Shown: positions 1 to 64,000 of the stretch, piece after piece | Numbering within the stretch: the first letter of the stretch is position 1 | Layout of the letters: each line of letters begins with the position of its first letter | Source of the DNA: Nannocystis sp. ILAH1 | Lineage (GTDB): Bacteria; Myxococcota_A; Polyangia; Nannocystales; Nannocystaceae | Direction: 5' to 3' | DNA: 64,000 bases | NCBI RefSeq assembly: GCF_026626585.1 | Contig: NZ_JAPNKD010000014.1 | Location: 285,207-349,206, forward strand | Made by a program: the position numbers and the translations under genes | The notes under the pieces: model-generated | Database searches by the model: none | Told to the model about the DNA's origin: nothing | Seen by the model: only the letters and a program-made list of their open reading frames with translations

Positions 1-867
1 TGCGAGGGCTGCGGCGCGCAGGCGATGCTGGCCGGACAGGCCGGTCGTTGCGCGTTCTGTGGCGCGCCGGTGGTGATGGACGTGAAGGAGCTCGGCGAGA
101 TCGTGCCGCCGGAGTCGCTGCTGCCGTTCGGCATCGACGGGCCGAAGGCCCGCGAGGCGTTCCAGCAGTGGGTCCGCAAGCTGTGGTTCGCGCCGAACGA
201 CCTGAAGCGGCTGGCGCAGGTCCACGGGATCGACGGGGTCTACCTGCCGTACTGGACCTACGACTCGCAGACGACGACGCGCTACAAGGGGCTGCGCGGC
301 GATCACTACTACGTGACCGAGTCGTACACCGACGCGCAGGGCAACCGGCAGACGCGGCAGGTGCAGAAGACGCGCTGGCGCCCGGCGAGCGGGACGGTCC
401 ACGTCGGCTTCGACGACGTGCTGGTGTGCGCGTCGCAGTCGCTGCCGCGGCCGCTGATCGAGAAGCTCGAGCCGTGGGACCTCCACAACCTGCGCGGCTT
501 CGAGGCCGGCTACCTCAGCGGCTTCATCGCCGAGCGCTACCGGATCGGGCTCGAGGACGGGTTCCAGGTCGCCGACGAGCGCATGCAGCCGGACATCCGT
601 TCGGCCATCCGCAGCGACATCGGCGGCGACGTGCAGCAGATCCTGTCGATGCAGGTCCGCCACGCGGACGTGAAGTGCAAGCACGTGCTCCTGCCGCTGT
701 GGATCTCGAGCTTCCGCTACAAGGAGAAGGTGTTCCGCTTCATCGTCAACGCCCGCACCGGCGAGGTCGCGGGCGAGCGGCCGTGGAGCGTGGTCAAGAT
801 CGTGCTGACGGTCCTGCTGGTGGCCGCGGTGATCGCGGCGATCGTGGTGATCGCAAAGTCGCGCTGA
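1..867 (+). CDS. Hypothetical zinc-ribbon protein with C-terminal transmembrane helix (5' end truncated by window edge)
   Basis: The reading frame is open from nt 1. It has CxxC...CxxC (CEGCGAQA...CAFCGAP) at the N-terminus and a hydrophobic tail (VVKIVLTVLLVAAVIAAIVVIA). Amino-acid composition is diverse. No family assigned. Confidence 0.6.
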   Translation, partial: CEGCGAQAMLAGQAGRCAFCGAPVVMDVKELGEIVPPESLLPFGIDGPKAREAFQQWVRKLWFAPNDLKRLAQVHGIDGVYLPYWTYDSQTTTRYKGLRGDHYYVTESYTDAQGNRQTRQVQKTRWRPASGTVHVGFDDVLVCASQSLPRPLIEKLEPWDLHNLRGFEAGYLSGFIAERYRIGLEDGFQVADERMQPDIRSAIRSDIGGDVQQILSMQVRHADVKCKHVLLPLWISSFRYKEKVFRFIVNARTGEVAGERPWSVVKIVLTVLLVAAVIAAIVVIAKSR

Positions 868-879
868 GGTCGGCGCCTG

Positions 880-960
880 CGGGCATGCCCGCAAGGACAG
901 GCTCGAGGACACATGTCCGCTAGAACATGTGCCAGGACACCTGTCCGCAAGGTCATGCGA
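880..960. repeat. Cluster of GGACA-N(0-2)-TGTCC palindromic elements in a convergent 3' intergenic region
   Basis: gggcatgccc, ggacacatgtcc, gaacatgtgcc and ggacacctgtcc lie within 80 bp. They belong to the window-wide palindrome family. Confidence 0.6.
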
Positions 961-1819
961 GTGGCGAGCGGTACCAGGCGTCGACGAGCGGACGGATGGC
1001 CGCGAGGATGTCGTCGTGGTGCGCGCCGTGCGAGGCGACCAAACCATTGTCGTGGCCGAGCCGACGCGGGTCGTAGATCAGTGGATGGCCCCACAGGTCG
1101 GTGATGACGCCGCCGACGGCGCGTAGCAGGGCCCACGGCGCGCAGGTGTCCCACAGCTTGGTGCCGCTGCGCGGGTGGACGTAAAGGTCGGCCTCGCCGC
1201 GGGCGATGGTGCCCACCTTCACGCCGACGGAGCCGAGTCGGAGGTTGCGCTCCGGCGGGATGCCGAGCACCTGCATGACCTCGAGGGTCTTCGGGGAGGC
1301 GTGACTCAGGCTGCTGACGAGGCGTAGCTCGGCGAGCGAGCGACCGCTGGCACGCAGCGGGGTGGCCGCGCCGCTGTCGTCGAGGACGAACGCCTCGCGC
1401 CGATCGGGCGTGCAGATGCCCCACGAGAGGCGCGCCGCGCCGGCCTCGTAGACCACGCCGAGGACGGGTTCGCCGCCGATGCAGAGGCCGATCTGGATCG
1501 CCCAGCAGCTCTCGCCGCGGGCGTACTCGGCGGTGCCGTCGATCGGGTCGACGTACCAGCAGCGCGAGACGTCGGCGGCTGCGGCGGCGTCGTCGGCGGA
1601 CTCCTCGGCGACGACCGCGTCGCCAGGGAAGGCCGCGCGCAGCGCAGCGACCAGGCGCGCGTTGATCTCGGTGTCCGCACGAGTGACCGGGCCAGCGTCG
1701 TCAGGCTTGTCCTGGGCCTGCATGACGTCGGCACCACCTGTCTGATAGGCCAGGGCGATGGCGCCGGCCTCGCGGGCGAGCGAGAGGACGAGTCGGAGCT
1801 CGGGGTCGAAAGTGGCCAC
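953..1819 (-). CDS. Inositol monophosphatase family protein (CysQ-like 3'(2'),5'-bisphosphate nucleotidase)
   Basis: It has the family motif WYVDPIDGT, metal-binding acidic residues (EESADD) and a 288 aa length typical of IMPase/CysQ. Confidence 0.8.
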   Translation of the reverse strand: MATFDPELRLVLSLAREAGAIALAYQTGGADVMQAQDKPDDAGPVTRADTEINARLVAALRAAFPGDAVVAEESADDAAAAADVSRCWYVDPIDGTAEYARGESCWAIQIGLCIGGEPVLGVVYEAGAARLSWGICTPDRREAFVLDDSGAATPLRASGRSLAELRLVSSLSHASPKTLEVMQVLGIPPERNLRLGSVGVKVGTIARGEADLYVHPRSGTKLWDTCAPWALLRAVGGVITDLWGHPLIYDPRRLGHDNGLVASHGAHHDDILAAIRPLVDAWYRSPLA

Positions 1820-2091
1820 GCGGGGAACTCTTTCCGGCGCCCTCGGGCGCTCTCTGAAGGGGGTGGCGAGATCTCACTGAGGACGCGGCCGGGACCGGGT
1901 CATCAGGGTTCGCCTGACATGTCGTGTAATATCGAATAACCTGGCGACAAAACAGCGGAAATCAGCCATCCCCCGAGGCTGGCATTTTTCTAGCTGAACG
2001 TCATTTTTGGGGGTTACGAACCTTGTTCCAAGTTGCGCCTCCGGCGAAATCCAAGGTTCCGTCAGGCAAAAAAACCTGCTAGTCATGAGGA
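1820..2091. promoter_or_regulatory. Divergent promoter region (cysQ-like / tetR) with lower GC and inverted repeats (aaccttg...caaggtt)
   Basis: This AT-richer stretch sits between divergently oriented genes. The inverted repeat AACCTTG(N30)CAAGGTT lies just upstream of the TetR start and is a candidate operator. Confidence 0.35.
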
Positions 2092-2703
2092 ATGTCACGT
2101 GTTCAGCGAGCAGGCCTACGACAGGGAATCATCCAAACCAGCCTCGAGATCGGGAGCGAGCGGGGTGAAGAAGGACTGACGATGCGCGGCATCGCGGCCC
2201 GCCTCGGAGTCAGCGCCACGGCGCTCTATCAGCACTTCGAGAGTAAATCGAAGATCCTCCGCGAGATCCGGATCTACGGGGCCGAACTGCTGCAGAGCGA
2301 GGTATTGGAGCCCGCAGCATCGACCGAGGACCCGGCCGAGCGCCTCGTCAACGCCGGCCGCAACTATGTGCAATTCGCCAAGTCGCACAAGTGGCTGTAC
2401 TCGGTGATGATGGGTAACGAGCAGATCGATTGGTCGCAGCACAACACCGAGGAGGTGGACCTGCTGCTGCGCCCGCTCAAGACGTTCCAGGGCTGGCTGG
2501 AGGAGGGCGCGGAGCGCGGCTGCTGGCGCGGCGACGTCGACCTGTCGCTCGCCTCGTTCCGTATCTGGATGTCGCTCCACGGGCTCTGCACGATGCTGCT
2601 GTCGGGGCGCATCAGCGAGGCGCATCCGGCGTTCCCGCGCAAGGACGAGCAGAGCTTCGTCGACGAGTTCATCGACTCGATGATCGCCTGTCTCAAGCCC
2701 TGA
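2092..2703 (+). CDS. TetR/AcrR family transcriptional regulator
   Basis: The N-terminal HTH (TMRGIAARLGVSATALYQHFESK) is typical of the TetR_N family. Length is 203 aa. Confidence 0.85.
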   Translation: MSRVQRAGLRQGIIQTSLEIGSERGEEGLTMRGIAARLGVSATALYQHFESKSKILREIRIYGAELLQSEVLEPAASTEDPAERLVNAGRNYVQFAKSHKWLYSVMMGNEQIDWSQHNTEEVDLLLRPLKTFQGWLEEGAERGCWRGDVDLSLASFRIWMSLHGLCTMLLSGRISEAHPAFPRKDEQSFVDEFIDSMIACLKP

Positions 2704-2708
2704 ACGGG

Positions 2709-3560
2709 CTAAGCCGGCACGAAACACGCCCCGATGCTCTCGAACCCGGGCGCGGGGCTCGGAAACAGCGGTTCACACAGGGAGGGCGACGCGCACTGCG
2801 CGTCGCCCTCGTTCGTGGCGCAGGTCGAGGTGCAGCAGCTGCTCGAGCCGCAATTCGGCACCAGCGCCCCCGGCATGCACACGTACGTGGGGGCGCAGCC
2901 GCGGCCGTTGAACTCCGAGCAATTGGTGCCCTCGGTGCCCATGTCGATGTCGAGCAGCATCTCGCAGACGAATCGATCGGAGCCCTGGCGGCAGCCGAGG
3001 CTCGGCGGACAGATGGCCACGAGAGGGTCACAGCTGTCCGCGCAGTAGGTCGTGCCGCTGAACGGACTGGTGACGCACAGGCCCGGGTCGCAGTCGATGT
3101 CGTTGCGGCAGATCGGGAAACACAGGCCGGAGGTCGGATCGTCCTGCGTCGGCGAGAGACACACGGTGCCGGCGCCGCACCCGTCCTGTCCGCTCTCGGG
3201 CGCAGGCACGCACGGCTCGAGCGGCAGGATCGCGCTGTCGTCGGGTACGCACTTGAAGTGGTTCTGCAGGCCGCCCTCGCTGACCGCGGTGCACTTCTGT
3301 CCTTCGGGACATGCGGGAGTTCCGGACGGTTCACAGTCGTAGACCGGGACGAGGTCCGGCGGCGGCTCGGGCGCTCCCGTGGTCGGCTGCGTGTCGCCCC
3401 CGCCGTTGGTGTCCGTGTCGCCCTCGTCGCCGCCCTGGTTGCCGGCGGTGTCGTCGTCGTCGTAGGGGACGCGCTGACATGCCCCGAGGGACAGGAACGC
3501 GAGGACAGAGACGAGCCGGGCGGCAGTGACGCCGGGGCCGCGGAGCTGCGCGTCGAACAT
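2709..3560 (-). CDS. Secreted Cys-rich lipoprotein (myxobacterial Cys-repeat type)
   Basis: The internal Met gives a signal peptide plus lipobox (VLAFLSLGAC). An Asp/Gly/Thr-rich linker follows, then more than 30 Cys in repeating CxxGxxC modules. Start is set at MFDAQ rather than the upstream Arg-rich extension. Confidence 0.7.
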   Translation of the reverse strand: MFDAQLRGPGVTAARLVSVLAFLSLGACQRVPYDDDDTAGNQGGDEGDTDTNGGGDTQPTTGAPEPPPDLVPVYDCEPSGTPACPEGQKCTAVSEGGLQNHFKCVPDDSAILPLEPCVPAPESGQDGCGAGTVCLSPTQDDPTSGLCFPICRNDIDCDPGLCVTSPFSGTTYCADSCDPLVAICPPSLGCRQGSDRFVCEMLLDIDMGTEGTNCSEFNGRGCAPTYVCMPGALVPNCGSSSCCTSTCATNEGDAQCASPSLCEPLFPSPAPGFESIGACFVPA

Positions 3561-4059
3561 GCGCTCACAGTAGCAGGTGCCCGCGCGCGCGGCCCGATGC
3601 GTGCCGGCGCGAGGGCATGGGGTCCGATCGCGGACCGATGTCGCGGTCGGTTCGCGGACTGATGTCCGGATGACGCCGCTGCAAGGAGTGCGGGTCGGGT
3701 GGTGCGTGGCTGGCCGCGCGGCGGACTGATGTCCGCGAGGTGTATCGCGATCGCAGCGCATGGGTTCGCCGGACTTGTGTCCGATGCGAGCGCGACGCAC
3801 GAGCTCGTCGGACTTTTGTCCGAAGCGAGCGCGGCGCTCGGAGCCCATCGCGGCGCTCGTCATGCATCGGGGTCGGCTCGCGCGCCGGCTTCGGGCGCGG
3901 CGCGACAGGTCGTACACGAGGCCCGCAAATCGGGTGATACGTGACGCTGGCGCGAGGAGTAGGAGGCGAGGCGTTCACGCGATCGATCGAGCCTCGAACG
4001 AGAGCCCGAGGCGCTCGAGGCGGGCCGAGCGGGCGAGCATCGATCGAGAACTCGGTGCG

Positions 4060-4580
4060 CTCGAGCGAGCGTCGTCGATGACGATGCGCGGTCGAGTGAG
4101 TCGCTATGAGGACGATGCGCTCGTGGGTGTGCGGACGAGACGATGCGCTCGCGCTCGCGTGAGCGGCGATGAAAGGCGAGTGCTCGAGCTCGAGTGGAGA
4201 GCTCTCGAGCTTGAGTGAGTGGCGATGAGAGCTCGCGCTCGCGCCCGAGTGGCGATGAGCGCTCGCGCTCGCGCGCTCAGCGTGCGTCGACGAGGAAGGT
4301 GTGCTCGCGCCGGAGTGAGTGGCGATGAAGGCGTTGTGCTCGCGCGGTCGAGCGAGCGCCGAAGCGGACGATGCGCCCGCGCGTCCAACGAGCGTCGACG
4401 AGGGCCTGCGCTCGCGCGGTCGAGCGAGCGTCGACGAGGTTGATGCGCCCGCGCGTCCAGCGAGTGTCGGAGAGGGCTTGCGCTCGCGCGTCGAGCGGGC
4501 GTCGATGAGGGCGTTGCCTCGCGCGGTCGAGCGAGCGTCGGCGAGCGTTCGCGCGTCGGCCAGACGAGCGCTCCGAGCGA
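4060..4580. repeat. Degenerate tandem repeat array (about 35-36 bp unit; core GCGCTCGCGCGGTCGAGCGAGCGTCGACGAGG)
   Basis: At least 10 imperfect head-to-tail copies are visible directly. They sit in a 1 kb intergenic gap. All units resemble each other, so there are no unique spacers. Confidence 0.6.
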
Positions 4581-4617
4581 CGGCGCGTGGCCCAGGCTCT
4601 GGGCTTGCGAGCGGTCG

Positions 4618-5103
4618 CTACAGGGCGGCGGTTCGCAGGTCGGCGATGGCGGTCGTGCAGGCGTGGACGAGGGCGCGGGCGTGGTCGAGGCCCTGCTGCG
4701 CCGCCTGGTTGGGGCCGCGGTGGAGCTGGACGAGGACCTCGGTGCCGGCGGAACCGGCGGTGATGGCGACGGGGATCGCCATGAGCGCGCGCGCGGCCTC
4801 GGCGGCCCGGGCTTCGAGCGGGACCTGGTTCTCGGGGCCGCTGTCGCCGAGCAGGCGCAGGTGGTCGACATAGCTGCGGCCCCAGCGTGACTCGGCCGCG
4901 GCGAGGGCGTCCGGGGTGCCCTGGGCGCGCGCCCAGGCGACCAGGACGGCGTTGAGGGCCATCCCGGCGGCCCGGCGGGCGTGGGTGAGGGCGGTGCGGC
5001 GGACGGCGACGTGGTCGGCGCCAGCCTCGAGCTCGCTCAGGGCGGACCGCATCCAGGCGTCCGCGTCGAGGCGCCACAGCCAGTGGGCCTCGGCCTCCGT
5101 CAT
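4618..5103 (-). CDS. HEPN-domain protein (SAV_6107-like), Rx4H motif
   Basis: The 162 aa helical protein carries RRTALTH (Rx4-6H HEPN signature). Its start ATG overlaps the stop of the upstream lipoprotein gene (ATGA). Confidence 0.6.
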   Translation of the reverse strand: MTEAEAHWLWRLDADAWMRSALSELEAGADHVAVRRTALTHARRAAGMALNAVLVAWARAQGTPDALAAAESRWGRSYVDHLRLLGDSGPENQVPLEARAAEAARALMAIPVAITAGSAGTEVLVQLHRGPNQAAQQGLDHARALVHACTTAIADLRTAAL

Positions 5104-5720
5104 CCCGACGAGCTCCCGGAGCTGGTCGAGCTGGTCGAGTCGGTGGTCGAGCCCGTGGTCGTCGTCGTCGAGTCGGTCGAGGTGCTCGTGGTGGACGAGT
5201 CCGTGGTGCTCGAGGTCGTGGTCGTGTCGGTCGTCGACGTGGTGGTCGTGTCCGTGGTCGACGAGGTGGTCGTGGTGTCGGTGGCGGTGCCGTCGGTCGC
5301 CGTGCCGTCGGTCGCCGTGCCGTCGGTGGCGGTGCCGTCGGTGGTCGTGCCGGTCATCGACGAGGCGGTGGCCGAGCCGTCGGTCGGGCCGCTCGCGCTC
5401 TCGCTGAGGCTGTTGCTGCCCGGGCCGGCGATGTCGCGCTTGGACGGGAGGTCGTCGCGGATCGGCATGTCGGGCAGGCCGGGGCCGGCGGAGTCGGTGT
5501 CGACGCTCTCGGAGACGACGCACTGGCCGATGACGCCCGGCTTGAAGCAGGCGTCGCCCGACAGGATCTTCTCGCCCTCGGCGTAACACTCGAGGCCGAT
5601 GCCGCAGTCGCTCGCGCAGCGGCACGGGTCGCCGGCCTTGGGCCGACAGCCCGCGAGCGCGAACAGCATGGCCAGGGCGACGCCGGAGGCGAAGGTCTGG
5701 CGCGGACGGGGCAGCGTCAC
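5100..5720 (-). CDS. Lipoprotein with Cys motif and Thr-rich C-terminal low-complexity tail
   Basis: It has a GTG start, signal peptide plus lipobox (LFALAGC), a CxxDCGxGLEC module, then (TATDG)n / Thr-Ser-rich repeats. Confidence 0.6.
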   Translation of the reverse strand: MTLPRPRQTFASGVALAMLFALAGCRPKAGDPCRCASDCGIGLECYAEGEKILSGDACFKPGVIGQCVVSESVDTDSAGPGLPDMPIRDDLPSKRDIAGPGSNSLSESASGPTDGSATASSMTGTTTDGTATDGTATDGTATDGTATDTTTTSSTTDTTTTSTTDTTTTSSTTDSSTTSTSTDSTTTTTGSTTDSTSSTSSGSSSG

Positions 5721-6201
5721 GAGATGGCCTTGTATTCGACGCGGACGACCTCGTACTCGCGGTCGCCCTTGGGCAGCTTGACCAGGACCTCGTCGCCGAC
5801 GCGCTTGCCGAGCATCGCCCGGGCGATCGGGGCGCCGAGCGAGATCTTGCCGTGGGTGGCGTCGGACTCGTCCTCGCCGACGATCTGGTAGACGACCTTC
5901 TGGTCGTTCTCGAGGTCGAGCATCGTCACCGTGGCGCCGAAGGTGACCTTGTTCTCCTTGACGGTCTCGGGGTCGATGACCTGGGCCATGCCGATCCGCG
6001 ACTCGAGGTAGCGCATGCGGCCGTCGAGCTGGGCCTGGCGCTCCTTGGCGGCGTGGTACTCGGCGTTCTCGCGCAGGTCGCCGTGGCCGAGCGCGGTCTC
6101 GATGTCTCGGACGTTCTCGGGCCGATCGACTTCCTTGATCTGCTTGAGCTCAGCGCGCAGCTTGGCGTACCCGGCGGGGGTCATCGGGATCTTCTGCTCG
6201 G

Positions 6202-6205
<4 letters not shown>
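5717..6205 (-). CDS. greA: Transcription elongation factor GreA
   Basis: The product is 162 aa. GreA hallmarks are present: [23 protein letters not shown], and a C-terminal FKBP-like domain ([18 protein letters not shown]). Its start overlaps the carB stop (ATGA). Confidence 0.9.
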
Positions 6206-9456
<3,251 letters not shown>

Positions 9457-9463
9457 GGCTTTA

Positions 9464-10195
9464 TCAGCGCTCCTTGATGTGGGTGCCGTCGAAGGTGTGG
9501 TCGTTGCCGATGGCCTTGTTGATGACGTCGCGGTGGGCGCTGACGTCCCAGCCGAGGCGCGCGAGGCCGGTGAGGATCCGGGTGCGCAGGCGCAGCGAGT
9601 CCTCGGCCGGGTCGCCGAGGCGAGCGATCAGCGGGCCGAGCGAGCGCGGCTCGCCGATGTCGAGCAGCGCCTCGACCGCGAAGAAGCGCACGCCCTCGTC
9701 CGGGTCTTCGAGGTAGCCGGCGAGGATGTCGGGCACGCGCGCGTCGTCGATCTCCTGCAGGTGCGTGAGCAGCTGCAGCTTGGCGCTCGGGTCGCGCTCG
9801 TAGCCCGGCGGGTGGTGGGCCAGCAGCGCGTCCAGGATGTCCCACTCCTGCTGCTTGCTCGCCAGCTCCTCGACCACGCGCAAGACCCAGGCGATGTTGT
9901 CGCTCTGGAGGCAGAACTCCTTGGCCGCCGGCAGCACGGTGTCGAGCGGGAGGCCGAGCAGGCGCTTGTACAGCCAGCCCTTCTCCTCCTCGTCCTCGAT
10001 CGACTTGCTGGCGTTCATCGTGAACCGCTTCATCAGGCCGACGATCGCCGGGATCTCGGCCATCTCCAGCAGCTGCTCCATCGCGTAGTAGCGGTCGGCC
10101 GACTGCGCGTACTGGTTCTGGACGGTCTTGATGTGCTTGTCGAGCTTGCTCTTGCTGCGACCCGCGCTGCTGAAGAGGTCCTTGAGTCCCACGAT
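9464..10195 (-). CDS. HEAT-repeat (PBS-lyase type) protein
   Basis: Repeated HEAT-like units are present ([27 protein letters not shown]...). The start is ambiguous: GTG at 10195 has a GGGGA SD, with alternative ATGs at 10279 and 10339. Confidence 0.6.
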
Positions 10196-10437
10196 CGTCC
10201 CCGTGTCGCTGCGGGCCCGCGAGCCCGCGGTTAGCGGCCCGGTGGGCCGCGTAGCAAGAGCCCCGCGAGGGGGCTCCATGAGATCGGGCCAGAGGCGCCC
10301 GGGTGCAAGTGGCCCTGTGGGCCGTGAAGCAAAGTTCATGGCCCAGGGGGCCGGGAGGCTGGTGCGTGCGCCGTGAGGGCGAGGCGCCGTGAGGCAGGCC
10401 CGGCGCGTGCGGTGGGGCGGAGGCGCCGCCCGTGGCT

Positions 10438-10818
10438 TCAGGAGGTGGTGTCGCCGGTGTCGTCGCCGCCGGTGGAAGTTGCGCCGGTCGTGGTGGTCAC
10501 GCCCGTGGCGTCGGTCGCGCTGGCCGTGCCGTCGCTGTCGGTGCTGGTCCCGGTGGTCGTCTGCGCGGGCGGGGGCGGCGGATCGCCGGAGTTCGCGCCG
10601 GTGGCGCCGAGCTTGCACGCACCCACGGAGTCGTCGTCGGGCGTGTCCTCGCGGTGGCAGCAGCCGTCGATCCGGCACTCGTAGCCGGCCGGACACTCGG
10701 CCGCGTCGTCGGGCTCGCAGGAGAACTGCACCGGAGCGCTCGGCGCGTTGAAGCAGGCCGACAGCGCGGCGGACCCGAACAGCAGGCCGCACAACATGGC
10801 TTTCGCGACATGGCGCAT
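10438..10818 (-). CDS. Small secreted Cys-rich lipoprotein with Thr-rich tail
   Basis: It has a signal peptide plus lipobox (LLFGSAALSAC), six Cys in CEPDDAAECPAGYECRIDGCC, and an AGGA SD before the ATG. Confidence 0.55.
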   Translation of the reverse strand: MRHVAKAMLCGLLFGSAALSACFNAPSAPVQFSCEPDDAAECPAGYECRIDGCCHREDTPDDDSVGACKLGATGANSGDPPPPPAQTTTGTSTDSDGTASATDATGVTTTTGATSTGGDDTGDTTS

Positions 10819-10839
10819 GGGTCCTGTTCCTTCGGCCAT

Positions 10840-11589
10840 CTAGAAGCGCACCTGGAGCCCGCCGAGGCCGGCCTGCACGCGGGTGGGCCGGCGCTTGACG
10901 CGGTCGGCGATGAACAGGCCGATGGCGGCGGCGAGCACGACGCCGCCGGCGGCGAGGAAGCTGCGGGCGAGCACTGCGTCGCGGCGGCCGCGGGCGAGGA
11001 TGTCGTCGTACTCGCCCTTGACGTCGGCGTACTGCAGGGAGGCGCCGGTCTCCGGATCGAGCTGGGCGATGAGCCGCGCGGCCTTGTCCTCCTCGGTCTC
11101 GGCCAGGCCGGCGAACACGCCGCCGGTCGAGGCGAGGGCGAAGCCGCCGAACACACACCACCAGCCGGCCCGCTGCAGCGGCGGCAGACGCTCGGGCACG
11201 CCGTCGGCCGGCTTGTCGCGCAGGGCGGTGCCCTCGAGCTCGGCCTTGGCCCGCTTGGCCTCGGGGTCGGTGGTGGCCACGGTGCTGCCGAGACCTGCGC
11301 TTTGGGACACGTTGTTCGGCGGAGCCACCAGCTCGGCCTGCCCGGCCGGGGGCGGGGCGGTGACCGGCTGGGTCTGCGGGACAGGCTCCTTGCCGTCGGG
11401 GGCGGGGGGATCTTGCTTGCTCGCGTCCTGCGCAGGCGCGGGCTTGGACTCGGGCGTAGGCGCAGGCGCGGGGGCCGTGGCGGGGGCGCTCGGGCCCTGC
11501 GCGTGGACGGGCAGCGAGGCGCCGGCGACGGCGATGCCGACGACGAGGCCGAAGGCCCGCGCGGACATCGTGGTGAATCGTGCGCCCAT
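10840..11589 (-). CDS. Secreted Pro/Ala-rich protein with C-terminal membrane anchor
   Basis: It has a signal peptide (AFGLVVGIAVAGASLPVHAQG), a PAPAP-rich segment and a C-terminal TM (AAGGVVLAAAIGLFIA). It abuts the next gene with a 21-nt gap. Confidence 0.5.
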   Translation of the reverse strand: MGARFTTMSARAFGLVVGIAVAGASLPVHAQGPSAPATAPAPAPTPESKPAPAQDASKQDPPAPDGKEPVPQTQPVTAPPPAGQAELVAPPNNVSQSAGLGSTVATTDPEAKRAKAELEGTALRDKPADGVPERLPPLQRAGWWCVFGGFALASTGGVFAGLAETEEDKAARLIAQLDPETGASLQYADVKGEYDDILARGRRDAVLARSFLAAGGVVLAAAIGLFIADRVKRRPTRVQAGLGGLQVRF

Positions 11590-11735
11590 CGCCGGGCGGG
11601 ATTGTAGTCAGGTCGTCGGCGCGACGCTCGTGCGTTTCCGGCGCCCCTGCGCGGCCAGAACGTGTGACTTTTGCCACCGCTGCGGAAGCAGCGAACCGCG
11701 TCGGATCGGGCCGAGAGGTATCCACCATCCCTCGT

Positions 11736-12260
11736 ATGGCTCGCCTCCTTCGCGCCGCGCTCCTGCTCGCGCTCGCCGGCGGCTGCAAGCCGAACGGCGC
11801 GCTGGCCACGGACGTGGTCGACGTGACGCCGCCCTCCGGCGAGGTCTATCCGGAGGGGGTCAGCGACTTCACCGGCGAGTGGGTCGGCGAGAGCGCGGGC
11901 ATCTTCGGCACGCTGACGATCCAGCGGCTGGCGAGCGATCGCTACTACGGCCGCTTCACCAGCGAGGACGGGCTCATCCGCTACGTCGCCAACCTGCGCC
12001 AGATCCGGGCCACGCCGCCCGAAGGCGGGGCGATGCAGCCGAGCAACCTGGTGACGTTTCACTGGCAGGACGGCCGTGGCGGTCGCGGCGGCGGCTACGT
12101 GCTGATCAACCGCGAGAGCTCCGCGCTGACCGGCGAGATCCGCTACGGCGGGCTCGGTCCGCTGGACTTCGTCCGCACCGACGCGCCCGACATGGAGGCG
12201 CCGGCCGACGCAGAGACGGCCGAGGCGTTCGCCGACGAGCTCGACGAGCAGGCCGGCTGA
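11736..12260 (+). CDS. Lipoprotein, unknown function
   Basis: It has a signal peptide plus lipobox (LLLALAGGC), a diverse composition and an acidic C-terminus. Confidence 0.6.
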   Translation: MARLLRAALLLALAGGCKPNGALATDVVDVTPPSGEVYPEGVSDFTGEWVGESAGIFGTLTIQRLASDRYYGRFTSEDGLIRYVANLRQIRATPPEGGAMQPSNLVTFHWQDGRGGRGGGYVLINRESSALTGEIRYGGLGPLDFVRTDAPDMEAPADAETAEAFADELDEQAG

Positions 12261-12399
12261 GCGCAGCGATTAGCAGGTTGGCCGCGTGAGGCGTGCGGGC
12301 ACGACGGCCGTGGTGTTCCGTGGGGGCGTGACGCGGCGACGCGACCGAGGAGGCGCGCGAGGCGACGCGCGCGCCGGAGCGATGCAGGGGGCGATGGCA

Positions 12400-12560
12400 T
12401 GCGCTTGAGAACATGCTCTCTTGGGCATGTTCGATAAGACATGCTTGATGAGGCATGGTTCATCGGACATGCCTGAATGGACATGCCATCCGGTGCGCGG
12501 AGCAGGCTGCGCCGGGTGAAAAAAGAGGCCGTGCCGAGGCGTGGTCCAGAGGACATGCCC
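12400..12560. repeat. Cluster of more than 8 GACATG/CATGTC palindrome-family elements
   Basis: gagaacatgctctc, gggcatgttcg, agacatgctt, ggacatgcctgaatggacatgccatcc and ggacatgcccgaacggacag lie within 160 bp of intergenic DNA. Confidence 0.55.
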
Positions 12561-12571
12561 GAACGGACAGA

Positions 12572-13837
12572 TCAGCCGGTGCGCGGCGTGGGGCGCGGGA
12601 GCAGGCGGCGTTGGGTGAAGCAGAGGCCCCAGCCGTGCGGCTCCTCGTGCGGGCGCGCGGGGCCGCTGACGAGGCGGGGGCCCTCGGCGCGGGCGGGCGG
12701 GCGTTCGCCGCCGGCGTGGACGCGCACGAGGGCGATGTCGAGGTGGCCGCGGCCGTCCATGTCGAGCGGGAGCTCGGCGACGGTCTCGGCCTCGAGGGCG
12801 AGCGGGCCGCCGGGGGCCTCGACGGCGAGGCCGGTGCGAGCGGGCGCGCGGCCGGGGCGGCGCTCCTGCGTGACCCCGAGGTCGCGGATGGGGACGACGC
12901 CGCCGGGCCGCTGGACGAAGCCGCCGGACAGGCTCACCCACGGGAAGCGGGCGGTGTGCACCCACGTCCGCAGCGGGCCGAGAGTGGCGAAGCACTGCAT
13001 GGCGGCGTCGCTGGCGCCCCAGTCGCGCACGCCCCAATTGTGGACGCGCAGGGCGGCGCCGCCGAAAGCCCGCAGGTCGCGACCGAGGGTGATCGTGCCG
13101 TGAAGATCGCCGGCCTGGACGTAGCCGCGGAGCGGGTGGCGGCGCACTGCGCGGAGCAAGCGGGTGTCCCACGCGGCAGCGCCGAGCTGACGCGCGAGCA
13201 GGTCGGGGTCGTCGTCGGTGCCGGGGACGAACGGCAAGAGGCCGGCGAGGAAGGTGAGGTCGATGCGGGCCTCGATCGACTCGGCGGGGGCGTCGCCGGC
13301 GGGGCGCACCGGCCGGCCGCGCGGGTCGTGGACGTGCAAGGCGCCGCGGTAGCGCAGGGTCCAGGTGCGCAGCGGCTCGACGCAGTCGAAGCCGAGGCCG
13401 CCCACGGACCAGCCGCGCTCGCCGTCGCCGCGCAGCAGGGCCTGGCCGCCGGGGAGGCAGTAGATCGCTGTGGGCGTGAAGAGGGTGAGCCAGACGCGGT
13501 GCGCGTCGCGGTCCGGCAACCACTCGAGGCGCGCGAGCACGGCGAGCTCGGGCTGCACGCCGACGAACACGAACTCCTCGGCGAAGTGCGGCCGGCCGTC
13601 CCAGGCGTGGCGGGCCTCGTCCTGCGGGCGCGGCCACTCGGCGGCGGGTCGTCGGAGCACGGCCCAGCGCGCGATCGCGGCCTTGACCCCGCGGCGCAAC
13701 AACCCCGAGAGGCCGGGATCGGCGATGTCGGCGCCAAGCTCCAAGCCGGGGTCGTCGGGCGGCTCGGCGAGCTCGACGTGCGGGTGCAGCGGCCGGGGCC
13801 CGCGCGGGTCTTCGGAGTGGGAGTCGCGTCCGGACAT
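12572..13837 (-). CDS. Hypothetical protein (421 aa)
   Basis: It is the only ORF in the region with a protein-like composition (W/F/Y/H/C present). The overlapping ORFs are Arg- or Ala/Gly-rich shadows. No family recognised. Confidence 0.5.
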   Translation of the reverse strand: MSGRDSHSEDPRGPRPLHPHVELAEPPDDPGLELGADIADPGLSGLLRRGVKAAIARWAVLRRPAAEWPRPQDEARHAWDGRPHFAEEFVFVGVQPELAVLARLEWLPDRDAHRVWLTLFTPTAIYCLPGGQALLRGDGERGWSVGGLGFDCVEPLRTWTLRYRGALHVHDPRGRPVRPAGDAPAESIEARIDLTFLAGLLPFVPGTDDDPDLLARQLGAAAWDTRLLRAVRRHPLRGYVQAGDLHGTITLGRDLRAFGGAALRVHNWGVRDWGASDAAMQCFATLGPLRTWVHTARFPWVSLSGGFVQRPGGVVPIRDLGVTQERRPGRAPARTGLAVEAPGGPLALEAETVAELPLDMDGRGHLDIALVRVHAGGERPPARAEGPRLVSGPARPHEEPHGWGLCFTQRRLLPRPTPRTG

Positions 13838-14005
13838 CGGCCTCGGAAGGCGGCCAGCGTATCATCCGCGCGCCAAAACGGCCACCGGCGCGAGGGGTCC
13901 GCGAGCGAGCGATCGAAGGACGCGCGCGGCCCGGGCCGGCAGGCGAGCGGCCGCCCTTGTGCCGGCGGGCCGCCGCGTGATACCGAAGTCGCTGGAGGTC
14001 CCTCT

Positions 14006-14794
14006 GTGCCCCGTTTTGCCGCCTGCGCCCTGACCGTCGTCCTGACTGCCGCCTCGGCCCTCGCACCGGCGTGCAACTCCACGCCCGCGGTCGATCCGGC
14101 CGAGCAGGCGGCCCAGATGAAGAAGGACCTCGCCAACGCGGCCGCGCGCGTCAACGACGAGAAGTGGCAAGAGGCCGAGAACATGCTGAAGCGCGTGCTC
14201 GAGGTCGAGCCCAGCAATCCGGAGGCGCAGGCGCTGCTGGCGAAGGTGCGGCTGTACGGCGACAAGGACCCGGCCAAGGCGATCGAGCTGATCGACAAGG
14301 CGATCGCCGCCAAGGGCGACGTGGCCGACTACCACGCGACCCGCGCCGCGGCGCTCGAGAAGAGCGAAAAAGACGCCGACGCGGCCGCGTCGTGGGGCAA
14401 GGCGGCGCAGCTCGACCCCGACAACGGCAACTACGGGCTCCACCAGGGCCAGGCGCTGCGCCGCGCGAAGCAGTTCGAGCAGGCCGAGGCGGTGTTCCGC
14501 GAGGTCATCAAGAACGACGAGGCGGTCAAGTTCGTGTACAGCGAGCTCGGCGACGTGCTACGCGAGCAGGGCAAGCTCGACGAGGCGCTCACGACCTACG
14601 CCAAGGCGATGATCAAGTACCAGGGCGACAAGACGGCCCACGCCGGCGCGGCCCAGGTCTACGAGGCGAAGGGCGAGACGCAGAAGGCGATCGACGAGTG
14701 GTCGACCTACATCCGCATGGACTGCTGCTCGGACTTCAGCAACAACGTGGCGAAGAAGCGGATCGCCGAGCTGCAGCAGGGCCGCGCGGGCTGA
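14006..14794 (+). CDS. TPR-repeat lipoprotein
   Basis: It has a GTG start with GGAGG 8 nt upstream, a lipobox (LTAASALAPAC) and TPR-like units (EAQALLAKVRLYGD..., AEAVFREVIKNDE..., ALTTYAKAMIKYQGD...). Confidence 0.75.
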   Translation: MPRFAACALTVVLTAASALAPACNSTPAVDPAEQAAQMKKDLANAAARVNDEKWQEAENMLKRVLEVEPSNPEAQALLAKVRLYGDKDPAKAIELIDKAIAAKGDVADYHATRAAALEKSEKDADAAASWGKAAQLDPDNGNYGLHQGQALRRAKQFEQAEAVFREVIKNDEAVKFVYSELGDVLREQGKLDEALTTYAKAMIKYQGDKTAHAGAAQVYEAKGETQKAIDEWSTYIRMDCCSDFSNNVAKKRIAELQQGRAG

Positions 14795-14880
14795 GGCTGT
14801 CCGAAAGGGCAGGCGCGGCGTAGCGCCGCGCAGGCTGTCCTCTCGAACAGGTGCGGCTGTCCTCGCGGACAGCCGGCAGC
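14795..14880. terminator. Hairpin-rich convergent intergenic region (likely bidirectional termination)
   Basis: Perfect inverted repeats GCGCGGCG-TA-GCGCCGCGC and GGCTGTCC-TCGC-GGACAGCC lie between two convergent gene ends. No U-tract follows. Confidence 0.4.
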
Positions 14881-15996
14881 TCAGGGCGCGAGGCTGGGGC
14901 CGGCGATCGCGGCCAGGCTCTCGCGCAGGTAGCGGACCGCGAGCGCGACGGTCTGCTTGCCGCCGTCGCGGGCGAGCGGCGGGGCGACCTCGACGACGTC
15001 GGCGGCGCACAGGCCGACCTCGCGGCCGAGAGCGCGGATCAGCTCGACCACGAAGTCGGGCTCGAGGCCGTCGGGCTCGGGCGTGCCGGCGGCGTCGGCC
15101 CAGTGCGAGTCGGTGCCGTCGATGTCGTTGGAGAAGTAGACCGAGGTGACGCCGAGGCCCTTGAGGTGGGCGACGATGGCGGCGATCGTGCCGGCGGGGT
15201 CGGCCTTGACCTCCTCGGCCCAGAACTGGCGCACGCCGAGGCCCTGCTCCCAGTGGCCGCGGTCGTGTCGCGACGCGCGCACGCCGACCTGCACGAGCCG
15301 GCCGTCGCGGCCGAGCAGCTCGTTGGCGTGGTAGGACCAGGTGGCGAAGCAGATCTTGATGCCGAGCCGCTCGGCGAGGAGGTCGGTGTGGGCGTCGGGC
15401 TGGACGATCGCCCAGCGATCGCGGCGGTGCCGGGCGAGGTTGGCGGCCACGGGCCAGGCGTTGGAGTGGTCGCCGCCGAGGACGACCGGAACGATGGCGG
15501 GGTTGAGCTGGTAGACGAGGTCGAGCGCGCGCTCGGCGATCGACAGCGGCGAGACCGGCAAAGTCGCGGCTGTCTCTTCGGGCAGGTGGCCGTAGAGCGC
15601 GCGCCGGCTGGCGGCGAGCTGGCCGGCGCTCAGCATGTCGTCGTGGAGCAACTGCGGGATGACGAACACGTCGCCGATGTCGAGCACGCCGGCAGCGGCG
15701 GCTCGCCCCGGCCAGTCGGTGTCGCTGGCGAGGAGGCCGGTGCGGATCGCCTGCGGGCCGACGTTGGCGCCGCGCAGGAAGCCGGCGCCGACGTCGGAGG
15801 GACAGCCGAGGATGACGACGCGCGCGTCGACGATCGCGGCGAGGTTGCGGCGAAACGCCGCGTCGACGCCGGCCTCGTCGTCGGCGCCGTAGATCCGGCG
15901 CTGCATCGCCAGCTGCTCCGCGCGCCCGGTCGAGACGAGGAAGAGCCCGCCGCCTGCCGGACGCAGCAGCGCCGCGAGTTCGTCGAGTGGGGTCAT
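14881..15996 (-). CDS. Arginase-family ureohydrolase (agmatinase/formiminoglutamase-like)
   Basis: Mn-binding signatures are present: GGDHS, DAHTD and SNDIDGTD. Confidence 0.85.
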   Translation of the reverse strand: MTPLDELAALLRPAGGGLFLVSTGRAEQLAMQRRIYGADDEAGVDAAFRRNLAAIVDARVVILGCPSDVGAGFLRGANVGPQAIRTGLLASDTDWPGRAAAAGVLDIGDVFVIPQLLHDDMLSAGQLAASRRALYGHLPEETAATLPVSPLSIAERALDLVYQLNPAIVPVVLGGDHSNAWPVAANLARHRRDRWAIVQPDAHTDLLAERLGIKICFATWSYHANELLGRDGRLVQVGVRASRHDRGHWEQGLGVRQFWAEEVKADPAGTIAAIVAHLKGLGVTSVYFSNDIDGTDSHWADAAGTPEPDGLEPDFVVELIRALGREVGLCAADVVEVAPPLARDGGKQTVALAVRYLRESLAAIAGPSLAP

Positions 15997-16413
15997 GCGC
16001 CAAGGCTAAGCCCGCGCGCGGCGAAACGCGAGAGCGCCAGGCGCGGGCGCGCGAGGGCAGGGCGCCGGCTCGGTCCGCTGGCAGGCCGTCGTACGACTCG
16101 GGGGTCGATCGCGGCGCGCCGTCGGTGACCTTCGTCTCGCGTCCGGGCGATCCTCGCCGCGGGCGTCGGTGCTGGTGCTGTCTCGAGAGGAGGACGCGGC
16201 AGCCAGCATGCGGACGTGAGCGAGCGAGGTCTGCGCTCGGTGAGCCGAGCGCCAGGATCTTTACTTCAGTGAGATGAGATGTCCTTGAGGACATGTGCTG
16301 ACCGGGACATCCGCCACGGCGATCGGTGACGCCGGACGCGGGTGGCGAGAAGTGAGCACTTCTTGGCGTTTTCGCCACTTGCCCGGCCGCAGCCGGGAGT
16401 GCGAGCGTGGAGC

Positions 16414-17385
16414 ATGACCTTGCGTCCGCACGTGGTCGCGGTGCTGGCCTTGCCGGGGGTGGTCGCGTTCGACCTGACGATGCCGTGCGAGGTGTTCGGG
16501 CGCGCCGAGGTGCCCGGGGGCGCGCGGCCGTACGAGGTGCGCGTGTGCGGCGAGACCCGGAGCGTCGACGCCGGGGCGTTTCAGCTGGCGCTGCGCTGGG
16601 GGCTGGCCGATCTGGCGCGGGCGCACACCGTGATCGTGCCCGGCGTGATGGAGCCGACGCGGCCGTTCTCGCCGGCGGTGCTCGAAGCGCTGCGGGCAGC
16701 GGCGCGGCGACGGGCGCGGGTCGCATCGATCTGCAGCGGCGCGTTCGTGCTGGCGGAGGCCGGGCTGCTCGACGGCCTGCGGGTGACGACGCACTGGATC
16801 GCCGCCGGCTTACTCGCCCGGCGTTACCCGACGCTCACCGTCGATCCGAACGTGTTGTTCGTCGACAACGGGCGGATCTTGACCTCGGCCGGCGGGGCCG
16901 CCGGGATGGACCTGTGCCTGCACATGCTGCGCAGCGATCACGGGGCCGCGGTGGCCGCTCACGCCTCGCGGCTCGCCGTCGTCCCGCTCGAGCGCAGCGG
17001 CGGCCAGGCGCAGTACATCGTCCACGAGCCGCCGACCTCGACCAGCAGCCTGGCGCCGCTGCTCGACTGGATGAACCGTCACCTGCGCGACGACCTGACG
17101 CTGCCGACGCTGGCGCGCAGGGCCCGGATGAGCACGCGGACGCTGAGCCGGCGGTTCCGCGAGCAGACCGGGACGACCCCGCTGAAGTGGGTGCTCACCG
17201 CCCGGATCGCCCGGGCCCAGCAGCTGCTCGAGGCGACCTCCTTGTCGCTCGAGGAGATCGCCGGCGACGTCGGCTTCGCGGCCGCGTCGACGCTGCGCAA
17301 CCGCTTCGCGCAGGTGATGGGCACGTCGCCGATGACGTACCGCAAGCTGTTCCGCAGCGGGGGCGAAATGCAGGCGCAGCACTGA
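16414..17385 (+). CDS. GlxA-type transcriptional regulator (DJ-1/PfpI domain + AraC HTH)
   Basis: The N-terminal DJ-1/PfpI-like domain (VAVLALPGVVAFDL...ICSGAFVLAEAGLLDG) is followed by AraC-type tandem HTHs (TLPTLARRARMSTRTLSRRF...). Confidence 0.85.
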   Translation: MTLRPHVVAVLALPGVVAFDLTMPCEVFGRAEVPGGARPYEVRVCGETRSVDAGAFQLALRWGLADLARAHTVIVPGVMEPTRPFSPAVLEALRAAARRRARVASICSGAFVLAEAGLLDGLRVTTHWIAAGLLARRYPTLTVDPNVLFVDNGRILTSAGGAAGMDLCLHMLRSDHGAAVAAHASRLAVVPLERSGGQAQYIVHEPPTSTSSLAPLLDWMNRHLRDDLTLPTLARRARMSTRTLSRRFREQTGTTPLKWVLTARIARAQQLLEATSLSLEEIAGDVGFAAASTLRNRFAQVMGTSPMTYRKLFRSGGEMQAQH

Positions 17386-17514
17386 GCTCGCCGGCGACGC
17401 CTCGGACGAGTGCTCACATGTCCCGAGGGCCGGCCGATGTGCACCTGGCTCGAGGGGCATGTCCCGAGAGCCAGATGATCATGCTGGTCCCAGGGACATG
17501 TCTCCTGCGTCAGC

Positions 17515-18987
17515 TCAGAAGTTCACGTCGAGGTACAGGTTGGTCAGGAAGATGTTCTGCTTGTAGATGCCGTCGGCGCTGGCGGCCTTCGTCGGCGCCT
17601 GGAACTTGTTGAGGACGTTCCGGCCCTTGGTGTCGACCTTGAAGTAGGCGATGTCGGTGAAGGTCAAGCCGAGGTGGAGGCGCTGGTGCAGGCGGAACCG
17701 GCCGCCGAGGGAGAAGGTCATCTTGTTGGAGTCGAGCAGGGCGGGCTCGATGGTCTGGACCGGGACGGCGGTCGAGTCGAAGCCGAGGCCGGCGTACAGC
17801 TCGACGGCCTCGATCACCCAGTAGCTCGCGCCGAAGCGGACGCCGCCGGCCGGCTTCCAGAAGCGCGGGAGGTTCTGGGTGACGGCCTTGACGTTGTCGT
17901 TCGGAGTGTCGCCGCCGTACCCTTCAGGGTTGGTGAGCGCGGTGTCGGCGTTGGCGAAGTCGCACTGGCGGTCGGCCTTGCTGGCGTCGAGGACGCACTG
18001 CTTGTCCATCACCTTCCAGTTGGTGAAGTCGCCGAACAGGCGCAGCTCGAGCTTGGGGACCGGGCGGACGCGGAAGCCGAAGCGGACGATGTCGGGCAGG
18101 CGCTGCTGCAGCTCGATCGGCGTCGCGGGGGACACGGGGGCGTCCGCGAGGGCGTTGCTGAGTTCGCCCTTCAGCGTCATGTTGCCGGTGATGTTGGGCC
18201 GGCTGGTGTACGAGGCGCCGATCCACAGCTTGTCGCGCCAGTTCCAGATCGCGCCGATGCCGAAGCTGCCCTGCCAGCCCGATGCCTTGAGCCAGCTGCG
18301 GCCCTCCTGGAGGTGGCCGTTGGACTGCACGAGGTCGTCGGTGCCGTCGGCGTTGCGGGCCCGGATGGTGTCGACCTCGCTGCGGATGGCGCTGCCGGAC
18401 AGACCGATCGACAGGCCGATCTTGGCGATGTTGAAGGCGACCGCGCCGGTGATGTACATCGAGCGCAACTTGCCGTCGATGGTGTGCCAGCGCTGCACGC
18501 CGTCGACCGCGCCCGGGTAGTCCTGGCTGCCGCGGTACTTCTCGTTGGGCTTCCACGTCGACTGGCCGCCGAACGGGAAGTACACCGCGGCGCCGGCCGA
18601 GAAGAACTTGGTGCCGAAGTCCGAGCTGGCGCCGGCGAACGGGCCGGCGATGAAGTTGGACAGCTTGGCGACGCCGGCGTTGGCGTCGGTGGCCCCCTCG
18701 GGCGTGCCGGTCTCGCTGCTGATGGCCGACTCCGGTCGGTCGTAGCTGACCCAGCGCGCCGCGAAGCTGCCGTCGACGAAGATCCGCGTACCGGGCTTCA
18801 GCGCGATACCCGCGGGGTTGTAGTAGATCGCAGTCGGGTTGTCGGTGGTCACGTGGCCATGCTCGCCGCCGAATCGAGCGGTGCTGAGGCCGGATGCCCG
18901 GGCCTCGTTCGCGCCGACGAGCGCGGCGGTCAACAGGCCACAGGCGAAGAGGGTGCGCGAGCGAGACGCATGACGAGCGAGCGACAT
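17515..18987 (-). CDS. FadL/TodX family outer-membrane beta-barrel transporter
   Basis: It has a signal peptide, alternating beta-strand pattern, an NPAG motif (IYYNPAGIA) and a C-terminal aromatic residue (…LYLDVNF). Confidence 0.8.
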   Translation of the reverse strand: MSLARHASRSRTLFACGLLTAALVGANEARASGLSTARFGGEHGHVTTDNPTAIYYNPAGIALKPGTRIFVDGSFAARWVSYDRPESAISSETGTPEGATDANAGVAKLSNFIAGPFAGASSDFGTKFFSAGAAVYFPFGGQSTWKPNEKYRGSQDYPGAVDGVQRWHTIDGKLRSMYITGAVAFNIAKIGLSIGLSGSAIRSEVDTIRARNADGTDDLVQSNGHLQEGRSWLKASGWQGSFGIGAIWNWRDKLWIGASYTSRPNITGNMTLKGELSNALADAPVSPATPIELQQRLPDIVRFGFRVRPVPKLELRLFGDFTNWKVMDKQCVLDASKADRQCDFANADTALTNPEGYGGDTPNDNVKAVTQNLPRFWKPAGGVRFGASYWVIEAVELYAGLGFDSTAVPVQTIEPALLDSNKMTFSLGGRFRLHQRLHLGLTFTDIAYFKVDTKGRNVLNKFQAPTKAASADGIYKQNIFLTNLYLDVNF

Positions 18988-19056
18988 GAAGGTGACCTCG
19001 TACGGCGACAAACCGGCGCCACTTTACACCGAGGTCACTGCTTTACGGCGGACAAA

Positions 19057-19761
19057 ATGCACGGCAGAGTGATGCGCAGGATGTCCCGATCGTTTTCTGT
19101 CCGCCGCGTGTTCGGCCCTCGGGTCCCCGGCTCGGTGCTCGGTCTGTCGCTGCTGGTGCCGCTCATGGCGGGGTGCCCCGACTCCGAGGCCAAGTTCAAC
19201 GAATTCCTCGACAACACCAAGGACGACCGCGACTTCATGCCGCCGCCGCCCCCGGACGTGATGCCCGCCCAGGCGGACATCAGCGGCGACTTCCTGCTGG
19301 CAGTGTCGACGGTCATCGCCCGCGACCTGCCGCTGCAGTTCATCGCCACCAATACGCTGACCACCGACGAGATGGGCAACACCTTCCTCGCCGCCTGCCT
19401 GCAGCCGCTCAGCCTCACGGCGGGCAAGGTCAACGTGCCGCGCGAGCCGATCGGCGACCCGCTGTGTTACGAAGACATCCCGATCGTCGACGGCAAGTTC
19501 GACATCGACGCCGGCGTGGTGAAGGTGACCGGCATGGCCAACCCGGTGACCGGCGGCGACATCGAGGCGACGCTCAGGATGATCGCCACCATCATCGACG
19601 AGGATTTCTTCTGCGGCGAAATCGAGGGCGATTTGATGAGCCCCCTCATGTCCACCCTGAAGGGCTCGACCTTCGCCGCAGTGCGCCTCGAAGACCCTGC
19701 GATGCTGCCGCTCGACGTGACCAAGTCCTGCAGCGGCGACACGGTCCGCGACAAGGAGTGA
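19057..19761 (+). CDS. Lipoprotein, unknown function
   Basis: It has a lipobox (LLVPLMAGC) and runs divergent from the porin gene. The start is ambiguous (ATG 19057 / 19073 / 19082). Confidence 0.55.
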   Translation: MHGRVMRRMSRSFSVRRVFGPRVPGSVLGLSLLVPLMAGCPDSEAKFNEFLDNTKDDRDFMPPPPPDVMPAQADISGDFLLAVSTVIARDLPLQFIATNTLTTDEMGNTFLAACLQPLSLTAGKVNVPREPIGDPLCYEDIPIVDGKFDIDAGVVKVTGMANPVTGGDIEATLRMIATIIDEDFFCGEIEGDLMSPLMSTLKGSTFAAVRLEDPAMLPLDVTKSCSGDTVRDKE

Positions 19762-19848
19762 GCGCGAAGCCGCGCAGAATCACGCAAGCGCACGCGGGAG
19801 GGGACTGGTTTTTCGCGGGGCCGGGCCCGATCATCGCGTCCCCCCACG

Positions 19849-21171
19849 ATGACGACGACGGTCTCGCCCCCCACGCCCGCAGGGCAGTGGTCCAAGGTCC
19901 GCAACGAGCTGCAACAGCTCTGGCACACCGAGCTGCGCGACTCGAACATCCGCGCGGCGTACGTGGTGTGCGCGATGACCGGGACGGCCTACGGGATGGT
20001 GACCGCGGTCGTGGCCGTCTACCTGAACAAGGTCCGCGGCATCGATACGCAGACGATCGGCGTGTTGGCGATGTTCTTCGCCGCGGGTATCGCCCTCTTC
20101 TCGGTGCCGATGGGCAAGGCGATCCAGCGCTTCGCGCCGCGGATGATCTTGTCGCTCGGGCTCCTCGGATACGCGACGGCCACCGCGATCTTCCCGTTCC
20201 TCGCCACACTGCTCGGGCTGGGAGCGGCGCGCGGGTTCGACGGCGCTTTTTCGGTCGGCGTGTGGGTGAGCCTCGAGACCGTGTTGCTGATGCGCACGAC
20301 GACCGCGCATCGCGGGCTCATCACCAGCCTCTACACGATCTCGATGTCGACCGGCTACGCCCTCGGTGCGGTGATCGGGTGGATCGTGATGCTGATCTAT
20401 CCGATGCCGATGGTGTTCGTGGCAGCGGGGCTGTTCGCCTCGCTGGCGGCGCTGATCGCCTACGTGTTCCTGGACCGCGACATCCAGCCGATCACCGGTA
20501 GTGGTCATGGACACGAGCACGCGGACGAAGCCCCGAGACCCGAGGCCGCCATCGAACGTCATCCGCCGATCCTGAAGCTGTACTGGCGGATCAAGACGGC
20601 CTGCATCCCGACGTTCTGTTACGGCTACTTCCAGGCGTCGATGGTGCTGTTCCTTCCTCTGTTCTTGATCAACTCTCGCGGGGTCAAGGAAGAAGATACC
20701 GTCTTCTTGGTGGCGTTCTTCTCGATCGGCATGGCCGCCAGCGTGGTGTTCGTCGGCCGTCTCGGCGATCGCTACGGCCACCTCAAGACGGTGCGCTCGC
20801 TGGTGGGGCTCGGGGTGGTGTTGACGGCGTCGCTGGTCTACCTGCCGACGCTCTGGCTGGTCGCGGTCGCGGTGCTGCTCGCGGGCGCCTCGCTGGCGCC
20901 GATCTGGCCGATGAGCCTGGCGCTGCAGAGCCTCATCGTCGACCCGCGCGACTTCAGCCGCAGCAACGCGCTGCTGAACGGCTCGTACGGGCTCGGCACG
21001 CTCGCGGGGCCGCTGGTGTCGGGCTTTTTGTTCAAGCACTACGGCGGCGAGACGATGTTCCTCCACATCGCGGTGCTGTGGGCGCTGGCGCTCCTGGCCA
21101 CGCTGGCGTTCCGCCGCGACGATCCGAGCTTCCGCGCGATCGCCCACGCCCGCGCGCGCGCGGCGGTGTGA
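19849..21171 (+). CDS. MFS transporter
   Basis: The product has 12 predicted TM helices and an MFS-type loop motif. Length is 440 aa. Confidence 0.85.
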   Translation: MTTTVSPPTPAGQWSKVRNELQQLWHTELRDSNIRAAYVVCAMTGTAYGMVTAVVAVYLNKVRGIDTQTIGVLAMFFAAGIALFSVPMGKAIQRFAPRMILSLGLLGYATATAIFPFLATLLGLGAARGFDGAFSVGVWVSLETVLLMRTTTAHRGLITSLYTISMSTGYALGAVIGWIVMLIYPMPMVFVAAGLFASLAALIAYVFLDRDIQPITGSGHGHEHADEAPRPEAAIERHPPILKLYWRIKTACIPTFCYGYFQASMVLFLPLFLINSRGVKEEDTVFLVAFFSIGMAASVVFVGRLGDRYGHLKTVRSLVGLGVVLTASLVYLPTLWLVAVAVLLAGASLAPIWPMSLALQSLIVDPRDFSRSNALLNGSYGLGTLAGPLVSGFLFKHYGGETMFLHIAVLWALALLATLAFRRDDPSFRAIAHARARAAV

Positions 21172-21187
21172 GGCTATCCTCGCGGGC

Positions 21188-22234
21188 ATGGGCCTGCTCC
21201 ACCGTCTGTATGCTCGCGCCGCGCCCGAGGTCTGGGAGACCGAGACGCGGCTGCTGCACGCGCTCCGACTGGTCCGCCGGCCGCTCGCGGTGCAGTGGAT
21301 CGCCACTGCGATGTGCGACCTCCGCTGTCCGCACTGCTACTCCGGCGCGGGCAAGCGGGCCGAGGGCGAGCTGACGACGCAGGAGGCGATCCGTCTGGTG
21401 GTCGACGAGCTGGTGGCGCTCGGCCGGCCGACCTTCGTGATCGCGGGCGGGGAGCTGTTGCTGCGCCGCGACATCGCCGAGATCGTAGCGCACGCGCGGG
21501 CGCAGGGGCTCGAGTGGGCGATGCACACGCACGGGGGACATGTCCCCAAGTTCAGGTCGCTGTTCGAACGCCACCCGCCGACTCTGGCGGCGATCAGCCT
21601 CGACGGCGAGCAGCGGCAGCACGACCTGTTCCGCGGGCGCCAGGGCAGCCACGCGGCGGCGCTGGCTGCTATCCGCACGCTCAAGGAGTGCGGCTGTCCG
21701 GAGGTGGTGGCGGGGACGACCGTGACGCGCGAGAACGCCGACCGCCTGGCCGACCTGTTCCCGATCGTCGCAGCCTCGGGGGCCGATTCGTGGGGCCTCC
21801 ATCTCTTCGCTCCGGAGGGCCGCGGCGCCGAGCACACCGCGCTGTGTCCGACGCCGGAGCAGCTGCGCCGCGTGGCCGCGTTCGCCCGCCGCAAGCGCGG
21901 GCTGTTCCACGTCGAGCTGTGCAACGAGTGGGGCAGCGCCGGCGCCGACGATCGCTTCTACCGCGACCAGCCGTTCCTGTGCGGGGCCGGCCGGATCTCC
22001 TGCGTCGTCGGGGCGACCGGCGAGGTGCTTCCGTGCACCACCACCGACCTGCGCGAGTCGGAGGGCAACGTGCGCGACCGGCCGCTGCGTGACATCTGGA
22101 CCCGCGGCTTCACGCGCTTCCGCAGCGCCGGCCACCGCGAGTGCTCGGACGGCCACGAGTGCTGGCTGCAGGCCCGCAACGGCAACCCGTGCCGCGAGCA
22201 GGCGTTCGGCGCCTGCCGCAAGGAGGCGGTGTGA
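21188..22234 (+). CDS. Radical SAM protein with C-terminal SPASM domain
   Basis: It has the CDLRCPHCY (Cx3Cx2C) motif and a C-terminal Cys cluster (CGAGRISCVV...CTTTD...CSDGHECW...C...C). It lies 16 nt downstream of the MFS gene. Confidence 0.85.
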   Translation: MGLLHRLYARAAPEVWETETRLLHALRLVRRPLAVQWIATAMCDLRCPHCYSGAGKRAEGELTTQEAIRLVVDELVALGRPTFVIAGGELLLRRDIAEIVAHARAQGLEWAMHTHGGHVPKFRSLFERHPPTLAAISLDGEQRQHDLFRGRQGSHAAALAAIRTLKECGCPEVVAGTTVTRENADRLADLFPIVAASGADSWGLHLFAPEGRGAEHTALCPTPEQLRRVAAFARRKRGLFHVELCNEWGSAGADDRFYRDQPFLCGAGRISCVVGATGEVLPCTTTDLRESEGNVRDRPLRDIWTRGFTRFRSAGHRECSDGHECWLQARNGNPCREQAFGACRKEAV

Positions 22235-23547
22235 GGCGCTGGTGGCTCGACCTGGGCTCGTTCGCGGTGGCGCTCGCGCTGGCCGCGGCGGTGGTGCTCC
22301 GCTGGCGTCGGGGTCACGTGGCGCTGCTGTCGAGCACGGCGGCGCCGGCGATCCGGCTGCTCGCGCTGCTGATCGTGTTCGTGCAGGGCTGCGCCGACCG
22401 GCTGCGCGGGCGCGAGGAGCCGGACGGGCAGGGGGCTGTGCCGGGCTCTCAGGACATGTCGGTTGGGGCAGGTCCATCGCAGCAGGTCGAAGAGGACATG
22501 TCCCAAGGGGCAAATGCTCCGGAGAGCTCGGGGACGACGCCGACGCTCGGGCCCGACGCATTCCCGCTGGCCGACGAGGCGGCGCTGGGCAGGTGGGCGC
22601 GGCTCGTCGCGGACGACGGGTTCGCCGTCGGGCCGGGCAAGCGGTTCGCGCTGGCGCTGGTGCCGGTGCCGGAGGCGACGCCGGCCCAGGACCCGCGGTG
22701 GCTGCAGGTCGCGTCCGCCCTCGAGGCGCTGGCCGACGCGGCCGGCGGCGCCGAGGGTGAGGCGTTTCGCAGCCGCTGGCGGGCGCACGTGGAGGCGCGC
22801 AAGGCAGGCGGCAGCGAGACGATCGCGGAGCTGCAGGCGCTGCTGAGCAGCATGGAGGCGCTGCCGCTCTACCACGCGGGGCTGGCGGGCTACGTGTGGC
22901 GCCGGGCGGCGCCGCTGCCGGTGAGCGCATCGGAGCGGGCGGAGCTTTTCGGGCGGATCGAGCGGCACCTGCGGGCCTGCGAGGCGCTGCTGAAGGGCCA
23001 GTTCGAGACGGGGCCGATCGAGTTCACTGCGTGGCGCAGCAAGGCAGCCCCGCCGGTCGGCTACTCGGGCTTGAAGGTGCCGAAGGGGCTGCTGGCGGCG
23101 GCGAAGGGGCACTATCCGCAGATCGACGCGGGGACGTGGACGGTCGAGGCGACGCTGTCTCTGACCGTGGTCGACGCGGGCGTGACGCTGCTGCGCGCGG
23201 GCCGGGCGTCGGAGCTGCAGGCGGGGCAGCGGTTTACTCTGGGCCGGCTGGACGTGCTGGCGAGCGGGCGACCGGCGAAGCTGCGCCACGATGAACTCGG
23301 GGACATGTCCCTCGGAGCAGGCGCGGTGGTGACTGCGTGGGACGTCGGCCAGCGGCTCGCGAGGCCCGGGAGCGAGCGGGTGCGGGCGAAGGTGGCAGCG
23401 GCCCAGAGCGACGATTCGAAGGCGCTCGAGCAGCTGCAGTCGATCCTGCCGGCGGCGCACCTCGAGATCCGCCGCGCGCTGGCCGAGAAGCCACAGGCAC
23501 CCGGCTCGCCGGGGCTGCGCACGCTGCTCGAGCTGTTCGACCAGTGA
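22231..23547 (+). CDS. Membrane-anchored protein of unknown function, translationally coupled to the radical SAM gene
   Basis: The GTG start overlaps the rSAM stop (GTGA) and has a perfect AAGGAGG SD. It has an N-terminal TM (WWLDLGSFAVALALAAAVVL). It contains in-frame GGACATGTCC elements. Confidence 0.6.
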   Translation: MRRWWLDLGSFAVALALAAAVVLRWRRGHVALLSSTAAPAIRLLALLIVFVQGCADRLRGREEPDGQGAVPGSQDMSVGAGPSQQVEEDMSQGANAPESSGTTPTLGPDAFPLADEAALGRWARLVADDGFAVGPGKRFALALVPVPEATPAQDPRWLQVASALEALADAAGGAEGEAFRSRWRAHVEARKAGGSETIAELQALLSSMEALPLYHAGLAGYVWRRAAPLPVSASERAELFGRIERHLRACEALLKGQFETGPIEFTAWRSKAAPPVGYSGLKVPKGLLAAAKGHYPQIDAGTWTVEATLSLTVVDAGVTLLRAGRASELQAGQRFTLGRLDVLASGRPAKLRHDELGDMSLGAGAVVTAWDVGQRLARPGSERVRAKVAAAQSDDSKALEQLQSILPAAHLEIRRALAEKPQAPGSPGLRTLLELFDQ

Positions 23548-23599
23548 GCCGCTCTTCCTCCGAGCGCGGCCGCTGGGGCGAGCCACGGCGGACTCGCTC

Positions 23600-23780
23600 T
23601 CATGGCTTCTGGGACATGTCGTGACGACATGTCCGATCGCAAGCAGTCGCTCGTCTGGCGTCGCCGAGAGTGCGGCCGCCAACGGCGATCCTCAGAGAGA
23701 ACGCGGATGGACCATGCGACATGTCGATAAAGACATGCCGCATGAGACATGTAGCGAGTGACATGTCCCGAAGTCGCAAT
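23600..23780. repeat. Cluster of about 7 GACATGTC palindrome-family elements
   Basis: gggacatgtcgtgacgacatgtccg, then cgacatgtcgataaagacatgccgcatgagacatgtagcgagtgacatgtcccgaag. Confidence 0.55.
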
Positions 23781-23782
23781 GC

Positions 23783-24979
23783 TCAGCCGGCGTCGACGAC
23801 CACGCGGATCTCGGCGGCGGCTGCTTCGGCGCGGGCGCGGCACTCGGCGACGTCGTCGCCGTAGGCCAGGACGACGCCCATGCGCCGGTACTTGCGGGTG
23901 TCGGGCTTGCTGAACAGGCGGATCTTGGTGCGCGGGTCGGCGAGCGCCTTGCCGACGCCGGTAAAGCGCGGGTTGGTGCCTGGCCGATCGGCCAGGACCA
24001 CGGCGGAGGCCCCGGGCGCGCGGAGGATGACCTGGCCGATCGGGAGGCCGAGGATCGCGCGCACGTGCAGCTCGAACTCGCTCTGATCCTGCGTGATCAT
24101 GGTGACCATGCCGGTGTCGTGCGGGCGCGGGCTGACCTCGCTGAAGATGACGTCGTCGCCGACGACGAACAGCTCGACGCCGAACAGGCCGGCGCCGCCG
24201 AGCGCCTCGGTGACTGCGGCGGCGATCTCCTGCGCGCGGGCGAGGGCCTGCGGCGCCATCGCGTGCGGCTGCCACGACTCCATGTAGTCGCCGCGCTCCT
24301 GCCGGTGGCCGATCGGCGGGCAGAACAGGGTGCCCTCGTGGCGCGTGCGGATCGTGAGCAGCGTGATCTCGTAGTCGAACGGGACGAAGCCCTCGACGAT
24401 GACGCGGGCCGAGCGGCCGCGGGCGCCCGACAGCGCGTACTCCCACGCGACGGCGACGTCGGCGGCGGTGCGCACGGTGCTCTGACCCTTGCCCGAGCTC
24501 GACATGACGGGCTTGATCACGCACGGCAGGCCGAGGCGCTGGACCGCGGCCTCGACCTCCTCGCGCGTGTCGGCGAAGGCGTACGGGCTGGTCGGCAGGC
24601 CGAGCTGCTCGGCGGCGAGGCGGCGGATGCCCTCGCGGTCCATGGTGAGCCGGGTGGCCCGCGCGGTCGGGATGACTGCCCAGCCCTCGCTCTCGAGCTC
24701 GACCAGCGCGTCGGTGGCGATGGCCTCGATCTCGGGGACGATGTAGTGGGGCTTCTCGCGGGCGACGACGGCGCGCACCGCGTCGCGGTCCTGCATGTCG
24801 AACACGTGGCTGCGGTGCGCGACCTGCATCGCCGGAGCGTTGGCGTAGCGGTCGCACGCGATGACCTCGACGCCGAGGCGCATGGCTTCGATCGCAACCT
24901 CGCGGCCGAGTTCGCCCGAGCCGAGCAGGAGCAGCCGTGTGGACGAGGGAGACAGAGGAGTGCCGAGCGTGAGATCCAT
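23783..24979 (-). CDS. purT: Formate-dependent phosphoribosylglycinamide formyltransferase (GAR transformylase 2)
   Basis: It matches the E. coli PurT pattern across its length ([15 protein letters not shown]..., [23 protein letters not shown]). A GTG at 25048 is an alternative start. Confidence 0.9.
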
Positions 24980-25290
24980 GGCGAGCGCGCGCAGGATAGT
25001 GGCGCACTGTCGCGCGCGGCAAGGCGGGCGCCGCGGGCGCGAGGTCACACGCGTCGGCCAGGGCCTCGCGCGGGCCGATGCGCGGCGGTGCGGGGCTCAC
25101 GCCGGTCGGGCTGCGGAGCTCACGCCGGTCGGGCTGCGGAGCTCACGCTGGTCGGTCGCGGCCGGCGGACGGGCCGGTGCGAGCGAGCCGAGCTGCGGGG
25201 TTCATCGTCGGCGAGCGCCGCGGTGAGGAGAGCCCGCGGAGGCGCGATGCGGCGGAGGCAGACGAGTCGCGCGGTCGATGCGGCCGCGCG

Positions 25291-28200
25291 TCAGGTGGGC
25301 GCGCTGCCGTTGTACATCGCGCTCCACTGCGCGGGGCGGAGGATGGCCCGCGAGGCGAGGTACTGGTCGGCCTGGGCGATCAACGTGGCGCCGCTGGGAC
25401 CCAGCAGCTCGCCGCGGCGGCGACGGGCGCAGGCGGCGTGGACCGGCATGTCGGCGGTGTCGAAGCTGGCGGCGGCGGCCTCGAGGCGGACGAGCGCCTG
25501 CTGGATGTCGCCGTTCTGTGCGGCGATGCCGGCCCGGATCAGCGCGGCCATGGCGACGGAGTCGTGGCGCAGCGCGCGGTCCTCCTCGAGCTGCGCGGCG
25601 TCGCGTTCGGCGGCGGCGAGCAGGACGCCGGCGTTGTGCGGCTGCTCGCGCGCGGCCGCGACGGCGGCGAGGCCCCGCGCGTGGAGGAAGAGGATCCGCT
25701 GGCCCTGCCAGCCGAAGATGTACGAGTTCTCGACGGCGACCCAGTTCTCGGCCAGACGCTGCCAGGCCGAGCCACCTTGCCCTTGGTACAGGTCGCACGA
25801 GGTCTCGAGGAGCAGCGCGAGCATGTGCTGGAAGTGGAAGCCCTCCTTCGACCAGCGGCGCATCGCCCCGCGCACGCGGTCGCGGGCGCTGGTGATGTCG
25901 TCGGCGCCGAGCAGAGCGTAGGCGCTGTAGAGGGCCGACCAGACCTCGCCGCACAGATCGCCGGCGTCTTCCGACTCGCGCAGCCAGGCGTGGGCGCGGT
26001 GGCCGAGCTCGGCCAGCTCGCCGAGCATGAACAGGCCGCGCATCGTGCTCATGCGGGCGAGGTCGAGCTCCCAGCCGACGCCGACGCAGCGGTCGAGCAG
26101 GATCTGGGCGCCCTGCTCGCAGTGCTCGAGCGCGCGGCGCCAGCGGCCGAGCGAGACGGCGGCGATGGCGTCGACGATCTCGCACAGGCCGATGAGGCGC
26201 GGCTCCGAGATCTGTTCGGCGAGGCGGCGCGCCTCCTTGAGCAGGGTGGTGCCGCGGCTGACGGCGTTGGCGGTGCCGCGGCTCATGATCATGGCGCCGA
26301 CGCCGGCGAGCGCGCGGGCGATGCGCTGCGGCTCACCTGTCTGAAGGGCCAGGAGGAGGCCGCGCTGGTAGAAGCTGTAGCCGCGGATCGGATCGACGAA
26401 GGCGAGGCCGACGGCCGCCGACAGGCACACGTCGAGGCGCAGCAGATCGGCCGGCGGGACCTGCTCCTCGCGCACCGCGGCGAAGCCGAGCCCGCGCAAG
26501 CTGAGCTGCGTGGAGCGGGTGATGATCGACATGTTGGCGCGGCCCGGCGTGGCCGGGTAGCCGAGGTCGACCTCGACCAGCGCGGGGCGCAGCATCCGCA
26601 CGCCCTGGTCGATGTTGCCGCTGACGAGGAACTGCTCGCCGGCGCGGCGGCGCAGCTCGAGTGATTCGGCCGGCGAGGCGCCCTCGGCGGCGCTGGCGTA
26701 GACCGGGGCCGCCTCGGCGCTGCGACCGGCCAGCGCGAGCGCGTCGGCGCGACGGCGGAGGAGGGCGCGGCGCTCGTCGTCCGGGAGGTCGGGCGCCCAC
26801 GCGAGGGCGCGGCCGTACAGCTGGGCGGCGCGGTAGAACGCGAGCGCGGCGGCGGCCCGCTCGGCGGCGGCGACGGCGGCGGCGTGCGCCTCCTTCAAGG
26901 CGCCGGCGGCGTGGAGGTGGTGCGCCAGCAGCTCGGGGTCGTCGGCCGACTGCGCGAGCGCGTCGGCGAGGGTGCGGTGCAGCTGCGCCTGGCGCTCGCC
27001 GCCGAGCTGCGCCAGCACGGTGTCGCGGATCCGGTCGTGATAGCATTCGACGGTGTCGCCGCTGCGCGAGGCCAGAGTGCGCAGCAGGTGCTGCGCCTGC
27101 AGCTCGCCGAGGACCGAGCGATCGGTGACGCCCGAGGCCGTGAACGCGAGGCTCGGCGGGATCGGCCGCCCGGCGATGGCGACGATCTCGAGCAGGCTGC
27201 GACCCGCGGCGCGCAGGCCGGCGAGGCGAGTGCGCACGACCGCGTCGAGCGAGACCTCGGCCGGCGCGGCGCCGCGGTGACCGGCGATGTGGCGCGCGAG
27301 CTCCTCGACGAACAGCGGGTTGCCGCCCGACTCGGCGGCGATCCGGCGCGCCTCGGCGCGGGCGCTGTCGCTGTCACGGCCGAGCCGGGCCAGCGCGAGC
27401 TCCTCGGCCTGATCGGGCGAGAGCGGCTCGACCAGCAGGTCGCGCACCAGAGCCTTGAGCTCGGGCCGCGCGCCGAGCCGCCGCAGCTCGCGGAGCATCG
27501 GCGCGTCGTCCTCGTCGATGCGGTACGAGCCGATGAAGAGCATCGCCGGCGGATCGGGCGGCGACAGCAGCTCGGCGAGCAGGCGCGCGCTGTCCTCGTC
27601 GCCCCACTGGAGATCGGCGATCCGCAGCACCAGCGGGCGGCGATCGGCGATCCGCGCCAGCAGCTCCTTGAGCCCGCGGAAGGCCCGACGCCGCGCCTCT
27701 TGCGGGTCGGGGGCGACGAAGTTGCGCTGCGGCAGATCGGCGACCACGGGGGCGCGCGCGAGGACGGGGAACAGCCGCGTGAGCTCGTGGATCTCGCGCG
27801 GCAGCAGGGCCGCGGCCTCCTCCTGCGGGAGGTGGCGGAGGTGCTGCGCGAGCGCGTCGAGGACGCTGTCGAAGGCCTTGTACGGCACGCTCTCGCGCTC
27901 GTAGCAGCGGCCCTGGAGGACGAAGGCGCGGTCGTTGCGGCGCAGCTCGGCGATGAAGCGATCGATGAGCGCGGTCTTGCCGATGCCGGAGCGGCCGCGG
28001 ACGTACACGCACACCGGCGAGCCGGCGAGCGCGAGCTGGAAGGCGTCGCGCATCGCCGACAGCAGGTCGTCGCGGCCGACGAAGCGCGCGCCCGACTCGG
28101 TGGGGCCGAGCGGGGCCTCGCCGAGGGCCTCGCGGATGTCGGCGCCGCCGAGCCGCGCGGCCGGGTCGCGCTGCAGCAGGCCCACGCACAGGGTCGCCAG

Positions 28201-28977
28201 CTCCGGATCGACGTCGGGCACGAGCGCCTGCGGCGGGGCCGGATCTTCGTGCTGCTTGGCGTGGAGGATGGCGAGCGGCGGGCCGGTGAACGGCAGGCGG
28301 CCGGTGAGCGCCTCGTACAGCATGACGCCGATCGCGTACCAGTCGCTCGCGGGCGAGGCCGGGTTGCCGGCGGCCTGCTCCGGCGCCATCGTCGCCGGCG
28401 TGCCGAGCAGGCCGTCCTCGCCGCCCTCGGCGACGTCGTCGGCGGCGAGGCCGAAGTCGAGGATGACGACGCGACCGTCGGCGGTCACCAGCACGTTCGA
28501 CGACTTGAGGTCGCGGTGCAGCTTGCCGGCGGCGTGCAGGGCGCTGACGCCGGCGGCCAGCTGCAGCAGGGCGGGGCGCAGGCGCTCCGGCGGCGGCGCA
28601 GCGCCTGGCTTTTCGGACATGCCCTGACGGACATGGTCGACGAAGCTGACGCCGTCGACGAACTCCATGGTGATGAACCACTCGTCGTCGTGCGAGACGA
28701 GCTGGTGGAGGCTGACGAGGTTGGGGTGCGACAGGCCGGCGGCGCTGCGGAACTCGTTCTTGAGGCGGAACAGCGCGCCCGGGTCGAGCTGGTGCAGGGT
28801 CTTGACCGCGATGGTGCGGCCGCTGTCGCGATCGAGCGCGGCGTAGACGACGCCCATGCTGCCGGAGCCGACCCGACGCACCAGCTCGTAGCGGCCGAGC
28901 GGACGCGGAAGGATGTCCTCAGGGACAGGTGGCGTCACCGGCAGCGAGGCGCGGGCCTGGGGCTCGTCGGGATTCAA
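25291..28977 (-). CDS. STAND-type Ser/Thr protein kinase (kinase + AAA/NTPase + helical repeats), 1228 aa
   Basis: It has Hanks kinase motifs (VGSGSMGVVY, HRDLKSSNVL, DFGLA), then a P-loop (GRSGIGKTAL), then a long Ala/Leu-rich TPR-like region. Confidence 0.85.
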   Translation of the reverse strand: MNPDEPQARASLPVTPPVPEDILPRPLGRYELVRRVGSGSMGVVYAALDRDSGRTIAVKTLHQLDPGALFRLKNEFRSAAGLSHPNLVSLHQLVSHDDEWFITMEFVDGVSFVDHVRQGMSEKPGAAPPPERLRPALLQLAAGVSALHAAGKLHRDLKSSNVLVTADGRVVILDFGLAADDVAEGGEDGLLGTPATMAPEQAAGNPASPASDWYAIGVMLYEALTGRLPFTGPPLAILHAKQHEDPAPPQALVPDVDPELATLCVGLLQRDPAARLGGADIREALGEAPLGPTESGARFVGRDDLLSAMRDAFQLALAGSPVCVYVRGRSGIGKTALIDRFIAELRRNDRAFVLQGRCYERESVPYKAFDSVLDALAQHLRHLPQEEAAALLPREIHELTRLFPVLARAPVVADLPQRNFVAPDPQEARRRAFRGLKELLARIADRRPLVLRIADLQWGDEDSARLLAELLSPPDPPAMLFIGSYRIDEDDAPMLRELRRLGARPELKALVRDLLVEPLSPDQAEELALARLGRDSDSARAEARRIAAESGGNPLFVEELARHIAGHRGAAPAEVSLDAVVRTRLAGLRAAGRSLLEIVAIAGRPIPPSLAFTASGVTDRSVLGELQAQHLLRTLASRSGDTVECYHDRIRDTVLAQLGGERQAQLHRTLADALAQSADDPELLAHHLHAAGALKEAHAAAVAAAERAAAALAFYRAAQLYGRALAWAPDLPDDERRALLRRRADALALAGRSAEAAPVYASAAEGASPAESLELRRRAGEQFLVSGNIDQGVRMLRPALVEVDLGYPATPGRANMSIITRSTQLSLRGLGFAAVREEQVPPADLLRLDVCLSAAVGLAFVDPIRGYSFYQRGLLLALQTGEPQRIARALAGVGAMIMSRGTANAVSRGTTLLKEARRLAEQISEPRLIGLCEIVDAIAAVSLGRWRRALEHCEQGAQILLDRCVGVGWELDLARMSTMRGLFMLGELAELGHRAHAWLRESEDAGDLCGEVWSALYSAYALLGADDITSARDRVRGAMRRWSKEGFHFQHMLALLLETSCDLYQGQGGSAWQRLAENWVAVENSYIFGWQGQRILFLHARGLAAVAAAREQPHNAGVLLAAAERDAAQLEEDRALRHDSVAMAALIRAGIAAQNGDIQQALVRLEAAAASFDTADMPVHAACARRRRGELLGPSGATLIAQADQYLASRAILRPAQWSAMYNGSAPT

Positions 28978-28990
28978 GGTGGAGCGTGGA

Positions 28991-30145
28991 TTATGCCACG
29001 CGCCCGGGCCCCGGGTCGCCGTCCGCGGGCAACGCCCCGGGCGGGACGCCGAGGCCGGGGCCGCAAAGCCGCGGCAGGTCGGGCGCGAGCCGCTCTTGAC
29101 TCCCCGGCGGCATCGGGTCGGCCCGCGTGAGCATGTGGGCGTCGAGGTCGGCCTCGTCGGCGAGGCGGGCCAGGGCGGCGCCGGCGGCGAGCCCGACGCG
29201 GGTCTCGATCATGCAGCCGACGAGCACCCGCAGGCCGTTTTCCCGGGCTGCGGCGATCGTCGCCAGGGCCGGCGAGATCCCGCCGCACTTCATCAGCTTG
29301 ACGTTGATGCCCGCGACCCGGCCCCGCAGCGCCGCCACGTCGTCCGGGCCCTGCACGTCCTCGTCGGCGTAGATCGGCAGGGGGCAGTCGCGCGCGAGCG
29401 CCGCGAGGAGGTCGGGCCGACCCGCAGGCAGCGGCTGCTCGAGCTGCTCGACCCCGAGGTCGATCAGCAGCGGGAGCAGGTCGCGCACGTCGTCCGGGGT
29501 CCAGCCGCCGTTGGCGTCGACCCGCAGGCGGGCGTTCGGGGCGGCGGCGGCGATCGCACGCACGGCCTTGCGGTCGAATTCGCGGCCCTTGCCGAGCTTG
29601 ATCTTGAGCACCGGGAGGTGCGCGGCCGCGGCCGCGCGGGCCGCCATCGCCGGGAGCTCGTCGAGCGCGATCGTGTAAGAGGTGACGGTCGCCCCCGAGG
29701 TGGCCGAAAGGACATGGCGATCGAGACCTGCCCGATCGAGCACGTCGGGGTCGGCCAGCAGCTCGGCCAGCGAGCGGCCGCGGGCGCGCGCGGCCGCGTC
29801 CCACAGGGCGGTGTCGACGGCGCAGCGGGCCGCGGAGTGATCGGGGGCGAGCTCGCGCATGCGCGGGCCGGCGGCCGCGATCGCGCGCGGGTCGGCGAGG
29901 ATCTCGGGGGACAGCTCGGCCGCGATCGCGGTGGCCAGAGGCGCGGCGGCGATCGCCGACTGACCGAGGTAGCGCACGGGCGAGGCCTCGCCGAGGCCGC
30001 GGCGATCGGGGCCGTCCGCTGCGGCGCCGTCCGGGTCGCCCGGGTCAAGGCGCACGAGCAAGCTCGGCAGTTCGCTCACGGTGCCGCGCGACAGGCCGAA
30101 CGGGTGGCGCAGGCGGAGCGTGACGAGGGCAGTGCGCAGGTCCAT
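28991..30145 (-). CDS. Enolase-superfamily dipeptide epimerase / muconate-lactonizing-enzyme-like protein
   Basis: Enolase-superfamily signatures are present: KIKLG, DANGGW, EQP and DE. The start is set at MDLRTALVTLRL, with an alternative further upstream. Confidence 0.7.
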   Translation of the reverse strand: MDLRTALVTLRLRHPFGLSRGTVSELPSLLVRLDPGDPDGAAADGPDRRGLGEASPVRYLGQSAIAAAPLATAIAAELSPEILADPRAIAAAGPRMRELAPDHSAARCAVDTALWDAAARARGRSLAELLADPDVLDRAGLDRHVLSATSGATVTSYTIALDELPAMAARAAAAAHLPVLKIKLGKGREFDRKAVRAIAAAAPNARLRVDANGGWTPDDVRDLLPLLIDLGVEQLEQPLPAGRPDLLAALARDCPLPIYADEDVQGPDDVAALRGRVAGINVKLMKCGGISPALATIAAARENGLRVLVGCMIETRVGLAAGAALARLADEADLDAHMLTRADPMPPGSQERLAPDLPRLCGPGLGVPPGALPADGDPGPGRVA

Positions 30146-30197
30146 GCCGGCCGTCCCGGTGTACCACCGCCGAGGCGCCATTGTATCGTGGCCCCGC

Positions 30198-31709
30198 ATG
30201 CCAGGTCGCCGCCCCGGAGGCTCGCCCCCCAGCGCCGCGCTCGAGCGGCTGTTCGACCGCGACTCCCCGCTCTCCTATGAGGAGCGGCTCGAGGCCCTCA
30301 TCCGCGCGGCGCTGCCGGACCAGGTGCCGCGGCTGTCGTTCGGCGACGAGCTGGCGCGCGGCGGGATGGGCTCGGTGCGGCTCGCGTTCGACGAGGTGCT
30401 GCAGCGGCGGATGGCCGCCAAGACCATGCACGCCAAGACCTACGACCACCTGATCCTCGTGCACGGGTTCTTGCGCGAGGCCCAGGTGACCGGTCAGCTC
30501 GACCACCCCAACATCGTGCCGATCCACGAGCTCGGGCGCGACGAGCAGGGCCAGCTCTACTTCACGATGAAGTTGGTCGAGGGCCAGAGCTTGAAGGCGC
30601 TGATCGGCGGCGAGCCGGCGACCGACCACGAGCGGCTGTTCCACCGCCTCGAGATCTTCGTCAAGGTGTGCGACGCGCTGTCGTTCGCCCACAGCCGCGG
30701 GGTGATCCACTGCGACATCAAGTCGGCCAACGTGATGGTCGGCGCCTACGGCCAGGTCTATCTGATGGACTGGGGCGGGGCCCAGATCCTGCCGCTGCGC
30801 TCCGCCGAGGACGAGGCGCGGTGGGTCCGTGACGCCCTGCCGCCGCTGCCGCCGTCGGAGACCGACGGGCTGGTGTTCGGCACGCCGTCGTACATGTCGC
30901 CGGAGCAGGCCAACAGCCATCCGCTCGACGAGCGCGCCGACGTGTTCTCGATGGGGGCGCTGCTCTACGAGATGATGGTCGGGCGGCCGCCGTACCAGGC
31001 GCGCACGGCGATGGACGCGCTGATCCTCGCGCGCGAGGCGAAGTTCGCCCCGCCCGACAGCCACGTCGCGGTGCCGTTCCCGCGCGAGCTGGTGCGCATC
31101 GTGACCCGGGCGCTGCGCCGCGATCCTGAGGATCGCTACCCGAGCGTGGCGGCGCTGCAGGCCGACATCGTCCGCCTGCTGCGCGGCAGCGGCAGCTTCC
31201 AGACGGTCCGCTTCGCCGCCGGCGACCACGTGATCCGCGAGGGCGAGATCGGCGACGCGGCCTACATCGTGCTGGCCGGCAGGCTCGAGGTCTACAAGCT
31301 CGAGGCGGGGCACCACGTGTCGCTGCGCTGGCTCGGGCCGGGCGACGTGTTCGGCGAGACTTCGATCTTCGCCGCCTCGCGCCGGACCGCCAGCGTGCTG
31401 GTGGTCGAGGACGCGACGCTCACCAAGATCACCAGCGACCTGATCGAGGAGGAGCTGACGTCGATGAAGCCGTGGATGGGCGCGTTCGTGCGCACCCTGG
31501 CGGCCCGCTTCGCCGGCGTCGAGGGCCGCGGGTCGCGGAGCGCCCCCGTCGAGGCCCCGCCGGGCTCGGTGGCGCCGCGCTCGGTCCCGCCGATCCCGCC
31601 GCCGACGAGCTCGGGCGGCGAGAGCGTGATCATCGACATCGACGAGCCGCTCGACGAGAGCCTCGACGGCAGCGACATGCACGCGACGCTGCTGGCCCGC
31701 CGCGACTGA
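30198..31709 (+). CDS. Ser/Thr protein kinase with C-terminal cyclic-nucleotide-binding domain
   Basis: The kinase domain (GGMGSVRLA...HCDIKSANVM...DWGGA) is followed by a cNMP-binding fold (FAAGDHVIREGEIGDAAYIVLAGRLEV...GPGDVFGETSIFAASRRTASVLVVEDA). Confidence 0.8.
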   Translation: MPGRRPGGSPPSAALERLFDRDSPLSYEERLEALIRAALPDQVPRLSFGDELARGGMGSVRLAFDEVLQRRMAAKTMHAKTYDHLILVHGFLREAQVTGQLDHPNIVPIHELGRDEQGQLYFTMKLVEGQSLKALIGGEPATDHERLFHRLEIFVKVCDALSFAHSRGVIHCDIKSANVMVGAYGQVYLMDWGGAQILPLRSAEDEARWVRDALPPLPPSETDGLVFGTPSYMSPEQANSHPLDERADVFSMGALLYEMMVGRPPYQARTAMDALILAREAKFAPPDSHVAVPFPRELVRIVTRALRRDPEDRYPSVAALQADIVRLLRGSGSFQTVRFAAGDHVIREGEIGDAAYIVLAGRLEVYKLEAGHHVSLRWLGPGDVFGETSIFAASRRTASVLVVEDATLTKITSDLIEEELTSMKPWMGAFVRTLAARFAGVEGRGSRSAPVEAPPGSVAPRSVPPIPPPTSSGGESVIIDIDEPLDESLDGSDMHATLLARRD

Positions 31710-31710
31710 T

Positions 31711-31800
31711 GGTCGAAAGGGCATGTCCGAAGGGGCATGCTCTGCGGGAAAGGTCTTCCGGGACATGTCCGAGGCGACATGTCCTCGGGGACTTCCCGTC
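31711..31800. repeat. Cluster of palindrome-family elements between convergent kinase and cyclase genes
   Basis: gggcatgtccgaaggggcatgctc ... gggacatgtccgaggcgacatgtcctcgggg. Confidence 0.55.
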
Positions 31801-31806
31801 GGCGCT

Positions 31807-33033
31807 TCACTCGCGCGCGGGCAGGGAGTCGAGCAGCTCTTGCAGCGCGCGGGGCAGGGCGGTGAAGCGGACCACCGCGCGGCCCGGGCCGGCGGCGACG
31901 ACCTTGGCGTAGGCGTCGACGCCGGGAAGGGCGGCGAGCACGAGCTTGAGATCGGCGCGCAACGGCAGCGGGGCGGCGACCCGCAGCTCGGCGTTGTGGC
32001 GCTCGTCGTGGGCCACGAGCAGCGCCGGGAACTCCTGGCCGCCGGTGTCCTTGCCCTCGAGCGCGGTGAACACGAGCGGCTGCGGCTCGGCCAGGACCCG
32101 CCACGCGGCGGCCTCTTCGATCATGTGGATGGCGAACGGGCCGTCGACGCCGGTGACGTCGTGGATCGTGATCGGCTCGCGCACGCCCTTGGGCCGGACC
32201 TCGAAGCAGCCGCGGGTGCGGAGGCGGTCGCCGAGGGCCCGTGCGGCCGACTCGGAGATCAGGACCTGGCCGCCGACGGTGTAGCTCTCGATGCGCGACG
32301 TCAGGTTGACGTGGCGGCCGACCACGCCGTACTTGGCGCGGCGGTTCGAGCCGATGTTGCCGACCACGACCTCGCCGGTGTGGACGCCGATGCCCATCTC
32401 GAGCGCGGGCAGGCCGTGCTCGGCCAGCGCGGCGTTGACGCGGCCCATCGCCCGCTGCATGGCGATCGCACAGGCGACCGCGCGCTCGGGGTGGTCCTCC
32501 TGCGGCACCGGGGCGCCGAACACCGCGAGGATGGCGTCGCCGATGAACTCGTTGATCGAGCCGCGGTACTCGCCGATCACGTCGGCCATGGCGCCGAGGT
32601 AGATGTTGAGGATCGCCACCACCTGCTCGGGGCCCAGGCCCTCGCAGAGGGTCGAGAAGCCGCGCAGGTCGGAGATCAGGATCGTCAGGGTGCGCCGCTC
32701 GCCGCCGAGCTGGCGGCCCTCCGGCGAGGCGAGCAACGTATTGACGACCTCGTCGGTGACGTGGCGGCCGAACACCTGGCGGATGAAGGTGTTGCGCAGC
32801 TCGAGCTCGACCACCAGCGCCTCGACTTGCTCGATCTTGACTGCCAGCTGCTCCTCGATCTCGTTGGCGTGCTCGAGCGTCGAGTCGTGCAGCAGCACGA
32901 GGTCGTCGTGCTCGGCCTGCAGGGTGGCGACGGCGGCCATGAACTCGGCGCGCGCGGCCGGGTCGGCCAGGAGCTCGGCCGCGGCGTCGGGGTCGGCGAG
33001 GGCTCGCCGCCAGCGCGGGTCATCCGTGAGCAT
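31807..33033 (-). CDS. Class III adenylate/guanylate cyclase with N-terminal coiled-coil stalk
   Basis: It has the CHD core (RRTLTILISDLRGFS, FIGDAILAVFG, IGVHTGEVVVGNIGS, RAKYGVVGRHVNLTSRIE) and an N-terminal heptad-rich helix. Confidence 0.85.
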   Translation of the reverse strand: MLTDDPRWRRALADPDAAAELLADPAARAEFMAAVATLQAEHDDLVLLHDSTLEHANEIEEQLAVKIEQVEALVVELELRNTFIRQVFGRHVTDEVVNTLLASPEGRQLGGERRTLTILISDLRGFSTLCEGLGPEQVVAILNIYLGAMADVIGEYRGSINEFIGDAILAVFGAPVPQEDHPERAVACAIAMQRAMGRVNAALAEHGLPALEMGIGVHTGEVVVGNIGSNRRAKYGVVGRHVNLTSRIESYTVGGQVLISESAARALGDRLRTRGCFEVRPKGVREPITIHDVTGVDGPFAIHMIEEAAAWRVLAEPQPLVFTALEGKDTGGQEFPALLVAHDERHNAELRVAAPLPLRADLKLVLAALPGVDAYAKVVAAGPGRAVVRFTALPRALQELLDSLPARE

Positions 33034-33045
33034 GCGGCGGCCGGC

Positions 33046-33420
33046 TCAGTCGAGGGCGATGACGATCGTCGGCAGGAACTTCTTGAGGTTGGGCAGCGAC
33101 TTGCCCTGCCACGGGATGGTCGACGAGCCGTGGACCTTGATCTCGGTCTCGCCCTTCTTGCGCGCGGCGATGGCGAACTTGTAGAGCATGTTGATGCCCG
33201 AGCTGTTGAGGAACTGCAGCTCGGTCATGCGCAGGGCGAGCGCGGGGTTGGCCAGCAGGACGCGGTCGAGCAGGTCCTCGATCGGCTTGTACTCGCTGGT
33301 GCTGAGGCGGAGCACGCCCTCGAAGTGGACCGTGCGCGCGGGCGCGTCGAACCACACGCGATAGCCGGGGCCTTTGATGTCGGTGTCCGACCCGGAGGGT
33401 CGCGTAGTTGTGTCCGTCAT
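33046..33420 (-). CDS. DUF1987 (SiaC-like) partner-switch protein
   Basis: The product is 124 aa. It matches the SiaC pattern, with LQFLNSSGINMLYKF versus SiaC LLYLNTSSIKAMMDIL. Its ATG overlaps the upstream stop (ATGA) and it lies 12 nt before the cyclase start. Confidence 0.7.
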   Translation of the reverse strand: MTDTTTRPSGSDTDIKGPGYRVWFDAPARTVHFEGVLRLSTSEYKPIEDLLDRVLLANPALALRMTELQFLNSSGINMLYKFAIAARKKGETEIKVHGSSTIPWQGKSLPNLKKFLPTIVIALD

Positions 33421-33980
33421 GACGATTTCACCTGTAGCCGGGCGGCGGTCTTGAGGAGCGCGTTGTCAGGATTGCCAGGGGCGGGGTCGAAGCGCCAGCC
33501 GAGCCGGGCCTTGTAGTCCGACAGCATGGTGAGAAAGCCCAGGCCCGAGGTCGTGAGTTCGGGGTTGGCGGCGTTCTCCTCGACCCGCTGCATCAGGAGC
33601 TCGGCGGGATCGCCGTCGAGCAGCTCGGCGAACTTGATACGCAGGCCGTCGACCGCGTCGCCGCAGACCTGGTTGCTGACGACGACCACGAACTCGCCCG
33701 CCTCGACGCCCGCGTCGATGACGACGGTGCCGCCGGCGCAGAACTTGACCGCGTTCTCGATCAGCTCGTTGAGCACGTAGCCGACGCTGCCGACGAAGTC
33801 GCGCCGCTCGGCCTCCTCGGTGAGCCCGCCCTCGCCGACGTCGGCGAAGTACTCGGCGAAGAAGTCGGCCGCCACGCTGCACTGGTTCCACTTGACCGGG
33901 AACGCCCCGGGGTAAAACGTCAGCATGACGCGCGGTCCAGCGTCGGTGGGCTCTTTGTACTCGCCGATGATGCCGTCCAT
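33417..33980 (-). CDS. RsbW/SiaB-like GHKL serine protein kinase
   Basis: It has a GHKL N-box (VLNELIENAVKF) and G-box (TSGLGFL). The product is 187 aa with a GGAG SD. Confidence 0.65.
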   Translation of the reverse strand: MDGIIGEYKEPTDAGPRVMLTFYPGAFPVKWNQCSVAADFFAEYFADVGEGGLTEEAERRDFVGSVGYVLNELIENAVKFCAGGTVVIDAGVEAGEFVVVVSNQVCGDAVDGLRIKFAELLDGDPAELLMQRVEENAANPELTTSGLGFLTMLSDYKARLGWRFDPAPGNPDNALLKTAARLQVKSS

Positions 33981-34003
33981 ACTCTCCGTCCGCCTAGAGC
34001 GCC

Positions 34004-36364
34004 TCAGCGCCGCTTGATCACCACCGTCGTGATGTCGTCGAAGACCTTCTGCGCGCCGATGAAGCGCATGACGTCGTCGACGATCGCCTGCTTGATCTCC
34101 GCCGCCGGCCGCTCGTGGACCCGGCGCACCACCTCGCACAGGCGATCGATGCCGTACAGCTCGCCGTGGATGTCCTCCGCCTCGGTTATGCCGTCAGTGT
34201 ACAGGACGACGACATCGCCCGGCGACAGGCGCAGCTCGGTGCGGGCGATGAACGCGGCGATGTCGACCTCGAGCCCCACCGGCATGCCGAGGTCGACCGT
34301 GTCGATGCGCTCGATCGAGCCGCCCCGCCGGACCACCACCGCCTCCTCGTGCTGTCCGGTGAGGCGGAGCACGCCCTGCGCGTAGTCGAGGAGCACCAGC
34401 GTCGCGGTGCGGTCGAGGCCGACGCGCTGGATGTTCTGATAGAGGACCTTGTTGACGATGTTGAGGAAGCGCTCCGCGTCGCGCTCCTCGGCGGCCTGCA
34501 GGGTGCGCACGGCCGTCTGGATCATCAGCATCAGCACGCCGCTCTCGAGGCCGTGGCCGGTGACGTCGCCGATGCCGATCTTGACGCCGTCGCCGGCGCG
34601 CAGGACGTCGTAGTAGTCGCCGCCGACCTCGTCCGCGGGCCGCATGTAGCCGGCGACGTCCAGGCCCTCGAGCTCGGCCAGCTCGCGCTCTTGCGGCAGC
34701 ACCATGAGCTGCAGCCGGCGGGCGACGTCGAGCTCGGCGCCGAGGCGCAGGTTCTCCTGCTTGAGCCGCTCGTTGAGCGCCATGATCTCGCGGGAGGCCC
34801 GCTGCAGCTCGGCGGTGCGCTGCTCGACCAGCCGCTCGAGATCGTGCGTATACGCGCGGATCTCGGCGGCCATCTGGTTGAAGGCGCGGCCGAGCGCGCC
34901 GAACTCGTCGTCGCTGCGCACGTCGACCCGCACGTCGTAGTCCTTCTGCGCGATCTTGCCGGCGCCCGCGGCGAGGTCGACCAGCGCGCCGGTCATGCGT
35001 CGCGAGACCAGGAGGATCCCGAACATCACGACCGCGAGCGCGACCAGAGTGATGACGATCTGGCTGATGAGGATCCCGCGGCTGCTGGCGGCGATGGTGT
35101 CCTGCGCCTTGTGCAGCGAGGCGTAGATCTCGGCGGCAGGCACGACGAAGCCGAGGGTCCAGCGCTCCGGCACGATGTCGGTCGAACCCGACCAGACGTT
35201 GAACGGATCGAGCCGCTTGAGCACGACGACGTAGTCCTTGCCGCCGATCGCTACCGGGTCGCGGTAGTCGACGGTATCGCCGCTGGGCAGCGCGAGCGCC
35301 TGGATCGCCGGGTCGCGCGACTGGTGCAGGAACTGTTGGAAGATGTCGACGCCGGCACCCGACGAGCCGCTGGCCTGCTGCAGGCCGAGGATCTCCTGGC
35401 CGTCGGCGTTGACGGCGAACACGTTGCCGTTCTCCTGGGCGAGGAAGGCGAAGCCCGAGCCGGCGAGCTCGAGGTCCTGGACGTAGCGGATCAATTGACC
35501 GAGGGTGACGTCGACGCCGACGGCCCCGGCGAAGCGCGCGCGCGAGGCGTCCCACAGCGGCTGGAACATGGTCATGATGGCCCCGCTGCCGCCCGCGTCG
35601 GTGTACGGCGCGGTGCCGGTGACCTGCGCCGCCGGGTCGCGCATGCGCGCGGGATCGGCGAGCCAGCGCCGCCAGCCGTCGACGATGCCGGGGAAGTAGA
35701 AGCTCCAGAACGGGCTCTTGTTGTGGCCGGGATAGAGCTGGTCGGCGTGGCCCGCAGCGTCGGCGTAAGGGGCGATCCGCAGGTACTCGGCGCCCTCCGG
35801 GCCGATGAAGTACATGGCCTGCTTCTCGGCCCCGTACTGCAGCAGCGCGGGCAGCAGCAGGTCGAGCAGGGCGGTCTGCTCGACTGCGGCGCGGACCTCG
35901 GGCTTGATGTCCCGAAGGCCAGGTTGCTTCGGGTCGGCCGGCGCGTGCAGGTAGCCCCACACTGCCACAGCCGACGGCTCACCGGCCTCGGTCTGCGACC
36001 AGTCGCCGCGCGGGTCATAGACGAGGGCGTCGCGCAGCGGCCCGGCAGCAGCGGCGGCGGCGGTCAGCGGCGCAAGGTCGGCCTGCCGATCGATGAGCGT
36101 CTGGGTGACTGCAGCGAGCACGCCGAGCTCGGCCCGCGCCCGCCCGCGCAGGAATTCGACGCGCTGCGCGGTGTCCTCGATGTGGTTGGTGAGGTACTCG
36201 CGGCTGGCCCGCTCGAGGCCCTTGCGGATCTCCTCCGATGCGTCGCCGCCGAGCACGCGGATGCCCTTCAGCGAGGCCAGCGCCGCGAGCGTCAGCCCGA
36301 TCACCAGCCCGACCCCGGCAACGAGGACGAACTTGGTGCGGAACCTTGAGCCCGTGGTGGCCAT
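34004..36364 (-). CDS. Membrane-bound sensor phosphatase: periplasmic sensor domain - HAMP - PP2C/SpoIIE (SiaA-like architecture)
   Basis: Two TM helices bracket a roughly 300 aa periplasmic domain. A HAMP domain (DDEFGALGRAFNQMAAEIR) precedes a C-terminal PP2C/SpoIIE domain (GDYYDV...GDVTGHG...LYTDGITEA). Confidence 0.8.
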   Translation of the reverse strand: MATTGSRFRTKFVLVAGVGLVIGLTLAALASLKGIRVLGGDASEEIRKGLERASREYLTNHIEDTAQRVEFLRGRARAELGVLAAVTQTLIDRQADLAPLTAAAAAAGPLRDALVYDPRGDWSQTEAGEPSAVAVWGYLHAPADPKQPGLRDIKPEVRAAVEQTALLDLLLPALLQYGAEKQAMYFIGPEGAEYLRIAPYADAAGHADQLYPGHNKSPFWSFYFPGIVDGWRRWLADPARMRDPAAQVTGTAPYTDAGGSGAIMTMFQPLWDASRARFAGAVGVDVTLGQLIRYVQDLELAGSGFAFLAQENGNVFAVNADGQEILGLQQASGSSGAGVDIFQQFLHQSRDPAIQALALPSGDTVDYRDPVAIGGKDYVVVLKRLDPFNVWSGSTDIVPERWTLGFVVPAAEIYASLHKAQDTIAASSRGILISQIVITLVALAVVMFGILLVSRRMTGALVDLAAGAGKIAQKDYDVRVDVRSDDEFGALGRAFNQMAAEIRAYTHDLERLVEQRTAELQRASREIMALNERLKQENLRLGAELDVARRLQLMVLPQERELAELEGLDVAGYMRPADEVGGDYYDVLRAGDGVKIGIGDVTGHGLESGVLMLMIQTAVRTLQAAEERDAERFLNIVNKVLYQNIQRVGLDRTATLVLLDYAQGVLRLTGQHEEAVVVRRGGSIERIDTVDLGMPVGLEVDIAAFIARTELRLSPGDVVVLYTDGITEAEDIHGELYGIDRLCEVVRRVHERPAAEIKQAIVDDVMRFIGAQKVFDDITTVVIKRR

Positions 36365-36384
36365 GCGGTCGAGCGGCGAAACCG

Positions 36385-37557
36385 TCAGCGCTCCGGTTTG
36401 CGGCCGGAGGCGACGTAGATCGGCCAGGTGGCGAAGCCGCGGCGGCTGCGGATCGCGTAGACGTGATCGCGGAAGCCCATGCGCAGGCGCTCGACCACCT
36501 CCGGCGGCTGCTGCGTGGCGGTCGACAGCTCGCCGGTGACGTACTCCTCCCAGCTCTCGATCACCCGCGCGAAGTCGTCGATCGCGGTGTTGTTGTTGGT
36601 GATCGGGATCTGCTCCATGCGCACGTCCTCGAAGCCCATGTCGGTCAGCAGCGAGAACATCTTGGGCCCGAAGTTCATGTCCATGCCGAGGCTCTGGGCG
36701 ATCTTCACGGCGTGCTGGTAGGTCCACGCGACCGACTCGTGGCGCGGGTAGCCGTAGTTGTGCACCGTCATCTCGTTGGTCAGGTAGACCCGACCGCCGG
36801 GTTTACAGATCCGCACCAGCTCGCGCAAGATGCTCGACGGATCGTTGAAGATCTGCAGCGCCAGGCGCGAGGTGACGAAGTCGAAGCTGTTCGACGGCAA
36901 GAACAGGTGGGTCGCGTCGCCGAACTGATACTCGATGTCGGTGATGCCGAACTCGCGGGCCATCTGCTGCGCGTATTGAAGGAAGGGCCGCGAGTGGTCG
37001 ACGCCGACGATGTACGCGGGCTCGAACTCCTTGTAGACGAGCACCGCGAAGTCGCCGATCCCGCAGCAGATGTCGGCGATCCGCATGCGCTTGCCGAGGC
37101 CGTGGCGGCGCAGCAGCTCGCGCTCGTGCGACCACACGATGTTGGTCTGGGTGCGCAGGACCGGCACGAGCTGGTCGTTCTCGATGACGCCCTGGCCGGG
37201 GTAAAACGCCTTGTCGTACTGCTCGACGATGGTGTTGCCGAACTGCGCGCCGAGGAAGCCGAAGCGCAGCGGCGCCCACGGGACGACGCTCGAGACGACG
37301 AGCTTGAGCTTGAGGCTCGGGTGGCGCTCGGCGCAGGCGGCGATGAAGCGCGCGAGCTCGAGGAAGCCGGTGTGGTTGAGGTAACGCAGGCGCTTGAAGT
37401 TGAGGTAGAGGACGCCGCGCACGGCGTCGGCGGCGTGGTCGAGGCGCGCCCGCACCGGCGCGAACGCCTCGGGGCCGGCGGGCCGCAGCGTCCCCTCGAG
37501 CGCGACCTCCTGGTCGTTCTCGCTGAAGCGGATCGAAAACGGTTGCTCGTTCTCCAT
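36385..37557 (-). CDS. Fusion protein: N-terminal DUF1987/SiaC-like domain + class I SAM-dependent methyltransferase
   Basis: The N-terminal 110 aa show the DUF1987-like pattern (FSIRFSENDQEVALEG...LYLNFKRLRYLNHTGFLEL). MTase motifs I (IADICCGIGDFA), post-I (VGVDHS) and III (CKPGGRVYL) follow. Confidence 0.65.
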   Translation of the reverse strand: MENEQPFSIRFSENDQEVALEGTLRPAGPEAFAPVRARLDHAADAVRGVLYLNFKRLRYLNHTGFLELARFIAACAERHPSLKLKLVVSSVVPWAPLRFGFLGAQFGNTIVEQYDKAFYPGQGVIENDQLVPVLRTQTNIVWSHERELLRRHGLGKRMRIADICCGIGDFAVLVYKEFEPAYIVGVDHSRPFLQYAQQMAREFGITDIEYQFGDATHLFLPSNSFDFVTSRLALQIFNDPSSILRELVRICKPGGRVYLTNEMTVHNYGYPRHESVAWTYQHAVKIAQSLGMDMNFGPKMFSLLTDMGFEDVRMEQIPITNNNTAIDDFARVIESWEEYVTGELSTATQQPPEVVERLRMGFRDHVYAIRSRRGFATWPIYVASGRKPER

Positions 37558-37569
37558 ACCCAGCTCGGC

Positions 37570-38076
37570 TCACTCGTGCGGGACAGTAAGGACGATGACG
37601 CCGGCGCCGTCGCCCTCGCGCAGCGTGAGCTCGACGCCGTGGAGCGCGACCAATTCGAGCAGCCCGACCTCGGCCGGCGGACGCAGGATCATCGACTCGA
37701 ACTCGGCCTCGTAGCGCGCGCGCGCGTCCGCCGGCGCGACCCGCCCGAGGTCGTCGCGCAGCCGCTGCGCGAGCGCCTCGTCGGTCGGTATCGTCAGCTC
37801 GGCGATCACGTGCTCGTCCGTGCGCCCGACCTCGACCACGATCTCGCCCTCGCTCGGCCGGGCGCGGAACACGTACTCGAGCACCTCGTTGAGATAGGTC
37901 GAGAGGCGCGTGGTCAGCTGCTCGGGATCGAAGCGATCGGAGGCGACGAAGCGCGCGATGTAATCGGCCAGCCGCTGGCAGTGCGTCCAGCTGTCATATA
38001 GCCCGCGGACGCTGATCCGGAGGGTGAGGATCGGGCTCGGGCCGGGAGGTGAGGGGGGCGCGAGGTCGGAGGTCAT
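37570..38076 (-). CDS. Small GHKL/RsbW-like protein (tentative second SiaB-like kinase)
   Basis: The 168 aa product has an N-box-like LNEVLEYVFR, then a beta-rich segment. It is the first gene of the operon. The family call is tentative. Confidence 0.4.
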   Translation of the reverse strand: MTSDLAPPSPPGPSPILTLRISVRGLYDSWTHCQRLADYIARFVASDRFDPEQLTTRLSTYLNEVLEYVFRARPSEGEIVVEVGRTDEHVIAELTIPTDEALAQRLRDDLGRVAPADARARYEAEFESMILRPPAEVGLLELVALHGVELTLREGDGAGVIVLTVPHE

Positions 38077-38345
38077 GCCGGGGCGAGGGCGTGAGAGGGG
38101 CAGCAGGCGCGCCTCGCCCGGATCCGGGCACGGACGGCGCCTCGGGTCACGGTATCACGAAGCCGCCGCGGCCGGCCGCGAGCCGCGGACGCGTGGCCGG
38201 ACGCAGGGGCGCGCCCGAAGCCCGAGTCCGCGCGCGGACGTGCGCCGGCGCAGACGCCCCGCGCCGGCGCGAAAAAAGCTCGCGGGCCTCGGGAACAAGC
38301 CCCAAAAGGCCGTGTCCGAGGCGCCACACGACCGGGGCAAGGACG

Positions 38346-40451
38346 ATGACAACGACCAAGACGCTCGCCATCAAAGTGTTTTACGGCGATCAGCTCGTCG
38401 ATACGCAGACGCTGACGCAAGACGTTATCAAGATCGGAAAACTGAAGAGTAGCCACATCTGTCTGGATGACGAGGCCGTGGCCCGCATGCACGCCGTGAT
38501 CGAGGTGTCCGGCGAGGAGGTGCGGGTGATCGATCTCGGGAGCGCGGCGGGCACCGTGCTCAACGGCCAGCGGATCGACAAGAACGCGGTGCTGCACGAC
38601 GGCGACGCCTTGAACTTCGGGCCGTACCGCCTCGAGGTCGGCTTCGCCAAGCAGCAGGTCGCGGCTGCGCCGGCGCCGGCGCAGGTGGCCGCGCCGGTGG
38701 CCGTGGCGGCGGCCGCGGTCGCGGCGGCTCCGCTCGCTGCGGCGCCGATGGCGACGCGGGCCCCGATCCAGATCGACCTCAGCGAGGTCGAGGTTCAGAG
38801 CGGCTCGCGGGTGGCCGAGGTCGTGGCGATGTACGGCTCGACGGTGCTCGACGTGCAGCACGTCGGCCAGCTGAAGAACCGCAAGTCGCAGGCGCCCATT
38901 TTCCTCGCCATCGGCGGCGTGATGCTGGTCGCCGGCGTGGGCGTGTTCTTCAGCGACGTGAACCAGGACTGGGCCGGCTACGGCAAGAAGGTCCAGGACT
39001 CGATCGAGCAGGGCACGCCGCGCCCGACCCCGCCCGGAAACGGCCTGGCGGCGATCGGCATGCTGCTGGCGATCGCGGGCCTCGTGCCGTTCAGCATGGG
39101 CCTCATCCGCACCGGCGACTACGTCAACAAGAACTTCACGATCGGCGAGGGCCACGGCGCGTCGTTCCACGTGCCGCCCGCCGGCCTGCCCGAGCCCAAC
39201 GGCTTCCCGCTGGTCCGCGGCAGCGACCACGAGTTCGCGCTCAACTTCACGCAGAACATGAGCGGCGAGGTCACCTTCGACGGCCAGACGATCACGCTGC
39301 AGCAGCTGGTCGCGACCGGCCGCGCGGGCTCGCAGGGCTCGTCGTTCAGCTTCCCGCTGCCGCCCGGAGCGACGGCGCGGGTCAAGTACCAGGACGTCAC
39401 CTTCTACGTGAACTCGGTCGCGCCGGGCGCGGTGATCAAGGGCGGCAGCGAGACCGACAAGCCGTTCTGGATCTACAACGGCGCGTCGTTCGTGGTCATC
39501 GGCAGCTTGCTGGTGCTCACGCACCTGATCCCCAACGAGGCCGGCAACCTCAGCCTCGACGAGATGATGGAAGAGAACCGCTTCGTCGGTTACCTCAACC
39601 AGCCCGACAAGCCGCCGGAGGAGGAGGAGCCGCCGCCGGAGGACATGGAGAACTCCGACGACGAGGCCGGCGGCACCGGTCAGCGCCACAAGGGCGAGGA
39701 GGGCAAGATGGGCAAGCCCACCTCGAAGAGCAAGTCGGGCCTCTACGCCATGAAGGGCCCCAAGGACGCCATCCCGCAGATGGCCCGTAACTTCGACCCC
39801 GACATGGCCGCGCGCCAGGCCGGCATCCTCGGGGTGATGAGCGCCGAGAGCGGCCACTTCCTCGCCTCGCCGTACGGCGGCGCGTTCGCGGTCGGCAACG
39901 ACGACGCGGACGTGTGGGGCGGCCTCACCGGCACGGAGGTCGGCGAGGCGTACGGCGTCGGCGGCCTCGGCCTGGTCGGCACCGGCCGCGGCGGCGGTGG
40001 CACCGGCGAGGGCACGATCGGCCTCGGCAACACGGGCCTCATCGGCAAGGGCGGCGGCGGCGGCACGGGCTCCGGCTACGGCCGTGGCGCTGGCGCCGGC
40101 TTCGGCGGCCGCGGCACTCGCGTCCCGACGGTCCGTCAGGCCAAGGCCGAGGTCCAGGGCGCGCTCGACAAGGACATCATCCGCCGCATCGTCCGCGCGC
40201 ACATCAACGAGGTCCGCTACTGCTACAACCAGGCCCTCGCCCGCGACCCCAACGCCAAGGGCCGCGTCGCCGTCCAGTTCACCATCGGCGGCACCGGCAA
40301 GGTGCCCACCGCGGTGGTCCAGGAGAGCACGATGAAGGACCCGGCGGTCGGCTCCTGCATCGCCCAGGCGGTCAAGCGCTGGACCTTCCCCAAGCCGGAG
40401 GGCGGCGGCTCGGTCATCGTCTCGTACCCGTTCGTCCTCGAGCCGGGTTGA
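38346..40451 (+). CDS. FHA-domain protein with AgmX/PglI-type C-terminal domain (myxobacterial)
   Basis: The N-terminal FHA domain (IKIGKLKSSHICLDDEAVARMHAVIE...VIDLGSAAGTVLNGQRI) is followed by a TM region, a Gly-rich segment and a C-terminal domain (IIRRIVRAHINEVRYCYNQAL...VQFTIGGTGKV...SYPFVLEP). Confidence 0.75.
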   Translation: MTTTKTLAIKVFYGDQLVDTQTLTQDVIKIGKLKSSHICLDDEAVARMHAVIEVSGEEVRVIDLGSAAGTVLNGQRIDKNAVLHDGDALNFGPYRLEVGFAKQQVAAAPAPAQVAAPVAVAAAAVAAAPLAAAPMATRAPIQIDLSEVEVQSGSRVAEVVAMYGSTVLDVQHVGQLKNRKSQAPIFLAIGGVMLVAGVGVFFSDVNQDWAGYGKKVQDSIEQGTPRPTPPGNGLAAIGMLLAIAGLVPFSMGLIRTGDYVNKNFTIGEGHGASFHVPPAGLPEPNGFPLVRGSDHEFALNFTQNMSGEVTFDGQTITLQQLVATGRAGSQGSSFSFPLPPGATARVKYQDVTFYVNSVAPGAVIKGGSETDKPFWIYNGASFVVIGSLLVLTHLIPNEAGNLSLDEMMEENRFVGYLNQPDKPPEEEEPPPEDMENSDDEAGGTGQRHKGEEGKMGKPTSKSKSGLYAMKGPKDAIPQMARNFDPDMAARQAGILGVMSAESGHFLASPYGGAFAVGNDDADVWGGLTGTEVGEAYGVGGLGLVGTGRGGGGTGEGTIGLGNTGLIGKGGGGGTGSGYGRGAGAGFGGRGTRVPTVRQAKAEVQGALDKDIIRRIVRAHINEVRYCYNQALARDPNAKGRVAVQFTIGGTGKVPTAVVQESTMKDPAVGSCIAQAVKRWTFPKPEGGGSVIVSYPFVLEPG

Positions 40452-40491
40452 TCGGCGAGGCTGTCCCGAAGGACAGCCTGTCTCGAAGGCC

Positions 40492-40525
40492 AGGAGGCCC
40501 GGCGCACGCCGGGCCTTCGGCGCTT
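40492..40525 (+). terminator. Candidate intrinsic terminator after the FHA gene
   Basis: GGCCCGGCG-cac-GCCGGGCC forms a 9-bp perfect stem. It is followed by the T-rich ttcggcgctttctc. Confidence 0.45.
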
Positions 40526-41159
40526 TCTCGCTGGGTGCCGACGAACACGAGTGGCGTGCGATGGGCGAGGGCAGGGCGACGGAGCGGGCGTCGTGACGCG
40601 CCGTGCGAGATGCCGGCGGCCTGTTCGTCATCGTCGATGTGGCCGATGTCGCCGTCGTCGTTGGCGGCTGGCGAGAGGGAGCAGTCGCGCCTTTCTCCGA
40701 GCTGTCTCACTCGGCGGTCGTCGCGCGAGCCATCACCCGCGGGCGAACACGAGTGGTGGACGCGCGGCCATCGAGGCGGTGCTGAACGCGCGGGTATCGA
40801 GGTCCGGGGCGACGGAGTTCGAACCGAGGCGAACAGGTGCTGCCTCCTAATATAGATAGCCTCGTTCTCTAATCGGCGGTCGGCGCGCGTGAGGTGGCCC
40901 AGCGTCACGGTGCCGGAGACATGTCCGAATAGACACTTTCACGCGCCGCGCGAACGCGCTCGACCCCAGGCCATGCCACCCGACTCCGGCGCTTCATCAC
41001 AGCGAGGCCAAGAGCCAGGGCGGCAGATGCTCGCCGCGAGCCCGGCTCGTCCCGCGACATGACCCGAGAGCCAGCTAATCCGCGAACGCGCCTGCACGCC
41101 CCCGCAGAGGCCCCCGCGAGGAACTTCTGCGCCGCTGCGAACTGCGCTATCAGTCGCCC

Positions 41160-42542
41160 ATGCAGGCCCCTGACCCCTGGGGCGAGCGGCTGCCTCGCAA
41201 GCTCGGCCTCGCCAGCACCGTCGCGGTGCTGGTCGGGTCGACGATCGGCAGCGGCATCTTCCGGACCCCGGCGGAGATCGCCGGCCACATCGACGACCTG
41301 ACCCTGTTCGTCCTCGCGTGGGTCGCCGGCGGCGTGGTCGCCCTCGCCGGCGCACTGACCGTCGCCGAGCTGGCCATCCTCTATCCGCGTAGCGGCGGCA
41401 TCTACGTCTACCTGCGCGAGGCGTTCGGCAAGCTGCCGGCCTTCCTGTTCGGCTGGGCCGAGCTGCTCATCCTGCGCCCGGCTGCGTACGGCGCGATCGC
41501 GGTGACCTCGGCCGAGTACCTGCTGCGCACGTTCGGCGTCGACGGAGCGCCGCCGGTGCTCGGACCGCTGTCGCGGGCCCAGGTGGTGGCGGTGGCGATG
41601 ATCGCCACGGTCGCCGCGGTCAACCGCCGCGGCGTCGAGTTCGGGGCGCTCGTGCAGAACGTCAGCACCGCGCTGAAGGTCGCGGCGCTGCTCGGCCTGG
41701 TCGCGCTCGGCCTCCTGCTGGCCCCGGAGGCGACGGCGCCGGTGCCTGCGACCGCTGCGCCGGCGGCCGACGGGGCGTTCGTCCTGGCGATGGTCGCCAT
41801 CCTCTGGGCCTACGACGGCTGGTGCGACGTCGGCTTCGTGAGCGGCGAGGTCCGCGATCCGCAGCGCGCGCTCCCGCGGGTGTTCATCCTCGGGACCGCT
41901 GCGGTCGTCGCGCTCTACCTCGCGGCCAACCTCGTGTACCTGCGGGTCATCCCGCTGGAGCAGATGGCTGGCGCCCCGCTGGTCGCCGCCGATGTCGCCG
42001 CCGCCCTGATCGGCTCGCTCGGCACCACTCTCGTGGCCGCGGCCGTCATGGTCAGCACCTTCGGCACCCTCAACGGCTCGATGATGACCGGGCCGCGGGT
42101 GTTCTACGCCATGGCGGAGGACCGGCTGTTCTTCCGCCGCCTGGCCGAGGTCCACCCGCGCCACGGCACCCCCTCGGCCAGCATCGTCCTCGGCGCCGCG
42201 CTGGGGATCGTGTTCGTCTCGGTGCGCAGCTTCGCCGAGCTGGCGGGGCAATTCGTGATCGGGATCTGGCCGTTCTACGCCCTCAGCGTGGCCGCAGTGT
42301 TCGTCCTGCGGCGCACGCGCCCCGACCTGCCGCGGCCGTACCGGACGTTCGGCTACCCGTGGGTGCCGCTGCTGTTCCTGGCCGCCTCCGTGTTCCTGCT
42401 CGGCAACTACGCGCTGTCGCAGCCGCGGGAATTCGTCGTCGACTGCGCCATCGTGCTGTCCGGTGTGCCTGTCTACTGGCTGTGGTCGCGCCGCGCGCCG
42501 AAGCCTGGAGACGTCGGCGATAACACCGCCGCCGGCGGGTAG
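41160..42542 (+). CDS. APC-family amino acid permease
   Basis: The product has 12 TM helices. It has the GSGIF signature and a length of 460 aa. Confidence 0.85.
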   Translation: MQAPDPWGERLPRKLGLASTVAVLVGSTIGSGIFRTPAEIAGHIDDLTLFVLAWVAGGVVALAGALTVAELAILYPRSGGIYVYLREAFGKLPAFLFGWAELLILRPAAYGAIAVTSAEYLLRTFGVDGAPPVLGPLSRAQVVAVAMIATVAAVNRRGVEFGALVQNVSTALKVAALLGLVALGLLLAPEATAPVPATAAPAADGAFVLAMVAILWAYDGWCDVGFVSGEVRDPQRALPRVFILGTAAVVALYLAANLVYLRVIPLEQMAGAPLVAADVAAALIGSLGTTLVAAAVMVSTFGTLNGSMMTGPRVFYAMAEDRLFFRRLAEVHPRHGTPSASIVLGAALGIVFVSVRSFAELAGQFVIGIWPFYALSVAAVFVLRRTRPDLPRPYRTFGYPWVPLLFLAASVFLLGNYALSQPREFVVDCAIVLSGVPVYWLWSRRAPKPGDVGDNTAAGG

Positions 42543-42969
42543 AGGAGATCTCCTCTGACCTCAGACCTGTGAGCATGGTTTGTTGATCATGCATTGCGGT
42601 GAGGTGCGCTCTAATCAATAGAGGAAGAATACGTAATTTGATCTACAATTTTCTTGTCGGCGCCGCGAACGCCGATCGTGTGATCGTCGTAGTTAGCTCC
42701 AAAACCTGTCCAGACCGCGAAAAATTTGTATTTTGGCTTTCGTCCCCCTCCGCGTGAAGTGCGTCCGTGCGGCCTCTTTGTGCTCGCGGTCTCACCGAAC
42801 AAAGGCGTGATCCGGGGGTGCGTGAATGGTTGCGCTGCGCAGCAGGCGACGATTATGGTGGTGCGGTCTCAGGTGAGCTGACCTGAGGCTGCCTCTCCGG
42901 CAATGTCCTTTTCACCATGGCCGTTCGGCCAGGGTCTTTAGACCCTGTCCGATGGCTCAAGGGGGTCTC

Positions 42970-45141
42970 ATGTCCGCTCGTCGCATCATCGTCTCTGCCG
43001 TCTCCGCCTGTCTGCTGTCCGCCTGCCAAGAGGGGGGAATCGCCGTCGAAACCGAGTCTCGCACCGTCACCGCCGACGACGTGGCGGCGCTCGGCCCAGG
43101 CGAGGTCCTCGAGATCGACCTGTCCGAAGGGGCAGTGCGCTTCGCGTTGACCGACGGGCCGATCGATTTCACCCGCGTATCCGTGCGCAGCGGCGACGAG
43201 CGGCCCGCGCTCGTGCAGGACCTGCTGCTCCGCCACGGCGCGCGCTGGGGCGTGCAGACCGCCGGAGCGGCCGCCGACTTCGCGTTCGAGCTCGACGGCG
43301 AGATGGTCCAGGCCGCGACCTCGGCGGGCGGGACGGCGACGTTCGTGTGGTCGCAGAGCCAGGCGCTCGGTCGCCTGCCGCGGGTCGACCGGGTGCAGGC
43401 CGACGAGGCCGGCGTGCCGCGCTTCATCGCCGGCGACCTCGGGACGCTGACCGGCGGCGGCAACGTGCGGGAGAGCGCCCGCGGCTGGCTGGCCGACATG
43501 GCGCCGGTGTTCCGCCTCGGCGACGAGACCGACCTCGAGGCGGTCCGCCACCACACCGACTCGCTCGGCAAGGTCCACGTGCGCTTCCGGCAGTACCTCC
43601 ACGACCTGCCGGTGGTCGGCGGCGAGCTGACGGTCCACGCCGACGCGGCCAGCGGGCAGGTTCAGGCGGTCACCGGCCGCGTCGTCCCGGCCGAGGCGCT
43701 GCCGCTGGCGCCGACGCTCGATCCCGACGAGGCGATCGAGGCCGTGGCCGACCGCCTCGCCGCCGAGTGGGCCAGCGTCGACGTGCCCGAGCTCGTCTAC
43801 GTGGTGACCGAGGCCGGCCCGCGGCTGGCCTGGCAGGCGGTGGTCGAGTACGAGGACGAGGAGGGGCCGCAGCGCGACATCGTGTTCGCGGACGCCGTGA
43901 GCGGCGAGATGGTGGCCCGCCACCCGCAGATCCACCACGCCAAGAACCGCAAGGTCTACGACGCCAACAACGGCACCAAGCTGCCGGGCAAGCTGGTCGT
44001 CAGCGAGGGCGGCGCGAGCGACGACAAGGTGGTCCAGGCCGCCAACGACCTCTCGGGCGTCGTCTACGACTTCTACGTGAGCAAGTTCGGCCGCGACAGC
44101 TTCGACGCCGCCGGCGCGACCATCCACTCGACCGTGCATTACTCGAAGAACTACGTCAACGCGTTCTGGAACGGCCAGCAGATGGTCTACGGCGACGGCG
44201 ACGGCTACTACGCCAGCCCGTTCGCGCAGGACCTCGACGTGGTGGCCCACGAGCTGACCCACGCGGTCACGCAGTACGAGGCCAGCCTCGTCTACCAGAA
44301 CCAGTCGGGCGCGCTCAACGAGGCGATGTCGGACATCATGGCGGCGGCCGCCGACGCCTTCAAGAACGGCGTGTCGGCCAAGACCTGGCTGCTCGCCGAG
44401 ACCTGCTGGACCCCGGGTGTGGCCAATGACGCGATGCGCTACATGGCCAATCCGACCCAGGACGGGCAGTCGTACGATTACTACCCGGAGCGCTACACCG
44501 GTCAGCAGGACAACGGCGGCGTCCACATCAATTCGGGCATCGCCAACCTGGCGTTCTACCTGCTGTCGCAGGGGGGCAAGCACCCGCGCAACAAGACGAC
44601 GACGGTGGTGCCGGCGCTCGGCATCGACAAGGCGGCGCAGATCTTCTACCGCGCGCTGACGAACTACCTCAACTCCAACGCGACGTTCCAGGACGCTCGC
44701 GACGCGACGGCTCAGGCGGCCTCCGAGCTTTACGACGCCGAGGCGGTCGCGGCGGTCCATGCCGCGTGGACGGCGGTGGGCGTGCCGGGTGGCCCCAATG
44801 GCGACGGCGGGGGCGGCGACGGCGGCGGGCAGACCTGTTCGGGCACGCCCTTCAAGGGCAACCTGAGCGGCAGCGGCAAGGAGCAGTTCCAGCCGAGCGG
44901 CTCGTACTACTCCACGAGCAAGAGCGGGGCGCACACCGGCTGTCTCGCGGGTCCGGCCGGGGCCGACTTCGATCTCTACCTCTACAAGTGGAACGGCTCC
45001 GCCTGGGCCAAGGTCGCCAAGTCGGAGGGCCCGACCAACAACGAGTCCATCAACTATCAGGGCACCGCGGGCTACTACACCTGGCAGGTCGTGTCGGCCA
45101 GCGGCGCGGGCGACTACACGGTGACGCTCAAGGCCCCGTGA
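42970..45141 (+). CDS. Secreted M4 (thermolysin-family) zinc metalloprotease with propeptide and C-terminal PPC domain
   Basis: It has a lipobox-type signal (VSACLLSAC), HELTHAVT (HExxH), NEAMSD (ExxxD) and a C-terminal beta-rich PPC-like domain. An AAGGGGG SD precedes the start. Confidence 0.85.
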   Translation: MSARRIIVSAVSACLLSACQEGGIAVETESRTVTADDVAALGPGEVLEIDLSEGAVRFALTDGPIDFTRVSVRSGDERPALVQDLLLRHGARWGVQTAGAAADFAFELDGEMVQAATSAGGTATFVWSQSQALGRLPRVDRVQADEAGVPRFIAGDLGTLTGGGNVRESARGWLADMAPVFRLGDETDLEAVRHHTDSLGKVHVRFRQYLHDLPVVGGELTVHADAASGQVQAVTGRVVPAEALPLAPTLDPDEAIEAVADRLAAEWASVDVPELVYVVTEAGPRLAWQAVVEYEDEEGPQRDIVFADAVSGEMVARHPQIHHAKNRKVYDANNGTKLPGKLVVSEGGASDDKVVQAANDLSGVVYDFYVSKFGRDSFDAAGATIHSTVHYSKNYVNAFWNGQQMVYGDGDGYYASPFAQDLDVVAHELTHAVTQYEASLVYQNQSGALNEAMSDIMAAAADAFKNGVSAKTWLLAETCWTPGVANDAMRYMANPTQDGQSYDYYPERYTGQQDNGGVHINSGIANLAFYLLSQGGKHPRNKTTTVVPALGIDKAAQIFYRALTNYLNSNATFQDARDATAQAASELYDAEAVAAVHAAWTAVGVPGGPNGDGGGGDGGGQTCSGTPFKGNLSGSGKEQFQPSGSYYSTSKSGAHTGCLAGPAGADFDLYLYKWNGSAWAKVAKSEGPTNNESINYQGTAGYYTWQVVSASGAGDYTVTLKAP

Positions 45142-45261
45142 GCGGGCCCGCCCGCGGCGGCCTGGGCCCGTGCAGGTCGCCGCGATCGGGGCAGGCTGCA
45201 GTCTCCACGTGACAGCCGGTCAGGACCGCGGGTCACGATGTAGGCACAACCACCGCGAGCA

Positions 45262-45296
45262 TGAAAAAAAGCGGGCACGGTCCTCATCCGTGCCCG
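45262..45296 (-). terminator. Rho-independent terminator on minus strand
   Basis: The minus-strand RNA reads GCGGGCACGG-augagga-CCGUGCCCGC followed by UUUUUUU. The stem is a 10-bp perfect GC-rich stem. Confidence 0.6.
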
Positions 45297-45560
45297 CTCA
45301 CGCCTCAACAACACACCTCGAATTCGATCGGGCCTCCTCTCACCACGGTACACGCTTCAGCCGCGAAGGACCGAAGACTGCCGGCTTATCAAGACCGAGA
45401 TGCTCGGGCTTGAATCGCGGCCGGCAGCCGTGCACCGGGGTGCAGAGAGGAGGACCGACCGACGCTTCCATTCTTGTCCGTGCCGACGGTGCTTGTCAAA
45501 CCGAAAAAGCGAGCACAGCAGTCGCAACATTATCGCTCGGTGCATTTTCGGGTCCGCACG
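45297..45560 (-). ncRNA. Candidate small RNA ending at the 45262..45296 terminator (unclassified)
   Basis: This segment has lower GC and no credible ORF. It lies immediately upstream (in minus sense) of a strong terminator. The 5' end is undefined. Inference only. Confidence 0.3.
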
Positions 45561-45849
45561 CGGACGGCCCACATTTTCGCCCGAGCCCCGATCACTTCTG
45601 CGAATTCGACCGCAACCACGTCCACTACGGTGAATCGCGGGCGGGCCGACCTGATGCGATTTCGTGGGAGCCCTTCGGACATGTCTGTAGGGTCATGTCG
45701 CGCGCTTCCACTGTCACTTGCCCGCGCGCCGCGTGCCGCATGGCCCCAGGTCCGCGGCCACAGCGGCGCGCTGGTGATCGGCCCGAGGCGGGCCGCGATC
45801 GCGCCGACGCTCGCGTTCCATCCTTCGCGCGCCGGCCGTCGCGCGAGCG

Positions 45850-46370
45850 ATTCACGGCGGGGCGAACGGGGAGGCCGCCGCGATCCCGAGAAGATCGGCC
45901 TCGTGTCGCAGGAGCGCTCGACTGCGTGTACGGGCGCGAACGGGGAGGCCGCCGCGAGCGTCTCGCGGGAGCGCTCGGCCGCGTTCTCGCGGCGCGGAGG
46001 GAGACCGTCGTGAGTGCAGGGGGCGTCCTCGTTTCACAGGACCGCTCGGCCGCGTGTAAAGGCGCGAACGGGGAGGCCGCCGCGACGGCGGGATCGACCT
46101 CGCCTCGCAAGGGCGTGTCCGGCGGCGCGAACGGAGAGACCGCCGCGACCGCGGGGACCTCGTGTCGCACGGGCGCTCGGCCGTGATCGCGGCGGCGCGG
46201 AAGGGGGCCGCGATCCTGGGATCGGCTCCCTCTCGCCGGGTCGATCGGCTGCGGGTACTGCGGCGCGAGCAGGAGGTCGCGGGTGACGCCCTCGTCATCC
46301 TCGGTCCTCCGGGCGATCGATCGCGGCGCTCCGGCGCGAAAGGCCGCCGCGACTGCGGCTGTACGCTTCG
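45850..46370. repeat. Degenerate tandem repeat array (about 62-66 bp unit with two conserved cores: GGCGCGAACGGGGAGGCCGCCGCGA and GAGCGCTCGGCCGCGTG)
   Basis: At least 6 head-to-tail copies are visible directly. Both halves of the unit are conserved, so there are no unique spacers. Confidence 0.55.
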
Positions 46371-46481
46371 TCCTCGCGCCTCTCCTGGGCCGGACCGGTC
46401 TCTGGGGACAGGCGCCTCGCGGCCGGGGCGGGGGACCGGTTTCTCGGCGCGTCCCGGGGGCTGTGCTAGTTTGAGGGGACC

Positions 46482-49028
46482 ATGGCGCCGGCGAGCCACC
46501 CGAAGCGGATGTCTGCCCTGACGCTGTGCATGGCGACCACGGCGCTGCTCGCCTGTCGCCCCGCGGCGCTCACCCCCGAAGCCGAGCGCGTGCATCGGGG
46601 CGTCAATCAGATCCCCCTCAGCGCCCGACCCCCGACCGCAGGGACGCCGACCCCACCGGCAGCCGCCCTGCCGCCCCAGGCGCCTGCGGAGGTCTCCGCG
46701 GCGGCCTTGCTGGCGCGCGGCGAACCCGAGGCCGCGCTCGCGCGCCTGGCTCACGAGCCCGCGGCAGCCGGGTCGCTGCAAGCCTCGGTGCAGCGCCTGA
46801 CGAAGGCCCGCGCCGCTCGCGAGCTGGGTCGCCCGGCCGAAGCGGTCCAGGCGTTGGCCGAGCTGGCGGCGGAGCGGCGGCCGGCCAAGTCGTGGCCGCA
46901 CGAGGTGGTGCTTCACGAGTACGCCCAGGCGCTGGTCGAGGCGGCGGCGTCGGCCCCGGGCGCCGAGGCCGACGCGCTGCGCAAGCAGGCGGTGGCGGCG
47001 TGGGAGCGGGCGATCGACCACGAGCCGGTGCGCAACGCGGCGCCGATGCGAGTGGCGCGGGCGCGGACGATGGCGGCGATCGAGGGCCAGGCGGCGGCGC
47101 GCCGCGCAGTCAAGGCGCTGACCGAGGTGCTGCGCGACTACCCCGAGCACCCCGACGCCGCCGGCCTCGAGCTGCTGCGGGCGCAGGCGATCGCGCGCGA
47201 GGGCAAGACCGCCGACGCGGTCAAGGCGCTGCGCACCGTGGCCATCTGGCGCGCCGGCACGGAGGCGGCCGTCGGCGCCGAGGCGGCGCTGGCGGAGCTC
47301 GGGCGCCCGGTCCGCTACAGCGCGGCCGAGCAGCTCGACCGCGCGGCCGCGGCCCGCCGCTCGCGCGACATGACGCTGTCGCGCCGGGTGCTGACCGACC
47401 TGGTCGAAGATTCCAAAACTCCGGGACATGTCCGAGAGGTCGCGTTGCGCTCGCGGGCGTCGACCGCCTCGCGCGCCCATGACTACGGCGCGTGCGCGGA
47501 TGACCTTTCGGTCCTGTCCAAAAAGTCAGCCTCGGCCGACCTCCGCGGCGACCTGCTGCGCTGCCTCGACAAGGCCGGGCGCTACGACGAGGCGCTGGCG
47601 ATCTGGACCGAGCAGGCCGGCCGCAAGGGCGGGGCCGGGCGCGCGGCGCTGTGGGAGGCGATCCGCCAGGCGGTCCGCGGCGGCCGCTACGAGAAGGCGC
47701 GCGAACTGCTCGGGCGCACGCAGGCGAAGGAGCGCCAGCGCGGGGAGGGGCTGTGGCTCGACGCCTGGCTCGACTTCCGCCTCGGCGACTTCGACGCCGC
47801 TGCGACCGCGTTCGCCAGCGCGGAGCGCCGCCTGCCGGCCGACCAGGCCCGCGCTGCCCGCTACTTCCGCGCCCGCGCGCTGCTGGCCGCCGGCACCGGC
47901 GCGAAGGCGACAGGCGACGCAGGCGAAGAGCAGACCCCCGATCGCGGCGAGGCCGAGCGGCTGCTGCGACAGCTCGTGGCCGAGGATCCGCTCGGCTACT
48001 ACGGCCTGCAGGCGCGCCAGCGGCTGCTCGACATCGGCGCCGATCCGGGACCGCTGCCGGCGCTCGCCCCGGTGCCCGCGGAGTCGAACGCGCCGCCCGA
48101 CTTCGCGGCCACGCGCGCGACCTTCGAGGCGCTGGCCGGCGAGTTCGGCTGGGCCTTCCCGGCGCTGGCCCGCGGCGCGGCGCTCCACGCCGCCGGTCTG
48201 CTCGACGAGGCGCGCCGCGAGCTGCGGGTCGCAGTCGACGCCTACGAGGGCCTCTACGGGCTCGATCGCGGCGGCTGGGTCCCGCGCCACGAAGACCTGG
48301 TGGTGGGGCTGAGCTGGAAGTCGACGTGGAAGCAGCCGCGCCTCGGCCTGCCGAAGGACGCGCGCAAGCTGGTGCGCGAGCGCGGGGCCGGCGAGACGCT
48401 GCGCGAGGGGCTGTTCGCGCTGACGTGGGCGCTCGACGAGCCGTATCGCCGCAGCCGCCTGATGCCGGCCACGGCCGGCTCGTACAAGGCGCGCTGGCAC
48501 CCGCGGGCGTTCCGCGAGGCGGTCGAGCGCGAGGCCACTGCCCGCGCCTTCGACCCGACGCACCTGTGGGCCCTGATGTACACCGAGTCGCGGTTCCGCC
48601 GGCACGTGGTGTCGTCGTCGGGCGCGCGCGGGGCGATCCAGATCATGCCGTGGACCGGGCAGCAGCTGGCGGCGCGCCTCGGCGAGTCGTTCGACGTCGA
48701 CGCGCTGTTCGACGAGGAGCACAACGTGCGCCTGTCGGCCTATTACTTCGCCGAGCTGCTGCACAAGTTCCACGGCCAGGCCGCGCTGGCCTACGCGAGC
48801 TACAACGGCGGCCCGTTCAACGTCGCCCGCTGGCTGGCCGCCAAGGGCTCGACCTCGGCCCCGCTCGAGCTCGACGTCTTCATCGCCGAGATCCCGTTCC
48901 GCGAGACGGCCAACTACACCCGCCGCGTGCTCGAGGTGCAGGCCGCGTACGCCCTGATGTACGGCGGTTCGCTGCCGCGCTGGCAGAACACGGTCGACCT
49001 GCGCGTCGAGGACAACATCGACTTCTGA
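46482..49028 (+). CDS. Soluble lytic murein transglycosylase (Slt family) with N-terminal helical/TPR-like superhelix
   Basis: The C-terminal SLT domain carries catalytic YTESRFR and GAIQIMP. The long Ala/Leu-rich N-terminal domain and the signal/lipobox (LLACRP) are also present. Confidence 0.8.
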   Translation: MAPASHPKRMSALTLCMATTALLACRPAALTPEAERVHRGVNQIPLSARPPTAGTPTPPAAALPPQAPAEVSAAALLARGEPEAALARLAHEPAAAGSLQASVQRLTKARAARELGRPAEAVQALAELAAERRPAKSWPHEVVLHEYAQALVEAAASAPGAEADALRKQAVAAWERAIDHEPVRNAAPMRVARARTMAAIEGQAAARRAVKALTEVLRDYPEHPDAAGLELLRAQAIAREGKTADAVKALRTVAIWRAGTEAAVGAEAALAELGRPVRYSAAEQLDRAAAARRSRDMTLSRRVLTDLVEDSKTPGHVREVALRSRASTASRAHDYGACADDLSVLSKKSASADLRGDLLRCLDKAGRYDEALAIWTEQAGRKGGAGRAALWEAIRQAVRGGRYEKARELLGRTQAKERQRGEGLWLDAWLDFRLGDFDAAATAFASAERRLPADQARAARYFRARALLAAGTGAKATGDAGEEQTPDRGEAERLLRQLVAEDPLGYYGLQARQRLLDIGADPGPLPALAPVPAESNAPPDFAATRATFEALAGEFGWAFPALARGAALHAAGLLDEARRELRVAVDAYEGLYGLDRGGWVPRHEDLVVGLSWKSTWKQPRLGLPKDARKLVRERGAGETLREGLFALTWALDEPYRRSRLMPATAGSYKARWHPRAFREAVEREATARAFDPTHLWALMYTESRFRRHVVSSSGARGAIQIMPWTGQQLAARLGESFDVDALFDEEHNVRLSAYYFAELLHKFHGQAALAYASYNGGPFNVARWLAAKGSTSAPLELDVFIAEIPFRETANYTRRVLEVQAAYALMYGGSLPRWQNTVDLRVEDNIDF

Positions 49029-49307
49029 TCGCGTGCCGCTCGCGCGGCCGTCGGTGCGCAGGGCGCCGCAGCTCGCCCGGCGCTCGCCCGGTTGCCAGCG
49101 CGTGCGAACCACTCGCACATGCCTTCCCGCGGCCGCGGCGCAGGCTCGTCGGCGCGGAACCGGACCGGGCGCAGGCCCGCGCCTTTTGTCGCCACGGCCG
49201 CTGGCTTGTCGCCGCGACCGCCGCAGCGGTACCGTCGCGGTGGTGGCGAGAGCCACTCCGGCGGGAGCCGGCAACTTCGCCCTGACGGGCAGACACGAGG
49301 ATCCGTG

Positions 49308-49823
49308 ATGAACGAGAGGCTAAACCAGCTCGGGCAAGCCGCGCAGCGGCTCAACGAGGGGTCCGATCAGCTCAACGCGCTGATCTCTGCGATCGACAAG
49401 GCCCTGGGCCGCCTGATGATCGGCATGGACTACGTCCACCCGCGGCCGCTGCAGGAGTCGATGTCGACCGGTCGCGACGGCAAGCGAGTCATCGAGCTGT
49501 GCTTCCTCGGCTACCTGCGCGTCCAGGGCGAGTACCACCTCGTCATCAAGACGGTGAAGATCCTCGAGTCGAAGATCGCGCTGGCCTCGGAGACGCCGGG
49601 CAACGTGATGCCGCTGCTGCAGGCGCCGCGCGTGCTCAGGCACGCCGCCGTCGATCTGTTTCCGGAGCTGATCCAGGTGCTGTCGAACCAGGTCGGCGAC
49701 CTCGTGGCGCAGATGGAGCGCCGCTGCACCACCGCGAAGGGGCTGCTCGAGCAGCTCGAGGGCCTGGAGGCGCAGATCACCGCCGCCCGCGAGGCGCGGG
49801 GGCCGGAGCCGGTCGACGCCTGA
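49308..49823 (+). CDS. Hypothetical protein (171 aa)
   Basis: It has a GAGGA SD 8 nt upstream of the ATG and a protein-like composition. No family recognised. Confidence 0.55.
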   Translation: MNERLNQLGQAAQRLNEGSDQLNALISAIDKALGRLMIGMDYVHPRPLQESMSTGRDGKRVIELCFLGYLRVQGEYHLVIKTVKILESKIALASETPGNVMPLLQAPRVLRHAAVDLFPELIQVLSNQVGDLVAQMERRCTTAKGLLEQLEGLEAQITAAREARGPEPVDA

Positions 49824-49891
49824 GGCCGTTTCGGGCCGCTCCGGCGGCCTTCCTCGCCGGCAGCGGGCGAAGCGTGCTATAGGCGCCCGCG

Positions 49892-51937
49892 ATGCCGCGC
49901 CGCGTCCTCGTCACCGCCGCCCTCCCGTACGCCAACGGTTCGCCCCACCTCGGGCACCTGCTCGAGTACATCCAGACCGACGTCCACGTGCGGGCGCGCC
50001 GGTTGGCCGGCGAGGACGTGATCTTCATGTGGGCGGTCGACACCCACGGCACGCCGATCGAGCTGCGCGCCCGGCGTGAGGGCGTCGAACCGGCCGACCT
50101 GGTCGCGCGCATGCACGCCGAGCACGCGCAGGTCTACCGCGACTTCGGCATCGAGTCCGACATCTTCTACACCACGCACTCGGACGAGACCCGCAAGCAC
50201 GCCGAGTTCATCTACGAGAAGATGCGGGCGGCCGGGACGACCCAGACGCGCGATGTCCCGCAGCTCTACTGTCCCAAAGACCAGATGTTCCTGCCGGACC
50301 GGTTCGTCAAGGGGACGTGCCCGTACTGCAGCTCGGTCGACCAGTACGGCGACGTCTGCGAGAAGTGCGGTCACACGTACAACCCGACCGAGCTCAAGGA
50401 TCCGCACTGTGCGATCTGCGGGACCACGCCGGAGCTGCGCGAGTCGGAGCACGTGTTCGTGTCGCTCGGCCGCTTCGAGGGCTTCCTGCGCGAGTGGCTG
50501 AACTCGACCAAGCTGCAGTCGGCGGTTCGCAACTACGTGATGCGGTGGGTCGACGACGGCCTGCGCGACTGGGACATCTCCCGCGACGCGCCTTACTTCG
50601 GCTTCTCGATCCCCGGCTACGAGGGCAAGAAGTTCTTCTACGTGTGGTTCGACGCCCCGGTCGGCTACATCGGCGCGACCCAGAAGTGGTGCGACGAGCA
50701 CCCCGATCGCGCCTCGTTCGCGTCGTACTGGCGCGCCGATCAGAGCCAGGACACCGAGATCGTCCACGTCATCGGCAAGGACATCGTCTACTTCCACACG
50801 CTGTTCTGGCCGGCGATGCTGCACGCGGCCGGCTACACCAAGCCGACGCGGATCAACGTACACGGCTGGCTGACCGTCAACGGCGAGAAGATGTCGAAGA
50901 CGCGCGGGACCTTCATCCTCGCGCGCACGTACCTCGACCACCTGCCGGCCGACTACCTCCGCTACTACTTCGCGGCCAAGCTCGGGCCGGATCAGGACGA
51001 CATCGACCTCGACCTGGCCGACTTCGTCAGCCGGGTGAACACCGACCTGGTCAACAAGGCGGCCAACCTTGCCAGCCGCTGTCAGAAGTTCCTCGTCGGT
51101 CGGCTGGAGGGCAAGCTCGGCCCGATCCCCGCCGACGCCGAGCCGCTGATGGCGAAGGCGCGTGAGTCGCTGGCGCAGGTGCCGGGGCTGTACGCCAACT
51201 TCGAGTCGGCCAAGGCGCTGCGCCTGGCGATCGAGATCGGCGGCGAATTCGACGCTTACATCACGGCGCAGGAGCCGTGGAAGGTGATCGGCAAGGACCC
51301 CGAGCGAGCGCGGGCGGTCTGCACCGCGGGCATGTGGGCGAGCAAGGTGATCGCGGCGATCTTGAAGCCGGTGCTGCCGAAGTGGGCGGCGACGATCGAG
51401 GAGGGCCTGCGCCTTGCGGCCCCGCTCGATTTCGTCAACGCGATCGAGCCGCTGCCGGAGGGCCTGGTGGTCGGGGCGTACGTGACGCTGGCCGAGCGCA
51501 TCGACCCCAAGAAGATCGAGGCGATCGTCGAGGTCAGCAAGGAGACGATCGGCGAGCCGGCTCCGGCCGCCCCGGAAGTGCCGGCCTATACGGTCGAGCC
51601 GTTGGCGGCCGAGGCCAGCATCGAGGCGTTCTCGGCGGTCGACCTTCGCGTCGGCAAGGTGCTGACCGCGGCGCGGGTGAAGGGCTCCGACAAGCTGCTG
51701 CAGCTGACGATCGACCTCGGGCCGCTCGGACAGCGCAACATCTTCAGCGGGATCGCCGCTTCGTACGCGCCCGAGCAGCTGGTCGGCAAGCACGTGGTGG
51801 TGTTCGCCAACCTCAAGCCCCGCAAGATGCGGTTCGGCGTCAGCGAGGGCATGGTGCTCGCGTCGGGGGCGAAGGACGATGCGATCACGGTGCTCGAGCT
51901 CGACCCGCGCAGCCTGCCCGGCGAGAAGATCAGCTGA
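49892..51937 (+). CDS. metG: Methionyl-tRNA synthetase with C-terminal tRNA-binding domain
   Basis: It has the HLGH motif (PHLGHLLEYIQTDV), the KMSKT motif (EKMSKTRGT), a Zn knuckle (CPYCSS...CEKCGH) and a C-terminal EMAP-like domain. Confidence 0.95.
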   Translation: MPRRVLVTAALPYANGSPHLGHLLEYIQTDVHVRARRLAGEDVIFMWAVDTHGTPIELRARREGVEPADLVARMHAEHAQVYRDFGIESDIFYTTHSDETRKHAEFIYEKMRAAGTTQTRDVPQLYCPKDQMFLPDRFVKGTCPYCSSVDQYGDVCEKCGHTYNPTELKDPHCAICGTTPELRESEHVFVSLGRFEGFLREWLNSTKLQSAVRNYVMRWVDDGLRDWDISRDAPYFGFSIPGYEGKKFFYVWFDAPVGYIGATQKWCDEHPDRASFASYWRADQSQDTEIVHVIGKDIVYFHTLFWPAMLHAAGYTKPTRINVHGWLTVNGEKMSKTRGTFILARTYLDHLPADYLRYYFAAKLGPDQDDIDLDLADFVSRVNTDLVNKAANLASRCQKFLVGRLEGKLGPIPADAEPLMAKARESLAQVPGLYANFESAKALRLAIEIGGEFDAYITAQEPWKVIGKDPERARAVCTAGMWASKVIAAILKPVLPKWAATIEEGLRLAAPLDFVNAIEPLPEGLVVGAYVTLAERIDPKKIEAIVEVSKETIGEPAPAAPEVPAYTVEPLAAEASIEAFSAVDLRVGKVLTAARVKGSDKLLQLTIDLGPLGQRNIFSGIAASYAPEQLVGKHVVVFANLKPRKMRFGVSEGMVLASGAKDDAITVLELDPRSLPGEKIS

Positions 51938-52154
51938 GGTCGCGGCGCGGCATCGGCTCACGAGGGCCGGTGCCGCTCGCGGCCGGTGAGCGCGTCGTCG
52001 GCCGCCGCTAGCGGACCCCCTGTCCTCAGGGGCAGGTGATTCGGCCAGCTCGTCGAGGGCCAAGTCCGCCGAGTGATCGGCAGGTCCGACGACCTGTCCT
52101 CACGAACAGGTCGCAAGTGAGTCACCCGACGGGCGGCCGCGAGCGAGCGCAGGC

Positions 52155-52544
52155 TCAGGAGTAGCCGCCCCAACAGAAGTCGAGGACGCGGCCGAGGCCG
52201 TTGGCCTCGCAAAAATTGTGCGCGGCGGGGTCGCACTCCTGGTCGGCGAGCTGACCGAGGTCCCAGCGGCGCACACCCGAGGTGCTGCACTGGACCAAGC
52301 AGACGTCGTCGGGGGTGCTGCGGGCACAGCTGCTGTCGCCGCAGGCGTGACACTGCGGCGCAGGGAGCAGGGCGGCGTCGCCGAGGGCGGCGAGCTGTCG
52401 CGCCGGCAGCTGCGAGACGGGCTTCGGCTCGGGGGTGCGGATGATCGGTCCGTCCGGGTCGGTGGGTCCGGGGCCCGGGGTACAGCCGCCGATCCACGAG
52501 ACCGCCACGATCCAGAAGATGAGGCGCGGAGGCGGGATTCGCAT
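52155..52544 (-). CDS. Small Cys-rich lipoprotein
   Basis: It has a signal peptide plus lipobox (VSWIGGC) and 8 Cys. Confidence 0.5.
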   Translation of the reverse strand: MRIPPPRLIFWIVAVSWIGGCTPGPGPTDPDGPIIRTPEPKPVSQLPARQLAALGDAALLPAPQCHACGDSSCARSTPDDVCLVQCSTSGVRRWDLGQLADQECDPAAHNFCEANGLGRVLDFCWGGYS

Positions 52545-52701
52545 GATGGTTCCTCCGCCCGAGTTCTGATCCGGGTCGAGCGGACGAACAAGTCAAAAGG
52601 TCGTATCGCGCGCGCGCCGCCCGCGATGCCTGACTTTAAAAACATGTGCGGCCGGACATGTCCCGAAGGACCTGCCCGACCGCGCTCGTCCAGGACGACG
52701 T

Positions 52702-53508
52702 TCAGTTGACCGCGACGGGGGCGGAGGCGCCGAAGAAGCGCTCCTCGAGGGCGGCCAGGCGGGCGCCGACGCGGCCCTCGCCGGCGATCCCGCGCAGGCG
52801 CGAGAACACGCGCGCGGCCGTCCGCTCGGCGAGGCCGCGGACGCGGTAGCGCCAGCTCGAGCGCTCGTCGGCGGTGCCGATGAGGACCTGCAACGAGCTC
52901 AGCAGCTCGTGTTCGATGCGGTCGACGAGCGGGGTCAGGTCCGGCTTGTCGTGGGTGACGTTGAAGTGGATGAGGTCGGTCAGCGCGGCGCACACCTGGG
53001 TGCGGGCGGCCCGGAACCGCTCCGGCTGATCGCCGAGGTCGGCGTGGATGCCGTCGGCCAGCGCCTGGATGAAGCCGCGCAGGTTCTGCTCGGCGTCGCG
53101 GAGGTGGGAGGCGTCGCGGAGGTCGCGGCGGAGCTCGCCGAGCTCGGCCAGCAGGTCGGCCGCGATGTGGAAGCTGTCGAGCGCGCGCACCGAGGGGGTG
53201 CCCGGCGGCAGCGCGCGGTCGAACCGCAGGCGGGGGCGCTCGGCCGAGGTCGAAGCATCCTCGGCGTCGTCGAAGTTGTCCTCCTGGACGTCGGTCGCCG
53301 GCGCCTCGGCCTCGGCGGTCTCGGCAGCCTCGGCCGCGGCGTCGTCGCCGTCGTGGCCGCTGTACTTGCCGGACATGAGGTCGTCGCGGTCGATGAGCCA
53401 GCGCGAGCCGACGCGGCGGGCAGGCAGGCGCCCGGTCTGGGCCATGTGCCGCACGGTGCGCTCGCTCTTGCCCAGCAAATCGGCGGCGTCCTTGATCGAG
53501 ATCTCCAT
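52702..53508 (-). CDS. DNA-binding protein with N-terminal excisionase/MerR-type HTH and C-terminal domain of unknown function
   Basis: It has a perfect AGGAGG SD and an HTH_17-like N-terminus (ISIKDAADLLGKSERTVRHMAQTGRLPARRVGSRWLI). Confidence 0.65.
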   Translation of the reverse strand: MEISIKDAADLLGKSERTVRHMAQTGRLPARRVGSRWLIDRDDLMSGKYSGHDGDDAAAEAAETAEAEAPATDVQEDNFDDAEDASTSAERPRLRFDRALPPGTPSVRALDSFHIAADLLAELGELRRDLRDASHLRDAEQNLRGFIQALADGIHADLGDQPERFRAARTQVCAALTDLIHFNVTHDKPDLTPLVDRIEHELLSSLQVLIGTADERSSWRYRVRGLAERTAARVFSRLRGIAGEGRVGARLAALEERFFGASAPVAVN

Positions 53509-53582
53509 AGAGGTCCTCCTGTGTGCCGGCACTCTAACCGAAGTCGGATCGGGCGCCGCAAAATCGGCAGAAATCTTGCCGG

Positions 53583-54731
53583 TTGCGGCAGGTCCCCTTG
53601 CCGTTTCTGGATCCAGCAGCCAGTCTCCCGACCGTGCGAAAGCCCGAGCATCAGTGGGAGACCCGCCGTTTCGTGGCCGTCCGCTCGCCCTCGGTGCCGC
53701 CGCCACACGCGGCCGAGGAGGCGGTGCAGGCGTTCGAGCTCCGGCCGCGCGGCGGAGGTCACGCACAGGTCGCGGTGTTCTCGCTGGGTCGGCAAGTGCT
53801 GCCCCGGACCGCGGTCGAGGAGGACCCCGACTTGCTCCACGCGGCCCGCGCCTGGCTCGCCGCGCGCGGCTCTCGCGAGCTTCGTGCGATCGACGAGGAC
53901 GGACATGCCATCTGCTCGGAACGATTCACGTTGTCCGACCTCGGTTCGAGCGCTTCGCAAGCTGTCCGAAAGGTCATCACTCTGGCGCCGTCGAACGCCG
54001 AGCTGGTGGCCAGCCTGGGCTGCTTCGACCGCGTGGTCGCGTGCGAGGACTCGTCGGACTCGCCGCCGGAGACGGCCAGGTGCGAGCGCCTCGGGCCGGA
54101 CCTCGGGCCGGATCTGGATCGCGTGGCCGAGCTGCGACCTGACCTTGTGTTCAGCTCGCTCTCGGTGCCGGGGATGGAGCGGATCGTCACCGGGCTGCGC
54201 GCGCGGGGGGTGCCGCAGCGGGTGCTGGCGCCGCGATCGATCGCCGACGTGATCGCCGAGGTGCGCCTGGCCGGGGCGGACCTCGCGGTGCCGGGCCGCG
54301 CCGAAGAAGTGGTGGCGGCGATGGAGGCCGAGGCGGCCGCGCTGCGCGAGCGTCGGCCGCCGCGGCCGGCGAGGGTCTACCTCGAGTGGTGGCCGCGGCC
54401 GATGTTCACCCCCGGGGCCGCGTGCTTCAGCAACAACCTCATCGACCTGGCCGGGGGGGTCAACGTGTTCGCCGACCGGCCCGGCGCGAGCCTCGAGATC
54501 ACGCCGGCCGAGCTGGTCGCGGCCGACCCGGACATCTGCTTCGTGTCGTGGTGCGGGGTGGCGGTCGACAAGCTCGACCCGGACAACTTGATCCACCGGC
54601 CCGGACTCGCGGCGCTGCGAGCGGCCCGCGCCGGCCGCGTGGTGAAGCTCGACGAGCGCTACTCGGGTCGACCGGGACCGCACATGCTCGAGGCGGCACG
54701 CATCATGGCGCGCGCGATCGCCAGTCTGTGA
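53583..54731 (+). CDS. BtuF/TroA-like (class III) periplasmic-binding-protein-fold protein; N-terminal 130 aa extension uncertain
   Basis: The C-terminal 250 aa match the cobalamin/siderophore binding-protein pattern (ITLAPSNAELVASLG...VAELRPDLVF...EWWPRPMF). No signal peptide is evident. A palindromic element lies inside the N-terminal extension. Confidence 0.6.
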   Translation: MRQVPLPFLDPAASLPTVRKPEHQWETRRFVAVRSPSVPPPHAAEEAVQAFELRPRGGGHAQVAVFSLGRQVLPRTAVEEDPDLLHAARAWLAARGSRELRAIDEDGHAICSERFTLSDLGSSASQAVRKVITLAPSNAELVASLGCFDRVVACEDSSDSPPETARCERLGPDLGPDLDRVAELRPDLVFSSLSVPGMERIVTGLRARGVPQRVLAPRSIADVIAEVRLAGADLAVPGRAEEVVAAMEAEAAALRERRPPRPARVYLEWWPRPMFTPGAACFSNNLIDLAGGVNVFADRPGASLEITPAELVAADPDICFVSWCGVAVDKLDPDNLIHRPGLAALRAARAGRVVKLDERYSGRPGPHMLEAARIMARAIASL

Positions 54732-54785
54732 TCGCGGAGCGCCGATTTTTTGCGGCGGCGATCGAGGTGTGTAAAGGCTGCACCC

Positions 54786-55073
54786 ATGGTGTCGCTCGAA
54801 CCGCAGGTCGCCCGTCTCGTCGATGAACTCGCGCAGTACCACGGCCATCGCACTCTCTGGCTCGATCGCCGCGGCTATCTGTGCCACGCAGAGCCGGAGG
54901 ACGACTTCGAGGATATCGGCTACCAGTACGTGGCGACGCTGCTCAAGCCGAACAGCGACGAGCTGCGCGCCACCATCATGCACTTCACGGCCCGCCGCGC
55001 GGCGCGGGTGGGGGCGTGCCCGGTGCCGGGCGCGTTCCACATGCACCCGGTGCCGGTGCTGATGGCGATCTGA
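54786..55073 (+). CDS. Hypothetical small protein (95 aa)
   Basis: ORF with a protein-like composition. No family recognised. Confidence 0.35.
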   Translation: MVSLEPQVARLVDELAQYHGHRTLWLDRRGYLCHAEPEDDFEDIGYQYVATLLKPNSDELRATIMHFTARRAARVGACPVPGAFHMHPVPVLMAI

Positions 55074-55405
55074 CCTTCAGGTCATGTGAGGCGCCACTGC
55101 GGCGCTGCGGGTGAAAAAAAAAGTTTGGGACATGGCCTTCGGGTCATGTGAGGCTCGGGGTCAATCGACGGGGGCCAGCGAAGATCGGAGCGCTGGACTT
55201 CACGTGTTGCCGACTGGACCTCGCGGTAGGACGCCGGCCTCGGTCGGTCAGCCGATCCCATGCACGGCTGCGGCCGTGAGGGGGCCGACACTGTCGGTCT
55301 CGGTGGAGGATGTCCTTCGGGACACGTTGCTCGGCGCCTGTTCGACGGCCAGGGTTGGCCGCCGAACAGGCGCCTCTTCACGTCCTTCGCCCGCGGTCGC
55401 TTCGG

Positions 55406-56776
55406 TCAGGTGCGTTCGCGGCGGCGACGCATGGCAGCGAGGGCGAGCAGCAGGGCGAGGGCTGGGGCGGGCTCGTGGGAGCGGCAGCCGCAGCCGCTGT
55501 CGGTGTTGCTGCCGCTGGTGTCGCCGTCGCTGTCCTCGTCGCGGCCGCCGCTGCTGCTGCTGCTCGAGGTGGTCGGAGCAGTGGTGGCGGTGGTGGTCGG
55601 CTCGGTCGGGCCCGTGTCGTCGCTGCCGGTCGGATCGGCGCCAGTGTCGTCGCTGCCGGTGGTGGTGCCGGCCTCGCAGAACACGCCGGGGCGGATCGGG
55701 TCGGCGCTGAAGGTGCGGTTGATGATGTTGGCGCGGCCGCGGGTCTGGCCGACCCACATATTGATCGAGCGGTCGACGATCTCGTCGATGACTGCGTACT
55801 CCTCCTCGCACAGGACCTCGTCCGGGCGCTTGAGGAGGACGAAGGAGATGCCGAACTCGTTGGGAGCGTCGGGGTAGGCGGGGACGCGCTCGCCCTCGGC
55901 CTGGATCACCTCTTCGACGGTGACGTCGCGCCGCGTGCCGCTGACGGTGAAGCTCTCGGCCTTGAAGAGGAACGAGTTGGGTTCGGGGCAGGCCTGGTTG
56001 GGCAGCGCGGAGTCGACGCAGTCGTGCGGGTCCTCGATGACGAACCACGGCTTCACCTCGGAGGGGTCCATGAGGCCCATGAGATAGAGGTCGAGGTCGC
56101 TGAACTCGAACTGGTCGAGCTTGTCCGCGGTGAAGGTGCCGTCGCCGTTGTCGGTCCAGCGGTGGCCCTCGACCGGCGAGCCGTTGGTGTGCATGTAGAA
56201 GTTCCAGTGGGCCTGCGAGCGGCCGAGCAGCAGCTCGGTGTTGCCGCCGCCGGCGACGTGCGGGAAGGCCAGCCACGCGTGGCCCAGCTCCTGGCCGAAC
56301 ACCAGCGAGATCCACCAGTCGTCGATCTCTTCGGTGCCGGTCTTGATGAACTTCCGCCAGTTGTTCATGTGCAGCATGCCGATGAACTGGCTGTTCGGGG
56401 TGTCGTCGAAGAACTCGGCCGGGATCACCGGGTCGAAGTCGGCGGCGTGCGAGTAGCCGATGCCGGCGACGTCGTTGGCGAGCGCCTGATAGAAGGCGCC
56501 GACGCCGTCGACGAGGTTGAAGGTCGAGTAGACGACGATGAACTGGGCGTCGTCCGGGTGCGCGGCGAGGAAGCCCTCTTCGAGCGGGTTGTAGCCGTTA
56601 TAGAAGCCGGTGCGCGAGAACCAGTTGGCGTGCTCGACGGTGCCGTCGTCGTCGAACACCATGAAGTTCTTGCGCTGCTCGACGAACTGGACCGGGCCGG
56701 CCTGCGCGGTGTCGACGAGGAGGGGGCCTGAGGCGAGGACGAGGGCGAACGGCGCGACCAGAGCGAGGCGGGGCAC
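55406..56776 (-). CDS. Secreted protein with MYXO-CTERM sorting signal
   Basis: It has an N-terminal signal peptide. The C-terminus carries GCGC + hydrophobic stretch + RRRRER (…[31 protein letters not shown]), and a Thr-rich linker lies before the tail. Confidence 0.7.
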
Positions 56777-56857
56777 GAGGGCAGGATAGAAGCAGTTGCG
56801 CGGACACCCAAGCGGATAAAGTCCGCGGACGCGCGGGACGCCGGCCGCGCCGCGACG

Positions 56858-58774
56858 TCAGGCCCCGGCGTCCGCGCTCCGCTGCTCGAGCTCCTCCCAG
56901 CGCGTGACGAGGGCGGCGGCGCGCTGACGGGCCGTGTCGAGCTTGCGCACCAGCTCCGCGACCTGGTCCTTGCCGGCGCTGTAGACGGTGGGATCGCCGA
57001 GCTTGGCCTCGAGCTCCTGGACCTCGCCCTCGGCGGCCTCGATCTTGCCGAGGAGCCCCTCGAGCTCGCGCTTCTCGGAGTAGTTGAGGCCGCGCTTCGC
57101 GGCGGGCGCAGAGGCCTTGGCGGCCGCAGGCGTGGTTCGTGCGACGGGCTGTGGTTCGGCGGCCGCTTCGGTCTCGGCCAGGCGCTCGAGGTAGTCGCTG
57201 TAGTTGCCGTGGTGGCGCACGACCTTGCCGTCGCCCTCGAAGGCGAGGATCGAGGTGGCGACACGATCGAGGAACCAGCGATCGTGCGTGACGATGATCG
57301 CGGCGCCGGCGAAGTCGAGCAGCATCTCCTCGACCGCGCCGAGGGTGGCGACGTCGAGGTCGTTGGTCGGCTCGTCGAGGAGGACGAGGTTGGAGGCGCC
57401 CGACAACAGCACCGCGAGGGCGACGCGAGCCCGCTCGCCGCCCGACAGCGAGCCGACCTTCTGGGCGTAGGCGGACGGGTCGAAGAGGAAGCGCTCGAGG
57501 TAGCGGGCGATGTCGAGCGGGTGACCGCCGCCGAGCTCGAGGCCGCGGCGCCGCTCGGCGATGTTGTCGTAGACGCTGCGATCGTCGTCGAGGCCGGAGC
57601 GGTTCTGGTCGAGGTAGGCGATCGCGGTGTGCTTGCCGCGGACGACCTCGCCGGCGGTCGGAGGAAGCTGGCCGACGATCGAGCGCAGCAAGGTGGTCTT
57701 GCCGCTGCCGTTGGGGCCGACGACGCCGATCCGCTCGCCCTGGTTGAGCGCGAGGGTGAAGTCGCGGACGAGCACGCGGCCGAGCTCGAGGGTGACGCCG
57801 CGCAGCTCGAGGATCGTCTTGCCGCTGCGAGCTGCCTCGAGGGACAGCTCGACCCGACGGTCGCGCTGCGGGCCCGACTTGGCCAGCTCGGCCTCGGCCC
57901 GGTTGACGCGCGCGGTCTGCTTGGTGGTCCGCGCCTTGGGCTGGCGCCGCAACCACTCGAGCTCGCGGCGGAGGAAGTTCTGGCGGTTGGCCTCGGTGCG
58001 CTGGGCGTGGGCCATGCGCTCGGCCTTGGCCTCGAGGTAGGCGCCGAAGCCCCCGTCGTAGGCGTAGACCTCGCCGCGGTCGACCTCGAAGGTCCGCGTG
58101 CACACGCGGTCGAGGATGTAGCGATCGTGGGTGATGAGGAGGACGGCGCCGCTGTAGTCCTCGGCGAGGTGGCGCTCGAGCCACTCGATCGCGGCGACGT
58201 CGAGGTGGTTGGTCGGCTCGTCGAGCACCGCGAGGTCGGGCCGGCGCGCCAGCAGGGCCGCGAGGGCGACGCGGCGCCGCTCGCCGCCGCTGAGGCGCTC
58301 GGTCGGCGCGGCGGGATCGCGGACGCCGAGGCGCGCGAGGTACGACTCGGCTTCCGCTGCCCGCGACCAACCTCCGCAGCGCTCGATCTCCGCGGCGGCG
58401 GCCGCCTGCTCGGCCACCAGGGCGTCGATCGCCGCCCCGGAGGCCCCCTCGAGGCTCCCGGTGGCCGCGTCGTAGCGGGCGCGGGCGGCAGACCACTGGC
58501 CGAGGCCGCTGAGGACGGCTTCGAGGGCGGTGAGGCCGGGTGGGAGGCGCGGCTCCTGCTCGAGGTAGGCGATCGCGGCGTCGCGGCGGAGGACCACTTC
58601 ACCGGCGTCGGGGGCGTCCAGTCCGGCGAGGATCCGCGCCAGAGTGGTTTTTCCCGAGCCGTTGTTGCCGACCAGCCCGACGCGCTCGCCGGTCATCAAG
58701 GTGAGGTTGACGCCGGCGAGGACGCGGCGGACGCCGTAGCTCTTTTCGACCTGGCGCAGGCTTGCGATCGGCAC
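56858..58774 (-). CDS. ABC-F family ATPase (tandem ABC domains, no TM)
   Basis: It has two Walker A motifs ([20 protein letters not shown]), two LSGGE signatures and an inter-domain linker. A GTG start is chosen instead of the long Pro/Arg-rich upstream extension. Confidence 0.85.
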
Positions 58775-59207
58775 GGGGCGGGACTCTACCTCCGCCCGGG
58801 CCGCCGGCGCGGCAATTGTGGGGGAGGACACGCCCACCTCGGCGTGCGCCGGCCTGCGAGGCGATCCACCGGGCCGTGGAGGTCGGCGCGGCATGGCCGC
58901 CGGCCCGCCGACTTCCAGGGGGTGAGGTGAATTCCAGGCCCCGGCCGCGTGAGGTGAAATCGCCGCCGGAGGGGTTCGCGGAGGTTGACAGGGCCCGGGC
59001 CGAGGGCGGATCCTGCCCCTGGTCATGACCTCAATCGGCACTCACGGAGCCCGCCGGGTCGCAGCCGGCCTCCCTCCGGTCGCGTCGCACGTGTGCGTCC
59101 GGCGTGTCGCTTGTGGAGTGTCGACGCAACGACGCGGTCCCGCTCAGGGCGCCGCGAGCCACGGCCGACGTGGCGTGCAGTGAAGAGAGAATAGGAGAGA
59201 GACAGAA

Positions 59208-59729
59208 GTGAAAATTTTCGTCGGTGGACTGGCGTGGGCGACGGGCGACGAGAGCCTGCGCGCGGCCTTTGAACCCTTCGGTAAGGTCGACGAGGCGATC
59301 GTCGTCAAGGACAAGGAGACCATGCGCAGCCGTGGTTTCGGGTTCGTGACGTTCGCCGATGAGACGGCCGGTCGTGCCGCTCTCGAGGCGATGAACGGCG
59401 CGGTGCTTGACGGGCGGACCATCCGCTGCGATGCCGCGGTCGAGCGCGCCCGCAGCGATCGGCCCTCGCGGCCCTTCGTCGAGCGTGCCCCGTCGGGCGG
59501 CTTCCAGGGCGGTGGCGGTGGTCCCCGCGGTGGCGGTGGCGGCGGTGGCGGCCGTGACTTCGGCGGCGGCGGCGGTGGTCGTGGCGGCGGCGGCGGCGGC
59601 TATGGCGGCGGCGGCGGCGGCGGCGGTGGTCGCGGCGGCGGCGGCGGCGGTGGTCGTGGCGGCGGCGGCGGCGGTGGCCGTGGCGGTCGCGGCGGCCGGC
59701 GGCGCGACGACGACTACGGCGACGACTGA
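59208..59729 (+). CDS. Glycine-rich RNA-binding protein (RRM + (GGGGGGR)n tail)
   Basis: It has a GTG start with a GGAGAGAG SD, RRM RNP-2 (IFVGGL) and RNP-1 (RGFGFVTF), and a C-terminal Gly/Arg repeat. Confidence 0.8.
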   Translation: MKIFVGGLAWATGDESLRAAFEPFGKVDEAIVVKDKETMRSRGFGFVTFADETAGRAALEAMNGAVLDGRTIRCDAAVERARSDRPSRPFVERAPSGGFQGGGGGPRGGGGGGGGRDFGGGGGGRGGGGGGYGGGGGGGGGRGGGGGGGRGGGGGGGRGGRGGRRRDDDYGDD

Positions 59730-59935
59730 GTCCTGCGTCGAAAATTGAGCCAGTGCGCCGCCCCGGGGGAGACCCTGCGGCGGCGCGCTCGCTTGGGTCG
59801 CCGTCATCTAGCGGCCGGGACTGACGGACGAAGATCTCGGTCGAGCTGGTCCAAAGGACAGCTCCCGGTTTCAGTGCGGGGGGCGCGCGGTCGGCCGGGC
59901 GTGCGAGAGCTGTCTATTGGGGCATGTCCGAAAGG

Positions 59936-60640
59936 CTAGGCCGGGACCTCGATGACGGCAGGGACCACTAGTTCGTGGCGGATCACGGTGCCGTCGGGCT
60001 TGAAGTAGAGCTCGTGCAGGCGACCGCCGGTCTCGAACTCGATCTCGTACTCGTCGCCGGCGCCGGTGAGGGTCTTCTTCTCGACCTCCTTGATCGCAAC
60101 GCCGGGGTGGGCCTTGTCGAACGCGGCGCGCACGGGCTCGGGGAGGGCCTTGGCGTCGATGTGGCACTCGGTGTAGACGACGCCGCCGTCGGCCCTCGCG
60201 CTGAGCTCGCACTGTTGCTTGTCGGCGGTCTCGACCTCGACCTCGTGCAGGCGGCCATGCGGGACCACGTGTTCGGTCTCGTAGCGCAGCACCTTGGCGC
60301 CGGGGTAGGTCGCGTCGAGCTGCTTGCGCACGGCCTCGGGCACCGCGGCGGCGTCCTGGTGATAGACGGACAGGTAGCGCACCGAGCCGTCCTTCTCGAG
60401 CTCGACCTTGATCTTCTCGACACCCTGGGCCGTGCCGGCGGCGCGCACGAGATCGGTGTCGAGCTGGCCAGGGCCGACGGGCGCGGGCGCGGGCGGCGGA
60501 GCCGGTTTGGCCTCGGCCGGCGGGGGCGCGGCGACTTTGCTCGGAGCAGGGGCGGGCTCGGCCTTGCTCGCTGTCCCGGGGCCGCATGCGGCGAAGAGCA
60601 GGCCAGCGACGCCGAGCGCCAGGATGCCGTGGTGATGCAT
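59936..60640 (-). CDS. Lipoprotein with tandem PepSY-like modules
   Basis: It has a lipobox (LLFAAC) and a Pro/Ala-rich linker. Two similar 80 aa modules each end in a ...E(V/I)E... pattern. Confidence 0.55.
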   Translation of the reverse strand: MHHHGILALGVAGLLFAACGPGTASKAEPAPAPSKVAAPPPAEAKPAPPPAPAPVGPGQLDTDLVRAAGTAQGVEKIKVELEKDGSVRYLSVYHQDAAAVPEAVRKQLDATYPGAKVLRYETEHVVPHGRLHEVEVETADKQQCELSARADGGVVYTECHIDAKALPEPVRAAFDKAHPGVAIKEVEKKTLTGAGDEYEIEFETGGRLHELYFKPDGTVIRHELVVPAVIEVPA

Positions 60641-60678
60641 GGTGCGAATTACTCCTGGTCCAAGTGTACACTCATGCG

Positions 60679-61143
60679 GTGCGGGCGCCGTCGATCCGGC
60701 TGGCGCGGCCTGCTGACCTCGCCGCGATCGCCACGGTCCATGCTGCCTCGGTGCGAGCGCTGTGCGCCGGCCACTACTCGCCGCAGGCGATCGAGCAGTG
60801 GCTCGCGCCGAGCCCGGGGCTGTACGACCGCATGCTGCGCTCATCGACGGTCTACGTGGCCGAGCGCGCCGGGCAAGTGGTGGCGTTCGCGGCCGTCCGC
60901 CTGGCGACCCGCGAGGTGCGAGCGATGTACGTCAGCCCGGGGGCGACCGGCGGCGGGCTCGGCCTGCGGCTGATGCAGCGCGTCGAGCGAGTCGCCCGAG
61001 CGTTCGGCGCCGCGGAGCTGCGCTTGTCGGCCACGCTCAACGCCGTCGGCTTCTACGAGCGGCTCGGCTGGCGCCGCGACAGCCGCGACAGCGGCTCGAG
61101 ATCGCCGCAGCGCTGCGTGGCGATGCGCAAGCGGCTGATGTGA
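60679..61143 (+). CDS. GNAT family N-acetyltransferase
   Basis: It has a GTG start and the acetyl-CoA binding motif (AMYVSPGATGGGLGLRLM). The product is 154 aa. Confidence 0.7.
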   Translation: MRAPSIRLARPADLAAIATVHAASVRALCAGHYSPQAIEQWLAPSPGLYDRMLRSSTVYVAERAGQVVAFAAVRLATREVRAMYVSPGATGGGLGLRLMQRVERVARAFGAAELRLSATLNAVGFYERLGWRRDSRDSGSRSPQRCVAMRKRLM

Positions 61144-61200
61144 GACGGTCCGCGGGTGCGCCTGCGACCGCGAAGGTCGGGTGGGGCGGGCGGAGCGAGG

Positions 61201-61380
61201 TGTCTTGAGGGACAGATGAGGCAGAGGTGTCGGCGTCGCGGTTTCGAGGACTGACCCGAGAGACAGGTGAAATTCGCAGACTCGGGGTCGATAGATGGCT
61301 GTCTCATGAGACAGGTGAAGTCGACGGGGTGCTGACGTTGGCTGTCCCGAGGGACAGGCCGAGCGTCCGCGGGCGTGAGG
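61201..61380. repeat. Cluster of GACAG/GACATG palindrome-family elements
   Basis: gagggacagatgagg, gagagacaggtgaa, ggctgtctcatgagacaggtgaag and ggctgtcccgagggacaggcc. Confidence 0.5.
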
Positions 61381-61525
61381 CTGCGAGGCCTCGCCCGATC
61401 GCGTTCGCCACCGCGGCAGGCGCGGCTCGTGTGAAAGCGCGCGCGAGGAAACCGCGGCCGCGGCGGCGCGCGCTCCGGTCGCACGGGTCGTCAGGGCGGT
61501 GGCGCCGGGGTACATTCGCGCGCCC

Positions 61526-62080
61526 ATGACGAGCGCGATGGTCCGCCTGTTCCCGCCCCGTACGCCCGCCGCCGTGCTGACCGCGGGGTGGGGCATGCTC
61601 GGGGTGGTCGCGTTGCTGGCGAGCGCGCTCGTCCGCCTGACGCCGCTGGCGATCGAGCCGCTGACGACCGGGATGACGCCGCTGCAGTGGGGGCTGTACG
61701 TCGGCTGGTCGCTGTTCAACCTGTACGCCGAGGGCTACAAGGGCTTCCAGAAGGCGTTCGTGCCGCGCGCGGTGGCGCGGGCGTTCTACCTGGCCCGCTA
61801 CCCGCGGCCGCTGCACGTGGCCCTGGCGCCGCTGTTCTGCATGGGGCTGTTCTACGCCAACCGCAAGCGGCTCATCCTGTCGTGGGGCCTGGTGATCGGG
61901 GTGACTGCGCTCGTCACTCTGGTCCGCGGCCTGGACCAACCGTGGCGCGGGATCGTCGACGCGGGGGTGGTGCTCGGGCTGTCCTACGGGACAGTCGCGC
62001 TGCTGATCGCGTTCGTCGCGGTGCTGCGCGGGCGGCCGATCACCGTGTCGCCCCAGGTGCCGGACGGGGCGCCGCAGTAG
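61526..62080 (+). CDS. Integral membrane protein, unknown function
   Basis: The product has 4-5 predicted TM helices. The start is ambiguous (61499 or 61526). Confidence 0.5.
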   Translation: MTSAMVRLFPPRTPAAVLTAGWGMLGVVALLASALVRLTPLAIEPLTTGMTPLQWGLYVGWSLFNLYAEGYKGFQKAFVPRAVARAFYLARYPRPLHVALAPLFCMGLFYANRKRLILSWGLVIGVTALVTLVRGLDQPWRGIVDAGVVLGLSYGTVALLIAFVAVLRGRPITVSPQVPDGAPQ

Positions 62081-62137
62081 GCTGGCCTTCGGGACAGGCT
62101 GTCCGGGAGGCCAGGCGCGGCGCCGGCCGGATGCAGC

Positions 62138-62950
62138 TCAGTTGTGCGAGACGAGGCCGTACTCGACGCACTCGTCCTGGGTCGGCTTGTCGAGGCGGAC
62201 GTAGACCTGGATGTCGTCGGAGCTGCCGGAGCAGTTGAAGTCGGACACCGTGAAGGTCGCGCCGCCGCAGCAGCCGGGGCGCAGGGCGCCGGACAGGGCG
62301 GTCTGCGTACCCTCGGGGCAGGTGATTTCGGTGCCGACGGCGCCGCCCTGGTCGCACTCGATGAACTGACACACGCGCACGCTCGCGGACGAGGTGACTT
62401 TGACGGTCGGCTCGGCGACGTGGCCGAAGGTGTCGAGGCCGTGGTAGGTGTACCAGTCGACGTCGCCGGCGCCGCTGAGCACGCCGTCGGCCATGACTGT
62501 GATGTCGTCGTCGTCGGTGATCTCGCCCAGGTCCTGGGCGTTCGCCTCGGTGTCGTCGGGCTCGCCGAGGTCGCCGTCGCAGGCCACCGCGGGCACGCAG
62601 ATGCCGTCGACGCACTCGAGGCCGTCGGCGCAGGCGTCCCCGTCGCACACGCAGTTGGCCTGGCCGGGATCGCAGATCGGGCCGGTCGTGCCGGTCGGCT
62701 CGTCGGTGGTGCTGCCGGTGGTGGTCGTCGTCGAGGTCGACGTCGGGTCGCCGGTCGTGGTGCCGTCGCTGGTGGTCGGCGTCGGACCGGTCGAGGTGCC
62801 GGTCGTCGTGGTCGAGTCGTCGGTGGTCGACGGATCGGTGCCCACGGTGGCCGTGGTGACGCCGCTGTTGCTGCTGCTGTCGCCCGGCTCGTCGCCGGTG
62901 CTGCAAGCGAAGAGGGCGAGCGAGGTGAGGAGCAGCGTCGCGCGTGTCAT
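62138..62950 (-). CDS. Lipoprotein with Thr-rich linker and Cys-rich domain
   Basis: It has a lipobox (LALFAC), a (T/S)-rich linker, and then CDPGQANCVCDGDACADGLECVDGIC modules. Confidence 0.6.
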   Translation of the reverse strand: MTRATLLLTSLALFACSTGDEPGDSSSNSGVTTATVGTDPSTTDDSTTTTGTSTGPTPTTSDGTTTGDPTSTSTTTTTGSTTDEPTGTTGPICDPGQANCVCDGDACADGLECVDGICVPAVACDGDLGEPDDTEANAQDLGEITDDDDITVMADGVLSGAGDVDWYTYHGLDTFGHVAEPTVKVTSSASVRVCQFIECDQGGAVGTEITCPEGTQTALSGALRPGCCGGATFTVSDFNCSGSSDDIQVYVRLDKPTQDECVEYGLVSHN

Positions 62951-62951
62951 C

Positions 62952-63347
62952 TCAGTTCACCGCGTAGGGGATGTTGAGGGCGAACGGAGCGATCTCGGCG
63001 TCGAACTGCTGGCCGTCGTCGCTGACCATCTGGTAGGTGCCGCGCATGGTGCCGTAGGCGGTCTTGAGCGGGCAGCCCGAGGTGTACTCGAACGACTCGC
63101 CGGGCGCGAGGACCGGCTGGGCCCCGACGACGCCGGCGCCGCGGACCTCCTCGGTGCGGCCGTTGGCGTCGGTGATGACCCAGTGACGGCTGACGAGCTG
63201 CACCGTGTCGATGCCCTCGTTGGAGATCTTCACGGTATAGGCGAAGAACCACTGCCGCTCGCTCTGGCTGGCGTGCGAGTGTTCGGGGAGGTACTGCGAT
63301 GCGACGCGCACGCGCACGCCGTTGGTGATCGCCTCGGAGGTCGACAC
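62952..63347 (-). CDS. apaG: ApaG (DUF525) protein
   Basis: The ApaG fold pattern is present (VRVRVASQYLPEHS...QWFFAYTVKISNEG...VQLVSRHWVITDANGRTEEVRGAGVVGAQPVLAPGESFEYTSG). A GTG start is chosen. Confidence 0.7.
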   Translation of the reverse strand: MSTSEAITNGVRVRVASQYLPEHSHASQSERQWFFAYTVKISNEGIDTVQLVSRHWVITDANGRTEEVRGAGVVGAQPVLAPGESFEYTSGCPLKTAYGTMRGTYQMVSDDGQQFDAEIAPFALNIPYAVN

Positions 63348-63456
63348 GGGCCATCTATACGCCGCGCGCACGCCCGCCGACAAGCGGGCCCGGACTCGCG
63401 CGTTCGGGCGTCGTGACCCGTCGTGGCGCCGCTTCGGCGCGGCCGCGCAAGAATTC

Positions 63457-63975
63457 TCATTCACCGGTCGGCGCGGCGCAGGCCTCGGCCTCGGCCTCGC
63501 AGCCGGCGGGGCTGTCGTCCATGAGGAGGAAGCCGATGCACGCCAGGCACACCGGGTCCATCAAGGTGTCGGCGGTGCAAGCCTCGCTCTCGAAGCAGGA
63601 CATGCCGACGCAGAGGGCCAGCTCGAAGGCCTTGCCGGCCTCTTCGGGCGAGAGGCCGTCGGCGCACATCTGGGCGCACTCGAGGTCGAGGCTGAGGGCG
63701 CACGGGAGGACGCAGTCGAGCAGCTCGCCGCAAGTCGGCGGCGGCTCCGGCGCGAGGGTGGTGCTGCTGCCGCCGGTGGTGGTGTCGCCGCCGGTGGTGG
63801 TCGTCGTGCTCGTGAGCTCGCCGGTGGTCGGCGGCTCACCGGTGGTGGTCGTGGTGCCGGTGCTGGTGCTGGTGGTGGCGGGCTGGTCGAGCCCGCCGAG
63901 CAGGTCGTCGCTGTTGCAGGCGGTGCTGATGCAGGGGGCGACCACCAGGGCGAGGAGCGACGCACGACGCGACAT
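63457..63975 (-). CDS. Lipoprotein with Thr-rich linker and Cys-rich domain
   Basis: It has a lipobox (ISTAC) and T-rich repeats, and 12 Cys in the C-terminal half. Confidence 0.6.
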   Translation of the reverse strand: MSRRASLLALVVAPCISTACNSDDLLGGLDQPATTSTSTGTTTTTGEPPTTGELTSTTTTTGGDTTTGGSSTTLAPEPPPTCGELLDCVLPCALSLDLECAQMCADGLSPEEAGKAFELALCVGMSCFESEACTADTLMDPVCLACIGFLLMDDSPAGCEAEAEACAAPTGE

Positions 63976-64000
63976 GCGTCCGTCACGATAGCAGGTGCAA

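Follow-up and report, generated by a model that had tools for sequence, protein, structure and literature searches.

The gene ends of the 64-kb window (the whole stretch of DNA analysed, 64,000 nucleotides from the soil myxobacterium Nannocystis sp. ILAH1), and above all the spacers between its convergent genes, carry a family of very short hairpin-forming repeats whose core is the 14-nt inverted repeat 5'-TGTCC-N4-GGACA-3'; the 4-nt spacer is of free sequence, and the invariant part amounts to 5+5 nt, loops and flanks varying from copy to copy. We tentatively read it, with a probability of roughly 45% and on the evidence of sequence comparison, as a REP/TRIT-like family of gene-end hairpins that is specific to the genus Nannocystis and would be recognized by sequence by some putative factor. 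The core corresponds to a tetraloop on a stem of 5 bp, which ACA/TGT or GGC/GCC flanks often lengthen to 8-10 bp, and units adjoin head to tail with a strict phase of 14 nt, so that the 10-bp palindrome GGACATGTCC appears at their junctions and neighbours could pair in alternative registers. In the window a gap of exactly 4 nt between the arms is seen 17 times (0.4 expected) and a direct period of exactly 14 nt is seen 10 times (0.3 expected); the exact spacer is kept in 8 of 8 window copies, 15 of 16 from the core species, 10 of 11 from more distant Nannocystis and 204 of 206 from metagenome contigs. The repeat copies carry neither a GTAG-type head nor any other conserved flank, and no long conserved copies bearing the motif were found.

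The initial annotation had described a 22-bp perfect palindrome, CCTTCGGGACATGTCCCGAAGG, which has no match in the window even when up to 3 mismatches are allowed; what stands of that description is a strongly non-random family of short palindromes, present at essentially all the places where it had been reported. Its proposed core, GGACA-N0-2-TGTCC, is indeed enriched (8 matches in the window versus 0.11 expected) but is better defined as TGTCC-N4-GGACA, and the cluster at 3650-3860, which it had included, consists of four copies of CGGAC-TNNT-GTCCG, a different geometry that we do not count as family. An unbiased k-mer scan ranks GGACATGTCC as the top over-represented word of the window (z about 22), with 71 occurrences at up to 2 mismatches versus 25.6 +/- 5.5 expected, while a dimer model, GGACATGTCC-N4-GGACATGTCC, at 14 or more of 20 matches finds 50 versus 2.6 expected and a trimer model at 19 or more of 30 matches finds 53 versus 1.0. 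A covariance model trained solely on other Nannocystis species, and not on the window copies, returns 86 strand hits at E<=1, or about 55 distinct sites across the 64 kb, against an expectation of ~1 strand hit at that threshold, so that the earlier count of "over 60 full or partial copies" was about right. That the family is not a named repeat also holds, since Rfam yielded no match even at E<=1 and full-text literature searches returned nothing relevant on this repeat.

The bias toward gene ends noted at the outset is borne out both in the window, where copies per kb number 13.9 in convergent spacers, 1.67 in tandem spacers, 1.07 in divergent spacers and 0.34 in coding sequence, and in independent metagenome contigs (48 contigs, 420 kb), where the corresponding densities are 11.6, 1.56, 0.97 and 0.33. 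Convergent spacers thus are the densest class in both, and in them the family lies about 250-fold over chance. At a strict threshold a copy occurs in 16 of the 39 spacers of at least 20 nt (10 of 11 convergent, 4 of 18 tandem, 2 of 10 divergent), so that "nearly every intergenic region" was an overstatement; copies are also found in genes. Arrays begin either right at a stop codon or no more than about 20 nt away, the 5' arm lying most often 0-20 nt from the stop codon (59 of 97), and spacer folds reach z scores of -2.2 to -6.9 (Table 1).

Table 1. Repeat elements of the window, with their setting and notable properties.
Position	Strand	Element	Setting and remarks
881..960		six-unit array, 14-nt phase	fills convergent spacer 868-952; hairpin cores 886-899, 914-927, 942-955; stable fold on both strands (z -2.7 and -4.2)
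12395..12574		three arrays, 4 + 2 + 2 degenerate RRRCATGYYY-N4 units	convergent spacer 12261-12571; last unit overlaps stop codon of minus-strand gene
14791..14878		three GGCTGTCC-N4-GGACAGCC-type hairpins	cores 14798, 14836, 14858; fill convergent spacer 14795-14880; first starts at stop codon; fold z -3.9 and -6.1; different arrays in orthologous spacers of L058 and L059
16273..16300		lone hairpin ATGTCC-TTGA-GGACAT	divergent spacer, one of just two occupied; 25.1 bits
17414..17517		three units/pairs, 17414-17423, 17441-17464, 17494-17517	convergent spacer 17386-17514
21534..21561		intragenic copy GGGGACATGTCCCC	radical-SAM domain; rare codons GGA and CAT; motif identical in two other species, adjacent synonymous sites vary
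22450..22517		five-unit in-phase intragenic array	low-GC3 linker of hypothetical protein; repeated peptide DMS-x-GA
23299..23326		intragenic copy GGACATGTCC-CTCG-GAGCAGGCGC	encodes nearly invariant peptide GDMSLGAG
23596..23768		10-bp-stem hairpin GGACATGTCG-TGA-CGACATGTCC (23612-23634) and four-unit array (23717-23768)	convergent spacer 23548-23782
28613..28640		two-unit intragenic copy	in Ser/Thr kinase domain; mostly retained in two other species
28907..28934		hairpin GGATGTCC-TCAG-GGACAGG	near 3' end of minus-strand enolase-family gene; inside, or just upstream of, kinase gene start; 24.5 bits; same sequence in three species
31717..31798		six-unit array, one perfect GGACATGTCC at 31761	fills convergent spacer 31710-31806; fold -54.4 kcal/mol, z -6.9
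40455..40495		perfect 9-bp hairpin GGCTGTCC-CGAA-GGACAGCC, then partial unit	starts 9 nt past stop codon of FHA-domain gene; 25.2 bits, best covariance-model hit; present in L012 and L001
40917-40940		additional unit	further unit beyond the 40455..40495 element
45675..45702		two-unit array GGACATGTCT-GTAG-GGTCATGTCG	gene-less region 45142-46481
47424..47447		perfect intragenic GGACATGTCC	rare codons GGA and CAT; surrounding ~50 nt essentially identical in 5 of 6 species, the sixth having a GC3-rich version without motif and without indel
52014..52115		two hairpins, cores 52021 and 52095	convergent spacer downstream of metG
52640..52691	-	four-unit array, roughly 16-bp hairpin then UUUUU	one perfect GGACATGTCC at 52654
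55126..55153	-	two-unit hairpin	run of nine U 7 nt downstream on minus strand
55252..55388	+	composite element, about 130 nt, three hairpins	middle hairpin is family member GGATGTCC-TTCG-GGACAC, core 55311-55324
59840..59945		two hairpins/units, 59840-59867 and 59906-59929	spacer before stop codon of gene 59936-60448(-), which the next in-phase unit overlaps
61196..61363		four spaced TGTC(C/T)-N4-(G/A)GACAGGTG hairpins	cores 61201, about 61252, 61300, 61343; tandem spacer 61144-61498
62076..62120		two overlapping hairpins, cores 62083 and 62100	fill convergent spacer 62081-62137; begin directly after stop codon

The family is confined to Nannocystis. In its more distant genomes the core is present and the 10-mer palindrome almost absent; after metG, for example, the hairpin of these genomes differs from that of the window but retains the TGTCC-N4-GGACA top, on lower stems whose sequences are unrelated. 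Arrays are found in all the orthologous convergent spacers that were compared but cannot be aligned between species, which is to say that they are replaced rapidly while their presence is kept. Among adjacent perfect units, 16 of 80 (20%) share an identical spacer and are therefore exact 14-nt duplicates (0.3 expected by chance), and L122 holds at least 4 perfect units in tandem; the frequency of such duplicates points to growth by slippage, and slippage in replication of the 14-nt unit would both lengthen and shorten arrays. High copy number, extragenic location skewed toward gene 3' ends, clustering, hairpin formation, genus specificity and fast turnover all agree with the REP-like behaviour first suggested, whereas the MITE-like alternative named alongside it is not supported: there are no long conserved copies, only 5+5 nt are invariant, and intragenic copies lack indels relative to orthologues.

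The arrays sit in a region of the genome nearly devoid of canonical hairpin-plus-U terminators, which occur in the window at chance level only; a T run of at least 4 follows only 7 of 54 oriented copies, so that few copies look like terminators. Some family copies are nonetheless built into hairpin-plus-U terminators, namely 52640-52691(-), 55126-55153(-) and, within the composite element, the third hairpin. The first of these resembles an intrinsic terminator of gene 52702-53508(-): it folds more stably on the minus strand (-35.4 versus -27.3 kcal/mol on the plus strand), its mismatches are G.U on that strand, and one compensatory G-C to A-T change separates species. The last hairpin of the composite is long and, in most aligned copies, followed by a T-rich tail; five species carry this element in the orthologous spacer, L004 has it in duplicate, and N. 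punicea also has a reversed copy in a spacer that is not orthologous (L058 4907-5047). Purified mycobacterial RNA polymerase fails to terminate at hairpins lacking a U-tract, even when NusA and NusG are present (PMC3993855).

The indications of an RNA-level role are no more than suggestive. Read on the strand that is sense for the nearest upstream gene, the copies show more G.U pairs than A.C mismatches (17:3 for the window, 31:11 for six species), and the sense strand folds more stably in the window (Wilcoxon p=0.03); the folding difference is not significant across the six species, and the G.U:A.C ratio in the metagenome contigs is 31:19 (p=0.12), or 9:9 where orientation is unambiguous, so that the strand asymmetry fails clean replication. 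Complementarity does extend past the 5-bp core (3.24 pairs of the next 8 versus 2.66 with permuted partners, p<0.001, n=136), but covariation is weak, with 74.7% paired cells versus 73.5% in shuffles and the observed value reached by 131 of 500 shuffles (36 copies), indicating that pairing mostly reflects the palindromic consensus. It is conceivable, though we consider it rather unlikely, that the arrays are double-stranded binding sites for an abundant genus-specific, putatively dimeric protein recognizing a GGACA half-site, be it nucleoid-associated, a transcription roadblock or a topology factor comparable to gyrase and IHF, both of which bind to REP/BIME elements. Its operators would then be TGTCC-N4-GGACA (5-4-5) and GGACATGTCC (5-0-5), and phased 14-bp arrays would load several dimers at convergent junctions and so insulate or terminate transcription. 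The symmetry of the site, its invariant arms and its fixed 4-nt spacer of free sequence are what such a protein would favour, as are the near absence of covariation beyond column composition, the lack of a clear strand asymmetry in independent contigs, the depletion from divergent (promoter) spacers, which fits selection against interference, and the isolated intragenic 10-bp palindromes that are written in rare codons, conserved across species and more numerous than in synonymous shuffles. Complementarity past the core on unrelated lower stems in some copies, the sense-strand G.U excess (48:22, window and metagenome contigs summed) and a 14-bp centre-to-centre spacing that is tight for helix-turn-helix dimers argue against it.

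The density gradient itself, decreasing from convergent to tandem to divergent spacers and to coding sequence, is also what purifying selection would leave of a proliferating element, and the rapid gain and loss of arrays between close species, the common exact tandem duplicates and the ~130-nt composite, which contains a family hairpin, occupies non-orthologous sites and has undergone local duplication in N. punicea, would suit a selfish or neutral repeat of no host function. Mobilized as REP-like single-stranded DNA hairpins by a RAYT/IS200-type HUH transposase, with slippage amplifying the copies, such a repeat would fill convergent spacers only because insertion there does the least harm. 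We regard this as unlikely: only 10 nt are conserved, no GTAG-like head or other flank accompanies them, the differing loops and flanks run contrary to recent copying, arrays are kept in orthologous convergent spacers despite complete sequence turnover, and the conserved intragenic copies arose without indels. An E. coli RayT query, too, found no match in the 1.6 Mb of sequence examined, a weak test given that RAYTs are usually single-copy.

A terminator or 3'-end role offers no explanation for the copies inside genes, some of which are isolated 10-bp palindromes unable to form the tetraloop hairpin. These copies exceed synonymous-codon shuffles (10 versus 2.5 and 8 versus 2.8; exact matches 3 versus 0.16 and 4 versus 0.23) and show no indels relative to orthologues; at 23299..23326 the near invariance of the encoded peptide indicates that protein constraint contributes to conservation. 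Enrichment in coding DNA through synonymous codon choice, together with genus specificity and a CATG-centred palindrome that could be a methylation site, recalls genome-signature palindromes such as cyanobacterial HIP1 or the Neisseria DNA uptake sequences, which would be kept by a DNA-level process (uptake bias, methylation-linked repair or biased conversion), with inverted pairs serving secondarily as gene-end hairpins; the uptake sequences of Neisseria and Haemophilus do form inverted pairs at terminators. This reading is nevertheless very improbable, inasmuch as coding density is about 40 times below that of convergent spacers, in contrast to HIP1 and the uptake sequence of Haemophilus, what has been conserved longest is the 5-4-5 inverted repeat and not one oriented word, and uptake sequences lack strict 14-nt arrays. 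A chance or compositional artefact of a 71% G+C genome and its codon usage is already refuted by the controls: some weak intragenic matches do reflect protein constraint, such as the conserved DMS peptide and the site at 43121, which recurs at the matching position in 5 of 5 other species, but the observed counts exceed all shuffle controls and exact cores number 0 in ~400 kb of actinobacterial loci of equal G+C and 1 in 211 kb of other Nannocystaceae.

The reading of the family as sequence-recognized gene-end hairpins finds parallels in enterobacterial REP/BIME elements, which are comparable as very short palindromic repeats but bear the GTAG-type head that is absent here, and in the mycobacterial TRIT, likewise a palindromic and mostly bidirectional gene-end hairpin of one genus, held in a narrow position relative to stop codons and proposed to be recognized by a sequence-specific factor. 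New loci may be seeded by a candidate HUH/RAYT-type enzyme whose substrate would be single-stranded DNA hairpins or, alternatively, by de novo point mutation followed by slippage. Read-through transcripts of both flanking genes would fold into very stable tetraloop hairpins that may tag RNA 3' ends at gene boundaries or protect them, and, because the arms are invariant in sequence and more than merely complementary, the top of the stem would be read by a putative sequence-specific factor, presumably a protein.

The family analyzed here is a very abundant palindromic repeat, phased and specific to the genus, that concentrates at the ends of convergent genes; its members share the 14-nt inverted repeat TGTCC-N4-GGACA (the 5-4-5 core). 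The initial annotation had described a 22-bp perfect palindrome, which has no match in the window at up to three mismatches, built on a core GGACA-N0-2-TGTCC, which does occur far beyond expectation (8 in the window vs 0.11). An unbiased scan of k-mers, with a third-order Markov model as expectation, puts GGACATGTCC, GACATGTC and ACATGTCC at the head of the over-represented 10-mers and 8-mers (z 11-23), and GGACATGTCC at up to two mismatches is found 71 times, with 25.6 ± 5.5 expected. Compared with 30 dinucleotide shuffles, the gap from TGYCC to GGRCA is exactly 4 nt in 17 cases (0.4 expected) and never any other length between 0 and 7 nt; GGRCA directly abuts TGYCC 12 times (0.5 expected), and a second GGRCA follows the first at a distance of exactly 14 nt in 10 cases (0.3 expected) and of 28 nt in 4. 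These exact spacings define a 14-nt unit in which GGRCA abuts TGYCC and N4 follows, in strict phase, an arrangement equivalent to TGTCC-N4-GGACA repeats with abutting units. A dimer model (at least 14 of 20 positions) matches at 50 positions against 2.6 expected, a trimer model (at least 19 of 30) at 53 against 1.0, and the merged matches form 29 arrays of 2-6 units. Among copies, TGTCC and GGACA alone are near-invariant; the loops are free, the 4-nt spacer being constant in length and unconstrained in sequence. All the clusters that had been listed harbor family copies except that at 3650-3860, which consists of four palindromes of a different geometry, CGGAC-TNNT-GTCCG. Since the count from an iterated position-weight matrix rose at a fixed threshold, fixed-model scans against shuffles were used instead; a covariance model built solely from 36 copies of other Nannocystis species yields 86 strand hits in the window, that is, ~55 distinct sites at E<=1, with ~32 sites at E<=0.1. 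Taking the window as representative, extrapolation to genomes of 12-13 Mb gives several thousand copies. A CRISPR-like array was discarded on inspection of the sequence, as a 14-nt period has no room for unique spacers, and the resemblance to the eukaryotic p53 half-site RRRCATGYYY is taken as coincidence.

The geometry of the unit is shared by relatives of the window: among exact TGTCC-Nx-GGACA matches, x equals 4 in 8 of 8 cases in the window, 15 of 16 in five sister species, 10 of 11 in more distant Nannocystis and 204 of 206 on metagenome contigs. In the more distant Nannocystis, whose MetRS is ~70% identical, the frequency of the 5-4-5 core matches that of the window and 10 cores stand against a single GGACATGTCC; as the latter is nearly absent there, the 10-bp palindrome is a derived by-product of abutting units and the 14-nt inverted repeat the older element. 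At ~20 kb sampled per genome, the counts of exact cores are 8 for the window, 15 for the core species and 10 for the more distant Nannocystis, compared with 1 in 211 kb of other Nannocystaceae and 0 in ~400 kb of Actinobacteria. These simple pattern counts agree with the covariance model, whose sites of 17 bits or more number ~25 in 86 kb of the more distant Nannocystis loci, 1 in ~211 kb from other Nannocystaceae, and 1 in ~390 kb from Actinobacteria with the same G+C. That the element is not a named repeat is borne out by Rfam, which returned no known RNA family at the gathering threshold or at E<=1, and the full-text literature on palindromes of Nannocystis, on REPs of myxobacteria and on the motif, as searched, held nothing relevant. 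Phage carriage was discarded, as 0 viral contigs carry the double-hairpin pattern. One conserved locus on metagenome contigs of lower G+C (L092 and its like) looks like an ordinary operator, and shows that a 5-4-5 site can occur elsewhere as a single regulatory site; its shared small gene gave no clue to a binding protein.

The window is ordinary chromosome of ~71% G+C throughout, carrying carB, metG, Ser/Thr kinases, an FHA-domain protein, an ABC-F ATPase, arginase, purT and others, in a gene order shared by its relatives; no tRNA genes were found in it. Its MetRS shares 96% identity with the enzyme of Nannocystis pusilla Na p29 and 89-92% with the counterparts in N. exedens, N. bainbridge, N. 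radixulma and N. punicea. The product of the gene at 22231-23547 matches a Nannocystis sp. ILAH1 hypothetical protein at 100% identity. On a gene map from a GC3-based caller, checked at two orthologous loci against gene calls from N. punicea and a second Nannocystis assembly, copies matching at least 9 of 10 positions occupy 10 of 11 convergent spacers (13.9 per kb), compared with 4 of 18 tandem spacers (1.67 per kb) and 2 of 10 divergent ones (1.07 per kb); genes hold 0.34 per kb, and the shuffle expectation is ~0.055 per kb. Convergent spacers are thus ~40 times as dense as coding DNA, and their occupancy exceeds that of divergent spacers with a one-sided Fisher p of ~0.002, computed from the spacer counts. 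The same pattern recurs in public metagenomes, where a pattern scan returned 72 stretches, of which the 48 with at least 68% G+C (420 kb) were used: 11.6 per kb in convergent, 1.56 in tandem and 0.97 in divergent spacers, and 0.33 in genes. The bias toward extragenic DNA and gene 3' ends that had been proposed holds in both data sets. In 59 of 97 cases the first 5' arm is found from -10 to +19 nt of the stop codon, and several units overlap the stop codon itself; convergent spacers are short and made almost wholly of arrays, so that this tight position may reflect the arrays being the spacer rather than a function. A promoter or transcription-factor operator was rejected, given that divergent spacers are depleted and convergent ones filled.

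Positions of family members, related elements and other features (window positions unless a locus is named)
Position	Strand	Feature
953; 12572; 14794; 59936		Units overlapping stop codons
14791-14878; 40455-40482; 61196-61363; 62076-62120		Further GGCTGTCC-N4-GGACAGCC hairpins
31712-31802		Stably folding spacer, -54.4 kcal/mol, z -6.9
52640-52691	minus	Family copy with U-tract
55126-55153	minus	Family copy with U-tract
55252-55388		Composite element, ~130 nt
L004 (N. punicea) 15620-15733 and 15927-16055		Composite element, tandemly duplicated
L058 (N. punicea) 4907-5047	reversed	Composite element at a non-orthologous spacer
L122 (metagenome contig) 2155-2219		At least four perfect tandem GGACATGTCCTCCT units, running into contig end
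L092 (metagenome contig) 5707-5750		Locus conserved on L092, L068, L073, L076, L098, L107 and L115 (58-62% G+C, unrelated taxon): three to four GGACA/TGTCC half-sites, TGTCC-N4-GGACATGTCC-N4-GGACAATGTCC, ~110 nt upstream of small gene
3561-4617		Gene-less, ~1 kb
3656; 3723; 3771; 3810		CGGAC-TNNT-GTCCG palindromes
4055-4554		Tandem repeats, periods 36 and 72 nt, ~8 copies
19849-23547		MFS transporter, radical-SAM/SPASM gene and Nannocystis-specific hypothetical protein (hydrophobic N-terminus, nearly invariant GDMSLGAG motif), overlapping or abutting, operon-like; may be a peptide-maturation cluster
25089-25155		23-nt unit TGCGGAGCTCACGCCGGTCGGGC, 2.9 copies, 95% identity, in spacer between purT-like and large kinase genes
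45142-46481		1.3 kb without convincing gene; could be small RNA or decayed element
45299-45269	minus	Strong hairpin-plus-T6 terminator-like site
45499-45470		Sigma-70-like promoter match, ~170 nt upstream of the terminator-like site
45859-46216		Repeat of ~128-nt period
47385-47531		~140-nt low-GC3 segment in SLT-domain gene, with conserved GGACATGTCC at 47424
47494-47521		Second unit pair in SLT-domain gene, then AAAAA
49892-51937		MetRS gene
59395-59748		Short ORF, mostly (GGC/GCG)n tract; would give Gly-rich or Arg/Gly-rich low-complexity protein; two family hairpins just downstream
59527-59704		24-nt super-period within this ORF

The spacers fold very stably on both strands, and the hairpin right after metG in more distant genomes keeps a TGTCC-N4-GGACA top on unrelated G+C-rich lower stems. 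In the U-tract copy at 52640-52691 a compensatory G-C to A-T change separates species, and the mismatches are G.U on the sense strand, followed by UUUUU. Covariation across 36 copies is weak: paired cells amount to 74.7% vs 73.5% in column shuffles, 131 of 500 of which reach the observed value, the score is 0.148 vs 0.141, and 36-56% of outer-stem cells are unpaired. A stem run-length test on the metagenome hits was confounded by the selection of contigs and was redone on loci not chosen by motif, where the next 8 positions of 136 copies contain 3.24 Watson-Crick pairs vs 2.66 under partner permutation (p<0.001), with at least 5 of the 8 paired in 22% of copies vs 9%. The conserved feature is mainly the palindromic sequence, with a minority of copies extending to long stems. 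On the sense strand of the nearest upstream gene, G.U outnumbers A.C mismatches by 17:3 in the window (p=0.003) and, over six species, by 31:11; on metagenome contigs the ratio is 31:19 (p=0.12), and 9:9 at sites that lack a convergent partner gene. Strand asymmetry in fold energy reaches p=0.03 in the window and is not significant in six species, and the loops include GNRA- and UNCG-type tetraloops whose orientation is not clear. Selection at the RNA level is suggested, and the indirect signs that the hairpins end or stabilise transcripts are mixed.

The hairpins share with canonical intrinsic terminators their G+C-rich stems directly after stop codons, and a few family copies carry a U-tract; the stem sequence is free in canonical terminators whereas it is conserved here. 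Sites matching the hairpin-plus-U consensus occur at chance level (7 vs 5.0, 5 vs 3.9 and 6 vs 5.1 over the 60 kb scanned) and 7 of 54 oriented copies have a T run of at least 4 in the 28 nt that follow, so that identity with canonical terminators was rejected. The arrays fill the places where terminators are expected, yet most of them are not canonical terminators. Purified mycobacterial polymerase does not terminate at hairpins without U-tracts, even with NusA and NusG (PMC3993855), which makes simple intrinsic termination unlikely here; by this analogy, a factor-dependent or RNA-protective role would be more plausible. We favor, with a probability somewhat below one half (about 0.45), an explanation in which arrays enlarged by slippage of the 14-nt unit would be transcribed into tetraloop hairpins that mark or protect RNA 3' ends and are read by a putative sequence-specific factor.

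The copies inside genes bear on a different reading, namely that the arrays serve a double-stranded-DNA-binding protein. Four of the six perfect GGACATGTCC copies lie within genes and, against 200 shuffles that keep both protein sequence and codon usage, coding DNA contains 10 hairpin cores vs 2.5 and 8 palindromes vs 2.8 at 9 or more of 10 matches; for exact matches the figures are 3 vs 0.16 for 5-4-5 cores and 4 vs 0.23 for palindromes, values that 0 of 200 shuffles reach. The copies at 21536, in the radical-SAM domain, and at 47424 are written with the rare codons GGA and CAT and do not differ between species, while adjacent synonymous sites vary. At 47424 one species has a motif-free, GC3-rich version of equal length; these copies thus arose or are kept by substitution rather than insertion, and in-frame insertion in the style of the Rickettsia palindromic elements was rejected, orthologues showing no indel at 47424, 21536, 28615 and 23301. 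Nucleotide conservation of the low-GC3 segment around 47424 suggests an embedded non-coding signal. In the gene at 22231-23547, three copies encode a DMS peptide conserved in homologues, the third site being nearly invariant even at a distance, so that protein constraint contributes there. Enrichment within genes fits a pure terminator role poorly and provides the chief argument for DNA-level recognition. As a rival, an array for a double-stranded-DNA-binding protein is held to be less likely than the favored explanation.

The arrays themselves turn over. Orthologous convergent spacers of N. punicea (L058) and another Nannocystis assembly (L059) all carry arrays, and unit number, spacer sequence and spacer length differ too much between orthologous arrays, including those of alignment regions C and F, to be aligned; in regions D and O some copies keep their position. 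Of 80 pairs of adjoining perfect units, 16 carry identical 4-nt spacers and 4 carry reverse-complementary ones (chance 0.3 each). These identical neighbors, together with the perfect tandem array on metagenome contig L122, speak directly for growth of the arrays through tandem duplication of the 14-nt unit, with slippage as the simplest mechanism. Such growth is also what a selfish or neutral repeat would display, a reading that we hold to be unlikely. The initial suggestion of a MITE-like element finds no backing in the data, which contain no long (>~24 nt) copies with the motif, orthologous arrays that defy alignment, and gene copies without insertion; no dispersed repeat longer than 20 nt carries the motif, and the repeats present are two unrelated local ones and low-complexity tracts in coding DNA. 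MITEs and Rickettsia palindromic elements are likewise dispersed palindromes, some of them in frame inside genes, and the Nannocystis family departs from them in having no copies beyond ~24 nt and no insertion relative to orthologues. A composite element of three hairpins, found in the orthologous spacer of five species, is a low-copy repeat separate from the motif family: its first hairpin is the palindrome CACGGCTGCAGCCGTG, its second a TGTCC-N4-GGACA family member and its third long, GCGCCTGTTCGACGGCCAG...CTGGCCGCCGAACAGRCGC, with a T-rich tail in most copies. Its tandem duplication and its presence at a non-orthologous spacer, both in N. punicea, imply some movement of larger modules, and it may be a mobile terminator-like module.

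A genome signature of the kind represented by cyanobacterial HIP1 (GCGATCGC) or by uptake sequences, which in Neisseria and Haemophilus are often inverted pairs at gene ends, is improbable: the family shares with these a short lineage-specific word or palindrome and a coding excess through codon choice, which no synonymous-codon shuffle reaches for exact matches, but it is overwhelmingly intergenic, with a fixed 5-4-5 geometry and tandem phased arrays, rather than one word spread evenly over coding and non-coding DNA. REP and BIME elements, as described, act as mRNA stabilisers or terminators and as protein-binding sites. Those of Enterobacteria, Pseudomonas and Stenotrophomonas resemble the Nannocystis repeats in being short, lineage-specific extragenic palindromes of high copy number that form hairpins and cluster at gene 3' ends and between convergent genes; they are, however, 20-40 nt long, conserved over their whole length and equipped with a GTAG-type head, whereas here only 5+5 nt are invariant and the phased 14-nt arrays are a feature foreign to REPs. 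In 54 copies aligned to the sense strand, no position outside the palindromic consensus is conserved as a GTAG-like head would be, and tblastn and phmmer with E. coli RayT gave no significant match in 1.6 Mb (~0.9 Mb of it Nannocystis-like), a sample too small to be informative on a single-copy gene in a ~12-Mb genome. The REP-like character proposed at the outset thus survives in copy number and extragenic 3'-end bias but not in head or whole-unit conservation.

A second precedent is the mycobacterial motif TRIT ('Tuberculosis Rho-independent terminator'; Gardner et al. 2011, PMC3152330). It is a gene-terminus hairpin, confined to one genus, mostly bidirectional and conserved in sequence as well as structure, with 147 copies per genome, and a factor binding its double-stranded stem was proposed. 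Both are sequence-conserved palindromic hairpins confined to one genus and placed at gene termini, in a narrow position relative to the stop codon, within high-G+C genomes poor in canonical terminators; their sequences are unrelated, their phyla differ and both functions are putative. TRIT is a single longer hairpin, as opposed to a 14-nt unit in phased arrays that is also enriched inside genes and would, by extrapolation, reach several thousand copies rather than 147. Lacking the GTAG head and whole-unit conservation, the Nannocystis family would work like a REP or a TRIT and belong to neither; TRIT is its closest functional counterpart and REP/BIME its closest evolutionary one. The favored explanation, hairpins at RNA 3' ends read by a factor, and its rivals need not be mutually exclusive, as the REPs themselves illustrate. 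What is new is the tiny 5-4-5 unit, its strict 14-nt phasing and its codon-level enrichment in genes; the kind of element is already known.

On a more speculative and unlikely note, the arrays might be landing pads for a Nannocystis-specific protein that reads the 5-bp arms, as double-stranded DNA or as an RNA stem, and forms a factor-dependent bidirectional terminator or insulator at convergent junctions. If true, they would substitute for U-tract terminators in a high-G+C lineage and provide an independent second case of the mycobacterial TRIT proposal. High-G+C bacteria without hairpin-plus-U terminators pose the question, raised by TRIT in 2011, of how transcripts are ended and kept apart where genes converge. 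The Nannocystis family offers an unrelated analogue in another phylum, far more abundant and with a simple and rigid grammar, and hence an independent system in which a dedicated factor at gene-end hairpins can be tested. In practical terms, the motif could serve as a landmark for annotating gene 3' ends in the ~12-13 Mb Nannocystis genomes; the arrays, which probably break short-read assemblies, are likely to interrupt contigs (a perfect array stands at the end of one metagenome contig), and their unit number, probably variable between strains, could be used for typing. Even if merely selfish or slippage-driven, the family would still show, on an unusually small and regular scale, how spacer DNA arises.

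Follow-up and report, generated by a model that had tools for sequence, protein, structure and literature searches.

A radical SAM gene and its downstream partner gene form a conserved two-gene unit in some myxobacteria and planctomycetes

Results

Some myxobacteria and planctomycetes share a conserved but uncharacterised unit of two genes, made up of a radical SAM enzyme gene and the gene that follows it. We tentatively propose, with somewhat less than even confidence, that the unit is a self-contained enzyme-substrate pair in which the membrane-anchored partner is modified by the enzyme before export. The pair was analysed in a 64,000-nucleotide stretch of DNA from Nannocystis sp. ILAH1, referred to here as the window, where the genes concerned are as follows.

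19057-19761: lipoprotein gene, 234 aa, lipobox LMAGC, upstream of the MFS gene
19849-21171, + strand: MFS transporter gene (Pfam MFS_1, 165.8 bits)
21188-22234, + strand: gene for a 348-aa radical SAM enzyme with a putative reduced SPASM (Twitch-like) C-terminal domain (Pfam Radical_SAM and SPASM)
22220-22226, + strand: Shine-Dalgarno sequence AAGGAGG of the partner gene, within the end of the radical SAM gene (direct sequence reading)
22231-23547, + strand: partner gene, encoding a 438-aa protein of an uncharacterised family

The junctions agreed with a preliminary description of this DNA. The radical SAM ATG lies 16 nt past the MFS TGA on the same strand, and the partner GTG (22231-22233), served by the AAGGAGG, overlaps the radical SAM TGA (22232-22234) in a 4-nt GTGA, which points to coupling of the two genes in the window. 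All three ORFs have a GC3 of 0.89-0.90, like real genes, in a genome of 71% GC. The enzyme is 100% identical to the NCBI entry 'radical SAM protein [Nannocystis sp. ILAH1]', and the start of the 438-aa protein matches that of the identical NCBI protein P0121. The flanks are not empty: the 234-aa lipoprotein gene had been overlooked because a spurious 695-aa ORF covers it with its 3′ end.

We scored a pair wherever the gene for an enzyme of this clade (identity of about 57% or higher) had directly after it, or fused to it, a gene for a protein with the W-x-[SK]-K motif domain, an arrangement that the window has. A partner homologue lies directly 3′ of the enzyme gene, or is fused to it in frame, in all 18 distinct contigs examined (7 annotated contigs plus 12 genome-scan loci with upstream sequence, minus one present in both sets); among the genome-scan loci with upstream sequence, the pair is adjacent or fused in 12 of 12. 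The pair occurs in Nannocystis, Nannocystaceae, Polyangia, Myxococcales, Gemmataceae, Pirellulales and other Planctomycetota, and the enzyme stop and partner start codons usually overlap. The preliminary description would have been refuted by a downstream ORF that is not a conserved neighbour, which is not the case here, and it had called the enzyme an orphan. That label is misleading, since the enzyme gene is always paired with the partner gene and is half of an obligate pair.

Enzyme and partner have been fused into one polypeptide several independent times. Fusions account for 10 of 124 full-length partner clusters, loci L012 and L018 also encode them, and they are spread over at least three clades of the enzyme tree. 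Their domain order is enzyme, Arg-rich loop, hydrophobic segment, linker and C-terminal domain. AlphaFold2 modelled the individual domains of a natural fusion well, with a pTM of 0.57 for the whole, and therefore gave no confident docking of the enzyme and partner domains.

The enzyme belongs to the radical SAM superfamily (PF04055, 62.6 bits against a gathering score of 29.5), and its homologues, 57-73% identical, come from Myxococcota and Planctomycetota genomes and metagenomes. Its cysteine features are given below.

21314-21337, + strand: CX3CX2C motif (C43, C47, C50), binding the radical SAM [4Fe-4S] cluster
21980-22192, + strand: auxiliary-cluster cysteines C265, C272, C283, C325 and C335 (homologue conservation)

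The CX3CX2C motif, described earlier for this gene, is present in 120 of 120 homologues. Of the SPASM cysteine cluster also described, only one half stood. The SPASM profile (PF13186 / TIGR04085) matches residues 265-320 at 32.0 bits against a cut-off of 21.5, the match being weak or missing in some homologues, and the CX9-15GX4C half of the motif is there as C265-X12-G278-X4-C283 (CX12GX4C). The CX2CX5CX3C half, however, is found neither in the enzyme nor across the 120 homologues, leaving it short of the full seven-cysteine motif. Among these homologues C265, C283 and C325 are 100% conserved, C272 is conserved in 91% and C335 in 90%, and a further family-wide cysteine occurs at C319 or C322 in 93 of 120; C318 and C343 are additional cysteines of the window's lineage. 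This pattern is consistent with a Twitch-like or reduced SPASM C-terminal domain. There was no Pfam match to a PqqD/RRE domain in the enzyme, and only about 35 residues lie N-terminal of the core.

No NCBIfam model reached its cut-off. Among the 25 matches listed of 51, the best was AhbD heme b synthase (TIGR04545; 127.3 bits, cut-off 500), and anSME did not appear. The other scores were NirJ2 117.6 (cut-off 500), TIGR04133 114.5 (425; a full-length alignment, residues 34-325), MftC 109.3 (265), NirJ1 98.7 (650), NirJ 97.1 (515), PqqE 86 (381), SkfB 67 (300) and WgkB 48 (650). The enzyme thus falls into no known housekeeping family, an assignment that the preliminary description had considered. 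SkfB is the top solved relative by sequence (E 1e-26, core) and the top fold match (Foldseek E 5e-13, 23% identity). Peptide or protein modifiers are among the nearest relatives of solved structure in both sequence and fold, namely SkfB, CteB, SuiB, PqqE and anSME, the last with the core alone aligned (PDB, E about 1e-6). The fold neighbours also include BlsE and DesII, whose substrates are small molecules. A PADLOC match to pVip anti-phage defence (41 bits, E 3e-11) was rejected as generic core similarity; the partner has no such match.

The MFS gene adjoins the enzyme gene only in the Nannocystis genomes L006-L008, and no MFS neighbour was found at the 9 other genome-scan loci with upstream sequence or on the 7 annotated contigs. 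The MFS transporter is unrelated to the conserved unit. The lipoprotein gene and a FadL-type porin gene are likewise neighbours of the pair within Nannocystis only. The earlier statement that no precursor ORF is evident has become stronger, as 10 divergent loci have no small ORF (18-120 aa) in common over the 1.5 kb around the pair. We found no other conserved neighbour: no transporter, further biosynthetic gene or regulator is kept, and no sulfatase, pqq, mft, nir or ahb genes are conserved near the pair in the contexts examined.

The partner had been described as a protein of unknown function, and searches of Pfam, NCBIfam, PADLOC and the PDB returned no relative. Its family comprises 204 clusters at 50% identity, and its homologues, about 30-38% identical, are far less conserved than those of the enzyme. 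The fold was modelled with confidence and no match to it was found. The features of the protein are as follows.

22252-22299, + strand: hydrophobic helix 1, residues 8-23, predicted membrane anchor (hydrophobicity scan)
22300-22356, + strand: Arg-rich loop, residues 24-42, predicted cytoplasmic (R27 conservation)
22357-22392, + strand: second hydrophobic segment with a lipobox-like VQGC end (C54), signal-peptide-like or membrane-spanning
22393-22560, + strand: low-complexity acidic Pro/Gly/Gln-rich linker, residues 55-110 (AlphaFold2 pLDDT <50 for residues 60-104)
22561-23544, + strand: conserved C-terminal domain, about 330 aa, residues 111-438, with a helical bundle, a beta domain and C-terminal helices
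23032-23043, + strand: W268-R-S-K271, core of [AP]-W-x-[SK]-K-[AS]-[AG]-P, candidate modification or ligand-binding site

Unfused members mostly begin with MK and then a strongly hydrophobic 19-mer. The Arg-rich loop, placed in the cytoplasm by the positive-inside rule, has the family consensus WRLWRGRxVVLRGRWSPRxVR; R27 is kept in at least 90% of 44 divergent members, and every fusion keeps the loop, immediately C-terminal to the enzyme domain. In the window's lineage it reads RWRRGHVALLSSTAAPAIR, with no Trp in its second half, where P39 and R42 are the sole invariant residues among Nannocystis relatives. The VQGC is replaced elsewhere in the family by canonical lipoboxes (LLVAAGC, LVFLASC) or by AXA-like sites (VHA|GD, ARA|GD), so that several lineages, fusions included, carry such a site past the second hydrophobic segment. 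The linker varies in length and sequence.

Conservation across the family is highest in the C-terminal domain, whose conserved residues are W223, R248, W268, K271, W303, R322 and R339-L340-D341. In the 44 divergent members W268 is invariant and K271 at least 90% conserved; the Ser of the motif varies (S, K or N). W268 and K271 stand at the head of a flexible loop, and this motif with the loop after it forms one of two dips within an otherwise confident domain (pLDDT 82 for residues 261-270 and 64 for 271-280). The family has no conserved Cys, and the partner has neither a sulfatase domain nor a C/S-x-P-x-R motif.

Discussion

The preliminary description had suggested that the downstream protein might itself be the substrate. 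Adjacency and fusion make it the functional counterpart of the enzyme; its role as substrate, and not as anchor, acceptor or regulator, we infer from gene linkage alone. We hypothesize that the enzyme is cytoplasmic and, besides the [4Fe-4S] cluster that binds SAM, has a single auxiliary cluster of Twitch or reduced-SPASM type. The partner would be held in the inner membrane by helix 1, the cytoplasmic Arg-rich loop and the second, signal-peptide-like hydrophobic segment, with its C-terminal domain in the periplasm on the flexible linker. As a dedicated maturase, the enzyme would use a 5′-deoxyadenosyl radical to modify the partner in the cytoplasm, before or during export of the C-terminal domain. 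The Arg-rich loop may serve as its docking site, and in the fusions the covalent link may take the place of docking. The best candidate target is the exposed loop with the invariant Trp268 and near-invariant Lys271. A thioether is unlikely because the partner has no conserved Cys, and a C-C crosslink, oxidation or epimerisation would fit better; the variable motif Ser argues against a formylglycine-type reaction.

In favour of a maturase we count the adjacency or fusion in all contexts examined, the lack of any other conserved neighbour or small ORF, the peptide- and protein-modifying relatives, the W268/K271 loop, the export signals, and the GTGA overlap with its strong ribosome-binding site. 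Against it stand the top NCBIfam scores, which belong to the tetrapyrrole-modifying AhbD and NirJ2 and are far below cut-offs, the much higher conservation of the enzyme than of the partner, the AlphaFold2 model of the fusion, and the fact that interacting subunits are fused to each other more often than enzymes are to their substrates. Should the C-terminal domain be periplasmic and helix 1 drive insertion during translation, the enzyme would also have only a narrow opportunity to reach residue 268. A bolder version, which we regard as improbable, is that the enzyme introduces a Trp268/Lys271 crosslink or protein-derived cofactor into a full-length, folded, exported partner of new fold before export, and that in the fusions the enzyme of about 350 aa is a giant 'leader', severed at the internal signal-peptide or lipobox site during export. 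If this were true, the unit would represent a radical SAM maturase whose protein substrate is stoichiometric and self-contained, possibly yielding a new Trp/Lys-derived periplasmic cofactor.

In the main rival reading, a doubtful but real possibility, the substrate is a small molecule, a lipid or a cofactor precursor, which the enzyme would process on the cytoplasmic side of the membrane. The partner would then be a membrane anchor, a periplasmic product acceptor or binding protein, or a sensor in the periplasm that regulates the cytoplasmic enzyme by way of the Arg-rich loop. The domain order of the fusions is the build of transmembrane coupling proteins, and the sensor option would share with PknB-type kinases and anti-sigma factors a cytoplasmic domain, a membrane segment and an outside domain. 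Subunits are the usual partners in fusions, AlphaFold2 did not dock the domains, and the conserved residues of the C-terminal domain may form a ligand-binding site. The best NCBIfam scores (AhbD, NirJ2), the presence of BlsE and DesII among the fold neighbours, and a SPASM domain cut down to one complete auxiliary cluster at most, like that of BtrN and other Twitch enzymes with small-molecule substrates, point the same way. However, matches to small-molecule radical SAM families are all far below cut-offs, the peptide maturase SkfB tops both the sequence and fold matches, and no transporter, biosynthetic gene or regulator is conserved with the pair, so any metabolite pathway or signalling output would need to be encoded elsewhere.

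Other readings are less probable still. It is quite improbable that the enzyme modifies the Arg-rich loop, a juxtamembrane segment of about 20 aa, instead of the C-terminal domain. The loop is conserved in sequence and directly accessible in the cytoplasm, which removes the topology problem of an exported domain, and crosslinking of Trp with Arg or Lys within short motifs has precedents in the radical SAM enzymes WprB, WgkB and StrB (PMC11851443). But the second half of the window's loop has no Trp and only P39 and R42 are invariant, leaving no universal candidate residue pair; the most conserved positions are elsewhere, and topology alone predicts Arg-rich flanks beside membrane segments. We hold it very improbable that this is a RiPP-type locus, as first framed, whose enzyme would process a small peptide from another site in the genome and whose MFS transporter would carry the product out of the cell. 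Peptide maturation is common among SPASM/Twitch enzymes, and the MFS gene ends 16 nt before the enzyme gene on the same strand, but this reading was disfavoured by the restriction of that neighbour to Nannocystis, the missing RRE/PqqD domain and the missing conserved small ORF near the pair, and it does not explain why the enzyme is so strictly paired with, and sometimes fused to, the 438-aa family. Hardly any probability attaches to a divergent housekeeping enzyme (AhbD/NirJ heme enzymes, anSME, PqqE or MftC) with a known distal substrate, also disfavoured: similarity to AhbD, NirJ2, MftC and PqqE is full-length but weak, at 2.4- to 4.4-fold under curated cut-offs, and anSME and PqqE are fold neighbours, yet none of the corresponding genes is conserved nearby and the second SPASM motif half typical of those families is missing.

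The proposed maturase and its exported partner would resemble, by analogy, AtsB/anSME with its exported sulfatase, or QhpD with QhpC. The Klebsiella maturase gene sits immediately 5′ of the gene for its sulfatase substrate. Like AtsB/anSME, the enzyme would be a cytoplasmic SPASM-group radical SAM enzyme without an RRE, acting before export on a full-length protein with an export signal, and anSME is a fold neighbour. In contrast, sequence similarity to anSME is confined to the core, anSME has two auxiliary clusters and the full seven-cysteine SPASM motif, of which the family here lacks CX2CX5CX3C, and the partner is no sulfatase, lacks C/S-x-P-x-R and has no invariant Ser in W-x-S-K. QhpD is a SPASM radical SAM enzyme that crosslinks a specific co-encoded subunit, QhpC, in the cytoplasm, and QhpC then works in the periplasm with a Trp-derived cofactor. 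By description rather than direct comparison, QhpD/QhpC differs in that QhpC is small and Cys-rich with Cys thioethers, and the operon has a dedicated exporter and protease, none of which are seen here.

In SkfB, too, the C-terminal auxiliary-cluster domain is reduced and falls short of a full SPASM; SkfB differs in its N-terminal RRE, its small precursor peptide and its Cys-to-Met thioether, whereas the enzyme here has no RRE or peptide and the partner no conserved Cys. TIGR04133, which we take to be an uncharacterised SPASM enzyme of Bacteroidota defined by an adjoining lipoprotein, not a peptide, differs in phylum; the enzyme scores below its cut-off and the partner has no NCBIfam match. 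StrB/SuiB, WgkB, WprB and DarE (darobactin), with RREs and small precursor peptides, form Lys-Trp or Arg-Trp crosslinks in short motifs with Trp and Lys or Arg (PMC11851443). The invariant residues of the partner are likewise a Trp and a Lys three positions apart, a resemblance that is a lead, not evidence, and SuiB is a fold neighbour of the enzyme.

Enzyme and partner form a conserved, translationally coupled pair

The window has a GC content of 71%, and a third-codon-position GC filter was used to tell real genes from numerous shadow ORFs. The genes around the radical SAM enzyme and its partner are as follows:

16342-17385, +, AraC/DJ-1 regulator
17515-19011, -, FadL/TodX-type outer-membrane protein
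19057-19761, +, 234-aa lipoprotein, signal peptide ending LMAGC
19849-21171, +, MFS transporter
21188-22234, +, radical SAM enzyme, 348 aa
22231-23547, +, partner, 438 aa
23783-25048, -, PurT
25291-28977, -, Ser/Thr kinase with AAA_16 domain

The enzyme is 100% identical to the NCBI entry "radical SAM protein [Nannocystis sp. ILAH1]"; for the partner, the 100% identical entry is "hypothetical protein OV203_35225", also from that strain. The junctions agree with the preliminary description: a 16-nt gap separates the MFS gene from the enzyme gene, AAGGAGG lies at 22220-22226 upstream of the partner start, and that GTG (22231-22233) overlaps the TGA of the enzyme gene (22232-22234). Rfam, promoter and terminator scans of 18-25 kb returned nothing above background.

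Many homologs of the enzyme at 61-73% identity occur in metagenomes and MAGs. In all seven annotated contigs, which come from distant organisms, the gene directly after that of the enzyme, in most cases overlapping it by 4 nt, encodes a protein of 340-440 aa without a Pfam match, and these proteins are homologous to the 438-aa partner at 31-35% identity. The remaining neighbors are entirely different among the seven. A scan that took a single genome for each species detected the partner in 13 of them: three other Nannocystis species, MAGs of Nannocystaceae, Nannocystales, Polyangia and Myxococcales, as well as Gemmataceae, Pirellulales and another Planctomycetota MAG. At each of the 12 scan loci having upstream sequence, the enzyme lies directly upstream of the partner or is fused to it in frame. 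Because one contig is common to the annotated and genome-scan sets, this amounts to 18 distinct contigs. An exhaustive profile search placed 204 clusters at 50% identity in the partner family, found so far only in Myxococcota and Planctomycetota. Together this shows that enzyme and partner are an obligate, self-contained, translationally coupled pair that is recurrently fused, and that conservation covers these two genes rather than the whole locus. The idea that the downstream protein is the counterpart of the enzyme was borne out, since it directly follows or is fused on all 18 contigs, and the concern that it might not be a conserved neighbor did not materialize in any context examined. "Orphan" was the wrong word for a gene that is half of an obligate pair.

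The enzyme is a SPASM/Twitch protein outside the named families

The enzyme carries CX3CX2C as C43/C47/C50 and passes the Pfam thresholds for both Radical_SAM and SPASM. Among 120 enzyme homologs, C43, C47, C50, C265, C283 and C325 are present at 100%, C272 is kept in 91% and C335 in 90%, and a further cysteine is found at 319 or 322 in 93. C272 and C335 are lost in some fusion lineages. CX12GX4C is present in the family, whereas these homologs lack CX2CX5CX3C, the hallmark of a full SPASM domain, which makes the domain a reduced, Twitch-like SPASM. The CX3CX2C first described is confirmed, and the SPASM cysteine cluster described with it is incomplete, with only CX12GX4C present. Judging from the sequence, the cysteines could supply one auxiliary cluster in full and, perhaps, a second in part.

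When the enzyme was compared with NCBIfam, Pfam and PADLOC families, it reached no NCBIfam family cut-off.

NCBIfam scores of the enzyme (family, score, cut-off)
AhbD, 127 bits, 500
TIGR04053, 120 bits, 395
NirJ2, 118 bits, 500
TIGR04133, 114.5 bits, 425
MftC, 109 bits, 265
PqqE, 86 bits, 381

As these searches gave no known family above its cut-off, we dropped a known-family assignment; the enzyme failed membership in every named equivalog tested. By sequence and fold, its closest solved relatives are SkfB, CteB, BlsE, SuiB, DesII, PqqE and anSME. It falls within the radical SAM superfamily and, by profile, within the SPASM group, fails the full seven-Cys SPASM definition, and belongs to the SPASM/Twitch neighborhood but to none of its named families.

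An RRE is absent from the enzyme, which has about 35 conserved residues ahead of the core. Residues 1-35 (window 21188-21290) begin MG[LI]LHR, continue with ETRLLH and are conserved across phyla, with M1, G2 and R6 invariant in 15 sequences. They are modeled as two short helices, too short for an RRE.

The partner is a predicted membrane-anchored protein of unknown fold

The partner had no match in Pfam, NCBIfam, PADLOC or the PDB sequences. A typical member starts with MK and a strongly hydrophobic helix, followed by a conserved Arg-rich loop (consensus WRLWRGRxVVLRGRWSPRxVR), a shorter second hydrophobic segment, an acidic Pro-rich linker and a conserved C-terminal domain. In some lineages the second segment has a canonical lipobox, e.g. 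MGRYTTRFVHMVSMLLVAAGC, while in others, fusions among them, it has an AXA-like signal-peptidase site such as VVHA|GD or SARA|GD; the segment of the window partner ends in VQGC. These ends, taken with the positive-inside rule, suggest that the Arg-rich loop would be cytoplasmic and the C-terminal domain periplasmic.

All 44 divergent members compared share R248 and W268, and conservation is at least 90% for R27, W223, K271, W303, R322 and R339-L340-D341. W268 and K271 fall within the motif [AP]-W-x-[SK]-K-[AS]-[AG]-P. This motif and the loop after it form one of two pLDDT dips inside the domain (82 for residues 261-270 and 64 for 271-280, with the rest of the fold higher).

Enzyme and partner have been fused repeatedly

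At two of the scanned loci, L012 (5501-7759) and L018 (5366-7771), enzyme and partner are one reading frame. Such fusions, 687-817 aa long, make up 10 of the 124 full-length partner clusters and occupy at least three separate clades in a neighbor-joining tree of enzyme domains, so fusion or fission happened repeatedly. In each the enzyme stands in place of helix 1, and the Arg-rich loop and the signal-like segment follow. We consider this recurrence the strongest comparative evidence that the two proteins cooperate physically, and it makes their link about as strong as comparative genomics allows. AlphaFold2 applied to the natural fusion P0154 gave a pTM of 0.57, too low for a confident docked arrangement of the two domains, so on this point the model is either uninformative or negative.

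The fusions P0154, P0171, P0256, L012 and L018 all keep an internal signal-peptide-like segment after the 350-aa Fe-S domain. Its AXA-like or lipobox sites, e.g. ATVQPSARA|GD, VVHA|GD and LVFLQGC, suggest that the fusion protein may be cut on export.

Neighboring genes are not part of the system

ORF clustering at 11 loci revealed no further conserved neighbor; only the pair and its shadow ORFs recur. Only the Nannocystis genomes have MFS, lipoprotein and FadL genes beside the pair, and for this reason we rejected these genes as parts of the system; the adjoining transporter is incidental. Kinases and sigma factors occur near the pair in a few of the 11 loci. An ECF-type sigma gene (Sigma70_r2, r4_2) lies on the enzyme strand in L003 (7032-7664), L004 (917-1549) and L015 (696-1328), about 340 nt upstream of the enzyme gene in L003/L004 and about 1.1 kb in L015. 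Its hosts are two related Polyangia/Myxococcales genomes, and since it was not seen in other contexts it was rejected as a member of the unit.

When the small ORFs lying up to 1.5 kb from the pair were compared all against all, none common to 10 divergent loci turned up that could encode a precursor peptide: without composition filters only low-complexity noise was recovered, and with filters there were zero matches. No peptide, transporter or pathway gene is attached to the pair. The lack of a short precursor ORF in the flanks, already remarked on, therefore extends to these 10 loci. The 234-aa lipoprotein gene had escaped notice, as the 695-aa ORF (17674-19761) whose 3′ end it occupies is otherwise spurious and masks it. 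It sits between the divergently transcribed FadL/TodX gene and the MFS gene, and its product has a signal peptide ending LLVPLMAGC, four cysteines in the mature part, and no Pfam, NCBIfam or PADLOC match. The FadL/TodX, lipoprotein and MFS trio may be an uptake set for a hydrophobic compound.

Possible functions of the pair

SPASM/Twitch radical SAM enzymes are mostly assigned to peptides or small molecules, and to our knowledge very few have whole-protein substrates. AtsB/anSME with sulfatases and QhpD with QhpC are closest to the pair in logic, but it is a member of neither. Full-text literature searches found no paper on the family. This radical SAM family is uncharacterized and well conserved, and its defining feature and one clear functional counterpart is an obligate partner, a protein whose fold is unknown; this gives enzymologists a two-gene system open to direct test.

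For now, the assignment of function comes from gene linkage alone. The explanation we favor, though only tentatively, is that the enzyme is dedicated to maturing its partner. It would act in the cytoplasm, either ahead of C-terminal domain export or as that export proceeds, while docked on the Arg-rich loop or covalently attached to it, and its likeliest target would be the Trp/Lys loop. A thioether is unlikely since the partner has no conserved Cys. We rejected Ser-to-formylglycine as a universal mechanism because several members have K or N in place of the motif Ser, and a Trp-Arg crosslink in the cytoplasmic loop is inapplicable to the window lineage, whose loop lacks that Trp. The maturase reading has to contend with several points: no modification of the partner has been observed, fusions join subunits more often than an enzyme and its substrate, co-translational insertion would leave a cytoplasmic enzyme little time, the motif Ser varies, and the P0154 model shows no confident docking.

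The main rival, which we regard as rather unlikely, is that the substrate is a small molecule, lipid or cofactor and that the partner is a membrane anchor, periplasmic acceptor or sensor, an arrangement that would resemble PknB or anti-sigma factors. That the Arg-rich loop is itself the substrate seems improbable. A RiPP reading in which the peptide is distal and the MFS transporter its exporter, close to the transporter-based framing first proposed, is very improbable, as the MFS neighbor is confined to Nannocystis and both an RRE and a conserved small ORF near the pair are missing; it would be wrong to list the locus among RiPP clusters. With scores below every NCBIfam cut-off, we give almost no credence to a divergent version of a known housekeeping enzyme, an outcome raised in the preliminary description. 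Should the partner prove to be modified, the pair would add a new chemistry for maturing proteins, and its fusions the uncommon case of an enzyme placed ahead of an internal export signal. Otherwise the pair would be a radical SAM enzyme tethered to the membrane and linked to a periplasmic domain, which would be unusual as well.

Lineage-specific variants

In L008 (Nannocystis pusilla Na p29), comparison with the window and with two further Nannocystis genomes shows a 2-bp deletion in the enzyme gene near 6457, and the partner gene changes frame at about 7753-7801; this is either a pseudogene pair in that strain or the result of long-read assembly indels. Truncated partner annotations also exist in N. 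pusilla (P0123, P0131). In L006 (Nannocystis punicea), the upstream MFS homolog is split in two frames near 5585 (residues 1-322 and 323-428), by either a frameshift or an assembly error. The 617-aa partner homolog P0247 carries C-terminal ankyrin repeats (Pfam Ank, E ~1e-17) after the conserved LFDD end, the sole extra domain seen in the family. On L020, a single metagenomic contig, the gene immediately following the partner, in the same orientation, encodes porphobilinogen deaminase (HemC, 8486-9556), which is of note because the best sub-threshold NCBIfam matches of the enzyme are heme-modifying enzymes.

Follow-up and report, generated by a model that had tools for sequence, protein, structure and literature searches.

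In-frame copies of a short palindromic repeat in Nannocystis genes and their possible reading at the nucleic-acid level

On balance, we somewhat favour the reading that the palindromes encoding DMS tripeptides in gene B, a Nannocystis gene for a hypothetical membrane-anchored protein, belong, as true and translated copies, to a repeat family that is read at the nucleic-acid level and has its main role as a bidirectional hairpin at gene 3′ ends. The unit of the family is a 10-bp palindrome, GGACATGTCC, carried by the myxobacterial genus Nannocystis in arrays with a 14-base spacing, mostly just 3′ of genes. Members of this genus have genomes of 12–13 Mb and are mined for natural products. The data comprise one 64-kb window of Nannocystis sp. 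ILAH1 (the whole stretch of DNA analysed) rather than a whole genome, together with orthologous loci that are not independent of one another; protein P0001, a 100% match to gene B, is from the same strain. The features are collected in Table 1.

Within the window, GACATGTC was the top over-represented 8-mer, with 16 copies against 0.4–0.8 expected (0.83 in dinucleotide shuffles), an excess of 37-fold over the mononucleotide expectation and ~20-fold over the shuffles, and GGACATGTC gave 20 strand-hits (0.38 expected). Half of the GACATGTC copies (8 of 16) were packed into 2.3 kb (21537–23767), where ~0.6 would be expected under an even spread. Density was 0.25–0.66 per kb in seven Nannocystis loci compared to 0–0.09 per kb in ten related Nannocystaceae and Polyangia loci, and a search of the outgroup loci for an analogous palindrome found none; on this comparison of loci, the enrichment is specific to the genus. 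Rfam covariance models gave 0 matches at the gathering threshold across the window, in which no transposase, RAYT or DNA methyltransferase gene was found, and a scan of viral contigs returned one unrelated tandem duplication. A metagenome scan added only four loci, of which L022 alone covered the GDMS site of gene B (as an ELS variant), with no match there in L023 and L024 and with L025 left out.

Table 1. Copies of the repeat and associated features, in window coordinates
Feature	Position	Strand	Remarks
Intergenic units, convergent gap between AraC-type and FadL-like genes	17455..17503		two units
Unit GGACATGTCC (G-H-V-P) plus degenerate second unit, radical-SAM/SPASM gene (21188-22234)	21536..21559	+	exact decamer 21536-21545
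Gene B, 438-aa hypothetical membrane-anchored protein (OV203_35225)	22231..23547	+	three exact GACATGTC copies
In-frame palindromic array, gene-B linker	22441..22531	+	at least five units, 14-bp period
Linker units	GGACATGTCG 22452, GGGCAGGTCC 22466, CAGCAGGTCG 22480, GGACATGTCC 22494, GGGCAAATGC 22508	+	
Unit GGACATGTCC plus degenerate second unit (GAGCAGGCGC), gene B	23301..23324	+	encodes GDMSLGAG; well-folded beta-strand region
Intergenic arrays, gene B/purT convergent gap	23612..23768		GGACATGTCG tga CGACATGTCC plus 4-unit array at 23717-23768
Two-unit array GACCATGTCC gtca GGGCATGTCC, Ser/Thr kinase-STAND gene (25291-28977, minus strand)	28615..28638	-	catalytic domain, reads DHVRQGMS
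Two-unit array GGGCAGGTCT cgat CGCCATGTCC, MR_MLE (enolase-superfamily) gene	29710..29733	-	cluster of conserved rare codons
Five-unit intergenic array, convergent gap between kinase/cNMP gene and cyclase gene	31719..31784		fold -43.9 kcal/mol, z = -5.5
ACT CCG GGA CAT GTC CGA with unit GGACATGTCC, Slt-like lytic transglycosylase gene (46482-49028)	47418..47436	+	exact decamer 47424-47433, TPGHVREV
Three-unit array, 25 nt past HTH_17 gene stop	52640..52677	-	-30 kcal/mol hairpin on minus strand, then UGUUUUU
BtuF-like gene, predicted start VRKPEHQWETRR	53634		
GGACATGCC, BtuF-like N-terminal region	53900..53908	+	9/10 match, strain-specific, sole element-like sequence there
Two-unit array GGACATGGCC ttcg GGTCATGTGA, convergent gap	55128..55151		adjoins A9/T9 run

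The arrays consist of head-to-tail units in a strict 14-bp period, each unit being followed by a variable 4-bp spacer, and the spacings between units are quantised at 14 (48 cases), 28 (24), 42 (28), 56 (16) and 70 (7). A conserved spacer or tetraloop (CGAA/UUCG) was hinted at by a few sites and was dropped once the tabulated spacers gave no consensus; no conserved flank was found outside the units beyond the next unit, and Tandem Repeats Finder barely picks up the arrays because their spacers differ. Over 221 kb, the units reached 5.8 per kb in convergent gaps, 0.9 in co-directional gaps, 0.5 in divergent gaps, and 0.22 in coding sequence, a density ~27 times higher in convergent gaps than in coding sequence. 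A majority of the units with ≤1 mismatch (65 of 106) were intergenic, though intergenic DNA accounts for ~14% of the total. Six of the 11 convergent gaps in the window carry units, divergent, promoter-containing gaps are nearly free of them, and arrays start 7–70 nt downstream of stop codons. The family mainly occupies the first ~10–70 nt past stop codons, above all in convergent gaps, and neighbouring units there act as an inverted repeat with a predicted hairpin of high stability, as REP/BIME elements or paired Neisseria DUS do.

Predicted hairpins of the intergenic arrays have z-scores of −3.9 to −6.7, a range spanned by those in the gene B/purT gap (−16 to −31 kcal/mol), where the number of units varies between species at the same locus. 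The helix formed between units covaries (observed value reached by 0 of 500 shuffles), and a departure from the consensus is matched by a compensating change in the partner unit 32 times versus 8 times within the unit, i.e. four times more often; within-unit palindrome symmetry was tested for covariation and none was seen. One orthologous gene-B linker (L002) holds the compensated pair GGACCTGTCG/CGACAGGTCC, and an excess of G·U pairs over A·C mismatches in the sense orientation (44 vs 21) adds weak evidence. Intrinsic (Rho-independent) terminators likewise place GC-rich hairpins shortly past stop codons, but have no shared specific stem sequence, whereas the Nannocystis arrays have one and most lack a U tract, U/A runs adjoining only the arrays at 52640–52677 and 55128–55151. 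A role for the arrays as canonical intrinsic terminators was rejected, as a scan for hairpins with a U tract returned 4 and 6 sites compared to 3.5 and 5.1 in shuffles, which is chance level, and none at the arrays. From its predicted fold and the run that follows, the array at 52640–52677 looks like an intrinsic terminator. The 24-bp hairpin-forming pair may offer a simple handle on how the ends of convergent genes are marked in those high-GC bacteria that have no canonical terminators.

In gene B, the repeat lies within the reading frame. The first-pass annotation had reported two copies 50 bp apart; both are present, as GGACATGTC(G/C) at 22452–22461 and 22494–22503 (gene B reads ...QDMSVGAGPSQQVEEDMSQGAN... 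there), with starts 42 bp apart. The outer arms of the linker array, CCGGGCTCTC and GAGAGCTCGG, close a long hairpin, and the predicted RNA fold of the array reaches −49.3 kcal/mol (z = −4.1). Three units span 42 bp and hence 14 codons, so that translation of the array gives a peptide repeat of 14 residues, and the predicted linker peptide includes ...EEDMSQGANAPESSGTTPTLGPDAFPLADEAALGR. The protein matched no Pfam family and had no significant match among PDB folds. Its AlphaFold model has a mean pLDDT of 81, with linker residues 60–104 (nt 22408–22542) at <50 and modelled as disordered. Coding potential dips at 22390–22540 with the frame still open, and dips again at 23230–23320. The array is built of poor codons.

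Orthologue linkers differ in length and in unit content, and all ten lengths are multiples of three; P0010 has an extra block of 14 residues (42 bp), and the linker of the outgroup L006 is unrelated. The decamer copies in the linker are less conserved than the average coding 10-mer, and 19 of 20 homologues keep the N-terminal helices of gene B, conserved and in the same frame. The linker is, by sequence and structure prediction, a repeat array of at least five units translated in frame and predicted to be intrinsically disordered. As a first mode of occurrence in coding sequence, the array is read in the disordered tether as a 14-residue repeat (DMS-x-GAGPSQQ...), and could grow or shrink only in steps of a multiple of three nucleotides. 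A non-coding repeat family and coding sequence clearly interpenetrate here, with a disordered tether made of repeat units.

In the second mode, one or two units coincide with conserved, folded segments with no indel. Single copies had been proposed in gene B near 23300 (LGDMSLGAG) and in the Slt gene near 47420 (TPGHVREV), and exact decamers occur at both (23301–23310 in gene B). The earlier list lacked the radical-SAM/SPASM decamer, as well as the MR_MLE site, which has two units and is conserved. A kinase copy, listed at about 28611–28640, proved to be two degenerate units. The gene is on the minus strand, the peptide is DHVRQGMSEKP, and the site belongs to the catalytic domain and not to a linker; the proposed FSDMPLTDMV was pieced together from two frames of the plus strand, on either side of a TGA. 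As 14 = 2 mod 3, the two kinase-site units fall in different reading frames. The 23301, Slt, kinase, and radical-SAM copies are inside conserved, structured protein segments, with pLDDT >90 at 23301 and TPGHVRE in Slt conserved down to 56% identity, and the motif arises at these sites by codon choice or conservative replacements. The idea of insertions tolerated in linkers, which was to be judged by aligning orthologues for indels, fits the gene-B pair only, where the segment is disordered, its length changes in multiple-of-three steps and its unit content varies; orthologues align without indels at the radical-SAM, 23301, kinase, MR_MLE, and Slt sites.

At the 23301 site, the codons GGG GAC ATG TCC ... 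GCA are identical across all Nannocystis orthologues, L006, and L020, and a sister lineage has GAG CTG TCC (ELS). N. bainbridge has CGACATGTCC at the MR_MLE site, and the kinase-site rare codons CAT, CGT, GAA, and CCA are largely conserved in four orthologues. At the radical-SAM site, L006 encodes the same GGHVP as GGC CAC GTC, then CGC, a comparison that shows the palindrome to be an apparently derived change at the nucleotide level; this is the only case of the same residues without the palindrome in an orthologue, an outcome that had been named as evidence against the element. Plain conservation of the decamer is unexceptional, with 23% of coding 10-mers invariant within the genus, and was set aside as uninformative about selection because the genus is too closely related; retention of rare codons in deeper lineages was used instead. 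Of rare codons in general, only 14% stay unchanged across the genus, yet the motif codons are invariant. In the radical-SAM gene, three of 20 rare codons are kept in L020 and L021 (GGA, CAT, and AGG), all at the motif, and three of the only four rare codons of Slt kept in the outgroup L019 (ACT, GGA, and CAT) are also at the motif. The second mode writes units in otherwise avoided codons (GGA CAT GTC, ACT, AGG, CGA) or by conservative replacements (ELS to DMS), and these rare codons persist in lineages where almost every other has been replaced. The intragenic copies are coding, exceed what protein sequence and codon usage predict, and are under constraint as nucleotide sequence.

In conserved enzymes the repeat word is spelled in codons that are otherwise avoided, a pattern that shows pressure at the DNA or RNA level to shape these Nannocystis coding sequences. 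The single intragenic units (radical-SAM, Slt, and 23301) have no significant RNA structure (z about 0), so a hairpin cannot account for their conservation and a sequence-specific reader must be assumed. Under the favoured reading, the repeat would be recognised through base pairing between units and by a putative sequence-specific factor, its main job probably being a bidirectional 3′-end hairpin (to terminate or to protect transcripts, or to serve as a REP-like site for a protein or gyrase), and the intragenic copies may be sites kept, or tolerated, for the same putative reader. By analogy, we infer a REP/BIME-like hairpin element that would resemble DUS and HIP1 inside genes. The repeat points to a putative sequence-specific process in Nannocystis.

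With the REP, BIME, and REPIN elements of Enterobacteria and Pseudomonas, the family shares short, lineage-specific, many-copy palindromic repeats that are mostly extragenic, 3′ of genes, and rare in promoter-bearing divergent gaps, as well as alternating inverted repeats in arrays, stable hairpins, and a copy number per locus that varies between close relatives (PMC3116915, PMC3337134). REP units are ~20–40 bp with variable linkers, whereas the Nannocystis unit is 10 bp (24 bp for a pair) with a rigid 14-bp period, and the conserved 5′ GTAG-like tetranucleotide of REP was sought as a flank of the Nannocystis unit and not found. Unlike REP, the Nannocystis copies also occur within conserved coding sequence with no indel, and transposition cannot make such copies. 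A bolder interpretation, possible though doubtful, is that Nannocystis carries a repeat system not described before, in which a 10-bp palindrome in rigid 14-bp phase has a dedicated sequence-specific reader. Purifying selection would act on its recognition word even where conserved genes could change synonymously, and the system would be a myxobacterial counterpart of HIP1 or DUS, distinct from REP-RAYT transposition and able to build protein linkers from repeat DNA. The word would be older than the genus-wide expansion, since an outgroup retains it in Slt and sister lineages retain it in the radical-SAM gene. Such a system would bear on chromosome organisation, uptake and recombination, or the handling of convergent transcription. 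The literature search returned the decamer only as a p53 half-site, and nothing on Nannocystis repeats.

Among the alternatives, it is unlikely, though less so than the others, that the decamer is a tag in the manner of DUS, USS, or HIP1, favoured as DNA by a biased process (uptake with recombination, methylation-directed repair, or a chromosome-organisation reader) and gained by point substitution where tolerated, the hairpin pairs behind genes being a by-product as for Neisseria DUS. The core, ACATGT/RCATGY, is of the kind that type II enzymes typically recognise, the consensus is abundant and genus-specific, and the copies on conserved codons arise without indels, through rare codons or conservative replacements, all of which suit a tag. 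The DUS of Neisseria and the USS of Pasteurellaceae are also genus- or family-specific motifs of ~10 bp that form inverted pairs behind genes, and proteins accept their coding copies where conservation is poor, so that particular tripeptides are imposed and tripeptide frequencies are shaped (PMC2817400). They are not self-palindromic, form no phased multi-unit arrays, and use preferred codons (PMC2817400), whereas rare codons are used in Nannocystis. The linker copies, poorly conserved and with DMS in its default encoding, agree with DUS and USS, and the GHV copies have rare codons on conserved residues. HIP1 (GCGATCGC) of cyanobacteria is likewise a hyper-abundant short palindrome of one clade, conserved inside ORFs (PMC4390886, PMC5861425), which for both words implies selection on the DNA word itself, and the decamer shows >15-fold over-representation in one clade and retention at ORF sites beyond neutral (rare codons in radical-SAM and Slt). 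HIP1 forms no arrays and is spread roughly evenly between coding DNA and the rest (PMC5861425), in contrast to the ~27-fold convergent-gap bias of the decamer. The strictly phased arrays of up to 5–6 units are foreign to DUS, USS, and HIP1 alike, and the covariation between units indicates base pairing, further arguing against a tag.

Less probable still is that the arrays are bound as double-stranded DNA by a dimeric protein, either nucleoid-associated or a regulator, that binds cooperatively every 14 bp (three sites in 42 bp make four helical turns), with the cluster in the radical-SAM/gene-B operon as a regulatory or bridging region. The palindromic unit and strict phasing are consistent with such a protein, as are the conservation of the sequence itself and not of pairing alone, the conserved single units that have no hairpin potential, the packing of half of the window's GACATGTC copies into that cluster, and the Slt site, which persists in an outgroup without the expansion between genes. 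The four-fold preference for compensation in the partner unit, the lack of within-unit covariation, and the near absence of units from divergent, promoter-containing gaps all count against it, and no candidate protein was identified.

That DMS and GHV are functionally required and the palindrome is merely their encoding is very improbable. Where the peptide is DMS, its default encoding is GACATGTC (p = 0.53 each), so the case for those copies rests on the array context and not on codon choice, and GDMSLGAG and TPGHVRE are conserved protein segments, as a peptide requirement would have it. The GHV tripeptide, though, is written GGA CAT GTC at two of five sites (prior 0.001 each, expected total 0.011), and L006 writes the same GGHVP with GGC CAC GTC. 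Across 18,088 codons, DMS occurs three times (1.0 expected), all in gene B, and GHV five times (2.6 expected); the DMS of the linker lies in a disordered, otherwise unconserved stretch whose DNA is a 14-bp array, and rare-codon retention is concentrated at the motifs. With protein sequence and codon usage fixed, the exact decamer occurs four times in coding sequence versus 0.27 expected (maximum of 2 in 300 resamplings), and GACATGTC outside gene B twice versus 0.007. Pure codon coincidence is largely refuted by these analytic and resampling nulls together with the outgroup codons.

It is scarcely credible, and already refuted as far as comparison between lineages can judge, that the palindromic segments are leader or spacer DNA mis-annotated as coding, in which case gene B would comprise two genes and the BtuF-like gene would begin further downstream (the first-pass annotation had raised non-coding leaders for some N-terminal extensions, and a later start for the BtuF-like gene): the two dips in coding potential and an N. 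pusilla annotation (P0006) that begins at the ATG of the second palindrome favour it, but the gene-B frame is open throughout with its conserved N-terminus, the linkers keep to multiples of three, the remaining sites are within Pfam domains or high-pLDDT structure, and the N-terminal ~110 residues of the BtuF-like protein are conserved at the protein level in the outgroup MAG L019. The copies that had been placed at about 53885–53960 in the latter gene include no exact one, and GGACATGCC, which falls in a loop that varies within an otherwise conserved coding domain, matches by chance or as a degenerate unit. For annotation, local losses of coding potential and odd DMS, GHV, or GQVP peptides in Nannocystis proteins should not be equated with frameshifts or false starts.

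The decamer has a namesake outside bacteria, as the half-site of p53 response elements is RRRCATGYYY and GGACATGTCC is the optimal half-site (PMC2275157). The p53 elements also use tandem decamers, and the likeness is a coincidence of sequence only. To our knowledge, bacteria have no p53-family protein.

The palindromic 8-mer GACATGTC occurred in 16 copies in the window, compared to 0.83 in dinucleotide shuffles, and ranked first among over-represented 8-mers. The window (71% GC) was ordinary chromosome, with genes called by codon log-odds, with high-GC3 ORFs as the training set, and annotated by Pfam, including carB, greA, metG, a purT-like gene, Ser/Thr kinases, an Slt-like transglycosylase, and a BtuF-like binding protein, with no transposase or DNA methyltransferase genes in the 64 kb by Pfam annotation. 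Comparisons were drawn from the 64 kb and orthologous loci (prefix L), phylogenetically non-independent, from N. punicea, N. pusilla (two assemblies), N. bainbridge, metagenomes, and more distant Nannocystaceae/Polyangia. Motif density was enriched in Nannocystis only (0.25–0.66 per kb; other loci, 0–0.09 per kb), and a search of the outgroup loci for a palindrome of their own found none. Unit-to-unit distances in 176 kb of Nannocystis DNA were quantised (14, 28, 42, 56, and 70 bp), indicating that the element consists of tandemly arrayed 10-bp units, each with a 4-bp spacer; the spacer had no consensus. Across 221 kb, units (≤1 mismatch) were densest in convergent gaps (5.8 per kb), followed by co-directional gaps (0.9), divergent gaps (0.5), and CDS (0.22). 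Six of the 11 convergent gaps in the window held units, with arrays starting 7–70 nt past the stop codon, and the gap 3' of gene B, which encodes a membrane-anchored protein, carried an array in every species (2 to 6 units). A perfect tandem pair in L009 (Nannocystaceae MAG BC1.173), outside the genus and otherwise unenriched, suggests that the repeat family may pre-date the Nannocystis expansion.

RNA folding of the arrays yielded hairpins of −16 to −44 kcal/mol (z = −3.9 to −6.7). Typical unit pairs were true inverted repeats (e.g., GGACATGTCG-N4-CGACATGTCC), with deviations from the consensus compensated 32 times in the partner unit and 8 times within the same unit. For 58 distinct unit pairs, the inter-unit helix exceeded all 500 shuffles in pairing and covariation, while intra-unit symmetry fell below the shuffle mean. 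In the inferred sense orientation, which is ambiguous in convergent gaps, G·U pairs outnumbered A·C mismatches (44 vs 21), weak evidence given the non-independence of the data. A scan of the window for canonical hairpin-plus-U terminators was at chance level, and an Rfam search returned zero matches. The stem of a hairpin past an FHA-domain gene equals the junction of two palindrome units (…TGTCC nnnn GGACA…), and a similar hairpin (CCTGTCC-tcgg-GGACAG) lies behind gene B in L021; these two hairpins may represent the array in an ancestral or minimal state.

The first-pass annotation had suggested that intragenic copies are insertions tolerated in linkers or that some N-terminal extensions are non-coding leader DNA. 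The copies at 22452, 22494, 23301, and 47424 are real and in frame within CDS, with the first two 42 bp apart rather than 50 bp. The product of gene B is a 100% match to hypothetical protein OV203_35225 from Nannocystis sp. ILAH1 (Myxococcota) and has no Pfam family or PDB fold match (model mean pLDDT, 81). Because 14 = 2 mod 3, successive units in its linker are read in different frames; the peptide has a period of 14 residues per three units (DMSVGAGPSQQVEE / DMSQGANAPESSGT). The linker has negative coding potential and low-GC3 codons, with a frame open throughout, folds with its flanks into a hairpin (−49 kcal/mol, z = −4.1), and coincides with residues 60–104, the one long stretch modelled at low confidence by AlphaFold. 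Linker lengths (144–231 nt) were a multiple of 3 in 10/10 orthologues examined, and the homologues P0010 and P0011 differ by exactly 14 residues. In N. pusilla L002 both DMS tripeptides are gone and a perfectly compensated pair (GGACCTGTCG gatg CGACAGGTCC) is kept, the linkers of L020 and L021 are made of GGACAGGTCC units translated as GQVP, and that of outgroup L006 is unrelated. Together these observations favour a repeat array residing in a tether that is translated and permissive. A non-coding spacer was ruled out by the open frame, the multiple-of-3 lengths, and the orthologue comparison. Gene B and the radical-SAM stop overlap by 4 nt, within a three-gene cluster that is syntenic across Nannocystaceae and may be a maturation system. 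The MFS, radical-SAM, gene B, MR_MLE, and kinase genes are split or frameshifted in L003 and intact in other strains, which suggests sequencing or assembly indel errors, not real pseudogenes; errors of this kind may also account for the short gene-B annotations P0006 and P0007.

Insertion fails as an explanation at all other sites: no orthologue had an indel at the radical-SAM, 23301, kinase, MR_MLE, or Slt sites, and 23301 lies in a beta-strand (pLDDT >90). The kinase copy consists of two degenerate units within the kinase domain; its peptide had been misread, as this gene runs along the minus strand, and no single frame gives 'FSDMPLTDMV'. Given the proteins and codon usage, 1.6 copies of GACATGTC were expected in CDS, nearly all from three DMS tripeptides, whose default codons spell the motif (p = 0.53). 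Two GHV sites are written GGA CAT GTC (prior, 0.001 each; summed expectation, 0.011). By codon resampling, the exact decamer occurred 4 times in CDS compared to 0.27 expected, and GACATGTC outside gene B twice compared to 0.007. Conservation of the 10-mers within the genus was unremarkable; only 14% of rare codons were invariant within the genus, the motif codons among them. In the radical-SAM gene, L020/L021 keep only 3/20 rare window codons (GGA, CAT, and AGG at 21536–21556) and outgroup L006 keeps none (GGC CAC ... CGC instead), while Slt of outgroup L019 (57% identity) keeps 4/23, three of which are ACT, GGA, and CAT at 47418–47429. At 23301, sister lineages alternate between GAG CTG TCC (ELS) and GAC ATG TCC (DMS), and more distant homologues have unrelated residues; the motif here corresponds to conservative amino-acid replacements. 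Taken together, these results indicate that the overlaid sites are constrained at the nucleotide level. As single intragenic units have no significant RNA structure (z ~0), a putative sequence-specific reader of the unit must be assumed in addition to the hairpin.

Leader DNA and a later start of the BtuF-like gene were rejected: aligning the ~110 residues that precede the Peripla_BP_2 domain to the orthologues of N. punicea, N. bainbridge, and outgroup L019 gave shared blocks VRKPEHQWETRRFVAVR..., FELRPR, AVFSL, and AWLxARG; judged by this alignment, the extension is coding, and the copy placed there amounts to GGACATGCC only. The earlier observation is confirmed in part, its interpretation being correct for one gene and incorrect elsewhere.

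From sequence comparison, the best-supported description is a REP/BIME-like family of hairpin repeats at gene 3' ends whose word would also be maintained within genes. Behaviour of the unit in CDS parallels DUS/USS (PMC2817400) and HIP1 (PMC5861425). The element falls outside the REP/BIME, HIP1, DUS/USS, and terminator families: it lacks the size and flank features of REP, is far too biased in placement and too arrayed for HIP1, is self-palindromic and phased unlike DUS, and most arrays lack the U tract of intrinsic terminators. The sole literature match to the decamer was the p53 half-site, with nothing for Nannocystis repeats; GGACATGTCC is identical to the optimal half-site, which dominates literature searches for it, and the tandem-decamer layout of the response element is superficially alike, a pure sequence coincidence.

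Positions of palindrome units and neighbouring features (window coordinates unless a locus is named)
Position	Feature	Detail
4217–4554	36/72-bp tandem repeat	~8 copies of 36 bp, TRF score up to 297; in 1-kb stretch 3560–4618 without confident gene call
19849–23547	Conserved three-gene cluster	MFS transporter, radical-SAM/SPASM enzyme, gene B; also L001–L008, L020, L021
21536	Radical-SAM/SPASM gene	Exact decamer; overlooked in first pass
21537–23767 (2.3 kb)	GACATGTC concentration	8/16 window copies vs ~0.6 if evenly spread; radical-SAM gene, gene B, gap behind gene B; kept in all Nannocystis orthologous loci
22231–23547 (+)	Gene B	
22452–22517	Five phased linker units	GGACATGTCG, GGGCAGGTCC, CAGCAGGTCG, GGACATGTCC, GGGCAAATGC in order
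25089–25155	purT-like/kinase gap	23-bp tandem repeat TGCGGAGCTCACGCCGGTCGGGC, 2.9 copies, 95% match
28615–28638	Kinase copy	Peptide DHVRQGMSEKP
29710–29733	MR_MLE gene	Two-unit site; overlooked in first pass
40458–40520	Directly past FHA-domain gene stop	GCTGTCC-cgaa-GGACAGC, then second imperfect copy
45299–45269 (−)	Gap upstream of Slt	Strong canonical terminator, 12-bp stem then T5
45499–45470 (−)	1.3-kb gap upstream of Slt	Sigma-70-like promoter match, 10/12
45677–45700	Near promoter/terminator pair	Conserved two-unit array
49029–49891	Slt–metG interval	~0.86 kb
53900	BtuF-like gene	GGACATGCC, ILAH1 only, in variable loop
59527–59704	GCG-rich repeat	24-bp unit x 7.4 or (GCG)n x 59; within weakly scoring ORF 59208–59729
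59920	Palindrome unit	Overlaps stop region of gene after ORF 59208–59729
L003 7737–11310, 16605–19320	N. pusilla JBMEQO010000002	Split/frameshifted genes
L009 13725–13748	Tandem pair	GGACATGTCC atca GGACATGTCC
L016 12555–15033	Slt–metG interval	586-aa gene with own GACATGTC copy, 171-aa gene
L017 12549–15024	Slt–metG interval	586-aa gene with own GACATGTC copy, 171-aa gene

Upstream of Slt, the minus-strand span of ~170 nt between the promoter match and the terminator (45269–45499) could hold a predicted small RNA or small ORF. The short Slt–metG interval of ILAH1 reflects a presence/absence difference relative to the N. punicea/N. bainbridge pair (L016 and L017), in which two genes occupy it.
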